In this document: one piece after another, positions 1 through 55,012 of the stretch
How the letters are laid out: each line of letters starts with the position of its first letter
How positions within the stretch are numbered: position 1 is the stretch's first letter
Translations under genes and position numbers: made by a program
Assembly (NCBI GenBank): GCA_964517975.1
Contig: CAZFDM010000190.1
Location: 1-55,012 of the forward strand
Length of the DNA: 55,012 bases
Source of the DNA: an uncultured Syntrophaceae bacterium
Lineage (GTDB): Bacteria; Desulfobacterota; BSN033; UBA1163
Reading direction: 5' to 3'
The notes under the pieces: generated by a model
Told to the model about the DNA's origin: nothing
Databases searched by the model: none
The model's input: only the letters and a program-made list of their open reading frames with translations

Positions 1-1
1 T

Positions 2-898
2 TGGTCTAAGAAACTTTACTGGGAAAGATACTTTCAACCTCAGACGATCAGCGAAGCACTCGCCATCTTAGAAGAGTTCCAAGGACAGGCCCATATCATT
101 GCAGGGGGGACAGATCTTATTCCCCAACTTAGAAAAAGGGAATTGGAACTGAAGGCCTTGGTGGACATTACCCGCATTCCTGGTTTGGATGAGATTAAAT
201 TGGAAGATGGTCTTATCAGGATTGGAGCTCTGGTTACCCATACTCAAATCGCAAAGTCATCCCTCATAAGAGAGAAGGCCACCGCATTGAGTGAGGGAGC
301 TTCGCAGGTTGGGTCTCCCCAAATCAGAAACTTGGGGACAGTAGTGGGTAATATTGTAAGTGGTCAACCTGGGGCTGATACAGCAATCCCTCTACTTTCG
401 TTAGGTGCGGTGGTTAAGGTGGTCAGTAAGGGAGGGGAGAGGAAGATTCCTTTAACTGAATTCTTTATCGATACAGGGAAAACCGTGATCCATAGTAATC
501 AAGAGATGGTCACAGAAATCTCCTTTCCTGCATTGAAAGAGGAAGAAGCCAGTGCCTCTCTTAGGTTAGCTAGGAGGAAGGCCTTGGCGCTTCCCGTTTT
601 GACAACCTCCGTGGTGATTTCTGCAGATTTGAAGAAGGAGATTTTTAATTATGCAAGAATTGCTATTGGTCCTGTTGCTCCCACCCCATTCCGAGCCAAA
701 GAAGCAGAAAAGTTCCTAATTTCTGCACCGATTAAGGAAGAGGTGATCAGGGAGGCTGCACAGAGAGCGGTTCAGGAGTCGAACCCCAGGTCAAGCCTTT
801 TAAGAGGGAGTGAGGAGTATCGGAAGACGATGGTAGGGGTCTTTGTAGAAAGAGGGATTCGGAAGGCATTAGAACGTTTGGAGGCAAGACATGGCTAA
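2..898 (+). CDS. Molybdenum hydroxylase (xanthine dehydrogenase/CO dehydrogenase family) FAD-binding medium subunit, 5' end cut by window edge
   Basis: The frame is open from base 2. The upstream translation WSKKLYWERYFQPQTISEALAILEEFQGQAHIIAGGTDLIPQL carries the AGGTDL FAD-subunit signature. The gene overlaps the next subunit gene by 8 nt. Confidence 0.85.
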   Translation, partial: WSKKLYWERYFQPQTISEALAILEEFQGQAHIIAGGTDLIPQLRKRELELKALVDITRIPGLDEIKLEDGLIRIGALVTHTQIAKSSLIREKATALSEGASQVGSPQIRNLGTVVGNIVSGQPGADTAIPLLSLGAVVKVVSKGGERKIPLTEFFIDTGKTVIHSNQEMVTEISFPALKEEEASASLRLARRKALALPVLTTSVVISADLKKEIFNYARIAIGPVAPTPFRAKEAEKFLISAPIKEEVIREAAQRAVQESNPRSSLLRGSEEYRKTMVGVFVERGIRKALERLEARHG

Positions 899-1373
899 AA
901 GAAAGATTCAGATTGAGGTGAATGGTGAAGGTGTGACCTTAGAAGTAGAACCGGATGACCTTTTGGTTGACGTCCTTAGAAGAGATTTAAAACTGACGGG
1001 GACAAAAGTGGGTTGTAGAGAAGGGGAATGTGGAGTTTGTTCCGTCATCCTTAATGGAAAGGTCGTCCCCTCATGTTTGATCCCCGTGATGAAAGCAGAT
1101 GGAGGAAAGGTCACCACGATTGAAGGGCTTGGGAAAAATGGAGACCTTCATCCTATTCAGAAGGCGTTTGTTGAAAAAGGAGCCGTTCAATGTGGGTTCT
1201 GTACGCCAGGGATGATTCTATCGGCCAAGAATCTTTTAGATGAAAAACCAAACCCTACTATCGAGGAGATTAAGATCGCCATTTCAGGCGTTCTCTGTCG
1301 GTGTACAGGGTATCAAAAGATTATTCAGGCTATTCAATCAGCCAGTGAAATCATGAGAGGTAAAGAGGGTTAA
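891..1373 (+). CDS. Molybdenum hydroxylase [2Fe-2S] small subunit (CoxS/XdhC-iron-sulfur type)
   Basis: Motifs CREGECGVCSV and CGFCTPG...CRCTGY mark two 2Fe-2S sites. The protein is 160 aa and sits between the FAD and Mo subunit genes. Confidence 0.9.
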   Translation: MAKRKIQIEVNGEGVTLEVEPDDLLVDVLRRDLKLTGTKVGCREGECGVCSVILNGKVVPSCLIPVMKADGGKVTTIEGLGKNGDLHPIQKAFVEKGAVQCGFCTPGMILSAKNLLDEKPNPTIEEIKIAISGVLCRCTGYQKIIQAIQSASEIMRGKEG

Positions 1374-1375
1374 GA

Positions 1376-3754
1376 ATGGAAAAGGAAGAGAAGAAGAAAA
1401 AAGTAATGATTAAGGAGAAAGAGGTTTTAGAAATCCCCCCTGTGGTTGAGGAGTTAAGCGTCGTAGGGAAACCTGCCATCAGGGTAGATGCCTACGATAA
1501 GGTAATGGGAAAATTGGTTTTTGGGGCAGATCTGGAATGTCCGGGTGCCTTACATGGGAAGGTTTTACGAAGCCCCTATCCGCATGCCTTAATCAAAAAG
1601 ATTGATATCGAAAAGGCAAAATCGATCCCGGGGGTAAGGGCTGTTCTTACCGCAAAAGATGTTCCTGGGAGGAATGGATTTGGAGCCATTATCCCTGATC
1701 AACCCGTCATTTGCGGGGATAAAGTGAGATATGTTGGGGATGGGGTTGCCTTGGTTGCGGCTGATACTGAGGAGTTAGCGATTCAGGCTTTGGAAGCGAT
1801 TGAGGTGGAGTATGAACCTCTTCCAGCAGTTTTTTCGCCTGTTGAGGCCATGAGTCCGGATGCACCGAAGATCCATGAGAAAGGGAATCTCTTGACCACT
1901 GCTAAGATTCGGAAAGGGAATGTCGAGAAGGGCTTTGCGGAGGCAGATGTCATATTAGAGAGAACCTATAGCGTCCCTATCTTGGAACACGCCTATCTGG
2001 AACCTGATGTAGTTATTGCTATCCCCCATCCAGATGGAACGATTACCGTAAAGGGGCCTATGCAAGCCCCATTTACTGTCCGTCGAAACATTGCCCCAGT
2101 ATTAGGAATCCCGATCAACCGAGTTCAATGTGTTCAGACCCCAATTGGGGGAGGATTTGGAGGAAAGGAAGATTCTCCCATTGACATTGGTGCCCGTGCA
2201 GCGCTTTTAGCCTGGAAGACAGGTAGACCCGTGAGGATGGAGTATGATAGGGAGGAGATTACACTCTCTACAGCCAAACGTCACCCCATGATCATTAAGT
2301 GTAAAGTAGGGGCCAAAAAGGATGGAACCTTCGTTGCTTTTGAAGGAACCATTTATAACGAACAGGGAGCTTATGCCTCTCTTGGCCCTGTGATTCCTCC
2401 TGCAGGTGGAGTCCATGCCCATGCGGTGGTAATGCTTCCAGGTCCTTACGAAATCCCGAATGTGAAAGTGGATGGCTATCTTGTCTATACCAACCATCCT
2501 TATGGAGGAGCGATGAGAGGGTTTGGGGCACCCCAGGTCAATTTTGCTCACGAATCTTTGGTGGATGAACTGGCTGAGGCTCTTAAAATGGATCCTTACC
2601 AACTTAGATATAAAAATGCTTTTCGTCTCGGGTCACAAACAGCCACTGGACAGATTCTTGATCAAAGCGTGGGGTTAAGGGATACGATGGAAAAGACGAG
2701 GGAGATATTTAAATGGGATGAAAAGTGGAGACCCAACCCTACTCCCAAAGAATTAGAGGGGTTAGAGAAAAGGAGAGGGGTTGGAATGGCAGTGGGATGG
2801 TATCGAACCAGTATTGGAATCTCCTCTGATGGCTGTGGGGTAAATCTTCATCTTCTGGAAGATGGTTCGGTTCTACTTTATCAGGGACTCACGGAAATGG
2901 GACAGGGACAATTTACCTCTCTCTCCCAAATTACTGCGGAAGCCCTTGGCGTTAAGTTGGAAGATGTAAGGGTAGTGACACCAGACACGGATATTGCTCC
3001 TGAATCTGGACCCACTGTGGGATCTAGATCAACCACCCTCATGGGAAATGCCATCTTGCAGGCTGCAGAGATGATTAAAAAGCCATTGCTTGAATCTGCT
3101 TCAGAACTCTTAGGGGTTCCCGCTGATAGACTTGTTGCTAAGAACCGCATCATCTATGATCGAGAAAATCCAAGTCACTCTATTGAACTGAAAGAGGCTG
3201 CCCGAAGGTCGATGGCCACAGGAAGGAGGATGATGGGACAGGGCTGGTATACCCCTCCAAAATCTTCCCTGGATTTGGAAACAGGCCAAGGCTCTCCTTA
3301 CTTTGTCTATACCTATTGTACCCAGATGGCAGAAGTAGAGGTGGATGTGAGGACAGGGGAAGTAGAGGTGATTAAAATCGTAGCGACCTTTGATATTGGG
3401 AAAGCAATCAATCCCATTATGTTGGAAGGCCAGATTGAGGGTGGGATCATGATGGGTCTGGGATATGCACTTATGGAAGAGGTAGTGATGAAGGATGGAT
3501 TCATACAGAACCTTGGGCTTCAAGATTATCTCATTCCAACGGCTTTAGATGCTCCCGAAATTGTTCCCATTTATATTGAATATCACCCGAATATCCATGG
3601 GCCATTTGGTGCAAAAGGGATTGGAGAAATGCCCAATATCCCTGCACCCCCTGCAATCACCAATGCCATTGCTAATGCAGTAGGAGCAAGGATTCGGGAT
3701 CTTCCTGCTCATTCAGAGAAGGTCTTTCAGGCCATGAGGGAGAGAAGGAAATAG
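1376..3754 (+). CDS. Molybdenum hydroxylase molybdopterin-binding large subunit
   Basis: The 792-aa protein carries the GGGFGGK signature (PIGGGFGGKE) and C-terminal GAKGIGEMP. It starts 2 nt after the FeS subunit stop. Confidence 0.9.
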   Translation: MEKEEKKKKVMIKEKEVLEIPPVVEELSVVGKPAIRVDAYDKVMGKLVFGADLECPGALHGKVLRSPYPHALIKKIDIEKAKSIPGVRAVLTAKDVPGRNGFGAIIPDQPVICGDKVRYVGDGVALVAADTEELAIQALEAIEVEYEPLPAVFSPVEAMSPDAPKIHEKGNLLTTAKIRKGNVEKGFAEADVILERTYSVPILEHAYLEPDVVIAIPHPDGTITVKGPMQAPFTVRRNIAPVLGIPINRVQCVQTPIGGGFGGKEDSPIDIGARAALLAWKTGRPVRMEYDREEITLSTAKRHPMIIKCKVGAKKDGTFVAFEGTIYNEQGAYASLGPVIPPAGGVHAHAVVMLPGPYEIPNVKVDGYLVYTNHPYGGAMRGFGAPQVNFAHESLVDELAEALKMDPYQLRYKNAFRLGSQTATGQILDQSVGLRDTMEKTREIFKWDEKWRPNPTPKELEGLEKRRGVGMAVGWYRTSIGISSDGCGVNLHLLEDGSVLLYQGLTEMGQGQFTSLSQITAEALGVKLEDVRVVTPDTDIAPESGPTVGSRSTTLMGNAILQAAEMIKKPLLESASELLGVPADRLVAKNRIIYDRENPSHSIELKEAARRSMATGRRMMGQGWYTPPKSSLDLETGQGSPYFVYTYCTQMAEVEVDVRTGEVEVIKIVATFDIGKAINPIMLEGQIEGGIMMGLGYALMEEVVMKDGFIQNLGLQDYLIPTALDAPEIVPIYIEYHPNIHGPFGAKGIGEMPNIPAPPAITNAIANAVGARIRDLPAHSEKVFQAMRERRK

Positions 3755-3757
3755 TCG

Positions 3758-4069
3758 ATGGCACTCATGGTGATCTTTCGAGTTGAGATCAGGGAGGGAA
3801 AGGAGGAGGAATATAGGAAGATCTCTGCCGAAGTCCTTGAGGTTGCAAAAGAGCAAGAAGGACTGATTTCCATGGAGAGGGCAAAGTCGATCTTAAAGGA
3901 GCGCACCTATGTCTCGATTAGTGAATGGGAGAGCCTGGAGGCGATTGAGAAGTGGGTGCAAAACCCAAAACATCAGGAGGCGATGCGAAGAGGAAGGGAA
4001 GACCTCTTTTCTTGGTATTCCGTAAAAAGGATGGTTGAACATAAGGGGGGAGAAAAGGGGATTTTGTAA
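3758..4069 (+). CDS. ABM (antibiotic biosynthesis monooxygenase-like) domain protein
   Basis: 103 aa with a ferredoxin-like ABM pattern (SISEWESLEAIEKWVQNPKHQEA). It starts 3 nt after the large subunit stop. Confidence 0.6.
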   Translation: MALMVIFRVEIREGKEEEYRKISAEVLEVAKEQEGLISMERAKSILKERTYVSISEWESLEAIEKWVQNPKHQEAMRRGREDLFSWYSVKRMVEHKGGEKGIL

Positions 4070-4153
4070 CAGAAAGGAGGTGGGAGAAAGGTTGGTGTTA
4101 AGGTTTTTTAATGAGATTAAAAATTCATACCCTATAAAAAGGAGGTGGCATTC

Positions 4154-5437
4154 ATGAGGACAAAGAAGATTTCCCGAAGGTCATTTTTGAAAAAGGCAGG
4201 GCTCCTTGGTGGAGCAGCCGTATTGGGAGGAGTTGGGTTTCCAAGGATTTCCATTGCACAGAAAGCCCCCATCAAGATTGGGTGTATCTTTCCGCTGACT
4301 GGCCCATTTTCAACCGAGGCCCATTACCAACAGGAGGCAGCCATCCTGGCCGTTGAAGAATATAATGCCAGAGGGGGTGTTTTGGGAAGGAAGATAGAAC
4401 TGGTCATAAGAGACGATAAACTCAAACCGGATGAAGCAGCCCGCAGAACAAAAGAGTTGATTGAAAAGGATAATGTAGACTTGATCTTTGGAGGTCTTGG
4501 TGCACACACCCAATTGGCCATTAACGAACAGGCGAAACTGGCCAAAAAGATTTTTATGTCGATCAGCCAGTCCAATGAGATCACCCAGTGGCCAGATGTG
4601 AGTCCCTATACCTTCCACGAGGCCATTAACCCCTATATGACGACTCATTCTTTTGGTCCATGGATTTTTAAGAATTTGGGAAAGAAATGGTTCTTTCTGA
4701 CTGCAGATTACTCTTTTGGCTGGCAGTTAACAGAAGGATTTAGAAAGATCGGGAAAGAGTTGGGAATCAAAGATGCAGGAGAGATCAAACATCCCTTAGG
4801 ATCCACGGACTATTTCCCCTACTTTCCAAAAATTCTTGCTGCAGAACCAGAGGTTCTCATCCTGGATAATTTTGGAAAAGATCAACTCAATTCTATTAAA
4901 CAAGCCCATGCCTTTGGACTGAAGAAGAAGATGAAACTGGTTAGTGCCATTGTTTTATTATCTGCCCGTGTTGGAGCAGGGGATGAAGCCTATGAAGGAG
5001 TTTATGGGGGTTCGACCTTCTGGTGGGAATTGGAGAAGCAATTACCTGCGGCAAAGAAATTTGTAACTGCCTACCAAAAACGTTGGGGTAAACCGCCCAC
5101 GGACTACGCAGGGTACTCTTATGGTGGAATGATGGAGTTAATTGGTGCCATCGAGGCTGCAGGGGCATTGGATATGAAGAAGATGATTCTCAAACTGGAA
5201 GGCCATGAATATAACCATTACAAAGGAAAACAGTGGTGGGTTCCCTGGAGCCACCAATCGATTCAGGATTTCTTTATTCTTCGCTCCAAAAGTGCTTCAG
5301 AGAAGAAGGGAGAATGGGATCTGTTTGAGGTAGTTGCCACAGAGAAGGCTCACGATAAGATGGATCGGACCTGGGAGGAGTTGGGTCTCAAGGCATCGGG
5401 TCTCAAGCCCAACGAACCGTTAAGTAAATTACTCTAA
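4154..5437 (+). CDS. ABC transporter periplasmic substrate-binding protein, Liv/branched-chain-amino-acid (type I PBP) family, twin-arginine-like signal
   Basis: N-terminus MRTKKISRRSFLKKAGLLGGAAVLGG, followed by a Leu/Ile/Val-binding-type fold. I chose the ATG at 4154, 7 nt after GGAGGT, over the GTG at 4145 that abuts the RBS. Confidence 0.85.
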   Translation: MRTKKISRRSFLKKAGLLGGAAVLGGVGFPRISIAQKAPIKIGCIFPLTGPFSTEAHYQQEAAILAVEEYNARGGVLGRKIELVIRDDKLKPDEAARRTKELIEKDNVDLIFGGLGAHTQLAINEQAKLAKKIFMSISQSNEITQWPDVSPYTFHEAINPYMTTHSFGPWIFKNLGKKWFFLTADYSFGWQLTEGFRKIGKELGIKDAGEIKHPLGSTDYFPYFPKILAAEPEVLILDNFGKDQLNSIKQAHAFGLKKKMKLVSAIVLLSARVGAGDEAYEGVYGGSTFWWELEKQLPAAKKFVTAYQKRWGKPPTDYAGYSYGGMMELIGAIEAAGALDMKKMILKLEGHEYNHYKGKQWWVPWSHQSIQDFFILRSKSASEKKGEWDLFEVVATEKAHDKMDRTWEELGLKASGLKPNEPLSKLL

Positions 5438-5444
5438 ATTTAAT

Positions 5445-5479
5445 AAAGGGGTTCATCCCATTGAGGGGTGAACCCCTTT
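5445..5479 (+). promoter_or_regulatory. Intercistronic stem-loop between binding-protein and permease genes
   Basis: AAAGGGGTTCA-(13 nt)-TGAACCCCTTT forms an 11-bp perfect stem directly upstream of the AGGAGA RBS of the next gene. No long T-run follows. Confidence 0.4.
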
Positions 5480-5490
5480 AGGAGAATGAA

Positions 5491-6375
5491 ATGTTTGAAA
5501 TACCTCTTTCTGCTTTAGGACTTCAAATTTTTATGGGGTTTACTTTGGGGATGATCTTTGTATTGCTTGCAGTAGGGCTCTCCCTTATCTTTGGGATGCT
5601 CACCGTAGTTAACTTTGCCCATGGGGCCTTCTATATGTGGGGTGCCTATGCTGCCTTGCTGGCTGTCGGTTATATAGGGAATTTTTGGGTCGCCCTGGTT
5701 ATCGTTCCCATTGTCATCGGTGGGATCGGAATGCTTTTGGAAAGGTTTGCAGTGAGAAGGCTCTATGGTCTAAATCCAGATTATCCATTGCTCCTTACCT
5801 TTGGTTTCTCACTGGTGATGATTGAGATTGTGAGGATTACCTGGGGAACAGCCGATCATCCTTTCAGCAGTCCACCTGCGTTACAAGAACCCATCAATTT
5901 GGGTATCTTTTTCTTTCCCTCTTATTGGCTCTTTGTCATCGTGGTGACCATAGTGGTTTTGCTACTGCTTTGGATCCTATTAAAAAAGACCAACATAGGT
6001 CTCATCATCCGTGCGGGGACGAGAGACAGTTTAATGGTCAGGGTTTGCGGGATTGACATTTCCAAAATATGGCTTCTTGTCTTTGGGATGGGAACAGGGA
6101 TAGCGGGTCTGGCGGGGATTCTGGCTGCTCCTATGAGAGGGGTCTATCCTGAAATGGGAATCTCCATGCTCGTTGAGTGTTTCGTGGTTGTGGTGGTGGG
6201 TGGAATGGGAAGTCTGGTTGGAGCGATTTATAGCGGGATCATTTTAGGGATTGTTGTGAGTTTTACTACCTTGATTTATCCTCCCATGGCAAACATCGTT
6301 ATCTTTCTCGTCATGGCCGTTATTTTGTTGATCAGACCCAGCGGCCTCTTCGGTGAAAAGGGACTCTTAGAATAG
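5491..6375 (+). CDS. ABC transporter permease, LivH type
   Basis: 294-aa polytopic membrane protein in a Liv-type operon context. Confidence 0.85.
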   Translation: MFEIPLSALGLQIFMGFTLGMIFVLLAVGLSLIFGMLTVVNFAHGAFYMWGAYAALLAVGYIGNFWVALVIVPIVIGGIGMLLERFAVRRLYGLNPDYPLLLTFGFSLVMIEIVRITWGTADHPFSSPPALQEPINLGIFFFPSYWLFVIVVTIVVLLLLWILLKKTNIGLIIRAGTRDSLMVRVCGIDISKIWLLVFGMGTGIAGLAGILAAPMRGVYPEMGISMLVECFVVVVVGGMGSLVGAIYSGIILGIVVSFTTLIYPPMANIVIFLVMAVILLIRPSGLFGEKGLLE

Positions 6376-6388
6376 AAGAAAGGAAAGA

Positions 6389-7369
6389 ATGGAGATGGAA
6401 AAGACATCCGTTGTAAAAAATATTTTAATCTGGGCATCCAATCATCCTCTGTGGATGATTATCATCTTTTTTCTCATCTTTCCTTTTATTATGCCCTATA
6501 AAGCCCTGGCCACACTCATTTTGATTAATGGATTATTTTCATTAGGGTTTAACATTCTCTATGGTTATACCGGACTTCTTAGTTTTGGTCACGCTGCCTA
6601 TTTTGGTTTGGGGGCCTATAGTGTCGGAATTCTTCTTTCACGTTTCCAGGCCTCTATCTGGACCGCACTGCTTTTCAGCCTTATTGTATCGGGTGTGGGT
6701 TCATTGATCATCGGGTTTTTTTGTTTGAGGCGAAGGGGAATCTATTTTGCCCTTTTAAACCTTGCCTTTGCTCAGATGCTTTATTTTATTGGATTTCAAT
6801 GGGTCTCGCTAACTGGAGGTGAAGTGGGACTCCGAAACATTCCAACCCCTCCTCTCCAACTCCTTGGCTTTTCAATCGATATCTATAGTCCCATAAGGTT
6901 TTATTATTTCACTTTCATCTTTGTAACCATTGCCCTCATCGTGCTCAAAAGAATATTGGATTCTCCTTTTGGAAGGGTATTGGAGGCGATACGTGAGAAT
7001 GAGAATCGAGCTCGAGCCATTGGGTATCATACAAATCAGGTGAAATGGCTTTCCTATATTATGTCCGGTGTCTTCTCGGGTTTAGCAGGAGGGCTTTATA
7101 CGCTCTATATGCATTTTGTTGGGATTGAATACCTTTATTGGACGACTTCCGGGATGGTCGTGATGATGACCTTATTAGGAGGAGCTGGGACATTTTTTGG
7201 ACCCTTTATCGGGGCAGGAGTTTATCTATACCTTGAAGATATTATCAGCATCTATACGAAACACTGGATGATCTTTGTTGGCTCAATCTTCTTCCTCTGT
7301 GTCTTGATGTTCCCAGAGGGGATTTGGGGGAGGGTCAAGAGCAGGATCGATCGCTTGAAAGTGTCCTAA
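6389..7369 (+). CDS. ABC transporter permease, LivM type
   Basis: 326-aa polytopic membrane protein that follows the LivH-type gene. Confidence 0.85.
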   Translation: MEMEKTSVVKNILIWASNHPLWMIIIFFLIFPFIMPYKALATLILINGLFSLGFNILYGYTGLLSFGHAAYFGLGAYSVGILLSRFQASIWTALLFSLIVSGVGSLIIGFFCLRRRGIYFALLNLAFAQMLYFIGFQWVSLTGGEVGLRNIPTPPLQLLGFSIDIYSPIRFYYFTFIFVTIALIVLKRILDSPFGRVLEAIRENENRARAIGYHTNQVKWLSYIMSGVFSGLAGGLYTLYMHFVGIEYLYWTTSGMVVMMTLLGGAGTFFGPFIGAGVYLYLEDIISIYTKHWMIFVGSIFFLCVLMFPEGIWGRVKSRIDRLKVS

Positions 7370-7386
7370 GTAAGGGAAGGTGAGAG

Positions 7387-8127
7387 ATGGAAATTCTGAG
7401 GACAGAAAATCTGACAAAAAATTTTGGTGGGCTGACTGCAGTCAGCCAGGTCAATTTTGTTTTGGAAGAGGGCAGGCTCCAGTCCATTATTGGTCCCAAT
7501 GGTGCAGGGAAGAGCACTTTTTTTAAGATGATCTCCGGAGAGCATGTTCCTTCCTCAGGAAAGATTTGGTTTAGAGGGGAGGACATCACAGGCCTCCCCC
7601 AGCATGAAATCTCTCATAAGGGAATTGCGACTTCCTATCAGATTACCAATATCTTTCCAAAACTGACCACCTTTGAGAATGTGAGGATTGCCGTTCAATC
7701 CCGTAAGACCACATTCAATTTTTGGACAAGAGCGGACAGGCATGATGATCTCAATGAAAAAGCCATAAGAATCCTTAAAACGGTCGGGCTATTGGAGAAG
7801 AAGGATGTTCTTGCCTGTAACCTTCCCCATGGAGATCAAAGACATCTTGAGATTGCCATCGCCTTAGCTACAGATCCTGTTCTCCTTTTGTTGGATGAAC
7901 CCACAGCAGGGTTAAATCCTGTCGAAACGGTTGAAACGATGGAACTTATTAAAAAGATTTCAAAAGGGTTATCGGTCATCTTGGTGGAACATAAGATGAA
8001 AGTCATTATGAATATTTCTGAACTGATCACGGTCCTCCATGAGGGAAAGGTGATTGCTGTTGGGACTCCCGAGGAGATTCAGGAGAATGAAACTGTGCGA
8101 AGGGTCTATTTAGGAGGAAAAAAGTAA
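7387..8127 (+). CDS. ABC transporter ATP-binding protein, LivG type
   Basis: Walker A GPNGAGKST and Walker B LLLLDEPTAG. Confidence 0.9.
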   Translation: MEILRTENLTKNFGGLTAVSQVNFVLEEGRLQSIIGPNGAGKSTFFKMISGEHVPSSGKIWFRGEDITGLPQHEISHKGIATSYQITNIFPKLTTFENVRIAVQSRKTTFNFWTRADRHDDLNEKAIRILKTVGLLEKKDVLACNLPHGDQRHLEIAIALATDPVLLLLDEPTAGLNPVETVETMELIKKISKGLSVILVEHKMKVIMNISELITVLHEGKVIAVGTPEEIQENETVRRVYLGGKK

Positions 8128-8840
8128 TGATCTTAGAAGTCAAAGAGATTCATACCTATTACGGACAAAGCCATATTTTACAAGGGGTCTCTCTTGGGGT
8201 GGAGAAAGGGGAGATGGTTACCCTTTTAGGGAGAAATGGAGCAGGAAAGACGACAACCCTTAAAAGTATCCTTGGGATTGTTCCCCCAAAGTCTGGCGAG
8301 ATCACTTTTTTAGGGGAGAAGATCAGTGGCCTGCCACCCCATCTGATCTCCCAGATGGGAATCAGTTTTGTACCTGAGGAGAGGAGGATTGTTCCAGGAT
8401 TGACAGTCTATGAGAATCTGAAACTGGCTATGCTAAAAAACAAAGGGAAGAACAGAACTAAAGAGAAGGCGATCCTTGATCGGGTATGGGAGATATTCCC
8501 GAGGTTAAGGGAACGTTGGCAGCAAGAGGGGACAAGCCTCAGCGGAGGTGAACAGCAGATGCTTGCCATAGCGAGAGGGCTGGTTTCAGAACCCGTTTTG
8601 ATGCTGGTGGATGAGCCCACAGAAGGATTGATGCCACTTCTTGTCCAAAGGATTGAGGAGGTGTTAAAGGAGATTCAAAACGACGGAGTCACCATTCTAC
8701 TGGTGGAGCAAAATATGGAGATGGCCTTAGATATTTCCCAGAAGGCCTACGTGATGGATGAAGGAGTAATTAAGTACAAAGGGACTGCGGATGAGATTCG
8801 GAGAAACGAAGAGGTGCAGAGAAAATACCTTGCTATCTAA
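8127..8840 (+). CDS. ABC transporter ATP-binding protein, LivF type
   Basis: Walker A GRNGAGKTT, signature LSGGEQQML and Walker B LMLVDEPTEG. It overlaps the upstream stop by 1 nt (TAATG). Confidence 0.9.
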   Translation: MILEVKEIHTYYGQSHILQGVSLGVEKGEMVTLLGRNGAGKTTTLKSILGIVPPKSGEITFLGEKISGLPPHLISQMGISFVPEERRIVPGLTVYENLKLAMLKNKGKNRTKEKAILDRVWEIFPRLRERWQQEGTSLSGGEQQMLAIARGLVSEPVLMLVDEPTEGLMPLLVQRIEEVLKEIQNDGVTILLVEQNMEMALDISQKAYVMDEGVIKYKGTADEIRRNEEVQRKYLAI

Positions 8841-9058
8841 TCCTGAAGAAGTCCAGGGTTTCCCTCCTCTTTATCCCTAAACGATTAGGACGGAAGGGGT
8901 CAATTTTAAACTGCAATTTTTAATGAAACATTCCTGAGGAAAGGGGGTGATTTTTAAGGTCATTATTTAAAGAATTGATAAGTGGTGATGTTTGGGTCTT
9001 AGGTTTTTCTTATTTATTAGAGGATAATTCAAAGTTTGATTTAAGAAAGGAGAAACTT

Positions 9059-10444
9059 ATGGGAATTAACGCCGTTCATACAAAATATTCTACTTGGGAT
9101 GGCGCGGCCGCCATGAAAGAATTTGCGAAGAAATTTAAGCCTGCCAAAACCCCGATGGCCTTTGAATATCCTGTCATCCCTGGGTATTATGGCTACCGAG
9201 GTGCGGGGACCCAAGGGGTAGATTTTGATAACCGAATAGACTTTGCAAGAATGAGAAAATATCGCCTTGAACGAACCAGGGAACAGTTGAAGGCATTCAA
9301 TGTAGGGGCTATTTTTTCCATTCAAGAGTGGAATACAAGGTATATCACAGGAACATGGACACCAGGTTGGACCACCCCAGCCTCAGGGTTAAGATACTGT
9401 CTGTTTCCTGTTACGGCCAATGGTCCGATTCTCTATGAGCAGGGAGAGATTGGTTATCATACTCGACAGATGGCTCCATGGCTTGAAAAAGTTAAAGTGG
9501 CCATTACAGGTGCAGGCTGGAGCAGTGTGATTATGGGAAAGGCTGCCCATGCTGCGCAGAGAGATAAATTGGTCACTCAGATTATCGATGACCTGAAAGC
9601 CTATGGAGTGGCCAAAGAGACCCTGGCTCTTGATGTTTGGGACCCTGGCCTCATTGAAGGATTCCAGAATAAGGGGATAAAGATCATTCCTGCTGCGGAG
9701 TTGATGTTCGAAGCACGTAAGATAAAGAATGAGGACGAAGTAGAATGCCTTAGAATTGCCTCTGCCATAGGCGAAGCAATGTTTCAGACCCTCAAAGATA
9801 TGCTCAAGCCTGGGGTTCGAGAATCTGAAATCATGGGAGCCATGCATAAGACCGCTTATACATTGGGTGCAGAGGTTTATTCTGGTATGCTGGTCACCTC
9901 AGGACCTTTCAGTTGGCCAAACTCCCGTTATATGACCGATCGGATCATCCGTCCTTATGACATCGTTTTTGCAGATGTCTACAATACTACTTATAATGGA
10001 TATCATATCTGTTATTACCGGACGTTCAGCGTTGGGAAACCCCCACAGCAGTTAGTCGATGCCTACAAAAAGGCTTTGGATTGGCTTTATAGGGCTATTC
10101 AGGTTATTAAACCAGGCATTACTACCAAAGAAGTAGCAGAGAAATGGCCACCCTGTGAAGAGGACTGGAGCGATATTCTGGTGGCCTATGAAGATCAAAC
10201 TGCAGGAAGCAATTGGGCCCACGGCATTGGAATGACTCTTTATGAACTCCCACTGATCTGGCGAGGATGTTCACTGGATTATCCTATCCCGATTGAAAAG
10301 GGAATGACCTTTGCCATTGAGACCCAGCATGGGGTTCCGGGGATAGGTGGCGTTAGAATTGAGGAGATGATCCATGTGACGGATTATGGGGTTGAAATAC
10401 TGACTCAATGGCCGATCGATGAGATTACCGTTGTCGATTTTTAG
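9059..10444 (+). CDS. M24 family (creatinase/Xaa-Pro peptidase-like, pita-bread fold) hydrolase
   Basis: The C-terminal half has M24-like metal-ligand blocks (FADVYNTTYNGYH, HGIGMTLYE, FAIETQ, RIEEMIHV). I chose the ATG at 9059, behind AAAGGAGA, rather than the longer 8975 ORF. Confidence 0.75.
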   Translation: MGINAVHTKYSTWDGAAAMKEFAKKFKPAKTPMAFEYPVIPGYYGYRGAGTQGVDFDNRIDFARMRKYRLERTREQLKAFNVGAIFSIQEWNTRYITGTWTPGWTTPASGLRYCLFPVTANGPILYEQGEIGYHTRQMAPWLEKVKVAITGAGWSSVIMGKAAHAAQRDKLVTQIIDDLKAYGVAKETLALDVWDPGLIEGFQNKGIKIIPAAELMFEARKIKNEDEVECLRIASAIGEAMFQTLKDMLKPGVRESEIMGAMHKTAYTLGAEVYSGMLVTSGPFSWPNSRYMTDRIIRPYDIVFADVYNTTYNGYHICYYRTFSVGKPPQQLVDAYKKALDWLYRAIQVIKPGITTKEVAEKWPPCEEDWSDILVAYEDQTAGSNWAHGIGMTLYELPLIWRGCSLDYPIPIEKGMTFAIETQHGVPGIGGVRIEEMIHVTDYGVEILTQWPIDEITVVDF

Positions 10445-10464
10445 TTTATTCTTCAGGTATGGGA

Positions 10465-10495
10465 AAAGGGGGAGATTTATTTCGTCTCCCCCTTT
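10465..10495 (+). terminator. Putative rho-independent terminator after the M24 gene
   Basis: AAAGGGGGAGA-(9 nt)-TCTCCCCCTTT stem, followed by a T-rich stretch (AGTCCTCTTTT). Confidence 0.5.
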
Positions 10496-10509
10496 AGTCC
10501 TCTTTTAAA

Positions 10510-11682
10510 ATGGAGCCTTTTATGGATACAAAAATCATTAGTCTTCGGTCTCCTCACCTTATATTGGCAGGGATTGGGGCCTCTGAAAGGTTGGGTCAAG
10601 AGGTTAAGGGAATAGGAGCAAAAAGAGTTTTGTTGGTTACCGATAAAGGTGTGATCGAGTCAGGGGTGGGTGAAAAGATCCAAGACCAGTTAGAGAAAGA
10701 AGGAATGACCATAGGCGTTTTTAAAGATGTTTCTCCTGATCCTGATATTGCCAATGCAGAGACTTGCATTGAGATGGCCAAGAAGGAGAAGTTTGAACTT
10801 ATTATCGGATTAGGGGGAGGAAGCCCCATGGACATCGCCTCCATTACCTCGGTCATGCTCACTAATTCTGGAAGTATCTATGACTATTTCGGGATCAATC
10901 TGGTGAAGAATCCAGGAATTCCGACCATTCTTATTCCTACTACAGCAGGGACAGGTGCTGAAGTGACCCCTAATGCCATTCTCACCGATACAAAAGAAAA
11001 GTTAAAAAAGGCGATTGTGAGTCCTTACATCCTTCCTCGAATGGCGATCGTCGATCCCCTCTTGACCCTTTCCATGCCTCCCTCGGTTACTTCTTCAAGT
11101 GGGATCGATGCTCTTACCCATGCCATAGAATCTTATACCTCTAATAATGCCACAATTTTGACGGACTTATTCGCTAAAGAAGCAATCGTTATGATCGGTA
11201 GAAGTCTTCGGACTGCAGTGGCCAATGGCAACAATTTGGAAGCCCGCTATGATATGTCTATTGGTAGTCTTTATGCTGGAATCTCACTGGCCAATGCTGG
11301 GGTGACTGCAGTCCATGCACTGGCCTATCCCTTGGGAGGGCAGTTTAACATCCCCCATGGGATTGCCAATGGTCTTTTATTACCTTATGTGATGGAGTTT
11401 AACGTCCTTGGAGATATTCCAAAGTTTGCTCAAGTTGCAAAACTTCTTGGAGAAAGGGTAGATCATCTCTCCCTTTTAGACCAGGCCTATCATTCAGCCA
11501 AGGTTGTAAAATCCCTCTATCAGGATCTTAAAATTCCACAATCCCTTAAGGAATTAAATGTTCCAAAGGAAGCCATTCCCAAAATGGCCCAGGCTGCGAT
11601 CAATGTCACCCGATTGATGGCGAACAATCCAAGAAAGATGACGGTGGAAGATGTCGAGAAGATTTATGAGAAGGCCTTTTAA
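10510..11682 (+). CDS. Iron-containing (group III) alcohol dehydrogenase
   Basis: GGGSPMDIA motif and His-rich metal site HALAYPLGGQFNIPHGIANG. 390 aa. Confidence 0.85.
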   Translation: MEPFMDTKIISLRSPHLILAGIGASERLGQEVKGIGAKRVLLVTDKGVIESGVGEKIQDQLEKEGMTIGVFKDVSPDPDIANAETCIEMAKKEKFELIIGLGGGSPMDIASITSVMLTNSGSIYDYFGINLVKNPGIPTILIPTTAGTGAEVTPNAILTDTKEKLKKAIVSPYILPRMAIVDPLLTLSMPPSVTSSSGIDALTHAIESYTSNNATILTDLFAKEAIVMIGRSLRTAVANGNNLEARYDMSIGSLYAGISLANAGVTAVHALAYPLGGQFNIPHGIANGLLLPYVMEFNVLGDIPKFAQVAKLLGERVDHLSLLDQAYHSAKVVKSLYQDLKIPQSLKELNVPKEAIPKMAQAAINVTRLMANNPRKMTVEDVEKIYEKAF

Positions 11683-11713
11683 TTGGAGATAGAAAGAGAG
11701 GGGAGGATCAAAT

Positions 11714-13555
11714 ATGTTTGGCTATCATAAGAAATTTTTAAGGGTGGATCTCACGAACCAGAAAGTCTTAGTGGAAGACTTGGACGAGGATTTACTCCGA
11801 AAATATATGGGTGGGGTTGGAATCGAAGCAAAGATTCTTTACGAGGAGACAGGGCCAGAAACCTCTCCCTTCTCACCTGAAAACATCCTCATGGCTGTAA
11901 CCGGCCCATTTACTGGGACTGGGGTTCCCACCTCTGGGAGACATCATGTGGTTGCCCGTTCTCCCCTGACTGGCCTCTTTGGAGAATCGAATGTTGGAGG
12001 CTCGTGGGGAGTCCATCTGAAAAGGGCCGGATTTGATGGAGTGGCGATCAAGGGAAGGTCAGAAAAACCCCTCTACCTTTGGATTTATAATGGAAAGGTC
12101 GAATTTAGAGACGCTATCCCTATCTGGGGGAAAGACTCCTATGAATCAGCCCAGTGGTTGAAGAAAGAGACGACCAAAGAGGCCACCGCTGCGGTCATTG
12201 GGCCTGCAGGGGAGAGGATGGCTAAGATTGCAAGCATTCCTCATATTGGGCACATTGTTAGGCAAGCGGCCCGGACGGGTTTGGGTGCAGTGATGGGTTC
12301 AAAAAACCTGAAGGCTGTAGTTGTCTTTGGGGATGGAGAAATCCCTATTGCAAAACCCGAACAGTTGAAGGCTCACATCAAGGAGATCACTCCACATATT
12401 CAGAAGGCAACAGAGGCCTTTGGAAAATTTGGAACCTCTGGCGGGATTGATAACTATGAAAAGATTGGAAACTTTCCTCTCAAGAATTGGAGAGAGGGAA
12501 GGTGGGCAGGGGCAAAGAAGATATCGGGTGTTGCCATGCATGATACCATTCTTTCCGGTAGGAAGGCTTGCTTCCATTGTCCTATTGCTTGTGGAAGGCA
12601 TATTCACGTGTCAGAGGGACCCTATGCCCCGATGGATTGTGAAGGTCCAGAGTATGAGAGTATTGGCACCTTGGGTGGACTCTGTCTGGTGGATGATCTG
12701 GTAGCCATTTCTAAGGCGAATCAACTCTGCAATCAATATGGGCTGGATACCATCTCGACAGGAGGAATCATTGCCTTTGCCATGGAGGCCTATGAAAAAG
12801 GGATATTAACAACAAAAGATACAGATGGAGTAGAATTGACCTGGGGGAATGGGAAGGCATTGGTTGAGATGGTGCATAAAATGGGAAGGGGGGAAGGGAT
12901 CGGTCAACTGATGACCGAAGGATCAAAGAGAATGGCAGAGGTTTTGGGTAGAAATGCGATTGAATTTGCTATTCATGTAAAGGGACTTGAGCCTTCGGCC
13001 CATGATCCAAGAAGATTCTTCAGTCAAGCCCTTTCTTACGCCACAGCAGCCCGTGGAGCATGTCACAATGCCAGCTGGAGCCATCCTTATGAATTGGCGC
13101 TATCTATGCCTGAGATTGGAATTCCTGAACCGCAGGATGCTTATCAAATTGAAGGAAAGGCAGAATTTACTGCCAAGATGCAGGACCTGATGTGTGTGAT
13201 GGATGCTCTGATTCTTTGTCGATTTTCACAGGTTGGGAAAGCGGTTAATGTGACCAACCATCTTCAGTGGCTAAATTGGATTACAGATTGGGGGATGGAT
13301 GTCACGGAATATATGAAAGTGGGAGAGAGGCTCTTTAATTTAAAAAGGATGTATAACTGCCGACTCGGTGTAAGCCGAAAGGATGATTTTCTTCCTTATC
13401 GGTTTTTAACCTTGGATCGAAAGGGAGAGGATTTGAACAATCAACTTCCACCCCTTGGAAGGCTTTTGAGTGATTATTACGCCTATCGAGGATGGAACGA
13501 GGTAGGTATTCCAACTCCTCAGAAATTAGAAGAATTGGGGCTTGATAAGTTTTAG
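11714..13555 (+). CDS. Aldehyde:ferredoxin oxidoreductase family (tungstopterin) enzyme, copy 1
   Basis: 613 aa with an AOR-type N-terminus (FLRVDLTNQKV), the [4Fe-4S] motif CFHCPIAC, and GLDTIS and EPSAHDPR blocks. The RBS is GAGGGGAGG. Confidence 0.9.
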   Translation: MFGYHKKFLRVDLTNQKVLVEDLDEDLLRKYMGGVGIEAKILYEETGPETSPFSPENILMAVTGPFTGTGVPTSGRHHVVARSPLTGLFGESNVGGSWGVHLKRAGFDGVAIKGRSEKPLYLWIYNGKVEFRDAIPIWGKDSYESAQWLKKETTKEATAAVIGPAGERMAKIASIPHIGHIVRQAARTGLGAVMGSKNLKAVVVFGDGEIPIAKPEQLKAHIKEITPHIQKATEAFGKFGTSGGIDNYEKIGNFPLKNWREGRWAGAKKISGVAMHDTILSGRKACFHCPIACGRHIHVSEGPYAPMDCEGPEYESIGTLGGLCLVDDLVAISKANQLCNQYGLDTISTGGIIAFAMEAYEKGILTTKDTDGVELTWGNGKALVEMVHKMGRGEGIGQLMTEGSKRMAEVLGRNAIEFAIHVKGLEPSAHDPRRFFSQALSYATAARGACHNASWSHPYELALSMPEIGIPEPQDAYQIEGKAEFTAKMQDLMCVMDALILCRFSQVGKAVNVTNHLQWLNWITDWGMDVTEYMKVGERLFNLKRMYNCRLGVSRKDDFLPYRFLTLDRKGEDLNNQLPPLGRLLSDYYAYRGWNEVGIPTPQKLEELGLDKF

Positions 13556-13566
13556 AGGGAGAGGCA

Positions 13567-14340
13567 ATGGAGAAGGTTCCTTTTTCAGAATTTGACCTTT
13601 CAGGAAAAGTGGCCATTGTTACAGGTGCAGGTAGGGGAATGGGATACCACATTGCTCTGGCCTTAGCAAAATATGGGGCTGATCTTGTAATCTGTAGCAG
13701 GACCCTTTCAGAGTTGGAAAAGACAAAGAGAGAAGCAGAAAAGTTCGGACGTCAGGTTCTCCTCCAAAAAGTCGACGTCTTGAAGATACCCGAGATCCAT
13801 TCAATGGTGGAAAAGGCTGTAAAGACCTTTGGCCATATCGATATTCTGGTCAATAATGCTGGGATTAACATTCCCCAATGGGCTGTCGAGGTGACTGAGG
13901 AGGCTTGGGATAAGGTCATCGATACTAACCTGAAGGCTCTCTTTTTCTGTGCCCAGGCAGTGGGAAAGGTGATGATTCAACAGAGGAAGGGAAAGATCAT
14001 CAATATCTCCTCACAAACGGGGACTGTGGCCATCCCTCAGCGGGCAGCCTACTGCGCAAGTAAGGGAGGTGTGAACCAATTGACAAAGGTATTGGCGATC
14101 GAGTGGGCTCAGTACAACATTCATGTTAATGCAATTGCTCCCACCTTTATTGAAACCCCATTTACAAAGCCGATGTTTGAGAAAGAAGGTTTCCGAGAGT
14201 ATGTTCTTAGAAATATTGTTTTGGGGAGAATTGGACAGCCTCAGGATGTGGTTGGTGCAGTAATCTATCTTGCCTCCGAGGCCTCCAACCTTGTAACAGG
14301 TCACGTCTTATTGGTAGATGGAGGGTGGACTGCCCATTAA
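13567..14340 (+). CDS. Short-chain dehydrogenase/reductase (SDR)
   Basis: TGAGRGMG (TGxxxGxG), NNAG and YCASKGG (YxxxK). Confidence 0.9.
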   Translation: MEKVPFSEFDLSGKVAIVTGAGRGMGYHIALALAKYGADLVICSRTLSELEKTKREAEKFGRQVLLQKVDVLKIPEIHSMVEKAVKTFGHIDILVNNAGINIPQWAVEVTEEAWDKVIDTNLKALFFCAQAVGKVMIQQRKGKIINISSQTGTVAIPQRAAYCASKGGVNQLTKVLAIEWAQYNIHVNAIAPTFIETPFTKPMFEKEGFREYVLRNIVLGRIGQPQDVVGAVIYLASEASNLVTGHVLLVDGGWTAH

Positions 14341-14391
14341 GAATCTATAGAGGTATTAGAAACAGGTTTTTCAAAAAAGGAAGGTGAAGCT

Positions 14392-14814
14392 ATGGTAGAT
14401 ATAAAATATGAGAATCAGATTGGTGTGACAAAAGGCACACCGATTGAGGAGGCAGTAGAAGCTAATTTTTCTGGAGAAGGAACGGTCGTGGGTATATATT
14501 TAGCCATGGCTCGACAGGCAGAAAGAGAAGGATACCCTGAAATTGCCGAGGTTTTAAAATCGATTGCCTTTGAGGAGGCCTGGCATGCGGCCCGGTATGC
14601 GGAGTTGAACGGGAAGATTAGCCCTTCTACCAAGGAAAATTTAGAGGGGAGGCTAAAGGGGGAGAAGGGTTCAAATAAAAGTAAACATGAAGCAGCACTG
14701 AAGGCCAAAGAATTGGGTATTGACGAGGCCTTTAACGTCTTCGAAGAAACATCGAGGGATGAAGCCCGACATGCCAGTGCCCTTGAGGGATTGTTAAAGA
14801 GATATTTTGGTTAA
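14392..14814 (+). CDS. Rubrerythrin/ferritin-like diiron protein (no rubredoxin domain)
   Basis: Two ExxH motifs (FEEAWHAARY and RDEARHASAL) in a 140-aa helical protein. Confidence 0.7.
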   Translation: MVDIKYENQIGVTKGTPIEEAVEANFSGEGTVVGIYLAMARQAEREGYPEIAEVLKSIAFEEAWHAARYAELNGKISPSTKENLEGRLKGEKGSNKSKHEAALKAKELGIDEAFNVFEETSRDEARHASALEGLLKRYFG

Positions 14815-14845
14815 ATTAATCGAGAACAGAAAGGAGGAATGAGGG

Positions 14846-15580
14846 GTGAAGATTAAGGGAAAGTTGATTGATTTGACACAGGAGATTTATCAAGGGATGC
14901 CGGTTTATCCGGGGCATTTAAAAACCATTATTTGGACCCATCTGTCCCATGAGGAATGCCAAAGGCAGTTGGGGACAGGGTTCTCTTATGAGACCAGGGG
15001 TATTTTAATCTGCGATCATGGTCCAACCCATATCGATTCTGTGAGCCATCTTTCAAGGGACCCTGAGGCTCCATCGGTTGACCAGATTCCTCTGGAGCAC
15101 TTTATCACTTCTGCCATATGTCTGGATGTGAGCGACATACCCCAGAAGACCCAATTTGGAAGAAAAAAGATTGAGGAGGAACTAAAGCGGTGGAAGTTGG
15201 ATATTCGGAAAGGAGATACAGTTCTCTTTTATACTGCCCAATATGACCGATATTATGGCAAACCTGAATATATGACGGATTACCCTGGTTTAAATCGGGA
15301 GGCCACAGAATTTATCATTGATCAGGGTTGTATCTGTTTTGGTGTGGATTCTGCAAGTCCGGACATGTGGTATGACAAGACTTATCCATGCCATCGTGTC
15401 TGCTCAGAGAGAAAAGTGACCCACATTGAGAATCTCTGTAATCTCGATAAGGTATTGGGGAAGCGGTTTACTTTTATCATGCTTCCGTTAAAGATCAGGA
15501 GAGGAACGGGTTCTCCCATTCGTGCCATTGCCCTGGTTTCGGAAGGGGAAGAGGTGAACTGGGACCTTACTTCTTCATGA
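14846..15580 (+). CDS. Cyclase family protein (kynurenine formamidase-like metal hydrolase)
   Basis: HGPTHIDSVSH matches the HxGTHxDxPxH cyclase/arylformamidase motif. GTG start 8 nt after AGGAGG. Confidence 0.75.
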   Translation: MKIKGKLIDLTQEIYQGMPVYPGHLKTIIWTHLSHEECQRQLGTGFSYETRGILICDHGPTHIDSVSHLSRDPEAPSVDQIPLEHFITSAICLDVSDIPQKTQFGRKKIEEELKRWKLDIRKGDTVLFYTAQYDRYYGKPEYMTDYPGLNREATEFIIDQGCICFGVDSASPDMWYDKTYPCHRVCSERKVTHIENLCNLDKVLGKRFTFIMLPLKIRRGTGSPIRAIALVSEGEEVNWDLTSS

Positions 15581-15799
15581 TAATCCTTTTGGATAACAAA
15601 CCTTTTAAAGAAATTTGAGATGAAGCCCCATCACTATTTGGAAAGCAAAAGTATTTTTGCAACCAGAAGATATAAACTTCTATTAAATAAATGGGAAATA
15701 GGCCCCAAGAATTTTACTCTCAGGCCACTATTTCAAAGTCAAATCTGCTATCAAAATTTCCTATGGTTTTAGGGGGTTGGGTAGTTTTTAAAAAAAGAC

Positions 15800-15828
15800 T
15801 TGACAATTTTTTAAAAAATTGTATATGT
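15800..15828 (+). promoter_or_regulatory. Sigma70-type promoter of the GntR-led operon
   Basis: A perfect TTGACA at 15800-15805, a 16-17 nt A/T spacer, then TG-T-ATATGT / TATATG (extended -10-like) at 15820-15828. This lies about 30 nt upstream of the ATG at 15860. Confidence 0.5.
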
Positions 15829-15843
15829 GTATACAAGTATACA
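15828..15843. promoter_or_regulatory. Palindromic operator candidate (GntR-type)
   Basis: TGTATAC-AA-GTATACA has perfect 7-bp arms and fits the generic GntR GT-Nx-AC pattern. It overlaps the -10/start region of the promoter, with a further TTGTATATG half-site at 15819-15827. Confidence 0.5.
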
Positions 15844-15859
15844 AAAATATTTTTAGCAC

Positions 15860-16516
15860 ATGAAAACCCGTTTAAACGAATTTGCAAACTACCCATTAGG
15901 CTATGCCCTCTATTTAACCTTGAGGAAGTCTATCTTGAATGGAGAGATCCAACCGGGGAAGCGCCTCACAGAGGTGGAGATCTCAAAAAAAATGGAAGTA
16001 AGTCGAACCCCTGTCAGGGAGGCCTTTCGGAGATTAGAGACAGAGCGCCTCTTGATCAGAACACCCGGGGGAAAATTCATTGTTGCAAACCCAGATACTC
16101 AGGAGATCCGAGAGATTTATCTCGTTCGATCGGTATTGGAGGGATTAGCAGCCAAAATCGCAGCCTCAAAAGTTAAACCACAAGATCTTAGAGAATTAAA
16201 GAACGCTGTCCAGAAAATGGAAGAAGGGATCAAAAAAAATCAGATAACATGGGTCGTCGATTCTAATTTGGAATTCCATCAATTAATCGTTCGGATGAGT
16301 GGTAACCATATTCTTACCCAAACCTTGAATCGGCTCTGGGATACCATACAGATTTGGAGCGTTCGATCTTTATCCAATCGGGCTTGGACCCTTAGATCTG
16401 TAAGAGAACATAAGAAAATTATCGAGGCCTTAGAAAAAGGGGATGGGGATACTGCAGAAAAACTCATTCGAGATCACATCGAACATGCTAGTGATGTCTT
16501 TTTGGGAAAAGATTAG
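15860..16516 (+). CDS. GntR family transcriptional regulator (FadR/FCD subfamily)
   Basis: N-terminal wHTH EISKKMEVSRTPVREAFRRLETERLL and an all-helical FCD-like C-terminal domain. Confidence 0.85.
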   Translation: MKTRLNEFANYPLGYALYLTLRKSILNGEIQPGKRLTEVEISKKMEVSRTPVREAFRRLETERLLIRTPGGKFIVANPDTQEIREIYLVRSVLEGLAAKIAASKVKPQDLRELKNAVQKMEEGIKKNQITWVVDSNLEFHQLIVRMSGNHILTQTLNRLWDTIQIWSVRSLSNRAWTLRSVREHKKIIEALEKGDGDTAEKLIRDHIEHASDVFLGKD

Positions 16517-16578
16517 AAATGTCCTTGGAGATATATCCATGAGAAGGAAATACAAAAAAGGTGAATAAGGAGAAGCAA

Positions 16579-16926
16579 ATGCCGATGGTTAAAAATGAGA
16601 CCGTAGAAGTTGAACAGATGTATCCGTTAGTGGAGAGAAAGGAATTGATTGGTCGAAAAATGGGGGCAGGAGCGATCACCATGGGTGAAATCACTATTTA
16701 TCCAGGGGGCGAAATTCCCCTTCATAGCCATAAGGTTGAGGATGCGGTGCTCCTTCGAGAGGGAAGGGGAGAGATCCACATGGATGGGGAGGTGTTCAAA
16801 GTGGAAGCACCCATGAGTATCCTCATTCCTGCAGGAGTAAAACACAGGGTCATTAACACAGGTTCTGAACCCATCAAAATCATTTTCGGGTTTCCCGCCA
16901 TTGAGGTGGAGCGAATACTCTATTAA
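16579..16926 (+). CDS. Cupin domain protein
   Basis: PLHSHKVEDAVLLREGRGEIHMDGE...GVKHRVIN fits the two cupin motifs. I chose the ATG at 16579, 6 nt after AAGGAG, over the GTG at 16561. Confidence 0.75.
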   Translation: MPMVKNETVEVEQMYPLVERKELIGRKMGAGAITMGEITIYPGGEIPLHSHKVEDAVLLREGRGEIHMDGEVFKVEAPMSILIPAGVKHRVINTGSEPIKIIFGFPAIEVERILY

Positions 16927-16942
16927 CCAACAAGGAGGGGAT

Positions 16943-18787
16943 ATGCTGAAAGGTTATAAAGGCAGGCTGTTGCATATAGACCTAACAAGAGAAAGATCAA
17001 ATGTGGTGCAGATTCCAGAAGAGATATTGAGGAAATATATAGGAGGGAGAGGCTTAGGAGCAAAACTGTATTGGGATCTAATTCCAGCGAAAGCGGACCC
17101 ATTGGGACCAGAAAATATAATGTTTATCCTTTCAGGACCGGTAGGGGGCACAATCACTCCAGGTGCAGGAAAACACGTCATTGTAACAAAATCTCCAGCC
17201 TCAAAAGGATGGTTGGATACTTATTCCAGTGGACGGATGACGCCTGAGATGAAATTTGCTGGGTTTGATGGGTTAGTCATTACAGGGAAAGCCAAATACC
17301 CTGTCTATGTGCTTATCAAAGACGAGAAGGTAGAGATTCGAGATGCAGGACATCTATGGGGAAAGGGATCGTTTGAGGTGGAGACCTATATTAAAGAGAC
17401 CTTTCATCCTGAATGTGGAGAGATCTGTATTGGGCCTGCAGGGGAGAACTTGGTTAACTTTGCCTGTATTAATAGTGAATTTTTCCGACAGGCAGGTCGG
17501 GGTGGTGCAGGAGCAGTGATGGGGTCGAAAAATCTCAAACTATTAGCAGTAAAGGGAAGTGGGGGGATTCAGGTTGCCCACCTCCAACGTCTTTTAGACC
17601 TCGTGTTGAAACACCATGCTAAGTTTAAGGTGAGTCCTATTGGCATTGCTCGGCACCGTTATGGGACCCCATTGACTTACAATATCACCCATGCAGCCGG
17701 CATGCTTCCTACTCGTAATTTTAAAACGGGTCGGTTTGAGCGGGGGTTAGGGAAGATTGATAAGGATGGGGTCTATCATGCAACAATTTCAACAAGGGCA
17801 TGCTATAGTTGTCCTTTCTTAGCCTGCAGTAAATTTACAGAAGTTAAAGAGGGAGTGTATCAAGGAGCAAAGTTAGAGGGGCCAGAATATGAGACAATAG
17901 GCCTATTGGGATCTAACCTGGAGATTGACAGCCTCCCCTTTATCATTAAGGCCAACTACCTCTGCGACGATTTGGGGATGGATACCATCTCTGCCGGGAA
18001 TGTAATTGGGTTTGTGATGGAATGTTTTGAGAAGGGCATCTTGACTAAAAAAGAGACAGAAGGTCTTGACCTTCGCTTTGGGAACCATCAAGAGGCAATT
18101 ACTCTTCTCCAACGGATTGCCTATCGAAAAGGATTTGGAAGCTTTTGCGCACAGGGGGTTCGAGCCATGGCCAAATCTCTGGATAGAGGGGCAGAGGACT
18201 TTGCGATGGAGTCAAAGGGGCTCGAATTTCCTGCATACGATCCAAGGGCAGGATGGGGAACCACCATCACCTATTCGGTGACTCCACGAGGGGGTTGCCA
18301 TCGAAGGGCCTGGCCGCCGATGAGAGAGGTCTTAGGAGGTGTCTACCCGTTTACCACAGAGGGAAAGGCAAAGATGGTTAAGGAGTTAATGGATGATAAC
18401 TGTGTGATGCATTCACTGCTTGTTTGTGATTTTCAGGGAAAGTTCATTCCATTAGACACTTCGGAATTTGCAGAATACTTGAATGCGGTTACCGGCTTAA
18501 ACTATTCGGCTAAAGACCTTTATGAGCGAGCAGATATCATTGAAACTCTTATTCGTCGAATCAATCTTCGAGAAGGTTTTACCGCAGAGGATGACCATTT
18601 ACCCCGGCGAATACTCGAAGAAAGCCTTTTAGAAGGTCCGCCTGAAGGTAAGGTGATCGGCCAAAAAAATTTCCTAAAGATGAGGAATGAATATTACCTG
18701 GTAAGGGGCTGGGATCACCAAGGTATTCCAACTCATGAGACACTGTCTAAATACAAATACGATGAAGACCCTCCAATTAAACTTTGA
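16943..18787 (+). CDS. Aldehyde:ferredoxin oxidoreductase family (tungstopterin) enzyme, copy 2
   Basis: About 614 aa with N-terminus MLKGYKGRLLHIDLT, GMDTIS and EFPAYDPR blocks, and the Cys motif CYSCPFLAC. I chose the ATG at 16943 behind AAGGAGGGG. Confidence 0.9.
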   Translation: MLKGYKGRLLHIDLTRERSNVVQIPEEILRKYIGGRGLGAKLYWDLIPAKADPLGPENIMFILSGPVGGTITPGAGKHVIVTKSPASKGWLDTYSSGRMTPEMKFAGFDGLVITGKAKYPVYVLIKDEKVEIRDAGHLWGKGSFEVETYIKETFHPECGEICIGPAGENLVNFACINSEFFRQAGRGGAGAVMGSKNLKLLAVKGSGGIQVAHLQRLLDLVLKHHAKFKVSPIGIARHRYGTPLTYNITHAAGMLPTRNFKTGRFERGLGKIDKDGVYHATISTRACYSCPFLACSKFTEVKEGVYQGAKLEGPEYETIGLLGSNLEIDSLPFIIKANYLCDDLGMDTISAGNVIGFVMECFEKGILTKKETEGLDLRFGNHQEAITLLQRIAYRKGFGSFCAQGVRAMAKSLDRGAEDFAMESKGLEFPAYDPRAGWGTTITYSVTPRGGCHRRAWPPMREVLGGVYPFTTEGKAKMVKELMDDNCVMHSLLVCDFQGKFIPLDTSEFAEYLNAVTGLNYSAKDLYERADIIETLIRRINLREGFTAEDDHLPRRILEESLLEGPPEGKVIGQKNFLKMRNEYYLVRGWDHQGIPTHETLSKYKYDEDPPIKL

Positions 18788-18801
18788 GAAAGGATATTTC
18801 T

Positions 18802-19083
18802 TTGAAGGTGAAAGTATTTACAGCAGGGGCCTTGACCAAAAGCCTGCCCAACGGTCAGGACATTATTGAAGGAGAGACGATAACGGTTCAAGGCCTGTTG
18901 GAGAGGTTGGTTACCAAGCATGGCCCCCTTATGGCCAAAGAGTTACTCCATCAAGGGAAGCTCAGGGAAGGATTAGTTCTGCTGGTAAATGGGATGAACG
19001 TCCTATCCCTTCCAGAGAAGTTTGATACTCTTTTAAAAGATGGGGATGAAGTGCTCATCGCTATTATTGTCGCAGGAGGTTAA
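18802..19083 (+). CDS. MoaD/ThiS-like ubiquitin-fold small protein
   Basis: About 93 aa ending in ...IAIIVAGG (C-terminal Gly-Gly). The start is uncertain: TTG 18802 or GTG 18808 downstream of AAAGGA, while the ORF is open from 18784. Confidence 0.6.
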   Translation: MKVKVFTAGALTKSLPNGQDIIEGETITVQGLLERLVTKHGPLMAKELLHQGKLREGLVLLVNGMNVLSLPEKFDTLLKDGDEVLIAIIVAGG

Positions 19084-19103
19084 GAGAGGGAGAGGAGGAA
19101 GGT

Positions 19104-19709
19104 ATGAGTAGGAGTATTGTAATCAATGCAGACCTTTGCACAGGTTGTCGCTCGTGTGAGTTGGCCTGTTCAGCGTCAAAAGAAGGGGAGTTTATCCCAG
19201 AGCGATCCCGCATTCACATTCTCAGCAATACATTGGAAGGATGGTCTCGACCAACCGTTTGTCTTCAATGTGAAGACCCCATGTGCATGGCGGTCTGTCC
19301 TGTTGAGGCAATTTCGAAGACGAAGACCCCTCAAGGGGACCATCTCATTAAGATTGACCGGGAGAAGTGCATCGGCTGTCATCGTTGTATGGTGGCCTGT
19401 CCGATTGGTGCCATTGATTTTTTCCCCAATTTAAAATCGATTAAGTGTGATTTATGTGGGGGAGATCCCCAATGCGTAAAATTCTGTTTTTATGATTGCC
19501 TCCATTTCATTGAACTTTCCGATGAAGAACAACGCCAACGTTTCAAAAAAATCTATACGTTATTTAATAAGGCTTCGGTAGAGATTTCTAAGCAAGAACT
19601 CTCCAACCGAAGAAAGAGTTTTTCCTTGGAGGCATCCAGAGTAACCCCTCCCCCTCCTCCTAAAGAAGAGGAGGTGATAGAGTTTCCTATAGGTCAAGAG
19701 AAAAAGTGA
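19104..19709 (+). CDS. 4Fe-4S polyferredoxin-like electron-transfer subunit
   Basis: Four Cys clusters: CTGCRSCELAC, CLQCEDPMCMAVCP, CIGCHRCMVACP and CDLCGGDPQCVKFC. The RBS is GAGGAGGAAGG. Confidence 0.85.
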   Translation: MSRSIVINADLCTGCRSCELACSASKEGEFIPERSRIHILSNTLEGWSRPTVCLQCEDPMCMAVCPVEAISKTKTPQGDHLIKIDREKCIGCHRCMVACPIGAIDFFPNLKSIKCDLCGGDPQCVKFCFYDCLHFIELSDEEQRQRFKKIYTLFNKASVEISKQELSNRRKSFSLEASRVTPPPPPKEEEVIEFPIGQEKK

Positions 19710-19716
19710 TCGATCA

Positions 19717-20709
19717 ATGAAAATTTTTGTGATAGATGGTCACCGCCATATTCTATGTTTGGAAGCCCAACGGATGGCCATCCGGTTGGATTCGACAAAG
19801 GCGACCGATTATTTAGATGGGGTTCATGAGGCCTCTGCAGAGATTAATTTAAAAAAAGCACCCCAATGGAATCGGAAGATGACAGACCCAGAAGAACATT
19901 TCGGGGATATGGTGACTTCTGGGATTGATGTTGGGGTCCTTTGGCCACCACCTGTGGGATTCTACTACTGGACAGAACCCTTGGCAGGTGCAGAGTTGGC
20001 TCGACTCATTAATGAAAATACTTCAAAGATGGTTTCAAAAAAACCTGAACATTTTTTAGGGTTAGCAACCGTCCCCCTTCAAGATAGCCTCTTGGCTATT
20101 CAAGAGCTTAATTATGCGATCAAAAAATTGAGACTTCAGGGTGTCGCCATTGCGTCTAATGTAAACGGCCAGGGCCTTGATGAAGAAATTTTTTTTCCTT
20201 TTTTTGAAGAAGTAGAGAAATCAAACTTACCCATTTTTATCCACCCTCATCATCCCCCAGGGGCCGAGAGGATGCGAAAATATTACCTCATTAATTTCTT
20301 AGGCTACCCCATGGAGTCCACCTTAGCAGCAACCCAACTCATATTTGGTGGAGTTTTGGATCGTTACCCTAATTTAAAGATCTGTCTTGCCCATGCGGGT
20401 GGTGTTTTACCTTTTCTCCTTGGTCGGCTCGAACATGGTCAATCCGTCCGACCCGAGGCTCAAAAAAGATGTCAACATCCGGTTTCTTATTATTTAAAGA
20501 ATTTTTATGTCGATAGCATTACTTTTCGTCCGGAGACCCTTCGTTTTGTTATAGAAACGATGCCAAGGGGACATGTCTTTATGGGAACGGATTACCCCTT
20601 TGATATGGGGGACCTTCAGGCAGTTCAATCGGTGAGGTCCGCCATAGCAGATGAGGACTTGCTGGAGGAAGTTCTTGGAGGGACACTAAAGAGAATCATG
20701 GGTTTTTAA
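19717..20709 (+). CDS. Amidohydrolase_2 family protein (ACMSD/LigW/PicC-like metal-dependent decarboxylase or hydrolase)
   Basis: N-terminal DGHRH (HxH), IHPHH, AHAGG and GTDYPFD blocks typical of the family. 330 aa. Confidence 0.8.
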   Translation: MKIFVIDGHRHILCLEAQRMAIRLDSTKATDYLDGVHEASAEINLKKAPQWNRKMTDPEEHFGDMVTSGIDVGVLWPPPVGFYYWTEPLAGAELARLINENTSKMVSKKPEHFLGLATVPLQDSLLAIQELNYAIKKLRLQGVAIASNVNGQGLDEEIFFPFFEEVEKSNLPIFIHPHHPPGAERMRKYYLINFLGYPMESTLAATQLIFGGVLDRYPNLKICLAHAGGVLPFLLGRLEHGQSVRPEAQKRCQHPVSYYLKNFYVDSITFRPETLRFVIETMPRGHVFMGTDYPFDMGDLQAVQSVRSAIADEDLLEEVLGGTLKRIMGF

Positions 20710-20769
20710 AAATGGTCTGGAATGGGAATCAAAAAATTAAAATTTTAATGGATATAAAGGAGGGTAACC

Positions 20770-21477
20770 ATGGATACTGTAAAAATTGTGGACCGATCTC
20801 AGATGGTTTCGACATTGAATCGAAACCTGGTGATCAATCCTTCCACCACAGCCATTGTGGCTATTGACATGCATCGAGGGCACTTAGACCCCTCGATTGC
20901 TACCATGCCCGTCGCTCCTGAGGACTGTAAAAGAGTCATTGCCTATTCTAAGAACCTTCTCGATTTTGCGAGGTCAAAAAAAATTCCTGTGATTCACGTC
21001 ATTCTTATTCAACGTAATATTCCAGGGTTTGGGGCAGAAGGCCTGAACCTCAAGTTTTGGAAAGCCCTTCACCAGATCGCAGAAGAGGAAAACCGTTTAA
21101 CACCAGGTAGAAAGAGCACGGCAGCCGATCACAACCTCGAAGGGTCACCAGGAACTCAGATCATTCCAGAACTTTTAGGTAAAGGGGACTATGTGATTAA
21201 TAACAAAAAGCGTCTGGATTGTTTCTATGGGACAGACCTTGAGATTCTTCTTCGTATTTTGAGAATCGAGACTACAGTGTTGATTGGTATAAATACTAAC
21301 ACCTGCGTTTTAAATACAGCGTTCACAGCCTGTAACCGAGATTTTCAGGTAATCGTCATTTCTGATTGTGTAGCAAGTATGTATGGAGAAGACCTCCATA
21401 TCCTTGGATTGGAGAATGTAAAGCGATGTTTAGGATATGTATTGACTGTTGAGGAGTTTAAAAAGAAGATCGATTAG
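20770..21477 (+). CDS. Isochorismatase-family cysteine hydrolase (nicotinamidase/maleamate amidohydrolase-like)
   Basis: Candidate Asp-Lys-Cys triad context: AIDMHRGH, NNKKRLD and GINTNTCV. Confidence 0.8.
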   Translation: MDTVKIVDRSQMVSTLNRNLVINPSTTAIVAIDMHRGHLDPSIATMPVAPEDCKRVIAYSKNLLDFARSKKIPVIHVILIQRNIPGFGAEGLNLKFWKALHQIAEEENRLTPGRKSTAADHNLEGSPGTQIIPELLGKGDYVINNKKRLDCFYGTDLEILLRILRIETTVLIGINTNTCVLNTAFTACNRDFQVIVISDCVASMYGEDLHILGLENVKRCLGYVLTVEEFKKKID

Positions 21478-21522
21478 AGAAGGTTCCAAAGAAGAACCCA
21501 ACGAGAGAACAGGAGGAAAGAA

Positions 21523-22743
21523 ATGCCAACAAAGAGGAGAAGTCAACAATGGGTTTTAGATGCCTTGGCCGGAACAGGTGGTTGGGACATCCTGCATCCT
21601 GGTATCCGAGGTATTTTTGAAGAGTTAGGATATTATCATGGCGATGTAGACAGAGTATTCGAAAAGGTTAAGGCAGCCTCTATGTATGCAAAGGCCTGGG
21701 CCACCACTGCCCAGGAGGTGGAGAAAAAGGCCCTCTTTGCAGAGAGGATGGGATGGAAGATGGCAGCACGTGATTTTTATGCCCGAGCCTGCCTCCTTTA
21801 TGGTCGTGCACGCTATAGTTACTATAAAGATGATCCCAGAAAGATGGCCTTTAATCAAAAGGTAATCCAGTGCTTTGAAAAAGTGATGGCACTTAACCCC
21901 ACCCCCATTGAGAGGGTTTCACTTGAATTTGAAGGGAAGAAGATCTATGCCAACTTGCATTTAAATGGATCAAAGGGGAAAAGTCCTACTATTGTCCTTG
22001 GCCCGGGCATGGACATGTTTAAAGAAGATTGGTACCGGGCAGTGGAGAGATACTTTTTGCCCCGAGGATTTGTGGCCCTGGCCATTGATGGGCCCGGTCA
22101 GGGAGAAAGCTTGGCTTTAGGTTGTAAGGTAACCGTTGATAATTATGAGCGAGCAGGGAAAACCTTTATCGACTATCTTTCACAGCGGCCTGAGGTTGAT
22201 CCAAACAGGATTGTCTGGTTTGGAGTCAGCATGGGGTCTTATTGGGGTGCCAGGGTAGCCGCCTATGACCATCGCCTGAAAGCCTGCGCAACGGCAATGG
22301 GGTGCAATGGCAGAAATATGGAGGTTATCTTTCATATGGCCCAGCCAAATTTTAAAGCCCATTTCATGTATATGGCAGGTTACGAGGATGAGGAGAAATT
22401 CGACAAGGAGATTATGGCGCACATGACCCTCACCCATGTTGTCAAAAAGATTGAATGCCCTTTCTTGATGATCCATGGTGAATTTGATGAACTCACACCC
22501 CTTGAAGAGGCAATCGAAACCTATGAGAATATTCCACCTCCTAAGGAGATTTGGGTGATGGATAATGAGTTCCATCCCATTGGACCAGTGGGAAGCGATT
22601 GGTTGAGTTGTGTTGGCGATTGGTTGCTCCAGATGTTGGAAGGAAAATTTGATAGTCAAATGGACCGTAGATTGTTCTGGAAGAAGACAGGGGAAGTGAT
22701 TGAAGGTCACATGAGGCCACCTTGGTGGTTACTAAAGGAGTAA
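21523..22743 (+). CDS. Alpha/beta-fold hydrolase with N-terminal helical domain (FrsA / 2,6-dihydroxypseudooxynicotine-hydrolase-like architecture)
   Basis: Nucleophile elbow GVSMGS, AIDGPGQGES block and 406 aa. Subfamily assignment is from memory of the architecture only. Confidence 0.7.
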   Translation: MPTKRRSQQWVLDALAGTGGWDILHPGIRGIFEELGYYHGDVDRVFEKVKAASMYAKAWATTAQEVEKKALFAERMGWKMAARDFYARACLLYGRARYSYYKDDPRKMAFNQKVIQCFEKVMALNPTPIERVSLEFEGKKIYANLHLNGSKGKSPTIVLGPGMDMFKEDWYRAVERYFLPRGFVALAIDGPGQGESLALGCKVTVDNYERAGKTFIDYLSQRPEVDPNRIVWFGVSMGSYWGARVAAYDHRLKACATAMGCNGRNMEVIFHMAQPNFKAHFMYMAGYEDEEKFDKEIMAHMTLTHVVKKIECPFLMIHGEFDELTPLEEAIETYENIPPPKEIWVMDNEFHPIGPVGSDWLSCVGDWLLQMLEGKFDSQMDRRLFWKKTGEVIEGHMRPPWWLLKE

Positions 22744-22773
22744 TTGAATAACGAAAGGAAGGAGTGAGGTGAG

Positions 22774-24087
22774 GTGGATCCTTTAACCGTAGGCATTTTG
22801 GGAGTCATTTTACTTCTTATCTTCATTATCCTTAGAGTCCCAATCTCTGTGGCCTTGGCCGGAATTGGGCTCTTTGGAGTTATCTATCTCCTCGGTTTTG
22901 ATCGTGCCATTTCTTACCTCCCTCACCAAATTTATTCCAGAACTGCTAAGTTTACTTTCACTGCCATCCCCCTCTTTCTCCTGATGGGATATTTTGCTTT
23001 TTACGCAGGGGTTACTGAAGGTGCTTATGAAACGGCCAGGGCATGGGTAGGAAGAGTACCTGGGGGATTGGGAATCGCTACCATTGGAGGGTGTGCCCTG
23101 TTTGCAGCCACGGCAGGCTCCAGCTTGGCGGAATGTGCAGCCATGTCAAAGATCGCTGTGCCAGAAATGCTTAAGAGTGGCTACAACAAAAAACTTGCCA
23201 TTGGCCTTGTAGCCTCTGCCGGAGGATTGGCGGTGGTTATCCCTCCAAGTATTATTATGATCATCTATGGAGTTCTAACGGAGCTGTCTGTCGGGCACCT
23301 GCTTGTTGCAGGCGTTTTACCCGGTATCCTTTATGCTGGAGTTTTTGCTATAGCTATTTTCCTTTATGCTTTATTCAAACCTTCTTCTGCTCCTCTGGAG
23401 TCAAAGGTTGACACTTCATGGAGAGTACGGATTAGGAGTTTAAAGAAGTTTTGGGAAGTCCTGTTATTATTTGGAGCCTCCATTGGAGGGATCTATGCAG
23501 GCTTGGTTACTCCAACTGAAGGGGCTGCTCTTGGCGCGGTGGCTGCTTTCGGCCTTGGAGTCTTTAAAAGGAAATTGACTAAAGAAGTGATCAAGGAGGC
23601 GGTCCTGGAGACGGTTAAGGCAAGCGCCATCATTTTTCTTCTTTTCTGTGGAGCATCGGTATTTACAATCTTTATTACGGTAACAGGCGTGATCCAGGCC
23701 TTTACCAATTGGCTCATCTCGCTAAACTTCTCACCTCTCCAACTCTTCTGGGCCCTCATGATCCTCTACATCATCCTGGGGTGTTTTCTTGATTCCATCT
23801 CTATGATGCTTCTAACCCTGCCTTTGGTCATGCCGATCATTGAAAACATGGGTCTGAGCCTGATCTGGTTCGGAGTGATCATGTGCATGATTGTTGAAAT
23901 TGGATGCATTACCCCACCGATGGGTTTAAATGTCTATGTCATGAAAGCGGCAATGGGAAAAGATGCAGAACTAACAGAAATTTTTGCAGGTGCCCTTCCA
24001 TTTGTCATCTTAGAAGTAATTGTGGTTGCCATTTTATATGCTTTTCCTCAAATAGCCCTATGGCTTCCAAGTTATATGGGGATGTAG
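22774..24087 (+). CDS. TRAP transporter large permease (DctM type)
   Basis: 437-aa polytopic membrane protein with a GTG start behind AAGGAGTGAGG, followed by Q- and P-type genes. Confidence 0.85.
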   Translation: MDPLTVGILGVILLLIFIILRVPISVALAGIGLFGVIYLLGFDRAISYLPHQIYSRTAKFTFTAIPLFLLMGYFAFYAGVTEGAYETARAWVGRVPGGLGIATIGGCALFAATAGSSLAECAAMSKIAVPEMLKSGYNKKLAIGLVASAGGLAVVIPPSIIMIIYGVLTELSVGHLLVAGVLPGILYAGVFAIAIFLYALFKPSSAPLESKVDTSWRVRIRSLKKFWEVLLLFGASIGGIYAGLVTPTEGAALGAVAAFGLGVFKRKLTKEVIKEAVLETVKASAIIFLLFCGASVFTIFITVTGVIQAFTNWLISLNFSPLQLFWALMILYIILGCFLDSISMMLLTLPLVMPIIENMGLSLIWFGVIMCMIVEIGCITPPMGLNVYVMKAAMGKDAELTEIFAGALPFVILEVIVVAILYAFPQIALWLPSYMGM

Positions 24088-24120
24088 CAGGAACCATAGG
24101 AGGATAAAAGGGGGTCAAGG

Positions 24121-24627
24121 ATGAAGAATTATTTCAACCATATCGTCGATTCCCTCTCTTCAAAGGTGACGGTTCTCTCTGGGATCTCTGTAATGGCGAT
24201 GATGACCGCAGAGTTTATCAATGCCATAGGCCGAGAATTTTATAAGCCCCTTCCATGTTGCTTGGAATTGTCTGAGTCTCTTATGATAACTTCCATTTTT
24301 ATGGCTGCAGCCTACGTTGGGTTAAAAGGGGAACACACAAATGTTACCATTATGACAAGAAGATTTCCTCCAAGGGTTCAAAGTTTCATCGATTCATTTG
24401 CCAGCCTATTTGGAGCAATTGTATTTGCCATTTTTGCCTATGGGGCCTGGAAAATTGCTTTTACCGCTACCCTTAAACTCGAGATGAGGATAGGGGTGTT
24501 TAGGTTTCCAATCTGGCCCTTTAGAATATTTTTTGCATTTGGGTTAACCCTGCTTTCCTTGCAGTTCTTCTCTAATATGATCAAGTGCCTTTTTCAAGCG
24601 ATGGATCGAGATTATAAACCCGAATGA
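24121..24627 (+). CDS. TRAP transporter small permease (DctQ type)
   Basis: 168 aa with four predicted TM segments, located between the DctM- and DctP-type genes. Confidence 0.7.
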   Translation: MKNYFNHIVDSLSSKVTVLSGISVMAMMTAEFINAIGREFYKPLPCCLELSESLMITSIFMAAAYVGLKGEHTNVTIMTRRFPPRVQSFIDSFASLFGAIVFAIFAYGAWKIAFTATLKLEMRIGVFRFPIWPFRIFFAFGLTLLSLQFFSNMIKCLFQAMDRDYKPE

Positions 24628-24705
24628 AAGGAGGTGGATTTTTTTGTTGAGAGAGGAGTAGGTTTTAAAAAATAAAAAAATAAAAAAATGAAAAGGAGGA
24701 TAAAA

Positions 24706-25794
24706 ATGATACCATCTAAAAAAGGAAGTTTTTTGGTCATCACGGTGTTGGTTCTTTCTCTAACCTTTATGTTCTGGTCGCCAAAGAGTTTTGCTCAGGG
24801 CAAAACATTTGCCTTCAAATTTGCAACTTCTGTGCCTGAAAAATCTTTTATGGGTGGCCTTCAAAAATGGTGGGCTAATGAGATCGAAAAGAGGACAAAC
24901 GGTCGTGTTAAAATTCAAATCTTCTGGATGGAATCTCTCATTGAGTGGAAAGATATGTATCATGGGGTAAAATCAGGGGTTGCTGAGATTGGGAATCCTT
25001 GCTCGACCTACGACCCAAGCATTTTCCCCCTCTTTATGGTCTTAGATATGCCTTATAATGTCAGGGATTATTGGGCAGGAAACATGGCAGCCATTGATAC
25101 CGCAGAAAACGAACCCCATCTAAAAGCAGAATTGGAAAAGGCGGGGATTAAATTTTTGGCCAATCATAATAGTGGGTTTTTCCAGATGGCTACGAGAAAA
25201 CCCTTCACTTCTATCAGTGAATTAAAGGGCAAGTCCTTCCGCACGTTTGGAGGGGCTCGAATTAAATGGATGGAAAATTTAGGTATCAACCCTATCTTTA
25301 TGAGTTATGGAGAGATTTATGAGGCCATGGATAGAGGAACAATCTTTGGCTTCGATCTTGTTTTTCAGCTCAGCGATGCCTTTAAACACTATGAAGTTTG
25401 CAAATATGTTGGATTGGCTAACTCAGGGCTTGTAGTTACCTGTCCCACATCGATGAATTTAAAAGTTTGGAACTCCCTACCTAAAGACATTCAGGATGTC
25501 TTTTTAAAGGTTAGAGAAGAGTATGCCGCTCGTTTTGCTGAGGAACTTTACAAATTAGAGAGTGGATTTATGGAAAAGTGGAAAACGAAATATGGGGTAA
25601 CGATTCAGAAACTATCTCCAGAGGAAGACAGGATTGCAAGAGAAGCGGGGAGAAAAGCCCAAGAGTGGTTTTTGGATAAGCAGGAAGCAGGTGGACACCC
25701 TGCCAGAAAGGTTTGGGATTATTTCCAAAAATCTCAAAGAAAATATGAGGAAGAGATTAAGACCAAAGGTTATCCCTGGGAAAGAAAGAGATAA
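24706..25794 (+). CDS. TRAP transporter substrate-binding protein (DctP type)
   Basis: Signal peptide (SFLVITVLVLSLTFMFWSPKSFAQG) plus a DctP-like body. I chose the ATG at 24706 behind AAAGGAGGA over the ATG at 24688. Confidence 0.8.
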   Translation: MIPSKKGSFLVITVLVLSLTFMFWSPKSFAQGKTFAFKFATSVPEKSFMGGLQKWWANEIEKRTNGRVKIQIFWMESLIEWKDMYHGVKSGVAEIGNPCSTYDPSIFPLFMVLDMPYNVRDYWAGNMAAIDTAENEPHLKAELEKAGIKFLANHNSGFFQMATRKPFTSISELKGKSFRTFGGARIKWMENLGINPIFMSYGEIYEAMDRGTIFGFDLVFQLSDAFKHYEVCKYVGLANSGLVVTCPTSMNLKVWNSLPKDIQDVFLKVREEYAARFAEELYKLESGFMEKWKTKYGVTIQKLSPEEDRIAREAGRKAQEWFLDKQEAGGHPARKVWDYFQKSQRKYEEEIKTKGYPWERKR

Positions 25795-25818
25795 TAAAAG
25801 ATCCTTTTTGGTTAAAAG

Positions 25819-25855
25819 CCCTCCCTTGAATCCTTCTTATGGATTCAGGGGAGGG
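25819..25855. terminator. Strong stem-loop ending the TRAP operon
   Basis: CCCTCCCTTGAATCC-(7 nt)-GGATTCAGGGGAGGG forms a 15-bp stem with one G-T pair. It is flanked by A-run/T-run sequence, so it looks bidirectional. Confidence 0.5.
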
Positions 25856-26100
25856 AAAACCATCCATTGGGCTTAAAAGTTTCCTCCCTTTCTCTAAATT
25901 TTTTGACTTAAGATCCCCGGAGGAAGAGAATTCTGAAAAGCCCAATCCATTACTCCCGCTATTTTTTAAGACCTCATAAGAAGAGATTACCCTATCATTT
26001 AGAAAAATTTTTTCCAAGACTTCATCCGTTAAATATTTATATAGACAGAAGGGATAAATTTCTGTTATATAAAAAGTAATTTACTTTCGGGGAGAGAGAT

Positions 26101-27279
26101 ATGTTTTTTGTGGCAGAGCCTAAGGATGTAAAAGAAGGGAAGATGACAGATATCTATTTCGTCAGGACCATGGAGGTCCTAAAGGCAAAGAAGATTGATC
26201 GGTGGGTCAAGGCAGAATTCATTGCTAAACGTTTCCCTGAAGATTATGGATGGGGAGTCTTAGCAGGCATTGAAGAAGCCACCCATCTCCTTAAGGATTT
26301 AAAAGTAAATGTCAGAGCGATGCGGGAGGGAACCCTTTTCAGGGCTTATGAACCTGTGATGGAAATTGAGGGGATGTATACGGATTTTGGTCTCTATGAG
26401 ACGGCAATTCTGGGCCTACTCTGTCAGGCCTCAGGGGTCGCAACAAAGGCTGCGCGCTGTAAAAAAGCAGCAGGAGAGCGGTCTGTAATCAGTTTTGGGG
26501 CCAGACGAATTCATCCCATTATTGCACCCATGGTCGAAAGAAACGCCTTCATTGGAGGGTGCGATGGGGTATCGGTGGTGAAGAATGCGGAGATGCTCCA
26601 CATTGAACCCTCAGGCACTATGCCCCATGCATTAATCCTCCTCTTTGGAGATACGGTAGAGGCTACAAAGGCCTTTGATGAGGTGATTGATCCAAAGGTC
26701 AGGAGAGTTTCCCTGATAGACACTTTTAATGATGAAAAAATCGAGGCCATCCGAGTGGCTGAGGCTTTGGGAAAGAGGCTTTTTGGAGTACGGCTTGATA
26801 CCCCAAGTTCCAGAAGGGGGGACTTTCAGAAGATCATCGAAGAGATCCGGTGGGAATTGAATCTAAGGGGATTTGGGCATGTAAAGATTTTTGTGAGCGG
26901 TGGGTTGGATGAGAAACGGATCCTAAGCCTCAATCCCTTAGTGGATGCCTATGGGGTGGGGACCTCCATTACCAATGCTCGGGTAATCGACTTTGCCATG
27001 GACATTATCGAGATCGATGGGAAACCGCTGGCAAAGAGGGGAAAGATGTCGGGTTCTAAAAGGGTGCTTCGGTGTTCTAAGTGTTTCCAGGACAGAATGG
27101 TTCCTCTCAAAAAGGCTCGAGGGTCTTCCAGCCCCGATCTTTCTCGATGCTCCTGCGGGGGGCGATTCAAAGAACTTCTGGTTCCCCTTATCAAGAATCA
27201 GAAGATACTCTGGAAGATGCCTGATCCAAAGGCCATCCGAGAATATGTTTTAAGCCAGCTTCCCCATGTCGATCTATAG
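26101..27279 (+). CDS. Nicotinate phosphoribosyltransferase, archaeal/short type with C-terminal Cys4 zinc-ribbon
   Basis: The N-terminus ...KMTDIYFVRTMEVLK and a PRTase barrel body match the family. The C-terminus is RCSKCFQD...CSCGG. Confidence 0.8.
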   Translation: MFFVAEPKDVKEGKMTDIYFVRTMEVLKAKKIDRWVKAEFIAKRFPEDYGWGVLAGIEEATHLLKDLKVNVRAMREGTLFRAYEPVMEIEGMYTDFGLYETAILGLLCQASGVATKAARCKKAAGERSVISFGARRIHPIIAPMVERNAFIGGCDGVSVVKNAEMLHIEPSGTMPHALILLFGDTVEATKAFDEVIDPKVRRVSLIDTFNDEKIEAIRVAEALGKRLFGVRLDTPSSRRGDFQKIIEEIRWELNLRGFGHVKIFVSGGLDEKRILSLNPLVDAYGVGTSITNARVIDFAMDIIEIDGKPLAKRGKMSGSKRVLRCSKCFQDRMVPLKKARGSSSPDLSRCSCGGRFKELLVPLIKNQKILWKMPDPKAIREYVLSQLPHVDL

Positions 27280-27338
27280 ATTCTCTCAACCGTTGGATCC
27301 TGGTCACTTCTTCCGTTCAAACAGATAGGGAAGGAATA

Positions 27339-28349
27339 ATGAAAGAGGCAATGTTATACAGCGCCCTGGAAGAAGGAAAGGTAACGTGTTTCCTTTGCAA
27401 CCATCGATGTACCATCTCCCCTTCAAAGAGGGGTATGTGTGGGGTAAGAGAAAACCAAAATGGAAGACTTTACACTCTTGTCTTCGGCCGAGCCATTTCG
27501 CTCAATGTAGATCCAATCGAGAAGAAACCGATCTTCCATCTATTTCCAGGTTCTACTTCTTTTTCGATTGCCACGGTCGGATGTAATTTTCGATGCCTCC
27601 AGTGTCAGAACCACGAGATCTCCCAAATGCCTGTGGATGAAGGAAGGATTGAGGGAAGAGAGGTTTCTCCCTCTAAGATTGTCTCCCTGGCAAAGGATTA
27701 TCGATGCCAATCCATCTCCTATACCTATACTGAACCCACTATCTATTTTGAATATGCTTATGAAACCGCGGTATTGGCTAAAGAGCAAGGGATTAAAAAT
27801 ATTTTTGTCACCAATGGCTATATGACGGAGGAGGCTCTTAAAAAGATTCAGCCCTATCTGGATGCAGCCAATGTTGATTTGAAGAGCTTTCAAGAGGATT
27901 TTTATAAAAAGGTCTGTGGGGCTAAACTAAAACCTGTTTTGGATAACCTAAGAGTAATGCGATCGATGGGAATCTGGGTCGAAATTACCACCCTGGTCAT
28001 TCCCACGCTGAACGATTCGGAAAAGGAGTTCGAACAGATTGCCCAATTCATCCTCTCTCTGGGCCCCGAAGTTCCATGGCATATCTCTGCTTTTTATCCA
28101 ACCTATAAGATGTTAAACCTCCCAAGAACTCCTGCCTCTTTACTTCACAAGGCCAGAGAGATTGGAATCCAGGCAGGGCTTCGGTATGTCTACTGTGGCA
28201 ACATTCCAGGGGAGGAGGGGGAAGATACCTTTTGTCCTCAATGTGGACGAAGGGTGATTCAGAGAGTAGGATTTCGGGTTATAAAAAATGATATCGTCGG
28301 AGGAACCTGTCGCCACTGTCATGCAAAAGTGGATGGCCTCTGGGAATAA
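27339..28349 (+). CDS. AmmeMemoRadiSam-system-type radical SAM enzyme (PFL-activase-like, COG1180)
   Basis: The N-terminal pattern GKVTCFLCNHRCTISPSKRGMCGVRENQNGRLYTLVFG is typical of that family. The radical SAM motif is CNFRCLQCQN and the C-terminal Cys pairs are CPQCG...CRHC. Confidence 0.75.
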   Translation: MKEAMLYSALEEGKVTCFLCNHRCTISPSKRGMCGVRENQNGRLYTLVFGRAISLNVDPIEKKPIFHLFPGSTSFSIATVGCNFRCLQCQNHEISQMPVDEGRIEGREVSPSKIVSLAKDYRCQSISYTYTEPTIYFEYAYETAVLAKEQGIKNIFVTNGYMTEEALKKIQPYLDAANVDLKSFQEDFYKKVCGAKLKPVLDNLRVMRSMGIWVEITTLVIPTLNDSEKEFEQIAQFILSLGPEVPWHISAFYPTYKMLNLPRTPASLLHKAREIGIQAGLRYVYCGNIPGEEGEDTFCPQCGRRVIQRVGFRVIKNDIVGGTCRHCHAKVDGLWE

Positions 28350-28360
28350 TTTTTTATAAG

Positions 28361-29278
28361 ATGAACCAAACGCATCCGAGTAATCGAAAGGCGATCTGGA
28401 CCATCGGTGGGGGGAAAGGGGGAAGTGGAAAGAGTTTTATTATTGCCAATCTTGGGATCTGTCTATCGAAATTGGGGGCCAACGTCATCTTAGTCGATGC
28501 AGACCTGGGAGGAGCCAATCTCCATACCTTTTTTGGGATCTTTCCTCCAGGGCTCTCCCTGTCTGATTTCATTCAGAGAAGGGTTTCCCATCTTCATGAC
28601 GCTCTTATTCCTACAGGGGTTCCCAACCTTCAACTTCTCAGTGGCGCCCAAGATCTTCTCAATTCAGCGGATCCAAAGAGCCTTCAAAAGCGAAAACTTC
28701 TCCGTTCTATTCAATACTTGGATGGAGATTATATTCTGGTCGATCTTGGAGCAGGGAGCTCTCTAAGTGTTCTGGATTTCTTTTTGATGTCAGATGGTGG
28801 AATTTTAGTAGTGACCCCTGAACCTACTTCCATTGAGAATATGTACCGCTTTCTTAAAAGCGCTTTTTATCGAAGGCTTAGACAAACGGCCTCCTCTCAT
28901 TCAATCAAAATGCTTATCGAAAGCGCAATGGATCGAAAAAATGAGAATGGCATTCAGAATCCATCCGATCTAATAAGAGCAGTGAAACAGGTCAGCGTGG
29001 AGGAGGCCAAGAGGATGGAAGAGGAGGTGGAAGCCTTTAGACCCAATCTGATTCTGAATCAGGTTCGTTCGAAAAAGGATATTGAGATCGGTTTTTCCAT
29101 TCGCTCCGCCTGCCAGAAATATTTTAGCATTCACCTTCACTATTTAGGTTATATTCTTTTTGACCAAGAGGTTAGCCATTCCGTACGGAGGCGAAAGCCC
29201 CTGGTCTTAGAGAATGCCCGTTCCAGAGCGGCCCAATGCCTTTTTGAGATTGCCTCTAAACTGGCCAATCGTCATTAA
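28361..29278 (+). CDS. MinD/ParA-family P-loop ATPase
   Basis: Deviant Walker A GGGKGGSGKS and Walker B-like ILVDLGAG. Confidence 0.8.
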   Translation: MNQTHPSNRKAIWTIGGGKGGSGKSFIIANLGICLSKLGANVILVDADLGGANLHTFFGIFPPGLSLSDFIQRRVSHLHDALIPTGVPNLQLLSGAQDLLNSADPKSLQKRKLLRSIQYLDGDYILVDLGAGSSLSVLDFFLMSDGGILVVTPEPTSIENMYRFLKSAFYRRLRQTASSHSIKMLIESAMDRKNENGIQNPSDLIRAVKQVSVEEAKRMEEEVEAFRPNLILNQVRSKKDIEIGFSIRSACQKYFSIHLHYLGYILFDQEVSHSVRRRKPLVLENARSRAAQCLFEIASKLANRH

Positions 29279-29304
29279 AGATTTTTGATGAAAAGGGAGG
29301 AGCC

Positions 29305-29898
29305 ATGAGGCGAATTGAAGAGCAGAGTTACTATGAAATCTTAGAGGTTTCTCCAGATGCCTCGGCCAAAGAGATTCAAAGGGCTTATGAACTTGCCCAA
29401 GAGACGTTCGCCCCTGAATCCATGGCCATCTACTCCCTTTTTAGCGAAAAAGAACTTCAAGAGATCCAAGGGGCCATCGAAGAGGCCTACCATGTGTTGA
29501 TGGACGAAAATTTAAGGAAGAATTATGACCAATTCCATCTTCAACCGAATATGGGAAGGGACCGAAAAAAAACCACTGAGAGCCCAGTAGACTTTCAAGG
29601 GAAAGAACCCTCTCTTTCCTTTACGGGCCTTTTGGCTCCCACAGAGGTAGAATCCTATCGGGGGAAAACACTGAGGGAGATTCGAGAAAAGATGGGCATC
29701 GACTTAAAGGCGATCTCTTCAGAAACAAAGATCAACCCAAAGATCTTGGAATGGATTGAAGAAGAGGCATGGGATAAACTCCCGCCCGATGTCTATCTAA
29801 AAGGCTTCTTAAAAGGATATGCTCAATTACTCAACCTTGATCCCAAAAGGGTGGTGGAGGACTATTTAAAATTTAGCCCAAGGGGTAAGAAAAAATAG
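29305..29898 (+). CDS. J-domain-like (HPD-less) N-terminus fused to RodZ-like helix-turn-helix domain protein
   Basis: YYEILEVSPDASAKEIQRAYELAQETFAPE is J-like, with FAP where HPD is expected. The C-terminus LREIREKMGIDLKAISSETKINPKILEWIEE...YLKGFLKGYAQLL is RodZ/HTH_25-like. Confidence 0.6.
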   Translation: MRRIEEQSYYEILEVSPDASAKEIQRAYELAQETFAPESMAIYSLFSEKELQEIQGAIEEAYHVLMDENLRKNYDQFHLQPNMGRDRKKTTESPVDFQGKEPSLSFTGLLAPTEVESYRGKTLREIREKMGIDLKAISSETKINPKILEWIEEEAWDKLPPDVYLKGFLKGYAQLLNLDPKRVVEDYLKFSPRGKKK

Positions 29899-29908
29899 AC
29901 CTTACCCC
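29882..29908. terminator. Shared stem-loop at convergent gene ends
   Basis: GGGGTAAG-(11 nt)-CTTACCCC forms an 8-bp perfect stem spanning the stop codon at 29896-29898. It lies 8 nt from the end of the minus-strand gene (29916). Confidence 0.4.
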
Positions 29909-29915
29909 AAACCTC

Positions 29916-30452
29916 TCAGGGTGTTCCCGAACTGAGTTCTTCCAGGAGGGTTTTCATCCGCTCGGCAATTTGGCTGTTGAATCCAACGATCTTTTCATGA
30001 ATCTTTCCTTCCTTATTGATGAAGAAGGTAGTTGGAAGGTTAGTCACTCTATAGTTTTGGACTACCTCAGGGGAGGCAATAGCAATGGGGTAGGGGATAT
30101 TCATGGACTTTGCGAAATTTCTAACCCTTTCGATCTCTCCCTTATCCATACTGATTCCAATGACCTCAACCCCCTTAGACTGATAGTTCTTATAGAGAGA
30201 GATCAGGTGGGGGATTGATTCCCGACAGGGCCCACACCAGGTTGCCCAGAAATCAAGGAGGATAGGTTTGCCTTTGAGTTTGGAAAGAGTAATCTCCTCT
30301 TCCTCCAGGGTCTTAAGGGTAAAATCAGGGGCCGTAGTAGAGGCCAGATCCGATTTTTTGTTGGTACAATGGGTCAAAAAGAATGTCGTTAGGATCAACA
30401 GAATGAGAAAAGAAAAGATTAGAGTCGAATCATGTTTCATGATTGAACCCAT
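29916..30452 (-). CDS. TlpA/ResA-like periplasmic thiol:disulfide oxidoreductase (thioredoxin fold), probable lipoprotein
   Basis: WATWCGPC active site, a hydrophobic N-terminus and a Cys (FFLTHCTNK). Confidence 0.8.
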   Translation of the reverse strand: MGSIMKHDSTLIFSFLILLILTTFFLTHCTNKKSDLASTTAPDFTLKTLEEEEITLSKLKGKPILLDFWATWCGPCRESIPHLISLYKNYQSKGVEVIGISMDKGEIERVRNFAKSMNIPYPIAIASPEVVQNYRVTNLPTTFFINKEGKIHEKIVGFNSQIAERMKTLLEELSSGTP

Positions 30453-30566
30453 GGCCCCTTTTTACGCCAAATGTTCCCAAAACCCCAGCCTCTCTTTGAT
30501 TTGTTTTCATTAGGAAACGTCGCGGAGAAGGATGAAAAAGATTTGAAGGGTCAGGTTGGATTTTGG

Positions 30567-30911
30567 TTAATCTTGAAAGGCCTTTTCAATTAAGGCCTTC
30601 AACCTGGCCTTTGGCACAAGTCCAACAATTTGATCAATAAGGGTGCCATTTTTGAAAAGAATAAGCATGGGAATTCCCCTCACTCCATATTGAGCCGAAG
30701 TTACTGGGTTTTCTTCCACATTGAGTTTTGTGATTTTAACTTTTCCTGAGTACTCTTTTGCCAATTCTTCAACCATTGGGCGGATGCTACGGCACGGCCC
30801 ACACCAGGTGGCCCAGAATTCAACCAGAACAGGTAAGTCTGATTGGAGAACTTCTGTAGCAAAATTTTTATCATTGATAGTAATTAGATTGGATTCCTTC
30901 TCCATTTCCAC
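30567..30911 (-). CDS. trxA: Thioredoxin
   Basis: 114 aa with WATWCGPC and GIRGIPMLILFKNG blocks. Confidence 0.9.
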   Translation of the reverse strand: MEMEKESNLITINDKNFATEVLQSDLPVLVEFWATWCGPCRSIRPMVEELAKEYSGKVKITKLNVEENPVTSAQYGVRGIPMLILFKNGTLIDQIVGLVPKARLKALIEKAFQD

Positions 30912-30963
30912 CCTTTTTTAAAGGGTAACTTATTTTTTATTCCCTTTCAACTCTTGGGCAAAA

Positions 30964-31986
30964 TTACCATCTCCTCTCTAAAACATAATCGGCCATTGCC
31001 ATAAGAGCCTCTTTCTCTTTGGATGGACTGAAGATGCGGAGTTCTTGCTTGGCATTTTCAATATATCGTTTGGCTTTCTCGAAGGTATATTGAATTCCTT
31101 GGTATTTTTCTATGAGTTCAACCACCTGGGAGAAATCTCCTGGGGTGATTGGATCGGATTGAACGATTTTCTCAACCATGGCCTTCTCTTTGGAATCGCA
31201 ATGGCTCAGGGTGTGGATTAAAGGAAGGGTGATTTTCCCTTCCTGGAGATCTGTCCCAATCTTCTTCCCAAATTCTTCTTCTTTGGAGGTGTAATCCAAG
31301 TTGTCATCAATCAATTGGAAGGCCATGCCTACATCCCTTCCAAATGAAAAAAGGGCTTTCTCCTTTTCCTCTGAAACCTCTCCGAGGATGGCACCGATCT
31401 GGGTTGCGGCTGAGATTAAAGAGGCTGTTTTTTTGGCCACAATGGAGAGATAGGTTTCTTCGCTGAGAGTGAGGTCATTGGTTTTAATCAATTCCATTAA
31501 TTCCCCTTCCGCCAGGAGAGTGGTCGCCTTGGACATGGTTTGGAGGATTTTCCAGTTGCCATTTTCTACCATCAGAGAGAAACACTTTGTAAAAAGGAAG
31601 TCCCCGACCAGGACAGAAGCTTCGTTTCCCCAGATGGCATTGGCAGAGTTCATTCCCCTTCGCAATTCTGCCCTATCCACCACATCGTCATGGAGTAGGG
31701 TAGCGGTGTGGATGAATTCAACGAGACTGGCCATCGAGATGTGACGGTCTCCTTGATAGCCACACAACTTGGCTGAGAGCAGAAGGAGTTTTGCTCGAAA
31801 CCGCTTTCCTCCACTGAGGAGGAGATATTCCCCAATGGTGGAGATGATCGGAACTTCTGACTTTAAATTTTTCCTAAATTCCAGATCTACTTTTTCGACC
31901 TCATCCTTGATCAACTCAAGAAAGTCTTCCAAGGTAAAGGATTTTTCTTCCGGAAGGGATTGAATTTTTCCTGAGAAATTCATCAT
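30964..31986 (-). CDS. Polyprenyl diphosphate synthase (trans-isoprenyl, IspB-like long-chain type)
   Basis: First DDxxD motif LLHDDVVD and second QLIDDNLD. 340 aa. Confidence 0.85.
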   Translation of the reverse strand: MMNFSGKIQSLPEEKSFTLEDFLELIKDEVEKVDLEFRKNLKSEVPIISTIGEYLLLSGGKRFRAKLLLLSAKLCGYQGDRHISMASLVEFIHTATLLHDDVVDRAELRRGMNSANAIWGNEASVLVGDFLFTKCFSLMVENGNWKILQTMSKATTLLAEGELMELIKTNDLTLSEETYLSIVAKKTASLISAATQIGAILGEVSEEKEKALFSFGRDVGMAFQLIDDNLDYTSKEEEFGKKIGTDLQEGKITLPLIHTLSHCDSKEKAMVEKIVQSDPITPGDFSQVVELIEKYQGIQYTFEKAKRYIENAKQELRIFSPSKEKEALMAMADYVLERRW

Positions 31987-32107
31987 AGAATTTTTATCCT
32001 ATTCAGGAAGGGTTGTCAAAAAATTTTTTAGAGGCCTCTGAATAAGTCATATGGGAGAATGGTTTATTATATACCTTTTCAGTTTGAAGCAGTCTCTGAG
32101 AAGGGGT

Positions 32108-32803
32108 TTAGGGGTGAAGAATCAGGGGAGGCATGATCGTTAACTCAACCCCACTTACTTTGATGGATTCAATGAGGACAAATTTGGAAGGCTCATTTGG
32201 CCAGGGATAAACGAGTTGTAATCGCTTTGGTTCCAGTTGAGAGTTTCTTAAGGCGACCATAAGATCAATTAACCTCGATGAGGAAAAGATTAAATAGCAC
32301 CTTCCTTTTTGTCGAAGAAGATAGGAGGCTACTTGGACCAGTTCGTTAATGGTTCCGTTAAACTCATGGCGAGCGATCGCCTTCTCCTCTGAGGGGTTTA
32401 TCCTACCTGTCGAGAGTCTTCGATAAGGAGGGTTTGAAAAGACAACGTCAAAAGATCCTGATGGAAATATTTTCCTTAGTTCTCTGTAATCTTGATGAAG
32501 AATGGAGATCTTATCTTCAAGACGGTTTAAGGTGACATTTCTCTGAGCGCATTCGGCCAGGCTCTTTTGAATTTCAACACCGATAAAGGAACGGCCCTTG
32601 GTTGTCTTCGATAGCAAGAGAGGAAGAATTCCACAACCTGTTCCTAAATCGATCGCCTTTTCATTCTTTTGAATATGGATGAATTGGCTGAGCAGTATGG
32701 CATCGATCGAAAATCGATACCCCTTCTTTTTTTGCAAGACTTTAAGGGGTCCATTAAGGAAGGTATCAAGCGTTTCATCAGGTAATGGATAAGGTTTCAT
32801 CAA
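32108..32803 (-). CDS. SAM-dependent methyltransferase, tRNA1(Val) m6A37 (TrmN6/YfiC)-like
   Basis: The SAM motif AIDLGTGCGILPL and the NPPY motif (FSNPPYRR) match the N6-adenine MTase small-domain type. Confidence 0.75.
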   Translation of the reverse strand: MMKPYPLPDETLDTFLNGPLKVLQKKKGYRFSIDAILLSQFIHIQKNEKAIDLGTGCGILPLLLSKTTKGRSFIGVEIQKSLAECAQRNVTLNRLEDKISILHQDYRELRKIFPSGSFDVVFSNPPYRRLSTGRINPSEEKAIARHEFNGTINELVQVASYLLRQKGRCYLIFSSSRLIDLMVALRNSQLEPKRLQLVYPWPNEPSKFVLIESIKVSGVELTIMPPLILHP

Positions 32804-33030
32804 TCAAAAAGTACCATAGAAAAAAGAGGACTGTCAAATTGCTCCCTTCATTTTGGGTTGGTCAAAGGTTAAAATTTGTTCAAAAAAGGAGAAAAGGATG
32901 TAAAAAAAGTATTCACCTGATATTTTTCAATCACAATAATTTTTTTATCAAATTCAATAAATATTTAATGATTTTGACAAATTAGGTAGTGATACAAAGG
33001 GGTTGGTATGGATATTGCTTAGAATTTTTC

Positions 33031-33059
33031 TTGACAAATATTTTATAAGAGGCTAATTT
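33031..33059 (+). promoter_or_regulatory. Candidate sigma70 promoter upstream of the LysM gene
   Basis: CTTGACAAAT with TTGACA at 33031-33036, a 17-nt spacer and TAATTT at 33054-33059, about 40 nt before the ATG at 33101. Confidence 0.35.
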
Positions 33060-33100
33060 TTAAAAGACTTTATTGGATTAAAGAAATTGAGGAGGTCTAT

Positions 33101-33877
33101 ATGAGAGGACGAAGGTGGATTTATATAATGTTTGGGATAATGGCCTTTTCCATTTTTCTCCAATCTCCACTGGCAGAGGAGAAGAAAGAGGGGGAAGAGA
33201 TTTATACCATTAAACAGGGGGATACCCTTTGGGATATATCTGCCAAGTTTTTAAAGGACCCTTTCCTCTGGCCAAAATTATGGCAGAGAAATCCTTATAT
33301 CACCAATCCTCACTGGATCTACCCTGGACAACCTGTTCGTCTTTCCCCACTTGAAGAGGTAAGGAAAGAAGAGACCAAGAAGGTAGTGGTTGAGGAAAAG
33401 CCAAAAGAAGTAACCCAGGAACCAGAAGTCAAAAAAGTCATCGAACCACCTCCAGTAAAACCACCCGAATTAGTAGTGGAGAGGAAACCCGTGGTGGAAA
33501 GACCTACGGTTTTTCCCGAAACTCGGTCGGCTGGATTTTTTAGCGATATTGATTATAAAGGAATTGGAATCATCCTTGAGAGCAAAGAAGGGAAAACTCT
33601 CATGTCGGAAGGAGATATTTGTTATCTTGCCTTCAAAACCGCCGAGCCCGTTTTAATCGGAGATAAATACACGGTCTTCCGAGCTTCTGAGTTAATTGTC
33701 CATCCAACCACAGGCAAGAGAATTGGACGAAGATATAATATTACTGGAAATATTCAGATCATCGATCGCTATGGAACATTTTATACTGCCAAAGTGATAG
33801 AGGCCTTTGATGCCGTTGAAAAAGGAGATCTAATTCGGCCCTATTTAAAAGAAAGGATGGAGATAGAGAAAAGATAA
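33101..33877 (+). CDS. LysM peptidoglycan-binding domain protein
   Basis: Signal-like N-terminus and LysM block YTIKQGDTLWDISAKFLKDPFLWPKLWQRNPYITNPHWIYPGQPV, followed by a P/E/K/V-rich linker. Confidence 0.75.
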   Translation: MRGRRWIYIMFGIMAFSIFLQSPLAEEKKEGEEIYTIKQGDTLWDISAKFLKDPFLWPKLWQRNPYITNPHWIYPGQPVRLSPLEEVRKEETKKVVVEEKPKEVTQEPEVKKVIEPPPVKPPELVVERKPVVERPTVFPETRSAGFFSDIDYKGIGIILESKEGKTLMSEGDICYLAFKTAEPVLIGDKYTVFRASELIVHPTTGKRIGRRYNITGNIQIIDRYGTFYTAKVIEAFDAVEKGDLIRPYLKERMEIEKR

Positions 33878-33920
33878 AAGTAGAAATATTAACAAAATTC
33901 ATTTAAAATTTATGAGGTTT

Positions 33921-33975
33921 AGGAGATAAAGAAGTTCCATAAAGATTTGGTCTTTATTTCCTAAGCCTTTTTTGT
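33921..33975 (+). terminator. Rho-independent terminator after the LysM gene
   Basis: AGGAGATAAAGA-(18 nt)-TCTTTATTTCCT forms 12 bp with one G-T pair, followed by AAGCCTTTTTTG. Confidence 0.55.
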
Positions 33976-34102
33976 TAATATTCAACTCCATCTCGCCAAG
34001 ACAGGATGACCCTGACTCCGGATGGTTTAGGGTAGAGCGGGTCGAGAAAAGCCTACTCTCCTGGTCCTTTTAAGCCGATCCCTATTTTTCATAGAGGAGT
34101 TT

Positions 34103-35203
34103 ATGGTTGATGAAATGTTTTATTGGTTAGCACTGAACTTCGTTCCTGGGATTGGGAGTGTTCTTTTTCGACGACTCATCGATCGGTTTAGGAGCCCCGA
34201 GGCGGTGTTTCGGGCTCCGGAGAAGGAATTATTGAAGGTAGAGGGAGTGAGTAGAAATTTAATCTTAGAAATCCAGAAAGGTCCGCCTGAAAAAAGAGTA
34301 AAGAGGGAATTGACTCTACTCAATGAAATCGGAGCAAAACTTTTAACCTTTCAGGATGATCTCTATCCAAACCGTTTAAAAGAAATCTATGATCCCCCTC
34401 CTTTACTCTATCTCAGAGGAGAAATTAAAGAAGAAGATGAGCTGGCAGTGGCTATTGTAGGAAGTAGAAAGACGACCCCCTACGGGAGATGGATGGCTGA
34501 AAAGATTAGCCAAGATTTAAGCCAGCATGGAATCACCATTATTAGTGGGATGGCAAGGGGAATTGATTCAGTCGCTCATTGGGGTGCTCTTTCCGGTGGA
34601 GGAAGGACGATTGCTGTCTTGGGGTGTGGGGTCGATGTGATCTATCCTACTGAGAATCGAGGCCTATCCCAGAAGATTATTGAGCAAGGTGCACTTCTTT
34701 CTGAATTTCCAATAGGGACACCTCCCGAAAGTGGTCACTTTCCAAGGAGAAACCGTATCATCAGCGGGCTGGCCATTGGAGTGGTCATTGTTCAGGCAGG
34801 GGAGAGGAGCGGTGCTTTGATTACAGCAGGTTATGCCCTTGAACAAGGAAGGGAGGTATTTGCCGTCCCAGGAAATGTAGGAACAGAGACCAGCCGGGGA
34901 GCCAATCGGTTGATTCGGGAGGGGGCAAAAATGGTGGAAACGAGTGAGGACATCCTTGAAGAGATATTGCCCCAATGGAAAAAAGAGAAGGAAGTTAGAT
35001 CAGAAGAGAATAAGATCTTTTTAGACCTTTCAGAGGAGGAGAAAAAGTTGTATTCCCTGCTGGGGGGAGACCCCATGCATATTGATGCACTCATCAGGGA
35101 GAGTCAATTCGAACCTGGACAGGTTTCGAGCCTCCTTTTGAATTTGGAAATGAAAGGCTTGATTACCCAATGGCCAGGAAAATATTTTACTAAAAGGATG
35201 TGA
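34103..35203 (+). CDS. dprA: DNA-processing protein A (DprA/Smf)
   Basis: GMARGIDSVAHWGAL, FPRRNRIISGL and ERSGALITA blocks. 366 aa. Confidence 0.9.
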   Translation: MVDEMFYWLALNFVPGIGSVLFRRLIDRFRSPEAVFRAPEKELLKVEGVSRNLILEIQKGPPEKRVKRELTLLNEIGAKLLTFQDDLYPNRLKEIYDPPPLLYLRGEIKEEDELAVAIVGSRKTTPYGRWMAEKISQDLSQHGITIISGMARGIDSVAHWGALSGGGRTIAVLGCGVDVIYPTENRGLSQKIIEQGALLSEFPIGTPPESGHFPRRNRIISGLAIGVVIVQAGERSGALITAGYALEQGREVFAVPGNVGTETSRGANRLIREGAKMVETSEDILEEILPQWKKEKEVRSEENKIFLDLSEEEKKLYSLLGGDPMHIDALIRESQFEPGQVSSLLLNLEMKGLITQWPGKYFTKRM

Positions 35204-35284
35204 TCGTGTACCACGAGGGGGGATTGTTTTTAAAAAGTTTCATCACCTTTTTTATGGTCTACGCTCACGGTAGGAGTTTTTGAA

Positions 35285-37507
35285 ATGTCAAAAGGGTTAA
35301 TTGTGGTTGAATCTCCAGCAAAGGTTAGGACGCTTCAGAAATTTTTAGGAGGGGATTATATCATCAAAGCATCCGTGGGCCATATCAAAGACCTCCCAGA
35401 AGATGAATTGGGAGTCGATATCCAAAGAGATTTCCAACCTCGTTATGTGATTCTTCCAGGAAAGGCAAAAGTCATCCGGGAACTAAAAAAGGCAAGCAAA
35501 GAAGTGAAGAAAGTTTACCTTGGACCTGATCCCGATAGGGAAGGAGAGGCCATTGCCTGGCACATTGCCGAAGAGATAGGAGACGGGAATAAAGATATTT
35601 ATCGTGTTCTCTTCAATGAGATTACCCAAAAGGCTGTCCTTGAGGCACTGAAACATCCTGGTTCACTCCAACCCTCGAAATATGAAGCCCAACAGGCCAG
35701 GCGGATTTTAGACCGTTTGGTTGGATATCAGATCAGTCCCCTCCTCTGGGATAAGGTACGGAGAGGCCTGAGCGCAGGTCGTGTCCAGTCTGTTGCGGTT
35801 CGCATCATCTGTGAAAGAGAACGAGAAATTCAGAACTTTGTTCCCAAAGAGTATTGGTCTATTACCGCTACGTTGAGAGGGAAGACTTCCCCCACTCCCT
35901 TTGAGGCCAAATTGGTCAAATGGAGAGGGAGAAAGGTCAACTTGACCAATGAGCAAGAGGCAACCGCCTTAAAGGCAATCCTGGAGAAGGCTCCTTATAC
36001 TGTTTTAAAAATCCATCAGCAAGAGAAGAAGCGACACCCCCTTCCACCCTTTATCACCAGTCGTCTTCAGCAGGAGGCCTATCGAAAACTATCCTTCACC
36101 GCCAATAAGACAATGAGAATTGCTCAACAGTTATACGAAGGGGTGGACCTTGGTGAAATGGGGACCGTGGGTCTGATCACCTATATGAGGACGGATTCCT
36201 TTAGGGTCTCCTCTGAAGCAATTCATGGAGTTCGAAACTGGATTAAGGAACGCTTTGGAGAGCCCTACCTTCCCTCTAAGCCCAATCTCTATAAGAGCCG
36301 TAAGACCGCCCAAGAAGCCCATGAAGCAATTCGTCCTACTTCCATGGATTTTGAACCTGAAAAGCTAAAAGACCGATTGGATAAAGATCAGTGGGCCCTT
36401 TACAAATTGATTTGGGATCGATTTGTTGCCTCCCAAATGGCCCCTGCGGTCTTTCAGCAGACCACTGTAGAGATCCAGGCAGATGAAGCCATTTTTAGCG
36501 CCGTCGGAACTGTTCCCTTATTTCAAGGATTTATGGCCCTCTATATCGAAGCAGAAGAGAACCATGAAGAAGGGGATGAGGAGAAACGATTACCTCTTCT
36601 CTTAGAAGGGGAGGTTTTGGACCTGATGGGGTTGATTTCCAAACAACATTTCACCCAACCGCCTAATCGTTTTTCTGAAGCCACTCTGATTAAAGAATTG
36701 GAGGAGAGGGGGATTGGAAGACCTTCCACCTACGCCACCATTTTAGCTACGATTAAAGAGAGAGGGTATGTGGGTGTGGAAAAGGGGAAGTTTTTCCCTA
36801 CGGAGTTGGGATGTTTGGTCAATGACCTTCTGGTCGTTAATTTCCCTGACATTTTTGATGTCGAGTTTACTGCCCAGATGGAGGAGAATTTAGATAAGAT
36901 CGAAGAAGGAGAGAAGGGTTGGGTTGAGACGTTAAGAGAATTTTATCTTCCATTCCAAAAAGATTTGGAGATGGCCAAAGTTTCGATGAGGGATTTAAAA
37001 AAGGAAAAGATCCCTACCGAGATTCCTTGTGAAAAGTGTGGAGCAACGATGGTCAAGCGTTGGGGTAAACGAGGGTTTTTCTTGGCCTGCTCTAACTATC
37101 CAAAGTGTCGTTATACACGAGAAGTCGTGGAAAATGAAAAGGATAAACCGGAAGTCCCCATCCGTTGTGAAAAGTGTGGAAGCCCAATGGTTATCCGAAA
37201 TGGGAAGTTTGGTAGATTTTTGGCCTGTTCTAATTACCCTTCTTGTAGGTATACCCAATCTCTGGAGACAGGGGTCCAATGTCCCCAGCCAGGATGCGAC
37301 GGAGTGATTGTTGAACGAATGACCCGTAAAGGGAAGACCTTCTATAGTTGTTCAAATTATCCGAAGTGCACTTTTGCCTTATGGGATAGACCTATCCCCG
37401 AGAAATGCCCTATGTGTGGCTCCCCCTATTTGATTGAGAAGGAAGGAAAGGGAGGGGTGGTCAGGCGCTGTCCCCAAAAAGAATGTGGCTATCGTTCTCA
37501 AGAATGA
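35285..37507 (+). CDS. topA: DNA topoisomerase I with four C-terminal Cys4 zinc ribbons
   Basis: Toprim N-terminus LIVVESPAKVRTLQKFLG, active-site Tyr block GLITYMRTDS, and four CxxC...C..C repeats (for example CEKCGATMV...CSNYPKCRY). Confidence 0.95.
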   Translation: MSKGLIVVESPAKVRTLQKFLGGDYIIKASVGHIKDLPEDELGVDIQRDFQPRYVILPGKAKVIRELKKASKEVKKVYLGPDPDREGEAIAWHIAEEIGDGNKDIYRVLFNEITQKAVLEALKHPGSLQPSKYEAQQARRILDRLVGYQISPLLWDKVRRGLSAGRVQSVAVRIICEREREIQNFVPKEYWSITATLRGKTSPTPFEAKLVKWRGRKVNLTNEQEATALKAILEKAPYTVLKIHQQEKKRHPLPPFITSRLQQEAYRKLSFTANKTMRIAQQLYEGVDLGEMGTVGLITYMRTDSFRVSSEAIHGVRNWIKERFGEPYLPSKPNLYKSRKTAQEAHEAIRPTSMDFEPEKLKDRLDKDQWALYKLIWDRFVASQMAPAVFQQTTVEIQADEAIFSAVGTVPLFQGFMALYIEAEENHEEGDEEKRLPLLLEGEVLDLMGLISKQHFTQPPNRFSEATLIKELEERGIGRPSTYATILATIKERGYVGVEKGKFFPTELGCLVNDLLVVNFPDIFDVEFTAQMEENLDKIEEGEKGWVETLREFYLPFQKDLEMAKVSMRDLKKEKIPTEIPCEKCGATMVKRWGKRGFFLACSNYPKCRYTREVVENEKDKPEVPIRCEKCGSPMVIRNGKFGRFLACSNYPSCRYTQSLETGVQCPQPGCDGVIVERMTRKGKTFYSCSNYPKCTFALWDRPIPEKCPMCGSPYLIEKEGKGGVVRRCPQKECGYRSQE

Positions 37508-37630
37508 CGGAGTTTGGGCATTTCACCTACCTTCAATCCTCTTTGGTGTGCTCCATTTCGAATCCATCCATGGTCACTCGATCTGAATTTTTTTTGCAAA
37601 TTACGTAAGGAAGGAATAAAATAGCGATTT

Positions 37631-38938
37631 ATGGAACCGATTGTGATCATCGGGGGTGGATTAGCCGGATGCGAAGCCGCATGGCAGATTGCAAAGAGAG
37701 GAGGAAGGGTTCTCCTCTATGAGATGAAACCCAAGGTCTATTCCCCGGCTCATCATTCTCCTCTCCTTGCAGAAATCGTCTGTAGTAATTCATTTAAATC
37801 AGAATCCATTGAAAATGCCCCTGGGGTGCTTAAAAAAGAGATGGAACAGTTAGATTCCATCATCTTAAAAACGGCTAAGGAGGTGAGGGTTCCAGCAGGA
37901 GATTCTTTAGCGGTTGATCGAGAAGCCTTTTCAAAGAAGATCACCCAAACCATAGAGGAGTTGGAAAACGTGGAGGTGATTCGAGAGGAGGTCACTTGCC
38001 TTCCTCAAGATCGGATTGTCATTGTGGCCACCGGACCCCTTACCTCCGAAGCATTGAGCGATGAGATTCGGAAAATCACAGGAAGCGAACATCTCTTTTT
38101 TTACGATGCGATCTCTCCTATCATCACCGCCGAATCCATCAATTTCAAGAAGGTCTTTAAGGCCTCCCGATATGGAAAAGGGGGTCATGATTATGTCAAT
38201 TGTCCAATGACTGAGGAAGAGTATGAGCAATGGGTGGAGGCCTTAATTCAAGCCGAGAGGGTTTCGCTCCGTCCCTTTGAGAAGAGGTATCTTTTTGAGG
38301 GATGTCTCCCCCTTGAGGAGATGGCTGAACGAGGGAAGAAAACCCTGGCCCACGGTCCGCTTAAGCCCGTTGGGATCATTGATCCAAGAACAGGGAGAAA
38401 GCCATTTGCAGTCCTCCAGTTAAGGCAGGAAGACCAATTTGAGACCCTCTATAATCTGGTCGGTTGCCAGACTCGACTGAAACCGGAGGAACAGAAGAGA
38501 ATTTTTCGGATGGTACCAGGTTTAGAAAAGGCAGAGTTTGTTCGGCTGGGCTCTGTGCATCGAAATACATTTATTAATTCTCCGACCCTCCTGAAGGAAT
38601 CTCTTCAATTCAAAAAGAGTCCTCACCTCTTTTTTGCTGGACAGATTACAGGGGTGGAAGGGTATATGGAATCATCCGCTATAGGACTTCTTTCAGGAAT
38701 CAATGCCTATCGATATGCAAGGGGAATGTTACCAGTCGTTCCACCTCCCACTACAGCCATTGGTGCGCTGGCCCATTACATCACTCATTCTAAATCCATA
38801 CCTTTCCAGCCGATGAATATCAATTTTGGTTTATTCCCACCTTTGGAGGGAAGGGTGAGGGGAAGAGTCAGACGACAACTTTTAGCGAAGCGGGCGTTAA
38901 AAGAGATGGAGCAATGGAAGAAAGAGTGGAGGATTTAA
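37631..38938 (+). CDS. trmFO: Methylenetetrahydrofolate-tRNA-(uracil54-C5)-methyltransferase TrmFO (Gid)
   Basis: FAD motif [14 protein letters not shown], 435 aa, and the conserved dprA-topA-trmFO neighbourhood. Confidence 0.9.
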
Positions 38939-39000
38939 CCTATTTTTTACAAAGAGAATCTTATCCCCTATGAGAAGAGTTTAAAGGAGAAAGCGGAAGG

Positions 39001-39315
39001 ATGATGGAAGAGAGACATTGTTTTCGGTGTGGGAAAAGGCTTCAACCTGGAGGACTGAACTATGTCGTGAATATCAGAGTCTTTGCCGACTTTGACGGAA
39101 TTCTTCTGGAGCCAGAAGAGGGAGTTGACCAACAGTTAAGACACCTTTTTAGGCAGGTGGAGGAGATGGACCCCGAGGAATTGGAGAAGGAGGTCTACGA
39201 GGAATTCAATCTCCTCCTCTGCAAAAGTTGCCGAGACCGATTTGTCGACGAGACCCAACATCCCTGGGAAGGTCCCTTTAGGATTAAGGGAGGTTCTGAA
39301 ACAACCCTCCATTAA
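39001..39315 (+). CDS. Small acidic protein with two CxxC pairs (zinc-ribbon-like), function unknown
   Basis: CFRCGK near the N-terminus and CKSCRD near residue 75. 104 aa, with RBS AAAGGAGAAAGCGGAAGG. Confidence 0.5.
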   Translation: MMEERHCFRCGKRLQPGGLNYVVNIRVFADFDGILLEPEEGVDQQLRHLFRQVEEMDPEELEKEVYEEFNLLLCKSCRDRFVDETQHPWEGPFRIKGGSETTLH

Positions 39316-39330
39316 CTCTTTTTTAGGAAC

Positions 39331-39473
39331 ATCCACCCTTTTGTCATTGGTGGATCATCTTCCTTTAACTCTAAACAAAAATATTTGAAATTTCACAGAG
39401 TTGTCATCCTGAACTCGTTTCAGGATCTCACCTTTTGGACAAAACAAGATGCTGAACCAAGTTCAGCATGACA
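39331..39473. repeat. Cluster of three hairpins sharing a TGTCAT core (REP/MITE-like palindromic element)
   Basis: Three perfect stems: ATCCACC-(11 nt)-GGTGGAT at 39331-39355, ATCCTGAA-(5 nt)-TTCAGGAT at 39406-39426, and ATGCTGAAC-CAA-GTTCAGCAT at 39449-39469. TGTCATCCTGAAC and its near-inverse GTTCAGCATGACA flank the latter two. Confidence 0.5.
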
Positions 39474-39601
39474 CCACTTGTTCTCACGTGTTAGAGATAA
39501 ATTCTCAGACTTCAATGTGTAAGAATCTAACATTGCGCTCGAATCAAGAAACTCTCCTCTTTCAAAGCAGTGGGGCATTCCCCCTGAAAACCTTAAAGGG
39601 C

Positions 39602-39630
39602 TTGACAAATCTCTGAAAATTTGATTTAAA
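39602..39630 (+). promoter_or_regulatory. Candidate sigma70 promoter with extended -10
   Basis: CTTGACAAAT with TTGACA at 39602-39607, a 17-nt spacer and TGaTTTAAA at 39622-39630, about 30 nt upstream of the ATG at 39660. Confidence 0.4.
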
Positions 39631-39648
39631 TTAATTCAACTGAATTAA
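39631..39648. promoter_or_regulatory. Perfect 8-bp-arm palindrome between promoter and start codon (operator candidate)
   Basis: TTAATTCA-AC-TGAATTAA at 39631-39648. Confidence 0.4.
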
Positions 39649-39659
39649 TTGAAGAAAAA

Positions 39660-40250
39660 ATGAACATCCATACTCTCTCGCTTAAAAAGTTAACCAATGG
39701 ACTTCTTAAAAATGGATCCAAAGAGATGACCGGACGTATCCGGGGAATTCGGATCAGGGAAGCCATTGAAAAGTTTCTTGGAGAGAAGGAAGAAGGTCAG
39801 AAAGTTATTCTCGATTTTTCAGGAATAGGGCCCATTGATTTTTCTTGGGCTGATGAAGTCATTGCCAAAATCATATCGCGATTGTGGAGTGGCGAATATG
39901 GAGAAAAGTTTATTCTTTTAAGGGGATTAAACCCCTCTCAGGCAGAAAACATCTCTGTTGCCTTAGAAAGGAAGAGATTGGCTGTCCTGACCACTGGCCC
40001 TGGAGGTTGGCGAGTCATCGGATCTCTCAACAACTATTTGGTCCGAACCCTAAACCAGGTGATGAAAAAGAGGCAATTAACCCTAAGGGAACTCTCAGAT
40101 GAGGAAGGGATAGGGATGAACACGAGCGGGACGAGGCTCCTTAACCTCTATAAGAAGCGGCTGGTTGTGAGAGTTGAGAAAACTACCAAGAGAGGAAAGG
40201 AAATTTCCCATCGGACAAGGCCTTATGTCTACCAGTCCCTCCTCTCATAG
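39660..40250 (+). CDS. STAS-like (DUF4325-type) domain protein with C-terminal winged-helix-like region
   Basis: VILDFSGIGPIDFSWADEVIAKI resembles the DUF4325/STAS-like block. The C-terminal LTLRELSDEEGIGMNTSGTRLLNLYKKRLV is HTH-like. This assignment is from pattern memory only. Confidence 0.5.
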   Translation: MNIHTLSLKKLTNGLLKNGSKEMTGRIRGIRIREAIEKFLGEKEEGQKVILDFSGIGPIDFSWADEVIAKIISRLWSGEYGEKFILLRGLNPSQAENISVALERKRLAVLTTGPGGWRVIGSLNNYLVRTLNQVMKKRQLTLRELSDEEGIGMNTSGTRLLNLYKKRLVVRVEKTTKRGKEISHRTRPYVYQSLLS

Positions 40251-40259
40251 GAGAAATCG

Positions 40260-41246
40260 ATGTCAGAATTGAGAAGGGAACCCGTAACGAGAATGTGGGT
40301 AGTGACCACAACCGATCATCCCAAAGGACCATCGGATTATCTTCCTTTTAAACCACCCTACCGATTCCAAGAACCAGAGGGAGAATGTCCATTCTGTCCG
40401 GGTCATGAGGCAATGACTCCTCAGGAGACCTTTTCCATGAGAACAGAGAAGGGTGAATGGTTGGTTCGGGTTGTCCCCAATAAATTTCCTTTCTTCCATA
40501 TCGAAGGAGATTTTGATCGAAGACCTGAGGGGATGTACGACGTGATGGAGGCCATTGGTGCCCATGAGATTGTGGTGGAGAGCCCGGTCCATCAACAGAG
40601 CCTGGCCACGATGACCCCCCCCGAGATTGAGAGGATTCTCCTTGCTTATCGAGAGAGGTTTATCGACCTCAAGAAGGATCGGCGATTTGAACAGTTTCTT
40701 ATTCTAAAGAATTATCCAGGGATATTCAACCGTCATCCTCACTCCCATGTGGTGGCCATGCCGGTCATTCCTCGAAGAATTGATGAGGAGATCTGGGGAG
40801 TATTGGATTACTACCAAAGGCGAGAGAGGTGTATTTTCTGTGATATGATCAAAGAGGAGATCTCCGCCAAAAAGAGGATCGTCTTGGAGAGCGTCCATTT
40901 CTTGGTTTATTCACCCTTTGCCTCCCGATATCCTTTCGAAGTCTGGGTCATTCCCAAAAATCACTCCCCTGACTTTGATCAAATCACAGAGGAGGAAAGA
41001 GGAGATCTCTCCATTGCCCTCCACTCCCTTTTTGTTCGGTTTTATAAACTCCTATCCGATCCACCTTATAGTTTGACGTTCCACACCTCTCCCGTCCAAA
41101 GCAGATTCCATCGAAACGAATATCATTGGCATATTGAAACCCGACTAAGGATTGGATTGAGGGAAGGGTTTGAGTGGGGAACAGGTTTTTTTGTCAATCC
41201 CACTCCGCCTGAGTATGCGGCTGAATTATTAAGAGAAGTAGGATAA
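40260..41246 (+). CDS. GalT-family (HIT superfamily branch III fold) nucleotidyltransferase/phosphorylase, atypical HxHxH motif
   Basis: It has the zinc motif CPFCPGHE and the histidine motif NRHPHSHVVAMP where classical GalT has HPHGQ. The second half carries CIFCDMIKEE. Confidence 0.75.
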   Translation: MSELRREPVTRMWVVTTTDHPKGPSDYLPFKPPYRFQEPEGECPFCPGHEAMTPQETFSMRTEKGEWLVRVVPNKFPFFHIEGDFDRRPEGMYDVMEAIGAHEIVVESPVHQQSLATMTPPEIERILLAYRERFIDLKKDRRFEQFLILKNYPGIFNRHPHSHVVAMPVIPRRIDEEIWGVLDYYQRRERCIFCDMIKEEISAKKRIVLESVHFLVYSPFASRYPFEVWVIPKNHSPDFDQITEEERGDLSIALHSLFVRFYKLLSDPPYSLTFHTSPVQSRFHRNEYHWHIETRLRIGLREGFEWGTGFFVNPTPPEYAAELLREVG

Positions 41247-41264
41247 AAAAGCAAAGGCCTGAGG

Positions 41265-42572
41265 ATGAAGTATTTTGAATCGAAAAGATTGGATCGTCTG
41301 AGATGGTCTCCCCATAAAGCACGAAGGAGAAAGAGGAGGTGGCTCCTGTTTTCTGGCGTTCTCCTTGCAGGGCTCTTCCTGACCGCTTATTTTTTCTTGA
41401 TTCCTTCTAAACCCACAATTCCTCCCTCGCAAGGGACTGAACCGGTCGTATCCAAACCAGAGGAGGTAAAGCCTCAGACTATCGAAGGAGATATCAAACA
41501 AAAGAAGACTCTCTTTCAATCGTTGGTCGAAAAGGAGATCCCCCTTCACTGGATTGAACTGGTCATTTCAAAATTAAAACCCTACATCAATTTCAAAAAG
41601 ATAAAGGGAGGGGCTTACCGTCTCATCACTGACGGGAAAGGAGAGATGGTTAAATTTATCTATGAGGCGGGTCCCACGGAGGTTTATGAGATTGAGAAAG
41701 GGGAACATGGCTATTTTGTTCAAAAAAAGAGAATCCCTTTAGAGACCTACCTGGTAAAGGTATCGGGAGAGATTAAATTGTCGCTGTTTGAGGCCATGGA
41801 ATCTTTGGGTGAAGAGGATGGGTTGACCCTTGCCTTTGCTGAAATTTTGGCCTGGGAAATCGATTTTTACAAAGACGTGAGGGAAGGGGATCGGTTTAAG
41901 GTGGTCGTTGAGAAGGTTTACAAAGGAGACCAGTTTATTCAGTATGGAACGATCCATGCTGTTGAATATCAACGGAGAGATCGAGTGATTCGTGGAATAT
42001 ATTATAAAGGGCATTACTACAATGAAAAAGGGATTTCACTTCGGAAGCCTTTTTTAAAGGCTCCACTTAGGTTTATGAGGATCAGTTCAAGATTCACCCA
42101 GGCAAGAAGACATCCCATTCTTGGCGGGGTCTTTCCCCACCATGGGGTAGATTATGCTGCACCCATAGGGACCCCTGTGTGGGCGGTGGGAGATGGGACC
42201 GTGGTTCAATGTGGATGGAACGGAGGGTTTGGAAAACAGGTCGTCATCCGACACCGAAATGGATATATGACATTTTATGGCCATCTTTCTAATTTTGCTC
42301 AAGGAATTAAAAAAGGGGTTTCGGTCAAACAGAAACAGGTCATCGGCTATGTGGGTTCAACCGGGCTTTCTACAGGACCCCATTTAGACTATCGGTTGGC
42401 CAAAGATGGGAGGTTTAGAAATCCTTTAAGAGAGACCTTTTCGTCAGGAATGCCTATGGAGAAGAAAGAGATAGGTCCGTTTCAAGAGAAAAGGGATAAA
42501 ATGCTCACTTGGCTCCAAGGGGATCCTCTTTACAAAAAGAGGATAGAAGAAAGGATCGATTTGGAAAGATGA
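41265..42572 (+). CDS. M23 family metallopeptidase (LytM-type), membrane anchored
   Basis: One N-terminal TM segment, plus HHGVDYAAPIGTPV and GSTGLSTGPHLDY (HxxxD and HxH motifs). Confidence 0.85.
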   Translation: MKYFESKRLDRLRWSPHKARRRKRRWLLFSGVLLAGLFLTAYFFLIPSKPTIPPSQGTEPVVSKPEEVKPQTIEGDIKQKKTLFQSLVEKEIPLHWIELVISKLKPYINFKKIKGGAYRLITDGKGEMVKFIYEAGPTEVYEIEKGEHGYFVQKKRIPLETYLVKVSGEIKLSLFEAMESLGEEDGLTLAFAEILAWEIDFYKDVREGDRFKVVVEKVYKGDQFIQYGTIHAVEYQRRDRVIRGIYYKGHYYNEKGISLRKPFLKAPLRFMRISSRFTQARRHPILGGVFPHHGVDYAAPIGTPVWAVGDGTVVQCGWNGGFGKQVVIRHRNGYMTFYGHLSNFAQGIKKGVSVKQKQVIGYVGSTGLSTGPHLDYRLAKDGRFRNPLRETFSSGMPMEKKEIGPFQEKRDKMLTWLQGDPLYKKRIEERIDLER

Positions 42573-42970
42573 GTAAGAAAGAAGAGACGATGAAAGAAAA
42601 GAAAAAAATTCTTATTGTGGATGATGAAAGGGATATTGTGAAGGCCTTGATGATTCGACTTCAGTCCAAAGGATATGAGGTAGTCGTGGCTTACGATGGA
42701 GCCCAAGGGATTTTTATGGCCCATAAAGAGAATCCCGATTTGATCCTGCTCGATATCCGAATGCCAGCAGGGGATGGGTTTAGTGTGGCTGAAAAATTGA
42801 AGCAGTCGGACGATACCCGAGCCATCCCCATCATCTTCCTCACCGGAAGTCCAGAAAAAAATGCTGAGGGAAGGGCCATGGAGTTAGGGGCAAGGTTTTA
42901 CATCAAGAAGCCCTATGATCCCGAGGAACTATTGGATGCAATGGAAAGGGCCCTTGAGACAAAGACCTAA
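42569..42970 (+). CDS. Single-domain response regulator (CheY-like receiver)
   Basis: ILIVDDE, DLILLDIRMP, IIFLTGS and KKP blocks. ATG 42569 overlaps the M23 stop (ATGA). Confidence 0.85.
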   Translation: MSKKEETMKEKKKILIVDDERDIVKALMIRLQSKGYEVVVAYDGAQGIFMAHKENPDLILLDIRMPAGDGFSVAEKLKQSDDTRAIPIIFLTGSPEKNAEGRAMELGARFYIKKPYDPEELLDAMERALETKT

Positions 42971-43008
42971 GGGTTGAGGGAAGGTCTCTTTCATTTGAGG
43001 TTCCATAG

Positions 43009-43365
43009 ATGCTCAAAGAGGACTTTGTCATTTTTTCTAATATTCGACGTATCCTGATACGGACCAGCATCGATTATTCGAAACTGGATTTCGGTAGCAT
43101 CAGGGGGGTGGTTTATCTGAGAGGGGTTTTTCAACTTCCCCGACACTTAGCGGGAGAGGATCAAGAGAAGGTTAAAGAGATTTCAGAAAAAACCCTCTTT
43201 TCTCTCGAAAAGAAGTTAAGAAATATTCCGGGGGTTTCCGATGTCCTTTTCCAATTCGAAAATTGGAGGAAGGAAAGGGGACAATGGGTTCCTATAGAAA
43301 AGAAAAGGAAGGCAGAAGAGATGAAGGAAGAAGAAGATGAGGAGAAAACCCGATCAGATTTATAG
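43009..43365 (+). CDS. Hypothetical protein (BON-like core, E/K-rich tail)
   Basis: 118-aa ORF with a GAGG RBS 8 nt upstream. VVYLRGVF...IPGVSDVLFQF is vaguely BON-like, with no firm family call. Confidence 0.4.
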   Translation: MLKEDFVIFSNIRRILIRTSIDYSKLDFGSIRGVVYLRGVFQLPRHLAGEDQEKVKEISEKTLFSLEKKLRNIPGVSDVLFQFENWRKERGQWVPIEKKRKAEEMKEEEDEEKTRSDL

Positions 43366-44368
43366 AAAGATTTTGGGGGAGATAGAGAAGGCTCTCGAGT
43401 CCCATCCCAATTATGCGGACCTCCACCATCAATTAGGTCTCCTTTTCATTGCTCAAGGAGATCGAAGGAAAGCAGAGAGTCATTTTATAAAGGCCCTTCG
43501 CATCAATCCAAACTATCAGGAGGCAACCTTTAACCTTGGTTGCCTATACCTTGAAATGGGACGAGGGACCGAGGCCGAAAAGATCTTTCTCGCTGAATTG
43601 AAAAAATCTCCAAAGGGAGGGCACCTTCACCATCTTTTAGGAATGGTTTATCTCAAGAGGGGAAGAAAGAGGGAGGCGCTTTCTCAGATGAGAAAGGCGA
43701 TTCAGTGTTGTCCCTATTATGTCGATTTCTATAAAAAGAACGGTTTCTGGAAAGAAGGAAGGCTTGATCCTGGAGTAAAGGCAGAAGAGTTTTTAAAGAG
43801 GTTTCCTCAAAATTACCACTCCGCCCAACTTCACCATTTCGTTGGAATTTACCTTGCCCAAAAAGGCAGACCTACCCAGGCAGTTCAGGAATTGAAAAAG
43901 GCGGCGAAATGGAATCCCGATCAATTCCTATTCCATGCTAATCTTGGAGCAGTTTATTATTTTCAGGGATCGTATTCCAAAGCGATTCAGGAATACCAGA
44001 AGGCCTTAAAGATCAATCCCCTTTACGGTATGGGGTATGCTCATCTCAGTTATCTTTATGGTTTGATCGGGCAAACACGGAAAGCCCTTTGGAATATGAA
44101 AAAGGCGGTTAGCCTCAATCCCAATTATGCAGATCTTCACTACAACCTTTCCCTACTTTATAGTGATCGAAAACAGTATGAAAAGGCCATTTCAGAATTG
44201 AAAAAAGCCCTTCACATCAATCCTCAATACATCTTGGCAAGGGTTAATTTGGGTGTCCTTTATGAGGAACAGAAGAAGTATCCTTTAGCGAAGAAGGAAT
44301 ACAAAAAAGTTCTCCAGATCAACCCTGATGATGAACATGTTCGGAAGCGTCTGGAGAGAATTTCCTGA
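43337..44368 (+). CDS. Tetratricopeptide (TPR) repeat protein
   Basis: About nine 34-aa repeats of the form A..Y.KAL.INP.Y..A..NLG. The 5' end overlaps the previous ORF by 29 nt, so the start is uncertain. Confidence 0.8.
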   Translation: MRRKPDQIYRKILGEIEKALESHPNYADLHHQLGLLFIAQGDRRKAESHFIKALRINPNYQEATFNLGCLYLEMGRGTEAEKIFLAELKKSPKGGHLHHLLGMVYLKRGRKREALSQMRKAIQCCPYYVDFYKKNGFWKEGRLDPGVKAEEFLKRFPQNYHSAQLHHFVGIYLAQKGRPTQAVQELKKAAKWNPDQFLFHANLGAVYYFQGSYSKAIQEYQKALKINPLYGMGYAHLSYLYGLIGQTRKALWNMKKAVSLNPNYADLHYNLSLLYSDRKQYEKAISELKKALHINPQYILARVNLGVLYEEQKKYPLAKKEYKKVLQINPDDEHVRKRLERIS

Positions 44369-44386
44369 GGTGAGGGGAAAGGAAAG

Positions 44387-45469
44387 ATGGCACAACCCAT
44401 TTTAAAGAACAGATCAGAAGTTCTTACGATGCTGATTATTCATCAAGGGGCATTGGGTGATTTCATTCTGGCCCTTCCAGTTTTAAAAAATCTAAAGAAT
44501 ACTTTTCCCCATTCAAAGGTGGTCATTCTCGGATATCCAAGAATTCTTGAACTGGTAGAGGGGCATTTTTATGCGGAGCAGGTTCTTTCCATCGATCAGA
44601 AAGGGATGGCTACTTTCTTTGTCCAGAACGGATTTTTAGATTATACGCTCTCAGAATTCTTCAAAAAATTTGATCTGATAGTCCTCTTTGGGAAAGATCA
44701 AGGGGGGATCCTTCTTCGTAACCTTAATCGAATCTGTCAGGGTGTAGTCCTTCCTATCAATTCTTTTCCAACTTGGGATGAAAGGATCCACCTCACAGAC
44801 CACCTCCTCCGTCAACTTTCCAGATATGGTTTTTCCATTTCAGAGTCTTTGCCTAAACTCTATTTAAACGAGACGGACCGAAGTTGGGCAAAGGAATTTT
44901 GGAAAGAGAAAGGTTTGGATGGAAAGGGAAGGGATGGAGTGATAGTGGTTCATCCAGGGAGTGGGAGCAAAAAGAAGGTCTGGCCATTGGAAAGATTTGT
45001 TGAACTTGTTCAAACCCTGAAGAATCACTTCCTCGTCCATTTTCTCATTGTCCTTGGCCCAGCAGAAGGGATAGAGGTTCAAAAGGCCTTTGAGAGGATA
45101 GGAGACCCTCCACCCATTATCGTAAGGGGACTTTCTTTGCTTCAACTTGCTTCGGTAATGGAGGGGTGCGGGCTATTTGTTGGAAACGACTCTGGCATCT
45201 CCCATATGGCCTCTGCACTGGGAATTCCGACCATTGCAATTTTTGGACCTACGGATCCAAAGGTGTGGTCTCCAAAAGGAGAAAGGGTTTTGGTTGTTCG
45301 ACGAGAGATCCCCTGTTCCCCCTGCTCTGAAGAACGATTCTTTCTATGCAGACATTTTGACTGTTTAAGATCCATTGAAACCCAGGAGGTTTTAAAGGCG
45401 ATCGAGAAGATAGGAGTGAAATTCAAATTTAGAAAGGAGGAAGAAGATGGAAGAGAAGAAAGTCGGTGA
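44387..45469 (+). CDS. Glycosyltransferase family 9 (LPS heptosyltransferase-like)
   Basis: MLIIHQGALGDFILALPVLKNLKNTFP... and the C-terminal GNDSGISHMASALGIPTIAIFGPTDP block. Confidence 0.8.
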   Translation: MAQPILKNRSEVLTMLIIHQGALGDFILALPVLKNLKNTFPHSKVVILGYPRILELVEGHFYAEQVLSIDQKGMATFFVQNGFLDYTLSEFFKKFDLIVLFGKDQGGILLRNLNRICQGVVLPINSFPTWDERIHLTDHLLRQLSRYGFSISESLPKLYLNETDRSWAKEFWKEKGLDGKGRDGVIVVHPGSGSKKKVWPLERFVELVQTLKNHFLVHFLIVLGPAEGIEVQKAFERIGDPPPIIVRGLSLLQLASVMEGCGLFVGNDSGISHMASALGIPTIAIFGPTDPKVWSPKGERVLVVRREIPCSPCSEERFFLCRHFDCLRSIETQEVLKAIEKIGVKFKFRKEEEDGREESR

Positions 45470-45701
45470 GGTGATCAAATTTTTTGGGAAGATAAGCGTG
45501 GCGGCCATTCGGCTTACGGATACCTTAAAGGTCGGAGATAAGATCCATATTGTTGGGCATACCACTGATATCACCCAGACGGTTGAGTCCATGCAGATTG
45601 AGAATAAGAATGTTCAGGAGGCAGGCCCTGGCGCAGATATTGGGATTAAAGTGAAAGACAGAACAAGAGAACACGATACCGTTTATAAAATTATGGAGTA
45701 A
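45447..45701 (+). CDS. EF-Tu domain-2-like small beta-barrel protein (translation elongation factor-like protein)
   Basis: The 84-aa sequence VGEVIKFFGKISVAAIRLTDTLKVGDKIHIVGHTTDITQTVESMQIENKNVQEAGPGADIGIKV matches this family. It has a strong RBS (AAAGGAGGAAGAAG) and overlaps the GT9 3' end by 23 nt. Confidence 0.6.
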   Translation: MEEKKVGEVIKFFGKISVAAIRLTDTLKVGDKIHIVGHTTDITQTVESMQIENKNVQEAGPGADIGIKVKDRTREHDTVYKIME

Positions 45702-45705
45702 AGGG

Positions 45706-46827
45706 GTGCCCCTCAGGAAGGCAGAGGCACAAGAGAAAAAATGCCTTGCCTGTGGAAAGAAGGCTAAAATTCTTTCTCAGGCCCTCCAGGTCTGCTTGGA
45801 TTGTCTTCGATCAGGGGGAGAGACCGTTCAACCTCTTATTGAGGAGGCCCACTACCGATGTCGAGCCCCTTTCCGGTTGGTTAATCGGCCTCCAAAGGAT
45901 GAGGCCGGGATTCCTTGTTCAATCTGCACCAACCAGTGTAGAGTCCCTGAGGGAGGATGGGGATATTGTGGATTGAGGACACAAAAAGGAGGAGTCCTCA
46001 GTGGAGTCTCTCCGGAAGAAGGGAATGTCAGTTGGTATTATGATGGATTGCCAACAAATTGTGTTGCGGATTGGGTCTGCCCTGGTGGGACAGGCGCTGG
46101 ATATCCCCAATATGCCTATACGGATGGACCTGAATATGGTTTTAAGAACCTGGCGGTCTTTTATCATGGATGCTCCTTCGATTGTCTCTTCTGTCAGAAT
46201 TGGACTTATCGGGAGAGGGTTTGGGATAAAGACAGGGTTACTCCTGAAAGGCTGGCAATGGCGGTCGATGAGAAGACCAGTTGTATCTGTTATTTTGGTG
46301 GTGACCCCACTCCTCAACTTCCCCATTCGATCGAGGCCTCGAAGAAGGCATTGGAAAAGGCTCAAGGAAGGATTCTTCGTATCTGCTGGGAGACCAATGG
46401 TTCGATGAATCCCCATCTATTAGAAGAGGTGATGGCGATTTCTTTAGCCTCCGGAGGATGTGTCAAATTTGATATCAAGGCATGGAGCGATTCCCTTCAC
46501 CAAGCTCTCTGTGGCGTTTCTAATAAAAGGACCCAAGAGAATTTTGAACGGGCCAGCCAGTGGATCAGAAAAAGGCCTAACCCTCCACCCTTGATTGCCA
46601 GCACCCTTCTTGTCCCTGGGTATATTGATGAGGGAGAGGTTCGGGCGATTTCAAGATGGATTGCATCCCTTGACCCAGAGATTCCTTATTCCTTATTGGC
46701 CTTCTATCCCCAATTCTTTTTTAAAGACCTTCCCACCACCTCAAGGGCTTTTGCTTTTAGATGTAAAGAGGTGGCTGAGGAAGAAGGTCTTCGGAGAGTT
46801 AGGATTGGAAATATACACCTGCTATAA
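45706..46827 (+). CDS. Radical SAM enzyme (COG1180/PFL-activase-like) with N-terminal Cys-rich extension
   Basis: CSFDCLFCQNW (CxxxCxxC), N-terminal CLACG...CLDC and CSICTNQC...YCG. GTG start 4 nt after the previous stop. Confidence 0.75.
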   Translation: MPLRKAEAQEKKCLACGKKAKILSQALQVCLDCLRSGGETVQPLIEEAHYRCRAPFRLVNRPPKDEAGIPCSICTNQCRVPEGGWGYCGLRTQKGGVLSGVSPEEGNVSWYYDGLPTNCVADWVCPGGTGAGYPQYAYTDGPEYGFKNLAVFYHGCSFDCLFCQNWTYRERVWDKDRVTPERLAMAVDEKTSCICYFGGDPTPQLPHSIEASKKALEKAQGRILRICWETNGSMNPHLLEEVMAISLASGGCVKFDIKAWSDSLHQALCGVSNKRTQENFERASQWIRKRPNPPPLIASTLLVPGYIDEGEVRAISRWIASLDPEIPYSLLAFYPQFFFKDLPTTSRAFAFRCKEVAEEEGLRRVRIGNIHLL

Positions 46828-46828
46828 T
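46820..46828 (+). promoter_or_regulatory. Extended -10 promoter element TGcTATAAT overlapping the radical SAM stop codon
   Basis: TGCTATAAT at 46820-46828 is a perfect TGnTATAAT, about 85 nt upstream of the MNT start at 46914. No good -35 is present. Confidence 0.35.
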
Positions 46829-46913
46829 CCTGAGTTCATTCCCTCTCCTCGGATCGGAGAGTTCGGAGTCAGGAGAATTTGGATAGAGTTTGGAAGAAGA
46901 TAGAGAACGAAAT

Positions 46914-47267
46914 ATGGCAATAAAGTTGGGATTATCTGAAAAGAGGAAGAAGGGCCTGGAAAAAGAATTGGATAGAGTCCTTCCCATTCTGATAAACTTG
47001 GGGGTAAAAAAGATTATCCTATTTGGTTCGTTATCTGTCGGAAGAGTCCATCGGTCCAGTGATATCGACCTGTTGATTATTAAGGAATCAAATCAGCGTT
47101 TTTTGGATCGATTGGATGAAATTTACCAAGCGGTCAGACCCCGCTATGGCATCGATTTCTTTGTTTACACCACTGAGGAATTTGAAGAGATGAGGTTAAC
47201 CAATTTATTCTTAAGGAGGGCTGTTAAAGAGGGGAGACTACTGTATGAAGTCGAATCCAATGAATGA
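46914..47267 (+). CDS. Minimal nucleotidyltransferase (MNT) domain protein, antitoxin-type partner of HEPN
   Basis: LFGSLSVGRVHRSSDIDLLI (GS-x9-DxD NTase motif). I chose the ATG at 46914 over the TTG at 46890. Confidence 0.8.
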   Translation: MAIKLGLSEKRKKGLEKELDRVLPILINLGVKKIILFGSLSVGRVHRSSDIDLLIIKESNQRFLDRLDEIYQAVRPRYGIDFFVYTTEEFEEMRLTNLFLRRAVKEGRLLYEVESNE

Positions 47268-47652
47268 AGCACGCCGTTGGCTTTTGCAGGCAGAACAAGA
47301 CCTTGACGATGCGGAGTTTAATCGTTCTGGTGGAAGATACAACGTGGCCTGTTTTCTTGCTCAGCAATCGGCAGAGAAGGGATTGAAGGCTTACCTTTAT
47401 TCAAAAGGGGCTGAAGAGGTGTGGGGGCATTCTGTAGCAGAACTTTGTAAAGATGCCCAAACATTTGATCCAGAATTTAAGCAATTAGATATCAATGCTG
47501 CCCCCCTCGATAAATATTATATTCCCACTCGTTACCCCAATGCCTTGCCTGGTGGCATTCCTTCAAAGGCGTTTGATGAGAACGATGCTAAGAACGCTAT
47601 TCGTTTGGCCAAAGAGGTGATCAATTTTGTGAAGATTAAGGGAGGGTTTTAG
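47245..47652 (+). CDS. HEPN domain protein (toxin-type partner of MNT)
   Basis: 135-aa helical protein with the YYIPTRYPNALPGG block typical of PF05168-type HEPN. It overlaps the MNT gene by 23 nt. Confidence 0.8.
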   Translation: MKSNPMNEARRWLLQAEQDLDDAEFNRSGGRYNVACFLAQQSAEKGLKAYLYSKGAEEVWGHSVAELCKDAQTFDPEFKQLDINAAPLDKYYIPTRYPNALPGGIPSKAFDENDAKNAIRLAKEVINFVKIKGGF

Positions 47653-48344
47653 TGACCCGAGACTCGTCTTTTACTGTTCGCGATCTTCCAAAATCAGAGA
47701 GGCCTCGGGAAAGGCTTCAGAAATTCGGTCCGGAGGCTCTTTCTGCTCAAGAGCTTTTGTCTCTGGTCATTGGTCGTGGTATCCCTAAGAAGTCCGTAAT
47801 GAGTATTGCCCAGGAATTGTTGGCAAAGTTTGGCAATATCAAGGCGATAAGTCAGGCAACCATAGAGGAACTCTCCCAAATAAAGGGGATTGGTCTTGCG
47901 AAAGCAGCCCAGATTAAAGCTTGTTTTGAACTTGGAAAGAGAGAGGACTTAGAACCGGAGCTGAAAAATTTTGATATCAAAGAACCTGAGGCAGTTGTAA
48001 AAGCTATTCGAGCAAGTATTAAGGATAAAGCGAAGGAACATTTTAAGCTTATTCTTCTGAATCCTCGTAATAAAATTATCGGAATTTCCACTATCTCCAT
48101 CGGCACACTCAATGCCAGCTTGGTTCATCCAAGGGAAGTTTTTAAGGATGCCATCACCCACAGCGCTGCTTCTGTAATTTTAGCCCATAACCACCCCTCC
48201 GGAGACCCCGAACCCTCAGAGGATGATATAAAAATCACCAAGAAATTAGTAGACTCCGGGAAAATTTTAGGCATTGAGGTTTTAGACCATATCGTTATCG
48301 GTAAAAGTAATTTTTTTAGCTTCAAGGAAAGGGGATTGATTTAA
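47652..48344 (+). CDS. radC: RadC-family JAB/MPN domain protein
   Basis: N-terminal HhH region (ELLSLVIGRGIPKKS...IKGIGLAKAAQI) and JAB motif HNHPSGDPEPSEDD. The GTG start overlaps the HEPN stop by 1 nt. Confidence 0.9.
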   Translation: MTRDSSFTVRDLPKSERPRERLQKFGPEALSAQELLSLVIGRGIPKKSVMSIAQELLAKFGNIKAISQATIEELSQIKGIGLAKAAQIKACFELGKREDLEPELKNFDIKEPEAVVKAIRASIKDKAKEHFKLILLNPRNKIIGISTISIGTLNASLVHPREVFKDAITHSAASVILAHNHPSGDPEPSEDDIKITKKLVDSGKILGIEVLDHIVIGKSNFFSFKERGLI

Positions 48345-48348
48345 GGCC

Positions 48349-50361
48349 ATGAACAAAATAAGTTACAAACCTTTAGAAGAAGAAGTTAAGGCCGATGAGA
48401 TCTTAGACCTTGTTTTTAAAGATTCTTCCGTAAAACATGGATTGCAGGAGTTTTCTAAAAATATCTTAAAAAGGATCAAAGCCTTTGAAAAAGAGGATGG
48501 GAAGTTTTATGTCCATTGCTTAAAAAGAAGTAAAGATATATTCATCTACGATAAAAATAAAAAGATAGGAAAACCCGAGGAGGTCATCCGTCAACTTTGG
48601 CTGATTAAGTTAACCCAGGAATATAAGTATCCATTAGAGAGGATTGAAGTTGAGAAGTCAGTGCAATTCGGCACCGAAGTTCGGGAGAAGTCGGCTGACA
48701 TTGTTTTGTATAAAGAGGATAAGATTACACCTTACATTATTTTTGAGTTAAAACAGCCAAATGCAAAAAAGGCTGAAGAACAATTGAAGTCTTATTTAAG
48801 TGCAGAAGGGGCGGAAGGTGGAGTTTGGTCAAACGGTATCCAGCGATTTATACTATATCGCCCTTACCCGAAAGAATATATAACCACCCTTTCGGACATC
48901 CCCAATGTTAATCAGACATGGGACGACCTTTTTGAAGAGAAAAGGATCTATGATGAATTGCAGGAGAAGTTTGACCTATCCTTCATAATTTCAAGGCTTG
49001 AGGAGATGGTCTTGGCACAGGCTGGCGTCAATGTCTTTGAGGAAGTTTTTAAGTTGATCTATGCAAAACTTTATGACGAAGATCAAGCCAAGAATTTTCG
49101 GACAAAAAGGGAGGTCTATTTCAGACAATATAAAGAGCCCAAAAAGACTTATGCTGTAATCAATGATGAGCTTTTTAAAGGCGCAATTGAGGAATGGAAA
49201 GATATTTTTAACCCATTATCAAAAATCGATCTGTCACCAGAACAACTTCAAATCTGTGTTCCTTTCTTAGAAGATAAGAAATTTTTTGGCTCAGGCAGGG
49301 AGGAATTGGAAATTATAGACCGTGCTTTCGAACATTTGATTGCAGAGGTCTCAAAAGGGCAAAAGGGCCAATACTTTACACCTCGCAATGTGATAAAGAT
49401 GTGCGTGAAAATGCTTAATCCTAAAAAGAATGAATATGTGATTGACCCAGCTTGTGGATCAGGAGGGTTCTTACTTCATACAATGTATTGGGTATGGGAT
49501 AATGACTTAAAATCTGCCTCAACAACAGCAAAACAAAAATATGCTAATCGCTATCTTTATGGGATTGATTTCGATGATAATATGCGTCGTATATCTCAAG
49601 CCTTGATGCTCATTGCTGGTGATGGAAGACACAATATTTTTAAGCGTAATTCTTTAGATGGTAGAGACTGGGTGGGCGAGCAAGCAGAGGAGGCAAGGGC
49701 TTCTTTGAAATCACTTCTGAGGAATTTCGATAATCCAAAACAAAACGAAGAAAACCGGAAGACCTATCGATACCTCAATTTTGATATATTGATGACAAAC
49801 CCTCCTTTTGCAGGTGAGATTACAGATTCTGGCCTTCTTCGGCAATATGAATTTGCCAAGAAGGATGGGAAGCTTAAACAAAAGGTTGAAAGGCATTTAC
49901 TATTTATAGAGCGGTCTTTGGATGCCCTTCGTCCCAGTGGAAGAATGGCAATCGTATTGCCACAGGGAGTTTATAATAACACGAATATGGAATGGCTTAG
50001 ATTATGGCTTTTCGAAAAAGCCCGAATCCTGGCAGTGGTTGGATTGGAAGGAAATACCTTTAAACTTCCAGCCCCAGCAAAAGGCACAGGGACAAAAACC
50101 TCCGTCTTATTCTTAAAGAAATGGGGAGAAGATGAGAAACCATTAGAGGATTATCCCATATTTATGGCAGTTTCAAAGAAATCAGGGAAAGATAACTCTG
50201 GCGAGTATATTTTTCTGAATGAAAAAGGGCAAAGAGTAAAATCCGAAGGTGGTATCTTCGAAACTTCAGAAAAGCTAAAGCTTGATGATGATTTGGACGA
50301 GATTGCCGAAGAATTTGTGAAGTTTGCGAAGAGAGAGAAATTTGAGTGGTGGTGTGAATGA
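48349..50361 (+). CDS. N6-adenine DNA methyltransferase (gamma class) fused to an N-terminal HSDR_N/PD-(D/E)xK-like nuclease domain
   Basis: N-terminal ADIVLYKEDKITPYIIFELKQPNAKKAEEQLKSYL (D...ExK), MTase motif I DPACGSGGFL and motif IV NPPF. 670 aa, starting 4 nt after the radC stop. Confidence 0.85.
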   Translation: MNKISYKPLEEEVKADEILDLVFKDSSVKHGLQEFSKNILKRIKAFEKEDGKFYVHCLKRSKDIFIYDKNKKIGKPEEVIRQLWLIKLTQEYKYPLERIEVEKSVQFGTEVREKSADIVLYKEDKITPYIIFELKQPNAKKAEEQLKSYLSAEGAEGGVWSNGIQRFILYRPYPKEYITTLSDIPNVNQTWDDLFEEKRIYDELQEKFDLSFIISRLEEMVLAQAGVNVFEEVFKLIYAKLYDEDQAKNFRTKREVYFRQYKEPKKTYAVINDELFKGAIEEWKDIFNPLSKIDLSPEQLQICVPFLEDKKFFGSGREELEIIDRAFEHLIAEVSKGQKGQYFTPRNVIKMCVKMLNPKKNEYVIDPACGSGGFLLHTMYWVWDNDLKSASTTAKQKYANRYLYGIDFDDNMRRISQALMLIAGDGRHNIFKRNSLDGRDWVGEQAEEARASLKSLLRNFDNPKQNEENRKTYRYLNFDILMTNPPFAGEITDSGLLRQYEFAKKDGKLKQKVERHLLFIERSLDALRPSGRMAIVLPQGVYNNTNMEWLRLWLFEKARILAVVGLEGNTFKLPAPAKGTGTKTSVLFLKKWGEDEKPLEDYPIFMAVSKKSGKDNSGEYIFLNEKGQRVKSEGGIFETSEKLKLDDDLDEIAEEFVKFAKREKFEWWCE

Positions 50362-51725
50362 TAACCTATTCCATTATCCAAAAATCTAAACTTGAAAGGG
50401 CATGTCGACTGGATGCAGAATATTACCAGCCGGAATATTTAGAATTAGAAAAGAAAATACTTTCGACAAAGTCATATAAACTTTGGGGCAATATAGAAGG
50501 ACGATTTATTACTGGCCCGTTTGGTTCCGAATTTGGTGTTGAAAATTATACCTCCGGAACTCAATATAGATATGTTCGTGGCAAAGACGTAAAAGAATTT
50601 TTTCTCCTCGATGGTGATAATGTTTATATACCAGAGAAAGATTACGAAAGACTTAAAAAATATTCACTTAAAGAGCATGACATTCTTGTTTCAGTGGTCG
50701 GAACGCTTGGTAACGCTGCAATTGTTGATAGCTCTATAATTCCTGCTATATTTAGTTGTAAGAGCACAGTTTTTCGTACTGATTTTATTAATCCTTATTA
50801 TTTTATTGCCTATCTTAACTCACAATATGGTAGAAAACTTTTGGAACGAAGTGTCCGGGGCGCTGTTCAAACTGGCCTTAACATAGAAGATCTAAAGTCT
50901 TTGCCTGTTTTTACACCTTCGCCGAAGATACAGGAATCCATAGCCTTAACTGTTTTGAATGCAAAAGAGGAACATGGCAAATCTAAATTTCTTTATTCCC
51001 AAGCTGAAGATTTGCTTTTGGAGGAGTTAGGCTTAAAGGATTTCAAACCGACGGAGGAGTTATCTTATATTGTCAATCTCTCCGAGGTAAAATCTGCTTA
51101 CCGTGCCGATGCCGAATATTTCCACCCGAAATATGAGAAAATAATACAGAAAATTAAAAAGCAGAATCTTAAAGCTCTCGGTGATTTAGTTTCGTTAAAG
51201 AAAGGATTTGAACCTGGAAGTGAAGAATATCAAAACGAAGGCAAACTATTTATTCGAGTTAGCAATATTTCTAAACATGGCTTAATTGATAAAGACCAAA
51301 AATATCTGAGCGATGGGTTATATCAGAAATTAAAAAAAGATTTTGAGCCAAGGCCTGGAGAAATTTTACTTACTAAAGATGCAAATCCTGGTATTGGCTA
51401 TGTGCTGAAAGAATCACTTGAAGGTATAATCGCAGGAGGAATTATAAGATTAAAACCTAAAGAAGATATTGAAGCCGAATATTTAGCGCTTTGCATCAAT
51501 TCAATCATTGGACAAATGCAGATTGACCGAGACGTTGGTGGATCGGTCATTGTCCATTGGAAGCCAGAACAAATTAAAAAATTACAAGTTCCTATTCTTC
51601 CAAAATCCACCCAAGAAAAAATTGCTGATTTGGTTATCCAATCTCACCAAGCACACAAAAAGGCAAAAGAACTTTTAGAGAAGGCAAAAAGAGAAGTGGA
51701 AGAGTTTATTGAGAAGAATCAATAA
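50358..51725 (+). CDS. hsdS: Restriction-modification specificity subunit (HsdS-like, two target-recognition domains)
   Basis: 455 aa with a duplicated TRD/conserved-helix layout (RLDAEYYQPEY... and YRADAEYFHPKY...). ATGA overlap with the methylase gene. Confidence 0.85.
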   Translation: MITYSIIQKSKLERACRLDAEYYQPEYLELEKKILSTKSYKLWGNIEGRFITGPFGSEFGVENYTSGTQYRYVRGKDVKEFFLLDGDNVYIPEKDYERLKKYSLKEHDILVSVVGTLGNAAIVDSSIIPAIFSCKSTVFRTDFINPYYFIAYLNSQYGRKLLERSVRGAVQTGLNIEDLKSLPVFTPSPKIQESIALTVLNAKEEHGKSKFLYSQAEDLLLEELGLKDFKPTEELSYIVNLSEVKSAYRADAEYFHPKYEKIIQKIKKQNLKALGDLVSLKKGFEPGSEEYQNEGKLFIRVSNISKHGLIDKDQKYLSDGLYQKLKKDFEPRPGEILLTKDANPGIGYVLKESLEGIIAGGIIRLKPKEDIEAEYLALCINSIIGQMQIDRDVGGSVIVHWKPEQIKKLQVPILPKSTQEKIADLVIQSHQAHKKAKELLEKAKREVEEFIEKNQ

Positions 51726-51728
51726 AAC

Positions 51729-51845
51729 ATGAAAACAGAAAACGAATTCTTTAAGGCAAAAAGACCCTAGTCAAAAATAAAAGATCAGGTCATTGAAAAC
51801 TATCTGGTTCCCTATCTGAATAAGGTTTCAACAAGAATTGGGGAT
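51729..51845 (+). pseudogene. Remnant of a TcmP-like (three-Cys-motif partner protein) gene N-terminus with in-frame TAG
   Basis: MKTENEFFKAKRP*SKIKDQVIENYLVPYLNKV fits the family N-terminal pattern W-[ST]-x2-K-x3-[LI]-x2-Y-L-x2-Y if TAG 51768-51770 was TGG. The remainder of the about 250-aa family is absent. Confidence 0.4.
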
Positions 51846-51941
51846 GGGTCCAAATTTCTAAATGATAAGGAAAAATCAACAAATCCGATTGGCTTATCGA
51901 CCAAATCTTCTATAAGCTTTATTAATTGGAGGGATAGAAGT

Positions 51942-52259
51942 ATGAAGATAGATATTGATCAACTCAGTGAATCGGAACTTATTGACCTAAATAACAGGAT
52001 TGTTCAACGTTTGCGCTTCCTAAGGCAGAAGCATGCTCATGAGGATATGCTTAAATTTAGCATAGGGGATCGTGTAACTTTTCAACCTGAGGGCCGATCA
52101 CCAATAGTCGGGATGGTTACTCGCTACAACCGTAAGACTGTAACAGTAATTACTAACGATGGCCAGCATTGGAATGTTTCACCGATTCTCCTCCAAAAGG
52201 TAATCCCAAAAAGTGAAGAGACGTCAGAAAATAAGGTGATTCCGTTTAGAAAAGAATAG
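51942..52259 (+). CDS. Small conserved-looking hypothetical protein (helical N-terminus plus SH3/KOW-like beta C-terminus)
   Basis: 105-aa ORF with a GGAGGG RBS. FSIGDRVTFQPEGRSPIVGMVTRYNRKTVTVITNDGQHWNVSP looks like a small beta-barrel. I recognised no family name. Confidence 0.5.
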   Translation: MKIDIDQLSESELIDLNNRIVQRLRFLRQKHAHEDMLKFSIGDRVTFQPEGRSPIVGMVTRYNRKTVTVITNDGQHWNVSPILLQKVIPKSEETSENKVIPFRKE

Positions 52260-52319
52260 GCTAGTCTAGTCTATCCATCGGACTCTAAGGTATTCTTTCT
52301 TATTGCCCCCTCGGGGATT

Positions 52320-52860
52320 GGGAGAAAAACCCTCGCCTTTAGGCGAAGACTTTAGTATGCTTGCGGTATGGAAAACTACCGGAAATCGAGCCATACCGTT
52401 TATGATCTGAAATATCACTTTGTGTGGGTCACCAAGTACCGCAAGCCGGTTTTGGGGGGGGGAGATTGCCGAGCGAGTGCGAGATTTGATCCGTGAGATA
52501 TGTAAGGCAAATGATGTGGAGATCCTCAAGGGGCATATCTCGAAGGAGCATGTGCATATCTTTGTGTTGGTGCCGCCCCACATTTCGGTTAGCGAATTGA
52601 TGCAATCGGTCAAAGGGAAGACTTCCCGAAAGATGTTGATGGAGTATAAGAGTTTGAGTCGGGCGTTTTGGGGGCGGCATATGTGGGCTCGGGGCTATTT
52701 TGCGGCCAGTTCCGGCAATGTGACCGACGAAGTGATCATGAAGTATATCGAACAACAAGGGTTTGAGCCTCCCGACAAGGACTTCAAGATCGAGGAAGAA
52801 CTTTAGTCGGCTTGCAGCCGAACTCAAACCTACCGCCTTCAGGCGGTAGTAGTTTAGTTC
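52320..52860 (+). mobile_element. IS200-type (IS200/IS605 family, tnpA only) insertion sequence; ends approximate
   Basis: A Y1/HUH transposase gene is flanked by similar subterminal hairpins. The left hairpin is CCTCGCCT-TT-AGGCGAAG at 52331-52348. The right hairpins are TCGGCT-TGC-AGCCGA at 52807-52821 and CTACCGCC-TTCA-GGCGGTAG at 52830-52849. No tnpB is present. Confidence 0.7.
52368..52806 (+). pseudogene. tnpA: IS200 transposase TnpA, reading frame broken by +1 in a 9-G run
   Basis: MENYRKSSHTVYDLKYHFVWVTKYRKPVLGG (frame of 52368) continues as EIAERVRDLIREICKANDVEILKGHISKEHVHIFV...ARGYFAASSGNVTDEVIMKYIEQQ in the frame of 52420. HUH is HVH. The G-run at 52454-52462 has 9 G, whereas 8 G would give one 145-aa ORF. 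Confidence 0.8.
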
Positions 52861-52881
52861 GAATAGATGGGGTAATGAGAA

Positions 52882-53529
52882 ATGACAAAGTGTTGGTTCT
52901 GTAAGACTCAAAAAGGAAAGAGGTATTGTTCTCCAATTGATAATTTTCTTTGTCCTACTTGTTGTGCAGAAAGTAGGCTTAAAAAGATAGACTGTCCTGA
53001 AGGGTGTAGATATCTGGAAGGGGTGGATTATCAGAGAAAACGGACAGAAGAGAGAAAAATTTCAGAATTGATGGCAAGTGTTCCGCACGGGGAGTATGAT
53101 GATATTTTTCAGGATAAGGAGGTTGCGTTAATGGCAGGAGAGATTGAGACACTGGTGAGGGATATTTATGTAAATGGAAATTTTCGAATTACAGACAAAT
53201 CAGTATTTGATTCTTATAGGAAGATTTATGAAATTCATATGAGTAATCAATCGCCCGAAGAGGGACAATTGGATGAGTTGACACGAGAATTATGGAAATT
53301 ATATAAGAGCAATATAAGGTCGTGGGAATTTAATATGAATCATCATAAGGTTGGTCAGGTGTTTTTAAGATTAATGATCTCCGTTAGGACTATAAGTGGG
53401 GGTGTTATGGGAGAGTTCGGTTATCTGAATTTTTTAAAGAACAATTTGGGTAGTTTTGATATAGAAGACGAGTTCATTGTGGAAGATAAGTTTGGGAATA
53501 AGAGTCGGCGTGGTTATAAAAATGATTAA
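52882..53529 (+). CDS. Hypothetical protein with N-terminal Cys-rich (zinc-binding-like) module
   Basis: CWFCKTQKGKRYCSPIDNFLCPTCCAESRLKKIDCPEGC holds nine Cys in 40 aa. 215 aa, with RBS GATGGGG. Confidence 0.55.
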   Translation: MTKCWFCKTQKGKRYCSPIDNFLCPTCCAESRLKKIDCPEGCRYLEGVDYQRKRTEERKISELMASVPHGEYDDIFQDKEVALMAGEIETLVRDIYVNGNFRITDKSVFDSYRKIYEIHMSNQSPEEGQLDELTRELWKLYKSNIRSWEFNMNHHKVGQVFLRLMISVRTISGGVMGEFGYLNFLKNNLGSFDIEDEFIVEDKFGNKSRRGYKND

Positions 53530-53567
53530 TTTGAAATATGAATCTTAAAACAGAAAGGATAAAAACT

Positions 53568-54635
53568 ATGGAAGAAAAGAAATTTCAACCCAAAAAACTT
53601 ACTTTATCCCATACTAAGCAGGAAATGTTGGAGGCCTATAATGCAGTTTTGAAACAATTGGAAGCACAAAGGGATGCAGAGATAAAACCCGAAAAGAGGC
53701 TTGAGGAGAAGAAGGCAAAGGAGATGATTCAGGTTGCAGAGTCGTTGTCGACAGAGGGTGTTTCAAGGGAGATAAGCAATCTGAAGATAGAAACATCTAA
53801 GATGCTAGCACAGATTTCTGATCGCCTTGAGGAAGAGGTGAATAAGTTTAAGGCAATCCAAAATGCTATAGCATTGAAGGAAAAAGAGCTTCAGGAGCTT
53901 TATGAGATTGAGAGATCAGCCGTAACACTGGGTGCTTTGATTGAGGCTCAGAATCAGAAGCGCCAAGCATTTGAAATTGAGATGGCTGAGAAAAAAGAGG
54001 CTATAACTCAGGAGATTGAAGCTCTTCGAAAGCAAAAGGAGGAAGAGAAAAAGAAGTACGAAGAGGAGGTTAAAGAACGTGACCTTATAGAGAAAAAAAG
54101 ACGAGAAAGGGAGAAGGAAGAGTATGAGTATTCATTTAAAAGAGAGCAAAAATTGGCAAAAGACAGATTTGAGGATGAGAAGGCAAAGCTTGAAAGGGAA
54201 ATTCAGCTCAAAAGGGAACAAATGGAGAATGAATTGAAAGAAAGGGAAAAAGCAATTGCTGGAAAAGAGGAAGAATTGAATGAATTAAAGAAAAGGGTTA
54301 ATTCCTTTCCTAAGGAATTGGAAGCTGCAGTTTCGAAGGCAGTCAAAGAGACAACTGAGAGGTTAAATCTTGAAGCCAAAAATAGGGAAGAGTTGATGAA
54401 GAAGGATTTTATAGGTGAGCGAAATGTTTTGACTACAAGGATTGAATCTCTTGAAAAGATTGTAAAAGAGCAGAGCGAACAGATTACTAAGCTTACTCAG
54501 CAACTGGAAAAGGCCTACCAACAGGTCCAGGAGATTGCTGTGAAAACGATCGAGGGTTCCGCAGTTGGAAAGTCCATTACAAATCTTCAACAATGGATGG
54601 CTGAACAAATGAAAAAATCTTCTCAGGAGAAGTGA
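53568..54635 (+). CDS. Long E/K-rich coiled-coil protein, function unknown
   Basis: About 355 aa, heptad-like and E/K/R/Q-rich throughout. I chose the ATG at 53568 behind AAAGGA. The ORF is open from 53538, 8 nt after the previous stop. Confidence 0.6.
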   Translation: MEEKKFQPKKLTLSHTKQEMLEAYNAVLKQLEAQRDAEIKPEKRLEEKKAKEMIQVAESLSTEGVSREISNLKIETSKMLAQISDRLEEEVNKFKAIQNAIALKEKELQELYEIERSAVTLGALIEAQNQKRQAFEIEMAEKKEAITQEIEALRKQKEEEKKKYEEEVKERDLIEKKRREREKEEYEYSFKREQKLAKDRFEDEKAKLEREIQLKREQMENELKEREKAIAGKEEELNELKKRVNSFPKELEAAVSKAVKETTERLNLEAKNREELMKKDFIGERNVLTTRIESLEKIVKEQSEQITKLTQQLEKAYQQVQEIAVKTIEGSAVGKSITNLQQWMAEQMKKSSQEK

Positions 54636-54775
54636 TTCCGCAAAATTGGGAGCAGTTTCACATTAGGGGGTTAATGATCACATTTAGGGAAAATATTCAG
54701 AGTTACTCGGGTTAAAATTGTAGGTTTTTAACTGCAATTGTAGTATTATTTACTGCAATATTTTGAAATGCGTTC

Positions 54776-54793
54776 TTATTATTATTATTATTA
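54776..54793. repeat. (TTA)6 microsatellite
   Basis: Six perfect tandem TTA units in the leader region upstream of the DUF763-like gene. Confidence 0.8.
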
Positions 54794-54854
54794 TGATGGA
54801 AATACTCTTAGGATCTAAGTTGAGAGCCAAGGTATTGAGGGGTAAAGGTAAGAA

Positions 54855-55012
54855 ATGAGGACAGGCGTTGCACATCTTCCACTTCATTATGGAAAGGCCC
54901 CATCGTGGCTCTTTCAGAGGATGAAGAGTCTTTCGAGGGAGATCGTAATTTTCATTATGGATGAATTTGGCAGAGAGGAATTGCTCCGACGACTCTCCGA
55001 TCCTTTCTGGTT
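54855..55012 (+). CDS. DUF763-like protein, 3' end cut by window edge
   Basis: [52 protein letters not shown] matches my memory of the conserved DUF763 N-terminus (ADLPLHGGKAP-WLF...LSDP-WFQ). Confidence 0.65.

Follow-up and report, generated by a model that had tools for sequence, protein, structure and literature searches.

A 26-kb co-directional region in an uncultured Syntrophaceae bacterium as a probable mosaic of modules, with a conserved tungsten-AOR and ACMSD-type decarboxylase cassette

Gene content and layout of the region

We analyzed a stretch of 55,012 nucleotides from an uncultured Syntrophaceae bacterium (the window), in which the original prediction had described positions 2-25794 as one catabolic supercluster with every coding sequence on the + strand and many tight junctions. 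The layout is as described: ORF listing and translation give 26 coding sequences on the + strand, and 20 of the 25 junctions overlap or measure ≤ 60 nt. The larger gaps span 75 nt (4069/4145), 134 nt (8840/8975; ~218 nt if the M24 gene starts at 9059), 65 nt (10444/10510), and about 280-355 nt (15580/15860-15935, the range following the alternative gntR starts). Co-directionality extends across the whole window and is not specific to the 26 kb. As GC skew is positive over all 55 kb and only four genes, at 29.9-32.8 kb, lie on the - strand, the shared orientation results from replication-strand bias and does not argue for a single operon.

All of the protein families named in the original prediction were recovered. 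Pfam identifies FAD_binding_5 with CO_deh_flav_C, Fer2_2, MoCoBD_1/2, ABM, Peripla_BP_6, Peptidase_M24, Fe-ADH, AFOR_N/C (twice), adh_short, Rubrerythrin, Cyclase, GntR with FCD, Cupin_2, a four-cluster Fer4 protein, Amidohydro_2, Isochorismatase, an FrsA-like alpha/beta hydrolase, and DctP, while LivHMGF and DctM/DctQ were assigned by homology and gene calls for the identical contig. These assignments support a catabolic cluster rich in C-N-type hydrolases. No protein of the cluster reaches an NCBIfam equivalog cutoff, so that no gene matches a described pathway, and Pfam shows no recognisable oxygenase; the original prediction had anticipated both.

The region (all features on the + strand) opens with an XDH-family Mo-hydroxylase. 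Its FAD-binding subunit (2..898; Pfam FAD_binding_5 and CO_deh_flav_C), whose 5' end is cut where this first gene runs off the window edge, has no Cys and therefore no 4-HBCR-type [4Fe-4S] insertion. It is followed by a [2Fe-2S]x2 small subunit (891..1373; Pfam Fer2 and Fer2_2, eight Cys) and an unsplit molybdopterin-binding large subunit (1376..3754; Pfam, PDB matches, residue alignments, and tree). Among characterised enzymes, the large subunit is closest to the nicotinate dehydrogenase of Eubacterium barkeri, at 43-44% identity and 361+219 bits versus 373 bits to 4-HBCR. The phylogeny that the original prediction had called for shows no clustering with 4-HBCR, CODH, or purine hydroxylases, and the tree and alignments place it in an orphan clade distinct from 4-HBCR, CODH, and canonical XDH. 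An ABM-domain protein (3758..4069; Pfam ABM), whose gene starts 3 nt past the large-subunit gene, is conserved only in the closest relatives (present in L013/L081, absent from L001-L007). A Liv-type ABC importer follows (4145..8840; Tat-signal binding protein, two permeases, and two ATPases; Pfam Peripla_BP_6, NCBIfam TAT signal). Every hydroxylase orthologue is accompanied by such a system, which is the sole common neighbour in L001-L007, where the downstream genes differ in each. We propose that the Mo-hydroxylase, which is most like nicotinate dehydrogenase, forms a separate module served by a dedicated ABC importer.

Next comes a creatinase/prolidase-like M24 hydrolase (8975..10444, likely start 9059; Pfam, PDB, and NCBIfam), separated by a terminator-like hairpin with a 12-bp stem (10465..10495; sequence) from an FeADH-AOR1-SDR triad (10510..14340; Pfam and synteny). 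The triad is a stand-alone conserved module in Syntrophaceae and Desulfobacterales (L083-L094), and its AOR1 shares only 35% identity with the AOR2 described below. A Rubrerythrin-family protein, consisting of a 140-aa ferritin-like domain only, is paired with a cyclase-family metal hydrolase of the isatin hydrolase/formamidase-like kind (14392..15580; Pfam and PDB).

The SDR and the cyclase (13567-15580) could be read as a phloroglucinol reductase and dihydrophloroglucinol cyclohydrolase module for anaerobic polyphenol degradation, as DPGC is a cyclase-family enzyme and PGR an SDR (PMC10470551), the cyclase translation keeps the H-x-x-T-H-x-D-x-x-x-H metal motif, and sulfate reducers are reported to have the pathway. 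However, the best solved relatives of the SDR are generic KduD or gluconate-5-dehydrogenase types with no PGR among the 60 listed, the cyclase scores only 53 bits to isatin hydrolase, and the TAL (BKACE) and TfD genes were not found in the window. We regard this assignment as extremely improbable.

The GntR-controlled block

The remaining 10.5 kb, from GntR to DctP (15611..26079), behaves as a discrete unit according to blastn breakpoints, junction alignment, and the relatives L184 and L181. Just upstream of gntR, a promoter-like TTGACA-N16/17-TATATG followed by two GTATAC palindromes resembling FadR/FCD-type operators (15800..15845; sequence reading) would serve as promoter and operator. The genes then encode a GntR/FCD regulator (15860..16516, alternative start 15935; Pfam and L178 gene call), a small monocupin (16561..16926; Pfam Cupin_2), and AOR2, a tungsten-type aldehyde:ferredoxin oxidoreductase (16943..18787; Pfam AFOR_N/C) scoring 377-393 bits to solved AORs in the PDB. 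A MoaD/ThiS-like protein resembling the AorD/AorE tungsten-cofactor maturation factors (18784..19083; Pfam ThiS, NCBIfam moaD_arch; PMC6365974) is encoded by an ORF overlooked in the original prediction. After it come a four-cluster [4Fe-4S] polyferredoxin resembling the electron-transfer subunit AorA (19104..19709; Pfam Fer4 and four Cys motifs in the translation) and the amidohydrolase_2 protein AH2 (19717..20709).

AH2 scores 185 bits to ACMSD in the PDB versus 84-91 bits to gamma-RSD. The subfamily keeps H9, H11, H176, H226, R237, and D292 invariant (HxH/H/H/R/D), and these scores and residues identify AH2 as a predicted decarboxylase of ACMSD type, not PicC type. An arginine pair, R53 and R237, is also conserved, which we take to be equivalent to the substrate-binding arginines of ACMSD.

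Downstream lie an isochorismatase-family cysteine amidohydrolase (20770..21477; Pfam, with N-carbamoylsarcosine amidase, nicotinamidase, and biuret hydrolase as PDB relatives), an FrsA-like alpha/beta hydrolase (21523..22743; Pfam) whose best solved relatives are the C-C hydrolases DHPON hydrolase and Ayg1/AntI, and a TRAP transporter, DctM-DctQ-DctP (22774..25794; DctP by Pfam, DctM and DctQ from the L178 gene calls). A hairpin with a 15-bp stem after dctP (25819..25855; sequence) probably marks where transcription of the block ends. The nicotinate phosphoribosyltransferase (NaPRT) gene further downstream, mentioned in the original prediction, proves to be a syntenic housekeeping neighbour behind this hairpin and a 306-nt spacer; relatives keep it in place with or without the block.

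Modular inheritance across relatives

The relatives compared were all MAGs or metagenome contigs. In the closest, L081 (78-98% amino acid identity), the order ABM-Liv-M24-FeADH-AOR1-SDR-Rbr-cyclase leads directly to NaPRT, and blastn breakpoints and junction alignment show ~360 bp standing in for window positions 15611-26079. Between SDR and Rbr, L081 carries three collinear dctP relics, beside which a hairpin like that at 25819-25855 persists. At exactly this position, L184 (81-97%) has the intact block, so that the Rbr-cyclase pair lies downstream of the block there and upstream of it in the window; L181 (94-100%) has the gene order of the window.

Gene-neighbourhood comparison thus shows no conservation of the 26 kb as a unit. 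We consider it somewhat more probable than an even chance that the region is a leading-strand run and, instead of one pathway, a mosaic whose transcription units, at least five in number, assort independently among relatives: (1) the FAD-FeS-Mo hydroxylase with ABM, (2) the Liv-type importer, (3) the M24 hydrolase, (4) FeADH-AOR1-SDR-Rbr-cyclase, and (5) the 10.5-kb GntR-controlled block. This estimate applies to the explanation as a whole, including the organization of the block around an AOR2-MoaD-ferredoxin-AH2 cassette and its proposed working. Modular inheritance is not proof of functional independence, since a single pathway can lose or relocate its modules one by one.

The whole 26 kb as one anaerobic route for an N-heteroaromatic acid (e.g., nicotinate or picolinate) strikes us as rather unlikely. 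The Mo-hydroxylase would form a lactam, the hydrolases would open and deamidate the ring, AH2 would decarboxylate, and the AORs would handle aldehydes. The kinship with E. barkeri NDH, the FAD-FeS-Mo gene order, and the many C-N hydrolase families fit such a route, and in L020 and L090 Mo-hydroxylases also adjoin AORs. In L258, orthologues of the AOR2 block adjoin a split NdhL/NdhM-like Mo-hydroxylase, a Liv ABC system, a cupin, and an M24 gene, which fits a larger functional unit than the one we propose. However, the L258 hydroxylase is not orthologous to that of the window (44% identity, different clade). Cupin and M24 genes turn up repeatedly around the cassette, but those of the window are not orthologues of the L258/L349 ones (31-32% identity for M24). 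Moreover, the hydroxylase half is intact in L081 without the block, the genes downstream of hydroxylase orthologues are unrelated, the hairpin and promoter-like elements split the region, AH2 is not PicC-type (10.1101/457895), and enamidase, 6-hydroxynicotinate reductase, and B12 mutase were not found by Pfam. Given the L258 arrangement, a link to N-heterocycles is conceivable, and the window hydroxylase may supply a hydroxylated N-heterocycle to the AOR2 block route or to another.

A conserved AOR2-MoaD-polyferredoxin-AH2 cassette

The one deeply conserved orthologous unit of the 26 kb is AOR2-MoaD-polyferredoxin-AH2. AH2 orthologues (55-88% identity, > 120 clusters) adjoin an AOR2-type AOR or lie within ~3 kb of one in 9 of 11 sampled lineages (L258, L340-L344, L346, L348, and L349), and more distant versions of the cassette occur in L159, L208, L259, and L260. 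The cassette-linked AORs share 64-84% (AOR2 orthologues beside AH2 in other lineages) or 50-53% identity with AOR2 but only 33-37% with AOR1; in the neighbourhoods compared, AH2 is absent where the AOR2 homologue has ≤ 43% identity. In the window lineage, the block adds to the cassette a cupin, a cysteine amidohydrolase, a C-C-hydrolase-like alpha/beta hydrolase, and a TRAP importer.

The four genes form a free-standing operon without shared catabolic neighbours in L341, L343, and L346, which also counts against the N-heteroaromatic route. This arrangement, together with the tight coupling of AH2 to the polyferredoxin gene (a 7-nt gap in the window, overlap in L346), would suit an AH2 that serves this AOR subtype as a subunit or as an accessory or maturation factor, comparable to the MoaD-like protein. 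In L345, AH2 adjoins a MoaA-like radical-SAM gene without an AOR, which leaves room for a cofactor-related role. Against this, the full ACMSD catalytic set is invariant, including both arginines, AH2 lies several kb from an AOR or lacks one in L345 and L347, and we know of no amidohydrolase_2 protein in pterin-cofactor maturation. That AH2 is not a pathway enzyme therefore appears highly unlikely.

Alternatively, AOR2 and AH2 could deformylate lignin- or polyphenol-derived hydroxy-aromatic aldehydes or acids, the AOR converting aldehyde to acid and AH2 the acid to phenol and CO2, with FeADH/SDR feeding in benzylic alcohols and the alpha/beta hydrolase cutting acyl side chains. Many AH2 decarboxylases use ortho-hydroxy-aromatic acids (LigW substrates, gamma-resorcylate, salicylate, 2,3-DHBA), the best solved relatives of the alpha/beta hydrolase cleave aryl-ketone C-C bonds, alcohol dehydrogenases flank the cassette in L342, L259/L260, and the window, the relatives come from peat, fen, and soil, and bacterial AOR has a broad aldehyde range (PMC6365974). 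We nevertheless judge this unlikely: AH2 is clearly nearer to ACMSD than to aromatic-acid decarboxylases and keeps the ACMSD arginine pair, and the recurring amidase-type neighbours (Isoc, CE4, Amidohydro_1/3, M24) would be left unexplained.

For the GntR block as a unit of its own, we infer the following substrate class, reaction order, and regulation. An organic acid would enter through the TRAP transporter and lift GntR/FCD repression, and the isochorismatase-type and alpha/beta hydrolases would act on amide or acyl groups, removing or opening them. The metal-dependent AH2 would take off a carboxyl group adjacent to an enol or enamine function and AOR2 would turn an aldehyde function of the same intermediate into an acid, in either order. 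Electrons from AOR2 would pass through the polyferredoxin to low-potential carriers, and the MoaD-like protein would act in tungsten-cofactor maturation.

Comparison with known systems

E. barkeri NdhFSLM shares the FAD-FeS-Mo order, as originally noted, and NdhL and NdhM give the best per-residue scores among solved relatives of the large subunit. Unlike these, the window subunit is unsplit (the L258 version is split) and has Glu after GGFGGK where NDH has Leu, and the tree does not place it as sister to NdhL. Set against the composition of the nicotinate fermentation pathway, the cluster contains none of its downstream enzyme families by Pfam.

ACMSD is paired with 2-aminomuconate-semialdehyde dehydrogenase (AMSDH), and AH2 is likewise paired with an aldehyde-oxidising enzyme, although here it is an oxygen-sensitive W-AOR with ferredoxin and not an NAD-dependent ALDH. 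AH2 has the same HxH/H/H/D metal and catalytic set as the ACMSD of the kynurenine and 2-nitrobenzoate pathways (metal-site residues from 10.1101/457895). Unlike in those pathways, 3-hydroxyanthranilate dioxygenase was not found in the cluster by Pfam; as the host lineage is strictly anaerobic, a semialdehyde-type substrate would need an O2-independent origin.

The proposed analogy to the pic (Alcaligenes) and nic (Pseudomonas) pathways holds for four Pfam-level families (Mo-hydroxylase, amidohydrolase_2, alpha/beta hydrolase, and isochorismatase) and breaks down below that level. PicA is CODH/caffeine-dehydrogenase-like (10.1101/530550) whereas the window hydroxylase is NDH/XDH-like; PicC is gamma-resorcylate-decarboxylase-like with an EEH motif (10.1101/457895) whereas AH2 has HxH; and the window alpha/beta hydrolase is FrsA/DHPON-hydrolase-like. 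The pic route also depends on PicB, a monooxygenase, and PicD, a dioxygenase (10.1101/457895, 10.1101/530550), whereas no oxygenase is recognisable in the cluster.

AOR2 resembles AorABC(DE) of Aromatoleum aromaticum and WOR5 of Pyrococcus furiosus in being a complete AFOR_N/AFOR_C enzyme; its score is 321 bits against AorB (8c0z) and 268 against WOR5, versus 377-393 against classical AORs. As in the aor operon, which has MoaD-like maturation genes (aorD/aorE) and encodes a four-cluster ferredoxin (AorA; PMC6365974), AOR2 is encoded with a four-cluster AorA-like ferredoxin and a MoaD-like gene. Unlike AorABC(DE), the cassette has the order AOR-MoaD-ferredoxin without the FAD/NAD subunit AorC, and an ACMSD-type decarboxylase gene is its fixed fourth member in many lineages, a pairing that is widespread and apparently undescribed.

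Gene content and surroundings of the 26-kb run

Translation and ORF listing of the stretch from base 2 to 25794 gave 26 CDS, all on the + strand, with 20 of the 25 junctions overlapping or no longer than 60 nt. The host is an uncultured, Syntrophaceae-like member of the Thermodesulfobacteriota, and its closest species-representative genome is "Deltaproteobacteria bacterium SIF170217_bin_35". Pfam recovered every family that the original prediction had named for this run, as well as a ThiS/MoaD-like ORF (18784-19083), absent from that list, between the second aldehyde oxidoreductase (AOR) and the polyferredoxin. No protein of the 26-kb cluster reached an NCBIfam equivalog cutoff, and the models that did pass were generic subfamily or domain models (SDR subfamily, TRAP DctP, Tat signal on LivK). 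This LivK, a Liv-type binding protein (4145-5437) with the twin-arginine signal, has a weak score to the urea-type UrtA (91 bits), a hint that the ligand is a small amide or ureido compound and not a branched-chain amino acid.

GC skew is positive across the whole window and only four genes, at 29.9-32.8 kb, lie on the - strand, so co-directionality is not peculiar to 2-25794. Beyond the 26 kb, the gene content is housekeeping: a NaPRT/QPRT-family gene, radical SAM, ParA/MinD-like, DprA, TopA, TrmFO and a type I restriction-modification system. Rfam yielded no match in the 55 kb, hence no riboswitch or other RNA pointing to a ligand. Toward the right end, the GC content of 47000-52000 falls to 0.36-0.41 versus ~0.45 elsewhere; this region encodes RadC along with the methylase and specificity subunits of a type I restriction-modification system and is probably a horizontally acquired defence islet. 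The adjoining 52000-55012 shows stronger skew, with GC skew up to 0.28-0.375 and AT skew up to 0.19; it has no Rfam hit, and its ORFs 52882-53529 and 53538-54635 have no Pfam match.

Modular structure of the run

We compared the window with relatives' loci (L-numbered; MAGs or metagenome contigs). In L081, the closest relative (78-98% amino acid identity), the order is ABM-LivKHMGF-M24-FeADH-AOR1-SDR-Rbr-cyclase followed directly by NaPRT-rSAM, where Rbr is the rubrerythrin-like protein. In the nucleotide alignment, 14815-15610 and 26080-28361 of the window match L081 12352-13144 and 13506-15837, and these breakpoints reduce 10.47 kb of the window (15611-26079, from GntR to DctP; hereafter the block) to ~360 bp in L081. 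Between SDR and Rbr, L081:11577-11743 contains three collinear relics of dctP, covering residues 36-60, 117-132 (with an in-frame stop) and 354-368, together with the dctP terminator hairpin. At this same spot between SDR and Rbr, the metagenome contig L184 (81-97% identity) retains an intact 11-gene block, and the L081 segment is the footprint of its deletion. A third relative, L181 (94-100% identity), has the gene order of the window. Together, the three arrangements imply that either the block or the Rbr-cyclase pair has shifted position among close relatives and that the block was deleted in one of them. The dctP relics favor deletion or rearrangement over insertion. A mobile-element origin of the block was considered and set aside, as searches for flanking direct or inverted repeats of note, an integrase or a transposase found none. 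The same relatives differ by a second small indel: the gene for a ParA/MinD-like P-loop ATPase (28361-29278) is present in L181 and L184 and missing in L081, where window positions 28361 and 29480 are adjacent.

The remaining parts of the run also vary independently. Mo-hydroxylase orthologues (L001-L007; 71-82% identity) share only the upstream Liv-type ABC system as a neighbor, and the genes downstream differ per genome: GntR-TRAP-FeADH-ALDH, GlcD-like plus CCG, a xylose-isomerase-like barrel, or LarA-like. The FeADH-AOR1-SDR triad (10510-14340) is found alone in Syntrophaceae and Desulfobacterales, at times with an ABC system and the cyclase (L083-L098). Candidate punctuation signals occur along the run: M24 and FeADH are separated by a terminator-like hairpin with a 12-bp stem, gntR is preceded by GTATAC palindromes and a promoter-like site belonging to the block, and dctP is followed by a 15-bp hairpin. 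The 26-kb "supercluster" of the original prediction thus does not hold as a unit, given a block missing in L081 and relocated in L184 and hydroxylase orthologues with differing downstream genes; it is a mosaic of catabolic modules, and ordinary in that respect. More generally, long co-directional runs on the leading strand may mimic superclusters yet be mosaics of independently inherited modules.

Two further loci touch on this neighborhood. Downstream of an 80%-identical hydroxylase orthologue, L004:12393-19081 encodes a GntR/FCD regulator, a TRAP system, an Fe-ADH and an NAD-dependent aldehyde dehydrogenase, an alcohol-to-aldehyde-to-acid theme like that of FeADH-AOR1, but with ALDH replacing the AOR. 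In L008:1-8575, also of the closest relative, the hydroxylase genes are preceded by paralogues of SDR (48%) and FeADH (46%), and the catabolic neighborhood probably extends past the left edge of the window.

A tungsten-type AOR with an ACMSD-type partner

The interest of the cluster lies in a widespread, apparently undescribed cassette within the block, consisting of the second AOR (AOR2, 16943-18787), the MoaD/ThiS-like ORF, the polyferredoxin and an amidohydrolase_2 (AH2, 19717-20709). Our literature search found no description of an AOR operon with an ACMSD-type partner, or of operons combining an AOR with an amidohydrolase or decarboxylase.

Both AOR1 (the AOR of the triad) and AOR2 are full-length AFOR_N/AFOR_C proteins that score 377-429 bits to solved AORs versus 196-210 bits to BamB, and their translations contain the EGPEYE motif and the [4Fe-4S] cluster cysteines. 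Four Cys motifs are visible in the polyferredoxin. The aor operon of Aromatoleum aromaticum encodes a ferredoxin with four clusters, AorA, and includes the MoaD-like maturation genes aorD/aorE (PMC6365974). The block resembles this multi-subunit bacterial tungsten AOR in having an AFOR catalytic subunit (tungsten-type by sequence), a four-cluster ferredoxin and a MoaD-like gene; a gene for the FAD/NAD-binding AorC subunit was not found in the block by Pfam. Since the polyferredoxin is four-cluster and accompanied by a MoaD-like gene, as in Aromatoleum, we read AOR2-MoaD-polyferredoxin as an AorB/D/A-like set lacking the FAD subunit, AorC.

AH2 scores 185 bits to human ACMSD versus 84-91 to gamma-resorcylate decarboxylases (gamma-RSD). 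In an alignment of its subfamily, H9/H11 are present in 108/108 sequences, H176, H226, R237 and D292 in 118/118, and R53 in 113/118; we take R53 and R237 to be the Arg pair of ACMSD. The histidines and the aspartate fit the metal/catalytic set of ACMSD, namely HxH, His177, His228 and Asp294 (10.1101/457895), and scores and residues together mark AH2 as ACMSD-type at the sequence level.

No AH2 relative above 45% identity was found in species-representative genomes; metagenomes and MAGs contain > 120 clusters at 55-88% identity, many named "aminocarboxymuconate-semialdehyde decarboxylase" by JGI. They come from peat, soil, sediment and subsurface metagenomes, with Syntrophaceae-like MAGs, Desulfatiglandales and Ca. 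Abyssobacteria as hosts. In 9 of 11 sampled independent lineages, AH2 adjoins, or lies within ~3 kb of, an AOR2-type AOR. The cassette is free-standing as AOR-ThiS-polyferredoxin-AH2 in L341 and in L346 (Ca. Abyssobacteria). It continues into an isochorismatase-family gene and a TRAP system in L258 (AOR-MoaD-polyferredoxin-AH2-Isoc-DctMQP) and in L340, where a regulator precedes it and an alpha/beta hydrolase and a cupin follow (GntR-AOR-ThiS-polyferredoxin-AH2-Isoc-DctMQP-abH-cupin). Variants include AOR-ThiS-polyferredoxin-methyltransferase-AH2 (L343), Fer4-AOR-(ThiS-sized ORF)-polyferredoxin-AH2-MBL (L344), GntR-ABC-AOR-polyferredoxin-AH2-S15-cupin-M24-MBL (L349), AOR-ThiS-ZnADH-AH2-CMD-HIBADH-like-M24 (L342) and AOR-cupin-cupin-AH2-CE4-Amidohydro_1-AOR (L348); in L347, AH2 follows two cupins and the AOR is ~7 kb off. 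Further, more distant versions occur in L159, L208, L259 and L260. The AORs beside AH2 are orthologues of AOR2 (64-84% identity, or 50-53% in a second group) and only 33-37% identical to AOR1, and homologues of AOR2 at ≤ 43% identity have no AH2 nearby, so AOR2 and AH2 travel and diverge together.

The eleventh context, L345:7176-10996, is without an AOR: an AH2 orthologue (58% identity) directly follows genes for a MoaA-like radical-SAM protein, a methyltransferase and a second radical-SAM protein, and thiamine genes (ThiG/ThiH/ThiS) lie upstream of the group. This arrangement could hint at a cofactor-related role for AH2. AH2 relatives on annotated plasmids are unnamed proteins of no more than 43% identity, and relatives of the alpha/beta hydrolase at 48% occur on Bacillus megaplasmids, alone beside a MarR gene.

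Families recurring around the cassette are cupins, creatinase-like M24 proteins, GntR/FCD regulators and assorted amide or ester hydrolases. We rejected M24 and cupin as conserved partners of the cassette. The copies of L258 and L349 are 83-84% identical to each other, versus 31-32% (M24) and 27-34% (cupin) for those of the window, which are not orthologous to them; the recurrence is at the family level only.

Identity of the Mo-hydroxylase and its relation to the block

The large subunit of the Mo-hydroxylase is a single 792-aa ORF, unlike that of the E. barkeri nicotinate dehydrogenase (NDH), which is split into L (~425 aa) and M (~330 aa); the FAD-FeS-Mo gene order is as in the E. barkeri cluster. 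The E. barkeri enzyme is further marked by labile selenium at its Mo site. Among solved relatives, it scores 373 bits to the 4-hydroxybenzoyl-CoA reductase (4-HBCR) alpha subunit over the full length, 361 bits to NdhL over 418 residues, and 219 to NdhM, and per residue NDH is clearly the closest. Its identity to NdhL, 43-44%, is the highest among characterised sequences. CoxL/CutL score 245-299 bits and quinoline oxidoreductase 216.

Three other families were weighed and rejected. For 4-HBCR, the FAD subunit is free of cysteine, which leaves no 4-HBCR-type [4Fe-4S] insertion, and HcrA, 36% identical to the large subunit, falls in another clade. For Mo-Cu CO dehydrogenase, the active-site loop AYxCSFR is absent. 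For canonical xanthine dehydrogenase (XDH) or purine hydroxylase, Arg880 (bovine numbering) falls opposite a His/Ala stretch and Phe1009 is replaced by Ile; Glu802, Arg912, Phe914 and Glu1261 are kept, and the scores fall short of the model cutoffs for PucD (631 vs 784) and XdhA (574 vs 780). In a neighbor-joining tree (402 columns, 100 bootstraps), the large subunit joins deltaproteobacterial orthologues only, with 100% support, apart from HcrA, E. coli XdhA/XdhD, bovine XDH and MOP. NdhL is not its sister, and the deep nodes have 22-25% support. Cysteine content, loop, residues and tree thus all place the enzyme outside 4-HBCR, CO dehydrogenase and purine hydroxylases, the groups with which firm clustering would have counted against the original prediction.

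A functional link between hydroxylase and block is possible. In L258, from an uncultured deltaproteobacterium, block orthologues (46-76% identical) run divergently beside a hydroxylase with a split large subunit (L258:5287-8983). Its genes follow the E. barkeri ndhFSLM order, FAD-FeS-L-M, with L of 447 aa and M of 335 aa; farther out come a cupin gene and a Liv ABC system, and the opposite flank has an M24 gene. Mo-hydroxylases also adjoin AORs in L020 and L090. The L258 hydroxylase is 44% identical to that of the window, belongs to a different clade and is not orthologous. Outside the window's own lineage, a hydroxylase lies near the cassette in just 1 of 11 sampled contexts, and in L081 the hydroxylase half is intact and the block is gone.

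Other enzymes and a proposed working of the block

The isochorismatase-family protein keeps the context of the Asp-Lys-Cys triad in translation, and its nearest solved relatives are N-carbamoylsarcosine amidase, nicotinamidase and biuret hydrolase. The alpha/beta hydrolase has a GxSxG motif. Its closest solved relatives are C-C hydrolases, with DHPON hydrolase (78 bits) ahead of Ayg1 and AntI; FrsA also ranks among the best matches. The cyclase-family protein keeps its metal motif, yet scores only 53 bits to isatin hydrolase, and M24 is creatinase/prolidase/DddP-like. We also considered a phloroglucinol module for the SDR and the cyclase. The anaerobic phloroglucinol pathway encodes PGR, DPGC, TfD and TAL together (PMC10470551); here the SDR is generic, BKACE (TAL) and TfD were not found by Pfam, and just the SDR and the cyclase-family protein are present, so the module is not supported.

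The modular structure, the conserved cassette and the intact catalytic residues are directly observed. Beyond them, we propose that the block would be a GntR-controlled operon for an acid imported via TRAP (binding protein DctP, 24688-25794). Its hydrolases would act on amide or acyl groups, AH2 would take off a carboxyl group next to an enol or enamine, and AOR2 would turn an aldehyde function into an acid. The polyferredoxin would relay the electrons to low-potential carriers, available to a syntroph for H2 or formate production. In this direction, decarboxylation and aldehyde oxidation would both be exergonic; the opposite course, from carboxylation to acid reduction, would be unfavorable at both steps. 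A hydroxy-aromatic aldehyde or acid is a possible substrate; the recurrence of amidase-type neighbors favors one containing nitrogen. To our knowledge, the pathway context is still undefined for most bacterial AORs. Should AOR2 and its ACMSD-type partner form a dedicated two-enzyme step, they would make up a new and widespread anaerobic catabolic module (> 120 protein clusters), giving one tungsten AOR clade a physiological role and extending the ACMSD subfamily into strict anaerobes.

Comparison with known pyridine-carboxylate systems

The original prediction likened the run to the pic and nic pathways and to E. barkeri nicotinate fermentation. The pic route depends on O2 through PicB and PicD, and its decarboxylase PicC is gamma-RSD-like, with an N-terminal EEH metal motif (10.1101/530550, 10.1101/457895); PicA is CODH-like, with ~40% similarity to CO dehydrogenase and caffeine dehydrogenase (10.1101/530550). 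A PicC-type assignment of AH2 fails on H9-R-H11 in place of EEH and on its preference for ACMSD over gamma-RSD; a PicA-type hydroxylase fails on the missing AYxCSFR loop and on CoxL/CutL scores below that of NdhL plus NdhM (361+219 bits). By Pfam, the 26 CDS contain no PicB/NicC hydroxylase or PicD/NicX dioxygenase family; a 121-aa Cupin_2 protein and the ABM domain are all that was found. For NicD/PicE and NicF/PicF, judged via solved relatives, the window matches at the family level (alpha/beta hydrolase and isochorismatase). In E. barkeri, nicotinate is fermented downstream by 6-hydroxynicotinate reductase, enamidase, a B12 mutase and others, families that Pfam did not find in the window; a literature search for further anaerobic nicotinate routes yielded nothing relevant. 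Overall, the observation holds and its interpretation is supported in part: the large subunit is outside 4-HBCR, CODH and canonical XDH and nearest to NDH, and the PicA-, PicB-, PicC- and PicD-type features and the E. barkeri downstream families were not found.

One reading, which we consider improbable, would make the cassette an O2-independent counterpart of the ACMSD/aminomuconate-semialdehyde-dehydrogenase step and, with an NDH-like Mo-hydroxylase and lactam/amide hydrolases, part of a hydrolytic, non-reductive anaerobic cleavage of pyridine-carboxylate rings. Nicotinate might then be hydroxylated to 6-hydroxynicotinate and opened to an enamine-carboxylate, which ACMSD-type decarboxylation would convert to glutaconate semialdehyde and the tungsten AOR to glutaconate, entering the glutaconyl/crotonyl-CoA metabolism typical of Syntrophaceae. 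If true, this would add an undescribed third mode to the known ways of degrading N-heterocycles, one that would occur widely in anoxic soils and sediments.

Follow-up and report, generated by a model that had tools for sequence, protein, structure and literature searches.

The window analysed here, a 55,012-nt contig from an uncultured Syntrophaceae bacterium, carries genes for a minimal nucleotidyltransferase (MNT), a HEPN protein, RadC, a DNA methylase (M) and a specificity (S) subunit, packed so tightly that a preliminary description took them for one composite defence unit of a toxin-antitoxin (TA) pair, a JAB-domain protein and a restriction-modification (RM) core. The locus thus raises the question of whether the five genes form one machine or an assemblage of parts. 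Comparison with related loci makes it probable that the block is a mosaic, in which a widespread radC-RM-S cassette has been joined by a locally acquired MNT-HEPN pair, the whole being probably co-transcribed. The idea of a composite unit holds insofar as RadC is tied to M and S, but MNT-HEPN is not integral to it and a five-part machine is not supported. The features discussed below are as follows, all on the forward strand.

45706-46827 (+), host radical-SAM gene forming the left flank (Pfam Radical_SAM)
46820-46828 (+), extended -10-like motif TGCTATAAT, candidate promoter for the block, read from the sequence
46914 (ATG) or 46890 (TTG) to 47267 (+), MNT, minimal nucleotidyltransferase, antitoxin-like (Pfam NTP_transf_2/Polbeta, E 7e-9)
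47245-47652 (+), HEPN protein, toxin-like, PF05168, TT1696/TM0613 type (Pfam E 2.4e-32)
47652-48344 (+), full-length RadC with UPF0758_N, HhH and JAB regions and an intact HNHPSGDPEPSEDD motif (Pfam; NCBIfam)
48349-50361 (+), RM subunit, predicted PD-(D/E)xK nuclease (about aa 60-190) and gamma-class N6-adenine methyltransferase (MTase) (Pfam, PDB, motifs)
50358-51725 (+), S subunit with two TRDs (Pfam Methylase_S in two stretches; PADLOC Specificity_I over the full length)
51729-51809 (+), remnant of a radical-SAM (SPL-like) gene with an in-frame stop, 3' of S (tblastn)
51810-54853 (+), strain-specific block in place of the radical-SAM gene (comparison with L209 and X4), holding the next four features
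51942-52259 (+), orf105
52420-52806 (+), IS200-type Y1 transposase (Pfam Y1_Tnp)
52882-53529 (+), orf215
53538-54635 (+), coiled-coil orf365

Organization of the block and its flanks

The tight packing of the five genes was confirmed, and each junction is as previously described. HEPN begins inside MNT and overlaps its end (47267) by 23 nt, the G of the HEPN stop codon TAG (47650-47652) doubles as the first base of the RadC GTG start, the end of RadC (48344) is separated from the methylase start (48349) by 4 nt (GGCC), and the methylase and S genes overlap by ATGA. The 4-nt spacing between RadC and the methylase is seen again in 24 of 47 RadC-bearing metagenome loci, and for this part of the block chance is not enough to explain the packing. 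The extended -10 motif is likewise present, 86 nt 5' of the MNT ATG, where it runs across the final codons and stop codon of the preceding radical-SAM gene. Lacking a -35 match, it was not called by a consensus promoter scan, and in the sister strain L209 its position has TGCTTTAAT. No terminators are predicted within the block, and this absence together with the spacing makes co-transcription of the five genes plausible; the sequencing runs that hold the sequence are DNA metagenomes only. An Rfam scan of the window gave no match, and neither direct repeats nor att-like sites were found flanking the block.

A search for the same five-gene order in other genomes, as the preliminary description had proposed, recovered it in L209/L216, in L217 and in a metagenome contig from a ~96% identical strain (X4), the genes staying together in close relatives whose methylases are 99% and 93% identical. 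The block is under purifying selection in these close relatives, with dN/dS values of 0.03-0.08 against L217 and L018 (MNT, 0.07 against L217; HEPN, 0.07). To the right of S, the SPL remnant corresponds to the first 27 codons of a 345-aa SPL-only gene in L001 (tblastn, 27 aa, 93%), and at its position L209 encodes a TcmP+SPL fusion of 632 aa that is intact. Downstream of S, both L209 and the X4 contig have ~1.9 kb occupied by the SPL gene; DUF763 comes next, and the sequence rejoins the window at 54853. A candidate empty site lacking the whole island (a contig joint of 46876 to 54854 in X3) was rejected, with one side spanning 29 nt and the joint not being reproduced in two narrower layouts; the homology break at 46876 in X3, X5 and X6 is itself real.

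The methylase and specificity genes

The product annotated as a methylase is a predicted restriction enzyme in which a nuclease and a methyltransferase are fused. Within its 670 residues Pfam places HSDR_N_2 at aa 76-185 (E 2.8e-22) and N6_Mtase at aa 322-651 (E 1.2e-33), and its top PDB match is RM.BsaXI (8w0p, E 1.3e-25), in an alignment that covers the connector and MTase region only (residues 229-596). Residues E100, D117, E133 and K135, together with the DPACGSGGF and NPPF motifs, are invariant across 13 RM homologues (72-90% identity, several phyla), and the spacing of the four putative nuclease residues matches that of E73, D90, E105 and K107 in BsaXI, which were validated by mutation (PMC11997821). 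An AlphaFold2 model built on the 13-sequence alignment was too poor to confirm the nuclease fold (pLDDT 39.8). A PADLOC check gave MTase_I (PDLC03034, 526 bits) and Specificity_I as the best models for methylase and S, respectively. S is far more variable than its partner, being only 67% identical to that of L216 where M is 99% identical, and TRD1 (~50393-50997) is swapped between strains, with 600 other bases in its place in a ~96% identical strain.

The pair thus resembles type I RM systems in its HsdM-like MTase, HsdS-like S, ATGA overlap and best PADLOC models, but HsdR is absent and the nuclease domain usual in HsdR (HSDR_N) is instead fused to the methylase. No HsdR or ResIII helicase gene was present among the large ORFs of the 55-kb window, and no HsdR among 31 large neighbours in ~105 related loci. 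The preliminary description had regarded M and S as a modification and recognition core; both are there, but the label is incomplete, because a conserved nuclease domain is part of the M protein itself, and M and S are therefore predicted to make up a complete type IIB-like RM enzyme. Like BsaXI and BcgI, the locus encodes the nuclease N-terminal to a gamma-class N6-adenine MTase in one polypeptide, a separate two-TRD S just downstream that is translationally coupled, and no helicase or ATP-dependent translocase, the latter in the window and related loci alike. It differs from BsaXI in length (670 against 916 aa) and in missing the 'knob' and 'paddle' elements, and from both enzymes in being led by a radC gene, which is not reported for BcgI or BsaXI. 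By analogy, the RM fusion and two-TRD S should assemble as (RM)2S; such an enzyme would methylate host DNA at its own bipartite site and, where incoming DNA is unmethylated, cut it close to that site, working without an ATP-driven HsdR motor.

The family is very large, with at least 7635 proteins matching it at E<=1e-20 among 8000 candidates scored, and homologues of M are annotated in their sources as 'N-6 DNA methylase' or 'type I restriction enzyme M protein'. Among named NCBIfam/PADLOC models, those closest to M and S are MAD2 and MAD5 of the methylation-associated defence system MADS (mad1-mad8; operon composition from PMC13662399). Membership in MADS was rejected on scores of 278 bits against a cutoff of 720 and 166 against 400, with the other six mad genes absent; the ATPase/nuclease modules and kinase of the mad genes are not found in the block.

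The MNT-HEPN pair as a lineage-specific insertion

In layout the first two genes are reminiscent of type VII TA modules (HepT/MntA), in which a small MNT with a GS...DxD motif is followed by an overlapping HEPN gene. The GS...SDIDL motif of MNT is present, as GSLSVGRVHRSSDIDL, but both proteins fall below the NCBIfam models for MntA (26 bits against a cutoff of 60 for MNT) and HepT. The HEPN protein belongs to PF05168, not to HepT/DUF86, and matched none of the HepT models in Pfam and NCBIfam. It also lacks the His of the Rx4-6H motif, reading RYPNAL where its closest PDB entry (1ufb, E 1.6e-22) reads RYPDAH. This His-to-Leu replacement runs throughout the subfamily, RYPxxL being the norm among relatives 55-84% identical, and since the canonical catalytic His is absent the toxin status of HEPN is uncertain.

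The distribution of the pair sets it apart from the rest of the block. MNT lies upstream in 44 of the 59 homologous loci where a HEPN ORF was called, so the two commonly occur together, in unrelated and mostly housekeeping contexts. Only one of 79 HEPN-homologue loci is RadC-linked (L021), and no RM family appears among the 25 commonest of 148 neighbour proteins at these loci. The pair is missing from all but the closest relatives of the block. In the syntenic locus L022, which matches the window over 39620-45763 and 46678-46827 and then runs directly into RadC, the radical-SAM stop is separated from RadC by 31 nt, with no MNT-HEPN between them. MNT-HEPN is thus a lineage-specific insertion and not integral to the cassette, contrary to its earlier inclusion in the unit. 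Adjacency, whose lack the preliminary description had named as counting against the composite unit, recurs for RadC and M, but the MNT-HEPN loci show no RM enrichment.

TA genes embedded in type I RM operons are a known feature, and the slots of the radC-RM-S cassette hold varied riders at other loci. These include MNT/HEPN_SAV_6107 (L008), MNT with a 134-aa protein (L198), Fic (L189), AbiEii (L188), SocA/Panacea (L003), ORF6N, NYN, DUF3800 and DUF5677, and, after S, MNT-HepT (L213) and DarT-Macro (L211). MNT-HEPN-type pairs of different families occur at the cassette at least five times, which hints at more than random hitch-hiking. The pair in the window would be one such rider, acquired by the source lineage only, at a site 3' of the host radical-SAM gene and 5' of radC. 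The likely promoter now appears to come with the pair, whose translation is coupled to that of radC, and through these it may co-regulate or stabilise the cassette, which would not require the pair.

RadC and the alternative readings of the locus

RadC is a regular member of its family (PRK00024/TIGR00608), scoring 263 bits against a cutoff of 180 with the NCBIfam PRK00024 equivalog and retaining the JAB HxH...S..D signature as AHNHPSGDPEPSEDD. Among informative metagenome loci, 47 of 55 have a RadC or UPF0758_N protein encoded upstream of M on the same strand, with RadC 35-95% and M 61-99% identical and 0-4 small genes between them, and so do 15 of 24 genome loci, the RadC-linked ones spanning Thermodesulfobacteriota, Nitrospirota, Omnitrophota, Caldisericota, WOR-3 and Patescibacteria. 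The coupling of RadC to M and S is therefore no accident, such a gene preceding the methylase family in ~80% of informative loci across many phyla, and RadC is a conserved leader that usually opens the RM cassette. At least 15 types of RadC-RM junction were found. Distant M relatives (36-41%) have no linked RadC. An M subgroup ~70% identical to that of the window, with the Patescibacteria loci among its members, retains only the UPF0758_N domain beside M, either alone or fused to a nuclease/DUF5655 module.

Relative to L216, dS is 0.47 for RadC against 0.05 for HEPN and 0.07 for M; the 3' half of radC (47906-48305) forms a recombination patch in which identity dips to 82-88%, GC content drops from ~0.44 to ~0.37 at ~48000, inside the gene, and the RadC of L004 is a mosaic. 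A single ancestral RadC-M fusion with co-divergence was rejected on the discordant RadC and M identities. The cassette probably spreads by horizontal transfer, with recombination within radC.

How far these parts act together can be read in several ways. That all five genes constitute one composite defence system, the TA pair serving as sensor or abortive-infection back-up and RadC being wired to the RM enzyme, draws on the tight coupling of all five genes, the purifying selection on each, the conservation of gene order in L209/L216, L217 and the X4 strain, and the occurrence of MNT-HEPN-type pairs at other positions of the cassette (L008, L198, L213, L277). It is nevertheless improbable, since only the closest relatives share MNT-HEPN, more than 70 other cassette loci are without any such pair, homologues of the pair live in unrelated contexts, and the many unrelated genes in the slots form a pattern of swappable cargo. 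Slightly more improbable still is that M and S are an orphan type I-derived epigenetic methyltransferase whose N-terminal domain is a dead relic and which restricts nothing. The lack of HsdR in the window and beside relatives, the source annotations and the swapping of TRDs, also a trait of phase-variable methylases, fit such an enzyme. A relic would hardly keep its catalytic residues invariant in 72-90% identical homologues from several phyla, however, and the closest relative of known structure, an active type IIB enzyme, has these residues at the same spacing, while the family spreads horizontally and gathers defence cargo as restriction systems do.

A defence hotspot is the less remote of the alternatives, though we consider it unlikely. 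Here the three modules would be independent, radC being an ordinary housekeeping gene beside which mobile cassettes land or recombine, with no role in restriction. The RadC tree largely follows host taxonomy, L022 lacks M-S but has RadC at the equivalent chromosomal site, and in three MAGs RadC and M-S are on different contigs, so radC could be a mere insertion or recombination site. The breakpoint and GC shift inside radC and the discordance between RadC and M point the same way, as do the other genes found 3' of close RadC homologues (an N4/N6 MTase with a CfrBI REase, an OLD-like protein with a helicase, AlbA_2/SLFN and AAA_14-DUF4143). Against this, RadC adjoins M at ~80% frequency and is always found upstream of it in the same orientation, in RadC lineages that share no more than 35-50% identity, a divergence too great for homologous recombination to account for the adjacency. 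Moreover, the UPF0758_N domain alone is kept beside M in the ~70% identical subgroup, in one MAG the M-linked RadC is not the only one (L074 and L191), and no recombinase able to target radC is present. The linkage in the metagenome sample weighs against RadC being a plain housekeeping neighbour.

Within the preferred mosaic, we infer that RadC, with its HhH DNA-binding module and JAB metal-enzyme domain, assists the RM enzyme as an accessory factor for DNA processing or control. The stronger proposal that RadC, via UPF0758_N/HhH, is a functional third component of this very widespread, helicase-less, BcgI-like RM family is advanced tentatively, its chances being real but somewhat short of even. 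RadC would then be a control or DNA-/protein-processing factor in a leader position that is held by LexA in four loci of the same RM family (L013, L286, L287, L293). The two leaders differ in architecture (wHTH and S24 in LexA, HhH and JAB in RadC), but each places a DNA-binding protein with a peptidase-fold domain first. Possible roles include limiting self-restriction, removing enzyme stuck on DNA and processing cut ends. RadC is near-universal in bacteria and is treated as a protein of unknown function in 'RadC, a misleading name?' (as cited in PMC5512222). A search of the literature on radC with hsdM/hsdS or restriction-modification found no account of RM operons headed by radC.

Both the RM enzyme and the TA-like pair belong to known kinds and are ordinary examples of them, and the locus illustrates how RM operons offer TA and Abi cargo a place to dock. 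For the RM family, the prediction for M and S implies that the label 'HsdR-less type I' on thousands of such genes would hide complete type IIB-like restriction enzymes. Of all the parts, only the recurring RadC partner could yield something new: if RadC is a functional RM component, the cassette would supply the first concrete functional context for RadC after decades without a role, and three genes that allow radC deletion and assay would make its function directly testable.

Layout and expression signals of the block

The block downstream of the radical-SAM gene (45706-46827) comprises five genes:

46890 (TTG) or 46914 (ATG) to 47267, forward strand: MNT, NTP_transf_2/Polbeta (Pfam)
47245-47652, forward strand: HEPN, PF05168 (Pfam)
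47652 (GTG) to 48344, forward strand: RadC, with UPF0758_N, HhH and JAB domains (Pfam)
48349 (ATG) to 50361, forward strand: methylase (RM), with HSDR_N_2 and N6_Mtase domains (Pfam)
from 50358, forward strand: S, an HsdS-type subunit with two target-recognition domains (TRDs; Pfam)

On re-reading of the sequence, all gene boundaries and junctions claimed in the preliminary description proved exact: MNT and HEPN overlap by 23 nt, the RadC GTG start overlaps the HEPN TAG stop at 47652, four bases separate the RadC end from the methylase ATG, and the methylase and S genes have ATGA in common at 50358-50361. The extended -10 it proposed, the candidate motif TGCTATAAT, is present at 46820-46828, overlapping the stop of the radical-SAM gene; a consensus promoter scan found no -35 partner and the sister strain shows TGCTTTAAT at this position. 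A terminator scan called five weak hairpins, with three on the forward strand and one on the reverse strand inside coding sequence, and none between genes or after S. One transcript across the block is plausible from these signals. The runs containing the sequence are hot-spring and sediment DNA metagenomes only.

The RM and S proteins and their RadC leader

The methylase matches HSDR_N_2, a PD-(D/E)xK nuclease domain usually carried by HsdR, at residues 76-185, with the N6_Mtase domain C-terminal of it (Pfam). Among proteins of solved structure it is closest to the RM subunit of BsaXI, a type IIB enzyme (8w0p, E 1.3e-25). Residues E100, D117, E133 and K135 do not vary among 13 aligned homologues (72-90% identical, several phyla), nor do DPACGSGGF (motif I) and NPPF (motif IV), and the spacing of the four residues is identical to that of BsaXI E73/D90/E105/K107, whose mutants lose cleavage (PMC11997821). 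No helicase or HsdR-like ORF was found in the 55-kb window, and HsdR hallmarks are absent from 31 large neighbour proteins in ~105 related loci. Given a nuclease domain on the methylase and no HsdR partner, M and S, previously described as a modification/recognition core, are best interpreted as an entire RM+S enzyme of the BcgI/BsaXI kind. They differ from type I systems in that no HsdR gene lies in the window or near the related loci and HSDR_N_2 sits on the methylase instead. Among named models, MAD2 and MAD5 (MADS system) come closest to the methylase and S; membership was rejected because their scores fall far under cutoff and the remaining mad genes are absent. The RM family is large, strongly conserved and spread over many phyla (7635 proteins at E<=1e-20 among 8000 candidates scored), its 120 best matches being at least 83% identical. 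In a ~96% identical strain (contig from metagenome run X4) TRD1 of S (50393-50997) is replaced by ~600 unrelated bases, while the related locus L216 has an S only 67% identical to that of the window and an RM 99% identical, which indicates exchange of TRDs between strains and suggests that specificity is still diversifying.

RadC is full length, retains an intact HxH...S..D motif in its JAB domain and scores above the NCBI RadC equivalog cutoff (263 bits versus 180). The proposed coupling of a JAB protein to RM is borne out in related loci: RadC or UPF0758_N lies upstream of RM on the same strand in 47 of 55 informative loci of a metagenome sample (80 loci with M) and in 15/24 informative loci of species-representative genomes (raw counts, kinship ignored). 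RadC directly precedes RM in 33 of the 47, with the 4-nt spacing of the window in 24 of these; one to four small genes intervene in the other 14. Identities to the window proteins range from 35-95% for RadC and 61-99% for RM in this sample, and junction architectures number at least 15. RadC lineages and junctions are so diverse that chance adjacency is untenable even with uncorrected counts. RadC was not found beside distant RM relatives (36-41% identity), and the literature searched on radC and restriction-modification yielded no description of radC-led RM operons.

In an RM subgroup ~70% identical to that of the window, including Patescibacteria loci, the upstream protein retains only the UPF0758_N/HhH module (107-134 aa, JAB motif absent), followed by or fused to a nuclease-like/DUF5655 module in some loci. 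The loci concerned are L269 and L278-L284, upstream of M, and also L010, L012, L276 and L288. LexA, likewise DNA-binding with a peptidase fold, takes the leader position in L013, L286, L287 and L293.

The RadC tree broadly matches host taxonomy, with RM-linked RadCs spread over several clades and mixed with RadCs having other neighbours. RadC and RM pairwise identities are discordant (37% and 85% for L008 versus L191; 50% and 84% for L196 versus L198). Against strain L216, of the same species as the window, dS is 0.47 for RadC, 0.05 for HEPN and 0.07 for RM, and the radC divergence is limited to 47906-48305 in the JAB half (82-88% identical to the sister strain; flanks 96-100%). GC drops from ~0.44 to ~0.37 within this half and remains low across RM and S. 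A recombination breakpoint seems to lie inside radC, and the L004 RadC shows a comparable 3' mosaic. Defence genes also often follow close RadC homologues that lack this RM (N4/N6 MTase with CfrBI-like REase; OLD-like ATPase-TOPRIM with helicase; AlbA_2/SLFN; AAA_14-DUF4143). Of two readings, radC as a conserved anchor beside which cassettes recombine is the less likely. We tentatively favour RadC as a functional partner of RM whose alleles are shuffled, a reading we put at slightly under even probability. In its favour are partners reduced to UPF0758_N only, RadCs that despite great divergence always lie upstream of RM and in its orientation, and one MAG with two RadCs (L074 and L191). A nucleic-acid-processing role for the RadC JAB domain was proposed by Aravind and colleagues (PMC5512222).

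The MNT-HEPN pair

Locus L022 shares synteny with the window over 39620-45763 and at the radical-SAM gene end; it has neither MNT-HEPN nor RM-S, and only 31 nt lead from the radical-SAM end to RadC. Other loci with the cassette (radC-RM-S) match the window in DNA sequence exactly from the RadC start codon onwards, and homology of more distant relatives in runs X3, X5 and X6 stops at 46876, where the MNT-HEPN insertion has its left edge. Just upstream of MNT, at 46874, the strains in X3 and X4 lack 11 nt. Among 79 loci with 55-84% identical HEPN, RadC is adjacent only in L021, with an AlbA_2 gene in place of RM-S. MNT lies directly upstream in 44/59 loci with a HEPN ORF called. HEPN-flanking proteins (148 from 56 loci) are mostly housekeeping, with no RM families among the 25 commonest. 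The pair had been proposed as an integral part of a composite defence unit; its absence from L022, the single RadC-linked locus and the lack of RM enrichment speak against this, and by these comparisons MNT-HEPN is a local addition, independent of the cassette.

The five-gene order, sought in other genomes, is present in L209/L210/L216 (RM 99%) after the same radical-SAM gene, and in L217 (radical-SAM 79%, MNT 75%, HEPN 83%, RadC 90%, RM 93% identity), so that the insertion predates the species but is limited to this small clade. MNT and HEPN are under purifying selection (dN/dS 0.07 versus L217). The HEPN subfamily has RYPxxL, with Leu replacing the RNase His of Rx4-6H, whereas TT1696, the nearest solved HEPN relative, retains His; toxin activity is thus uncertain.

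Cargo of the cassette and its proposed working

The RM-S frame is constant across loci, with insertions before RM (SocA/Panacea, AbiEii, Fic, DUF1016, MNT-HEPN of another family), between RM and S (DUF3800, ORF6N, DUF5677, NYN, unknowns) and after S (DUF3800, DarT-Macro, MNT-HepT, TcmP/SPL radical-SAM gene). Other-family MNT-HEPN-type pairs stand between RadC and RM in L008 and L198 and after S in L213/L267 and L277; the cassette repeatedly attracts such modules and no particular one belongs to it. Immediately after RadC-RM-S (RM 90% identical) at L211:8463-10206 come a DarT-Macro (DarTG-like) pair and a gene for an AEP/DEAD helicase. In L020:6700-6780, L031, L038 and L055 the RadC stop is closely followed by a conserved palindrome, TCACAAATTGTGA (variant TCACAATTTGTGA), which precedes an ORF6N gene in L020 and L055 and may be an operator.

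After S, L209/L210/L216 continue with a 632-aa protein in which TcmP (three-Cys-motif partner, TIGR04474) is fused to an SPL-like radical-SAM domain, intact in L209 at 13379-15277, and then DUF763; SPL-like genes follow S in ~10 related loci. The window retains a 27-codon remnant of this gene with an in-frame stop (51729-51809), and a strain-specific block (51810-54853) stands in its place, containing orf105, an IS200-type Y1 transposase (52420-52806), orf215 and the coiled-coil orf365. In L018, L019, L020, L023, L232 and L285, RadC is followed within a few kb by a homologue of orf365 (~80% identity), and in L046 such a homologue comes before a truncated RadC. An (ATT)n(ATG)n trinucleotide repeat tract at 54778-54797 precedes the DUF763 gene, with six additional ATG units at 54792 in one metagenome run.

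The order and coupling of the genes, their domains, the conserved catalytic motifs, the conserved RadC-RM-S neighbourhood and the independence of MNT-HEPN are observed. Beyond these, we propose that RM and S would assemble as (RM)2S, methylate adenine at a bipartite site in host DNA and, without translocating, cleave foreign DNA close to the site when it is unmethylated. RadC would aid or control methylation or cutting by RM-S. The MNT-HEPN pair, inserted upstream, may now supply the promoter for the cassette and could serve as its stabiliser or co-regulator, or as an independent back-up.
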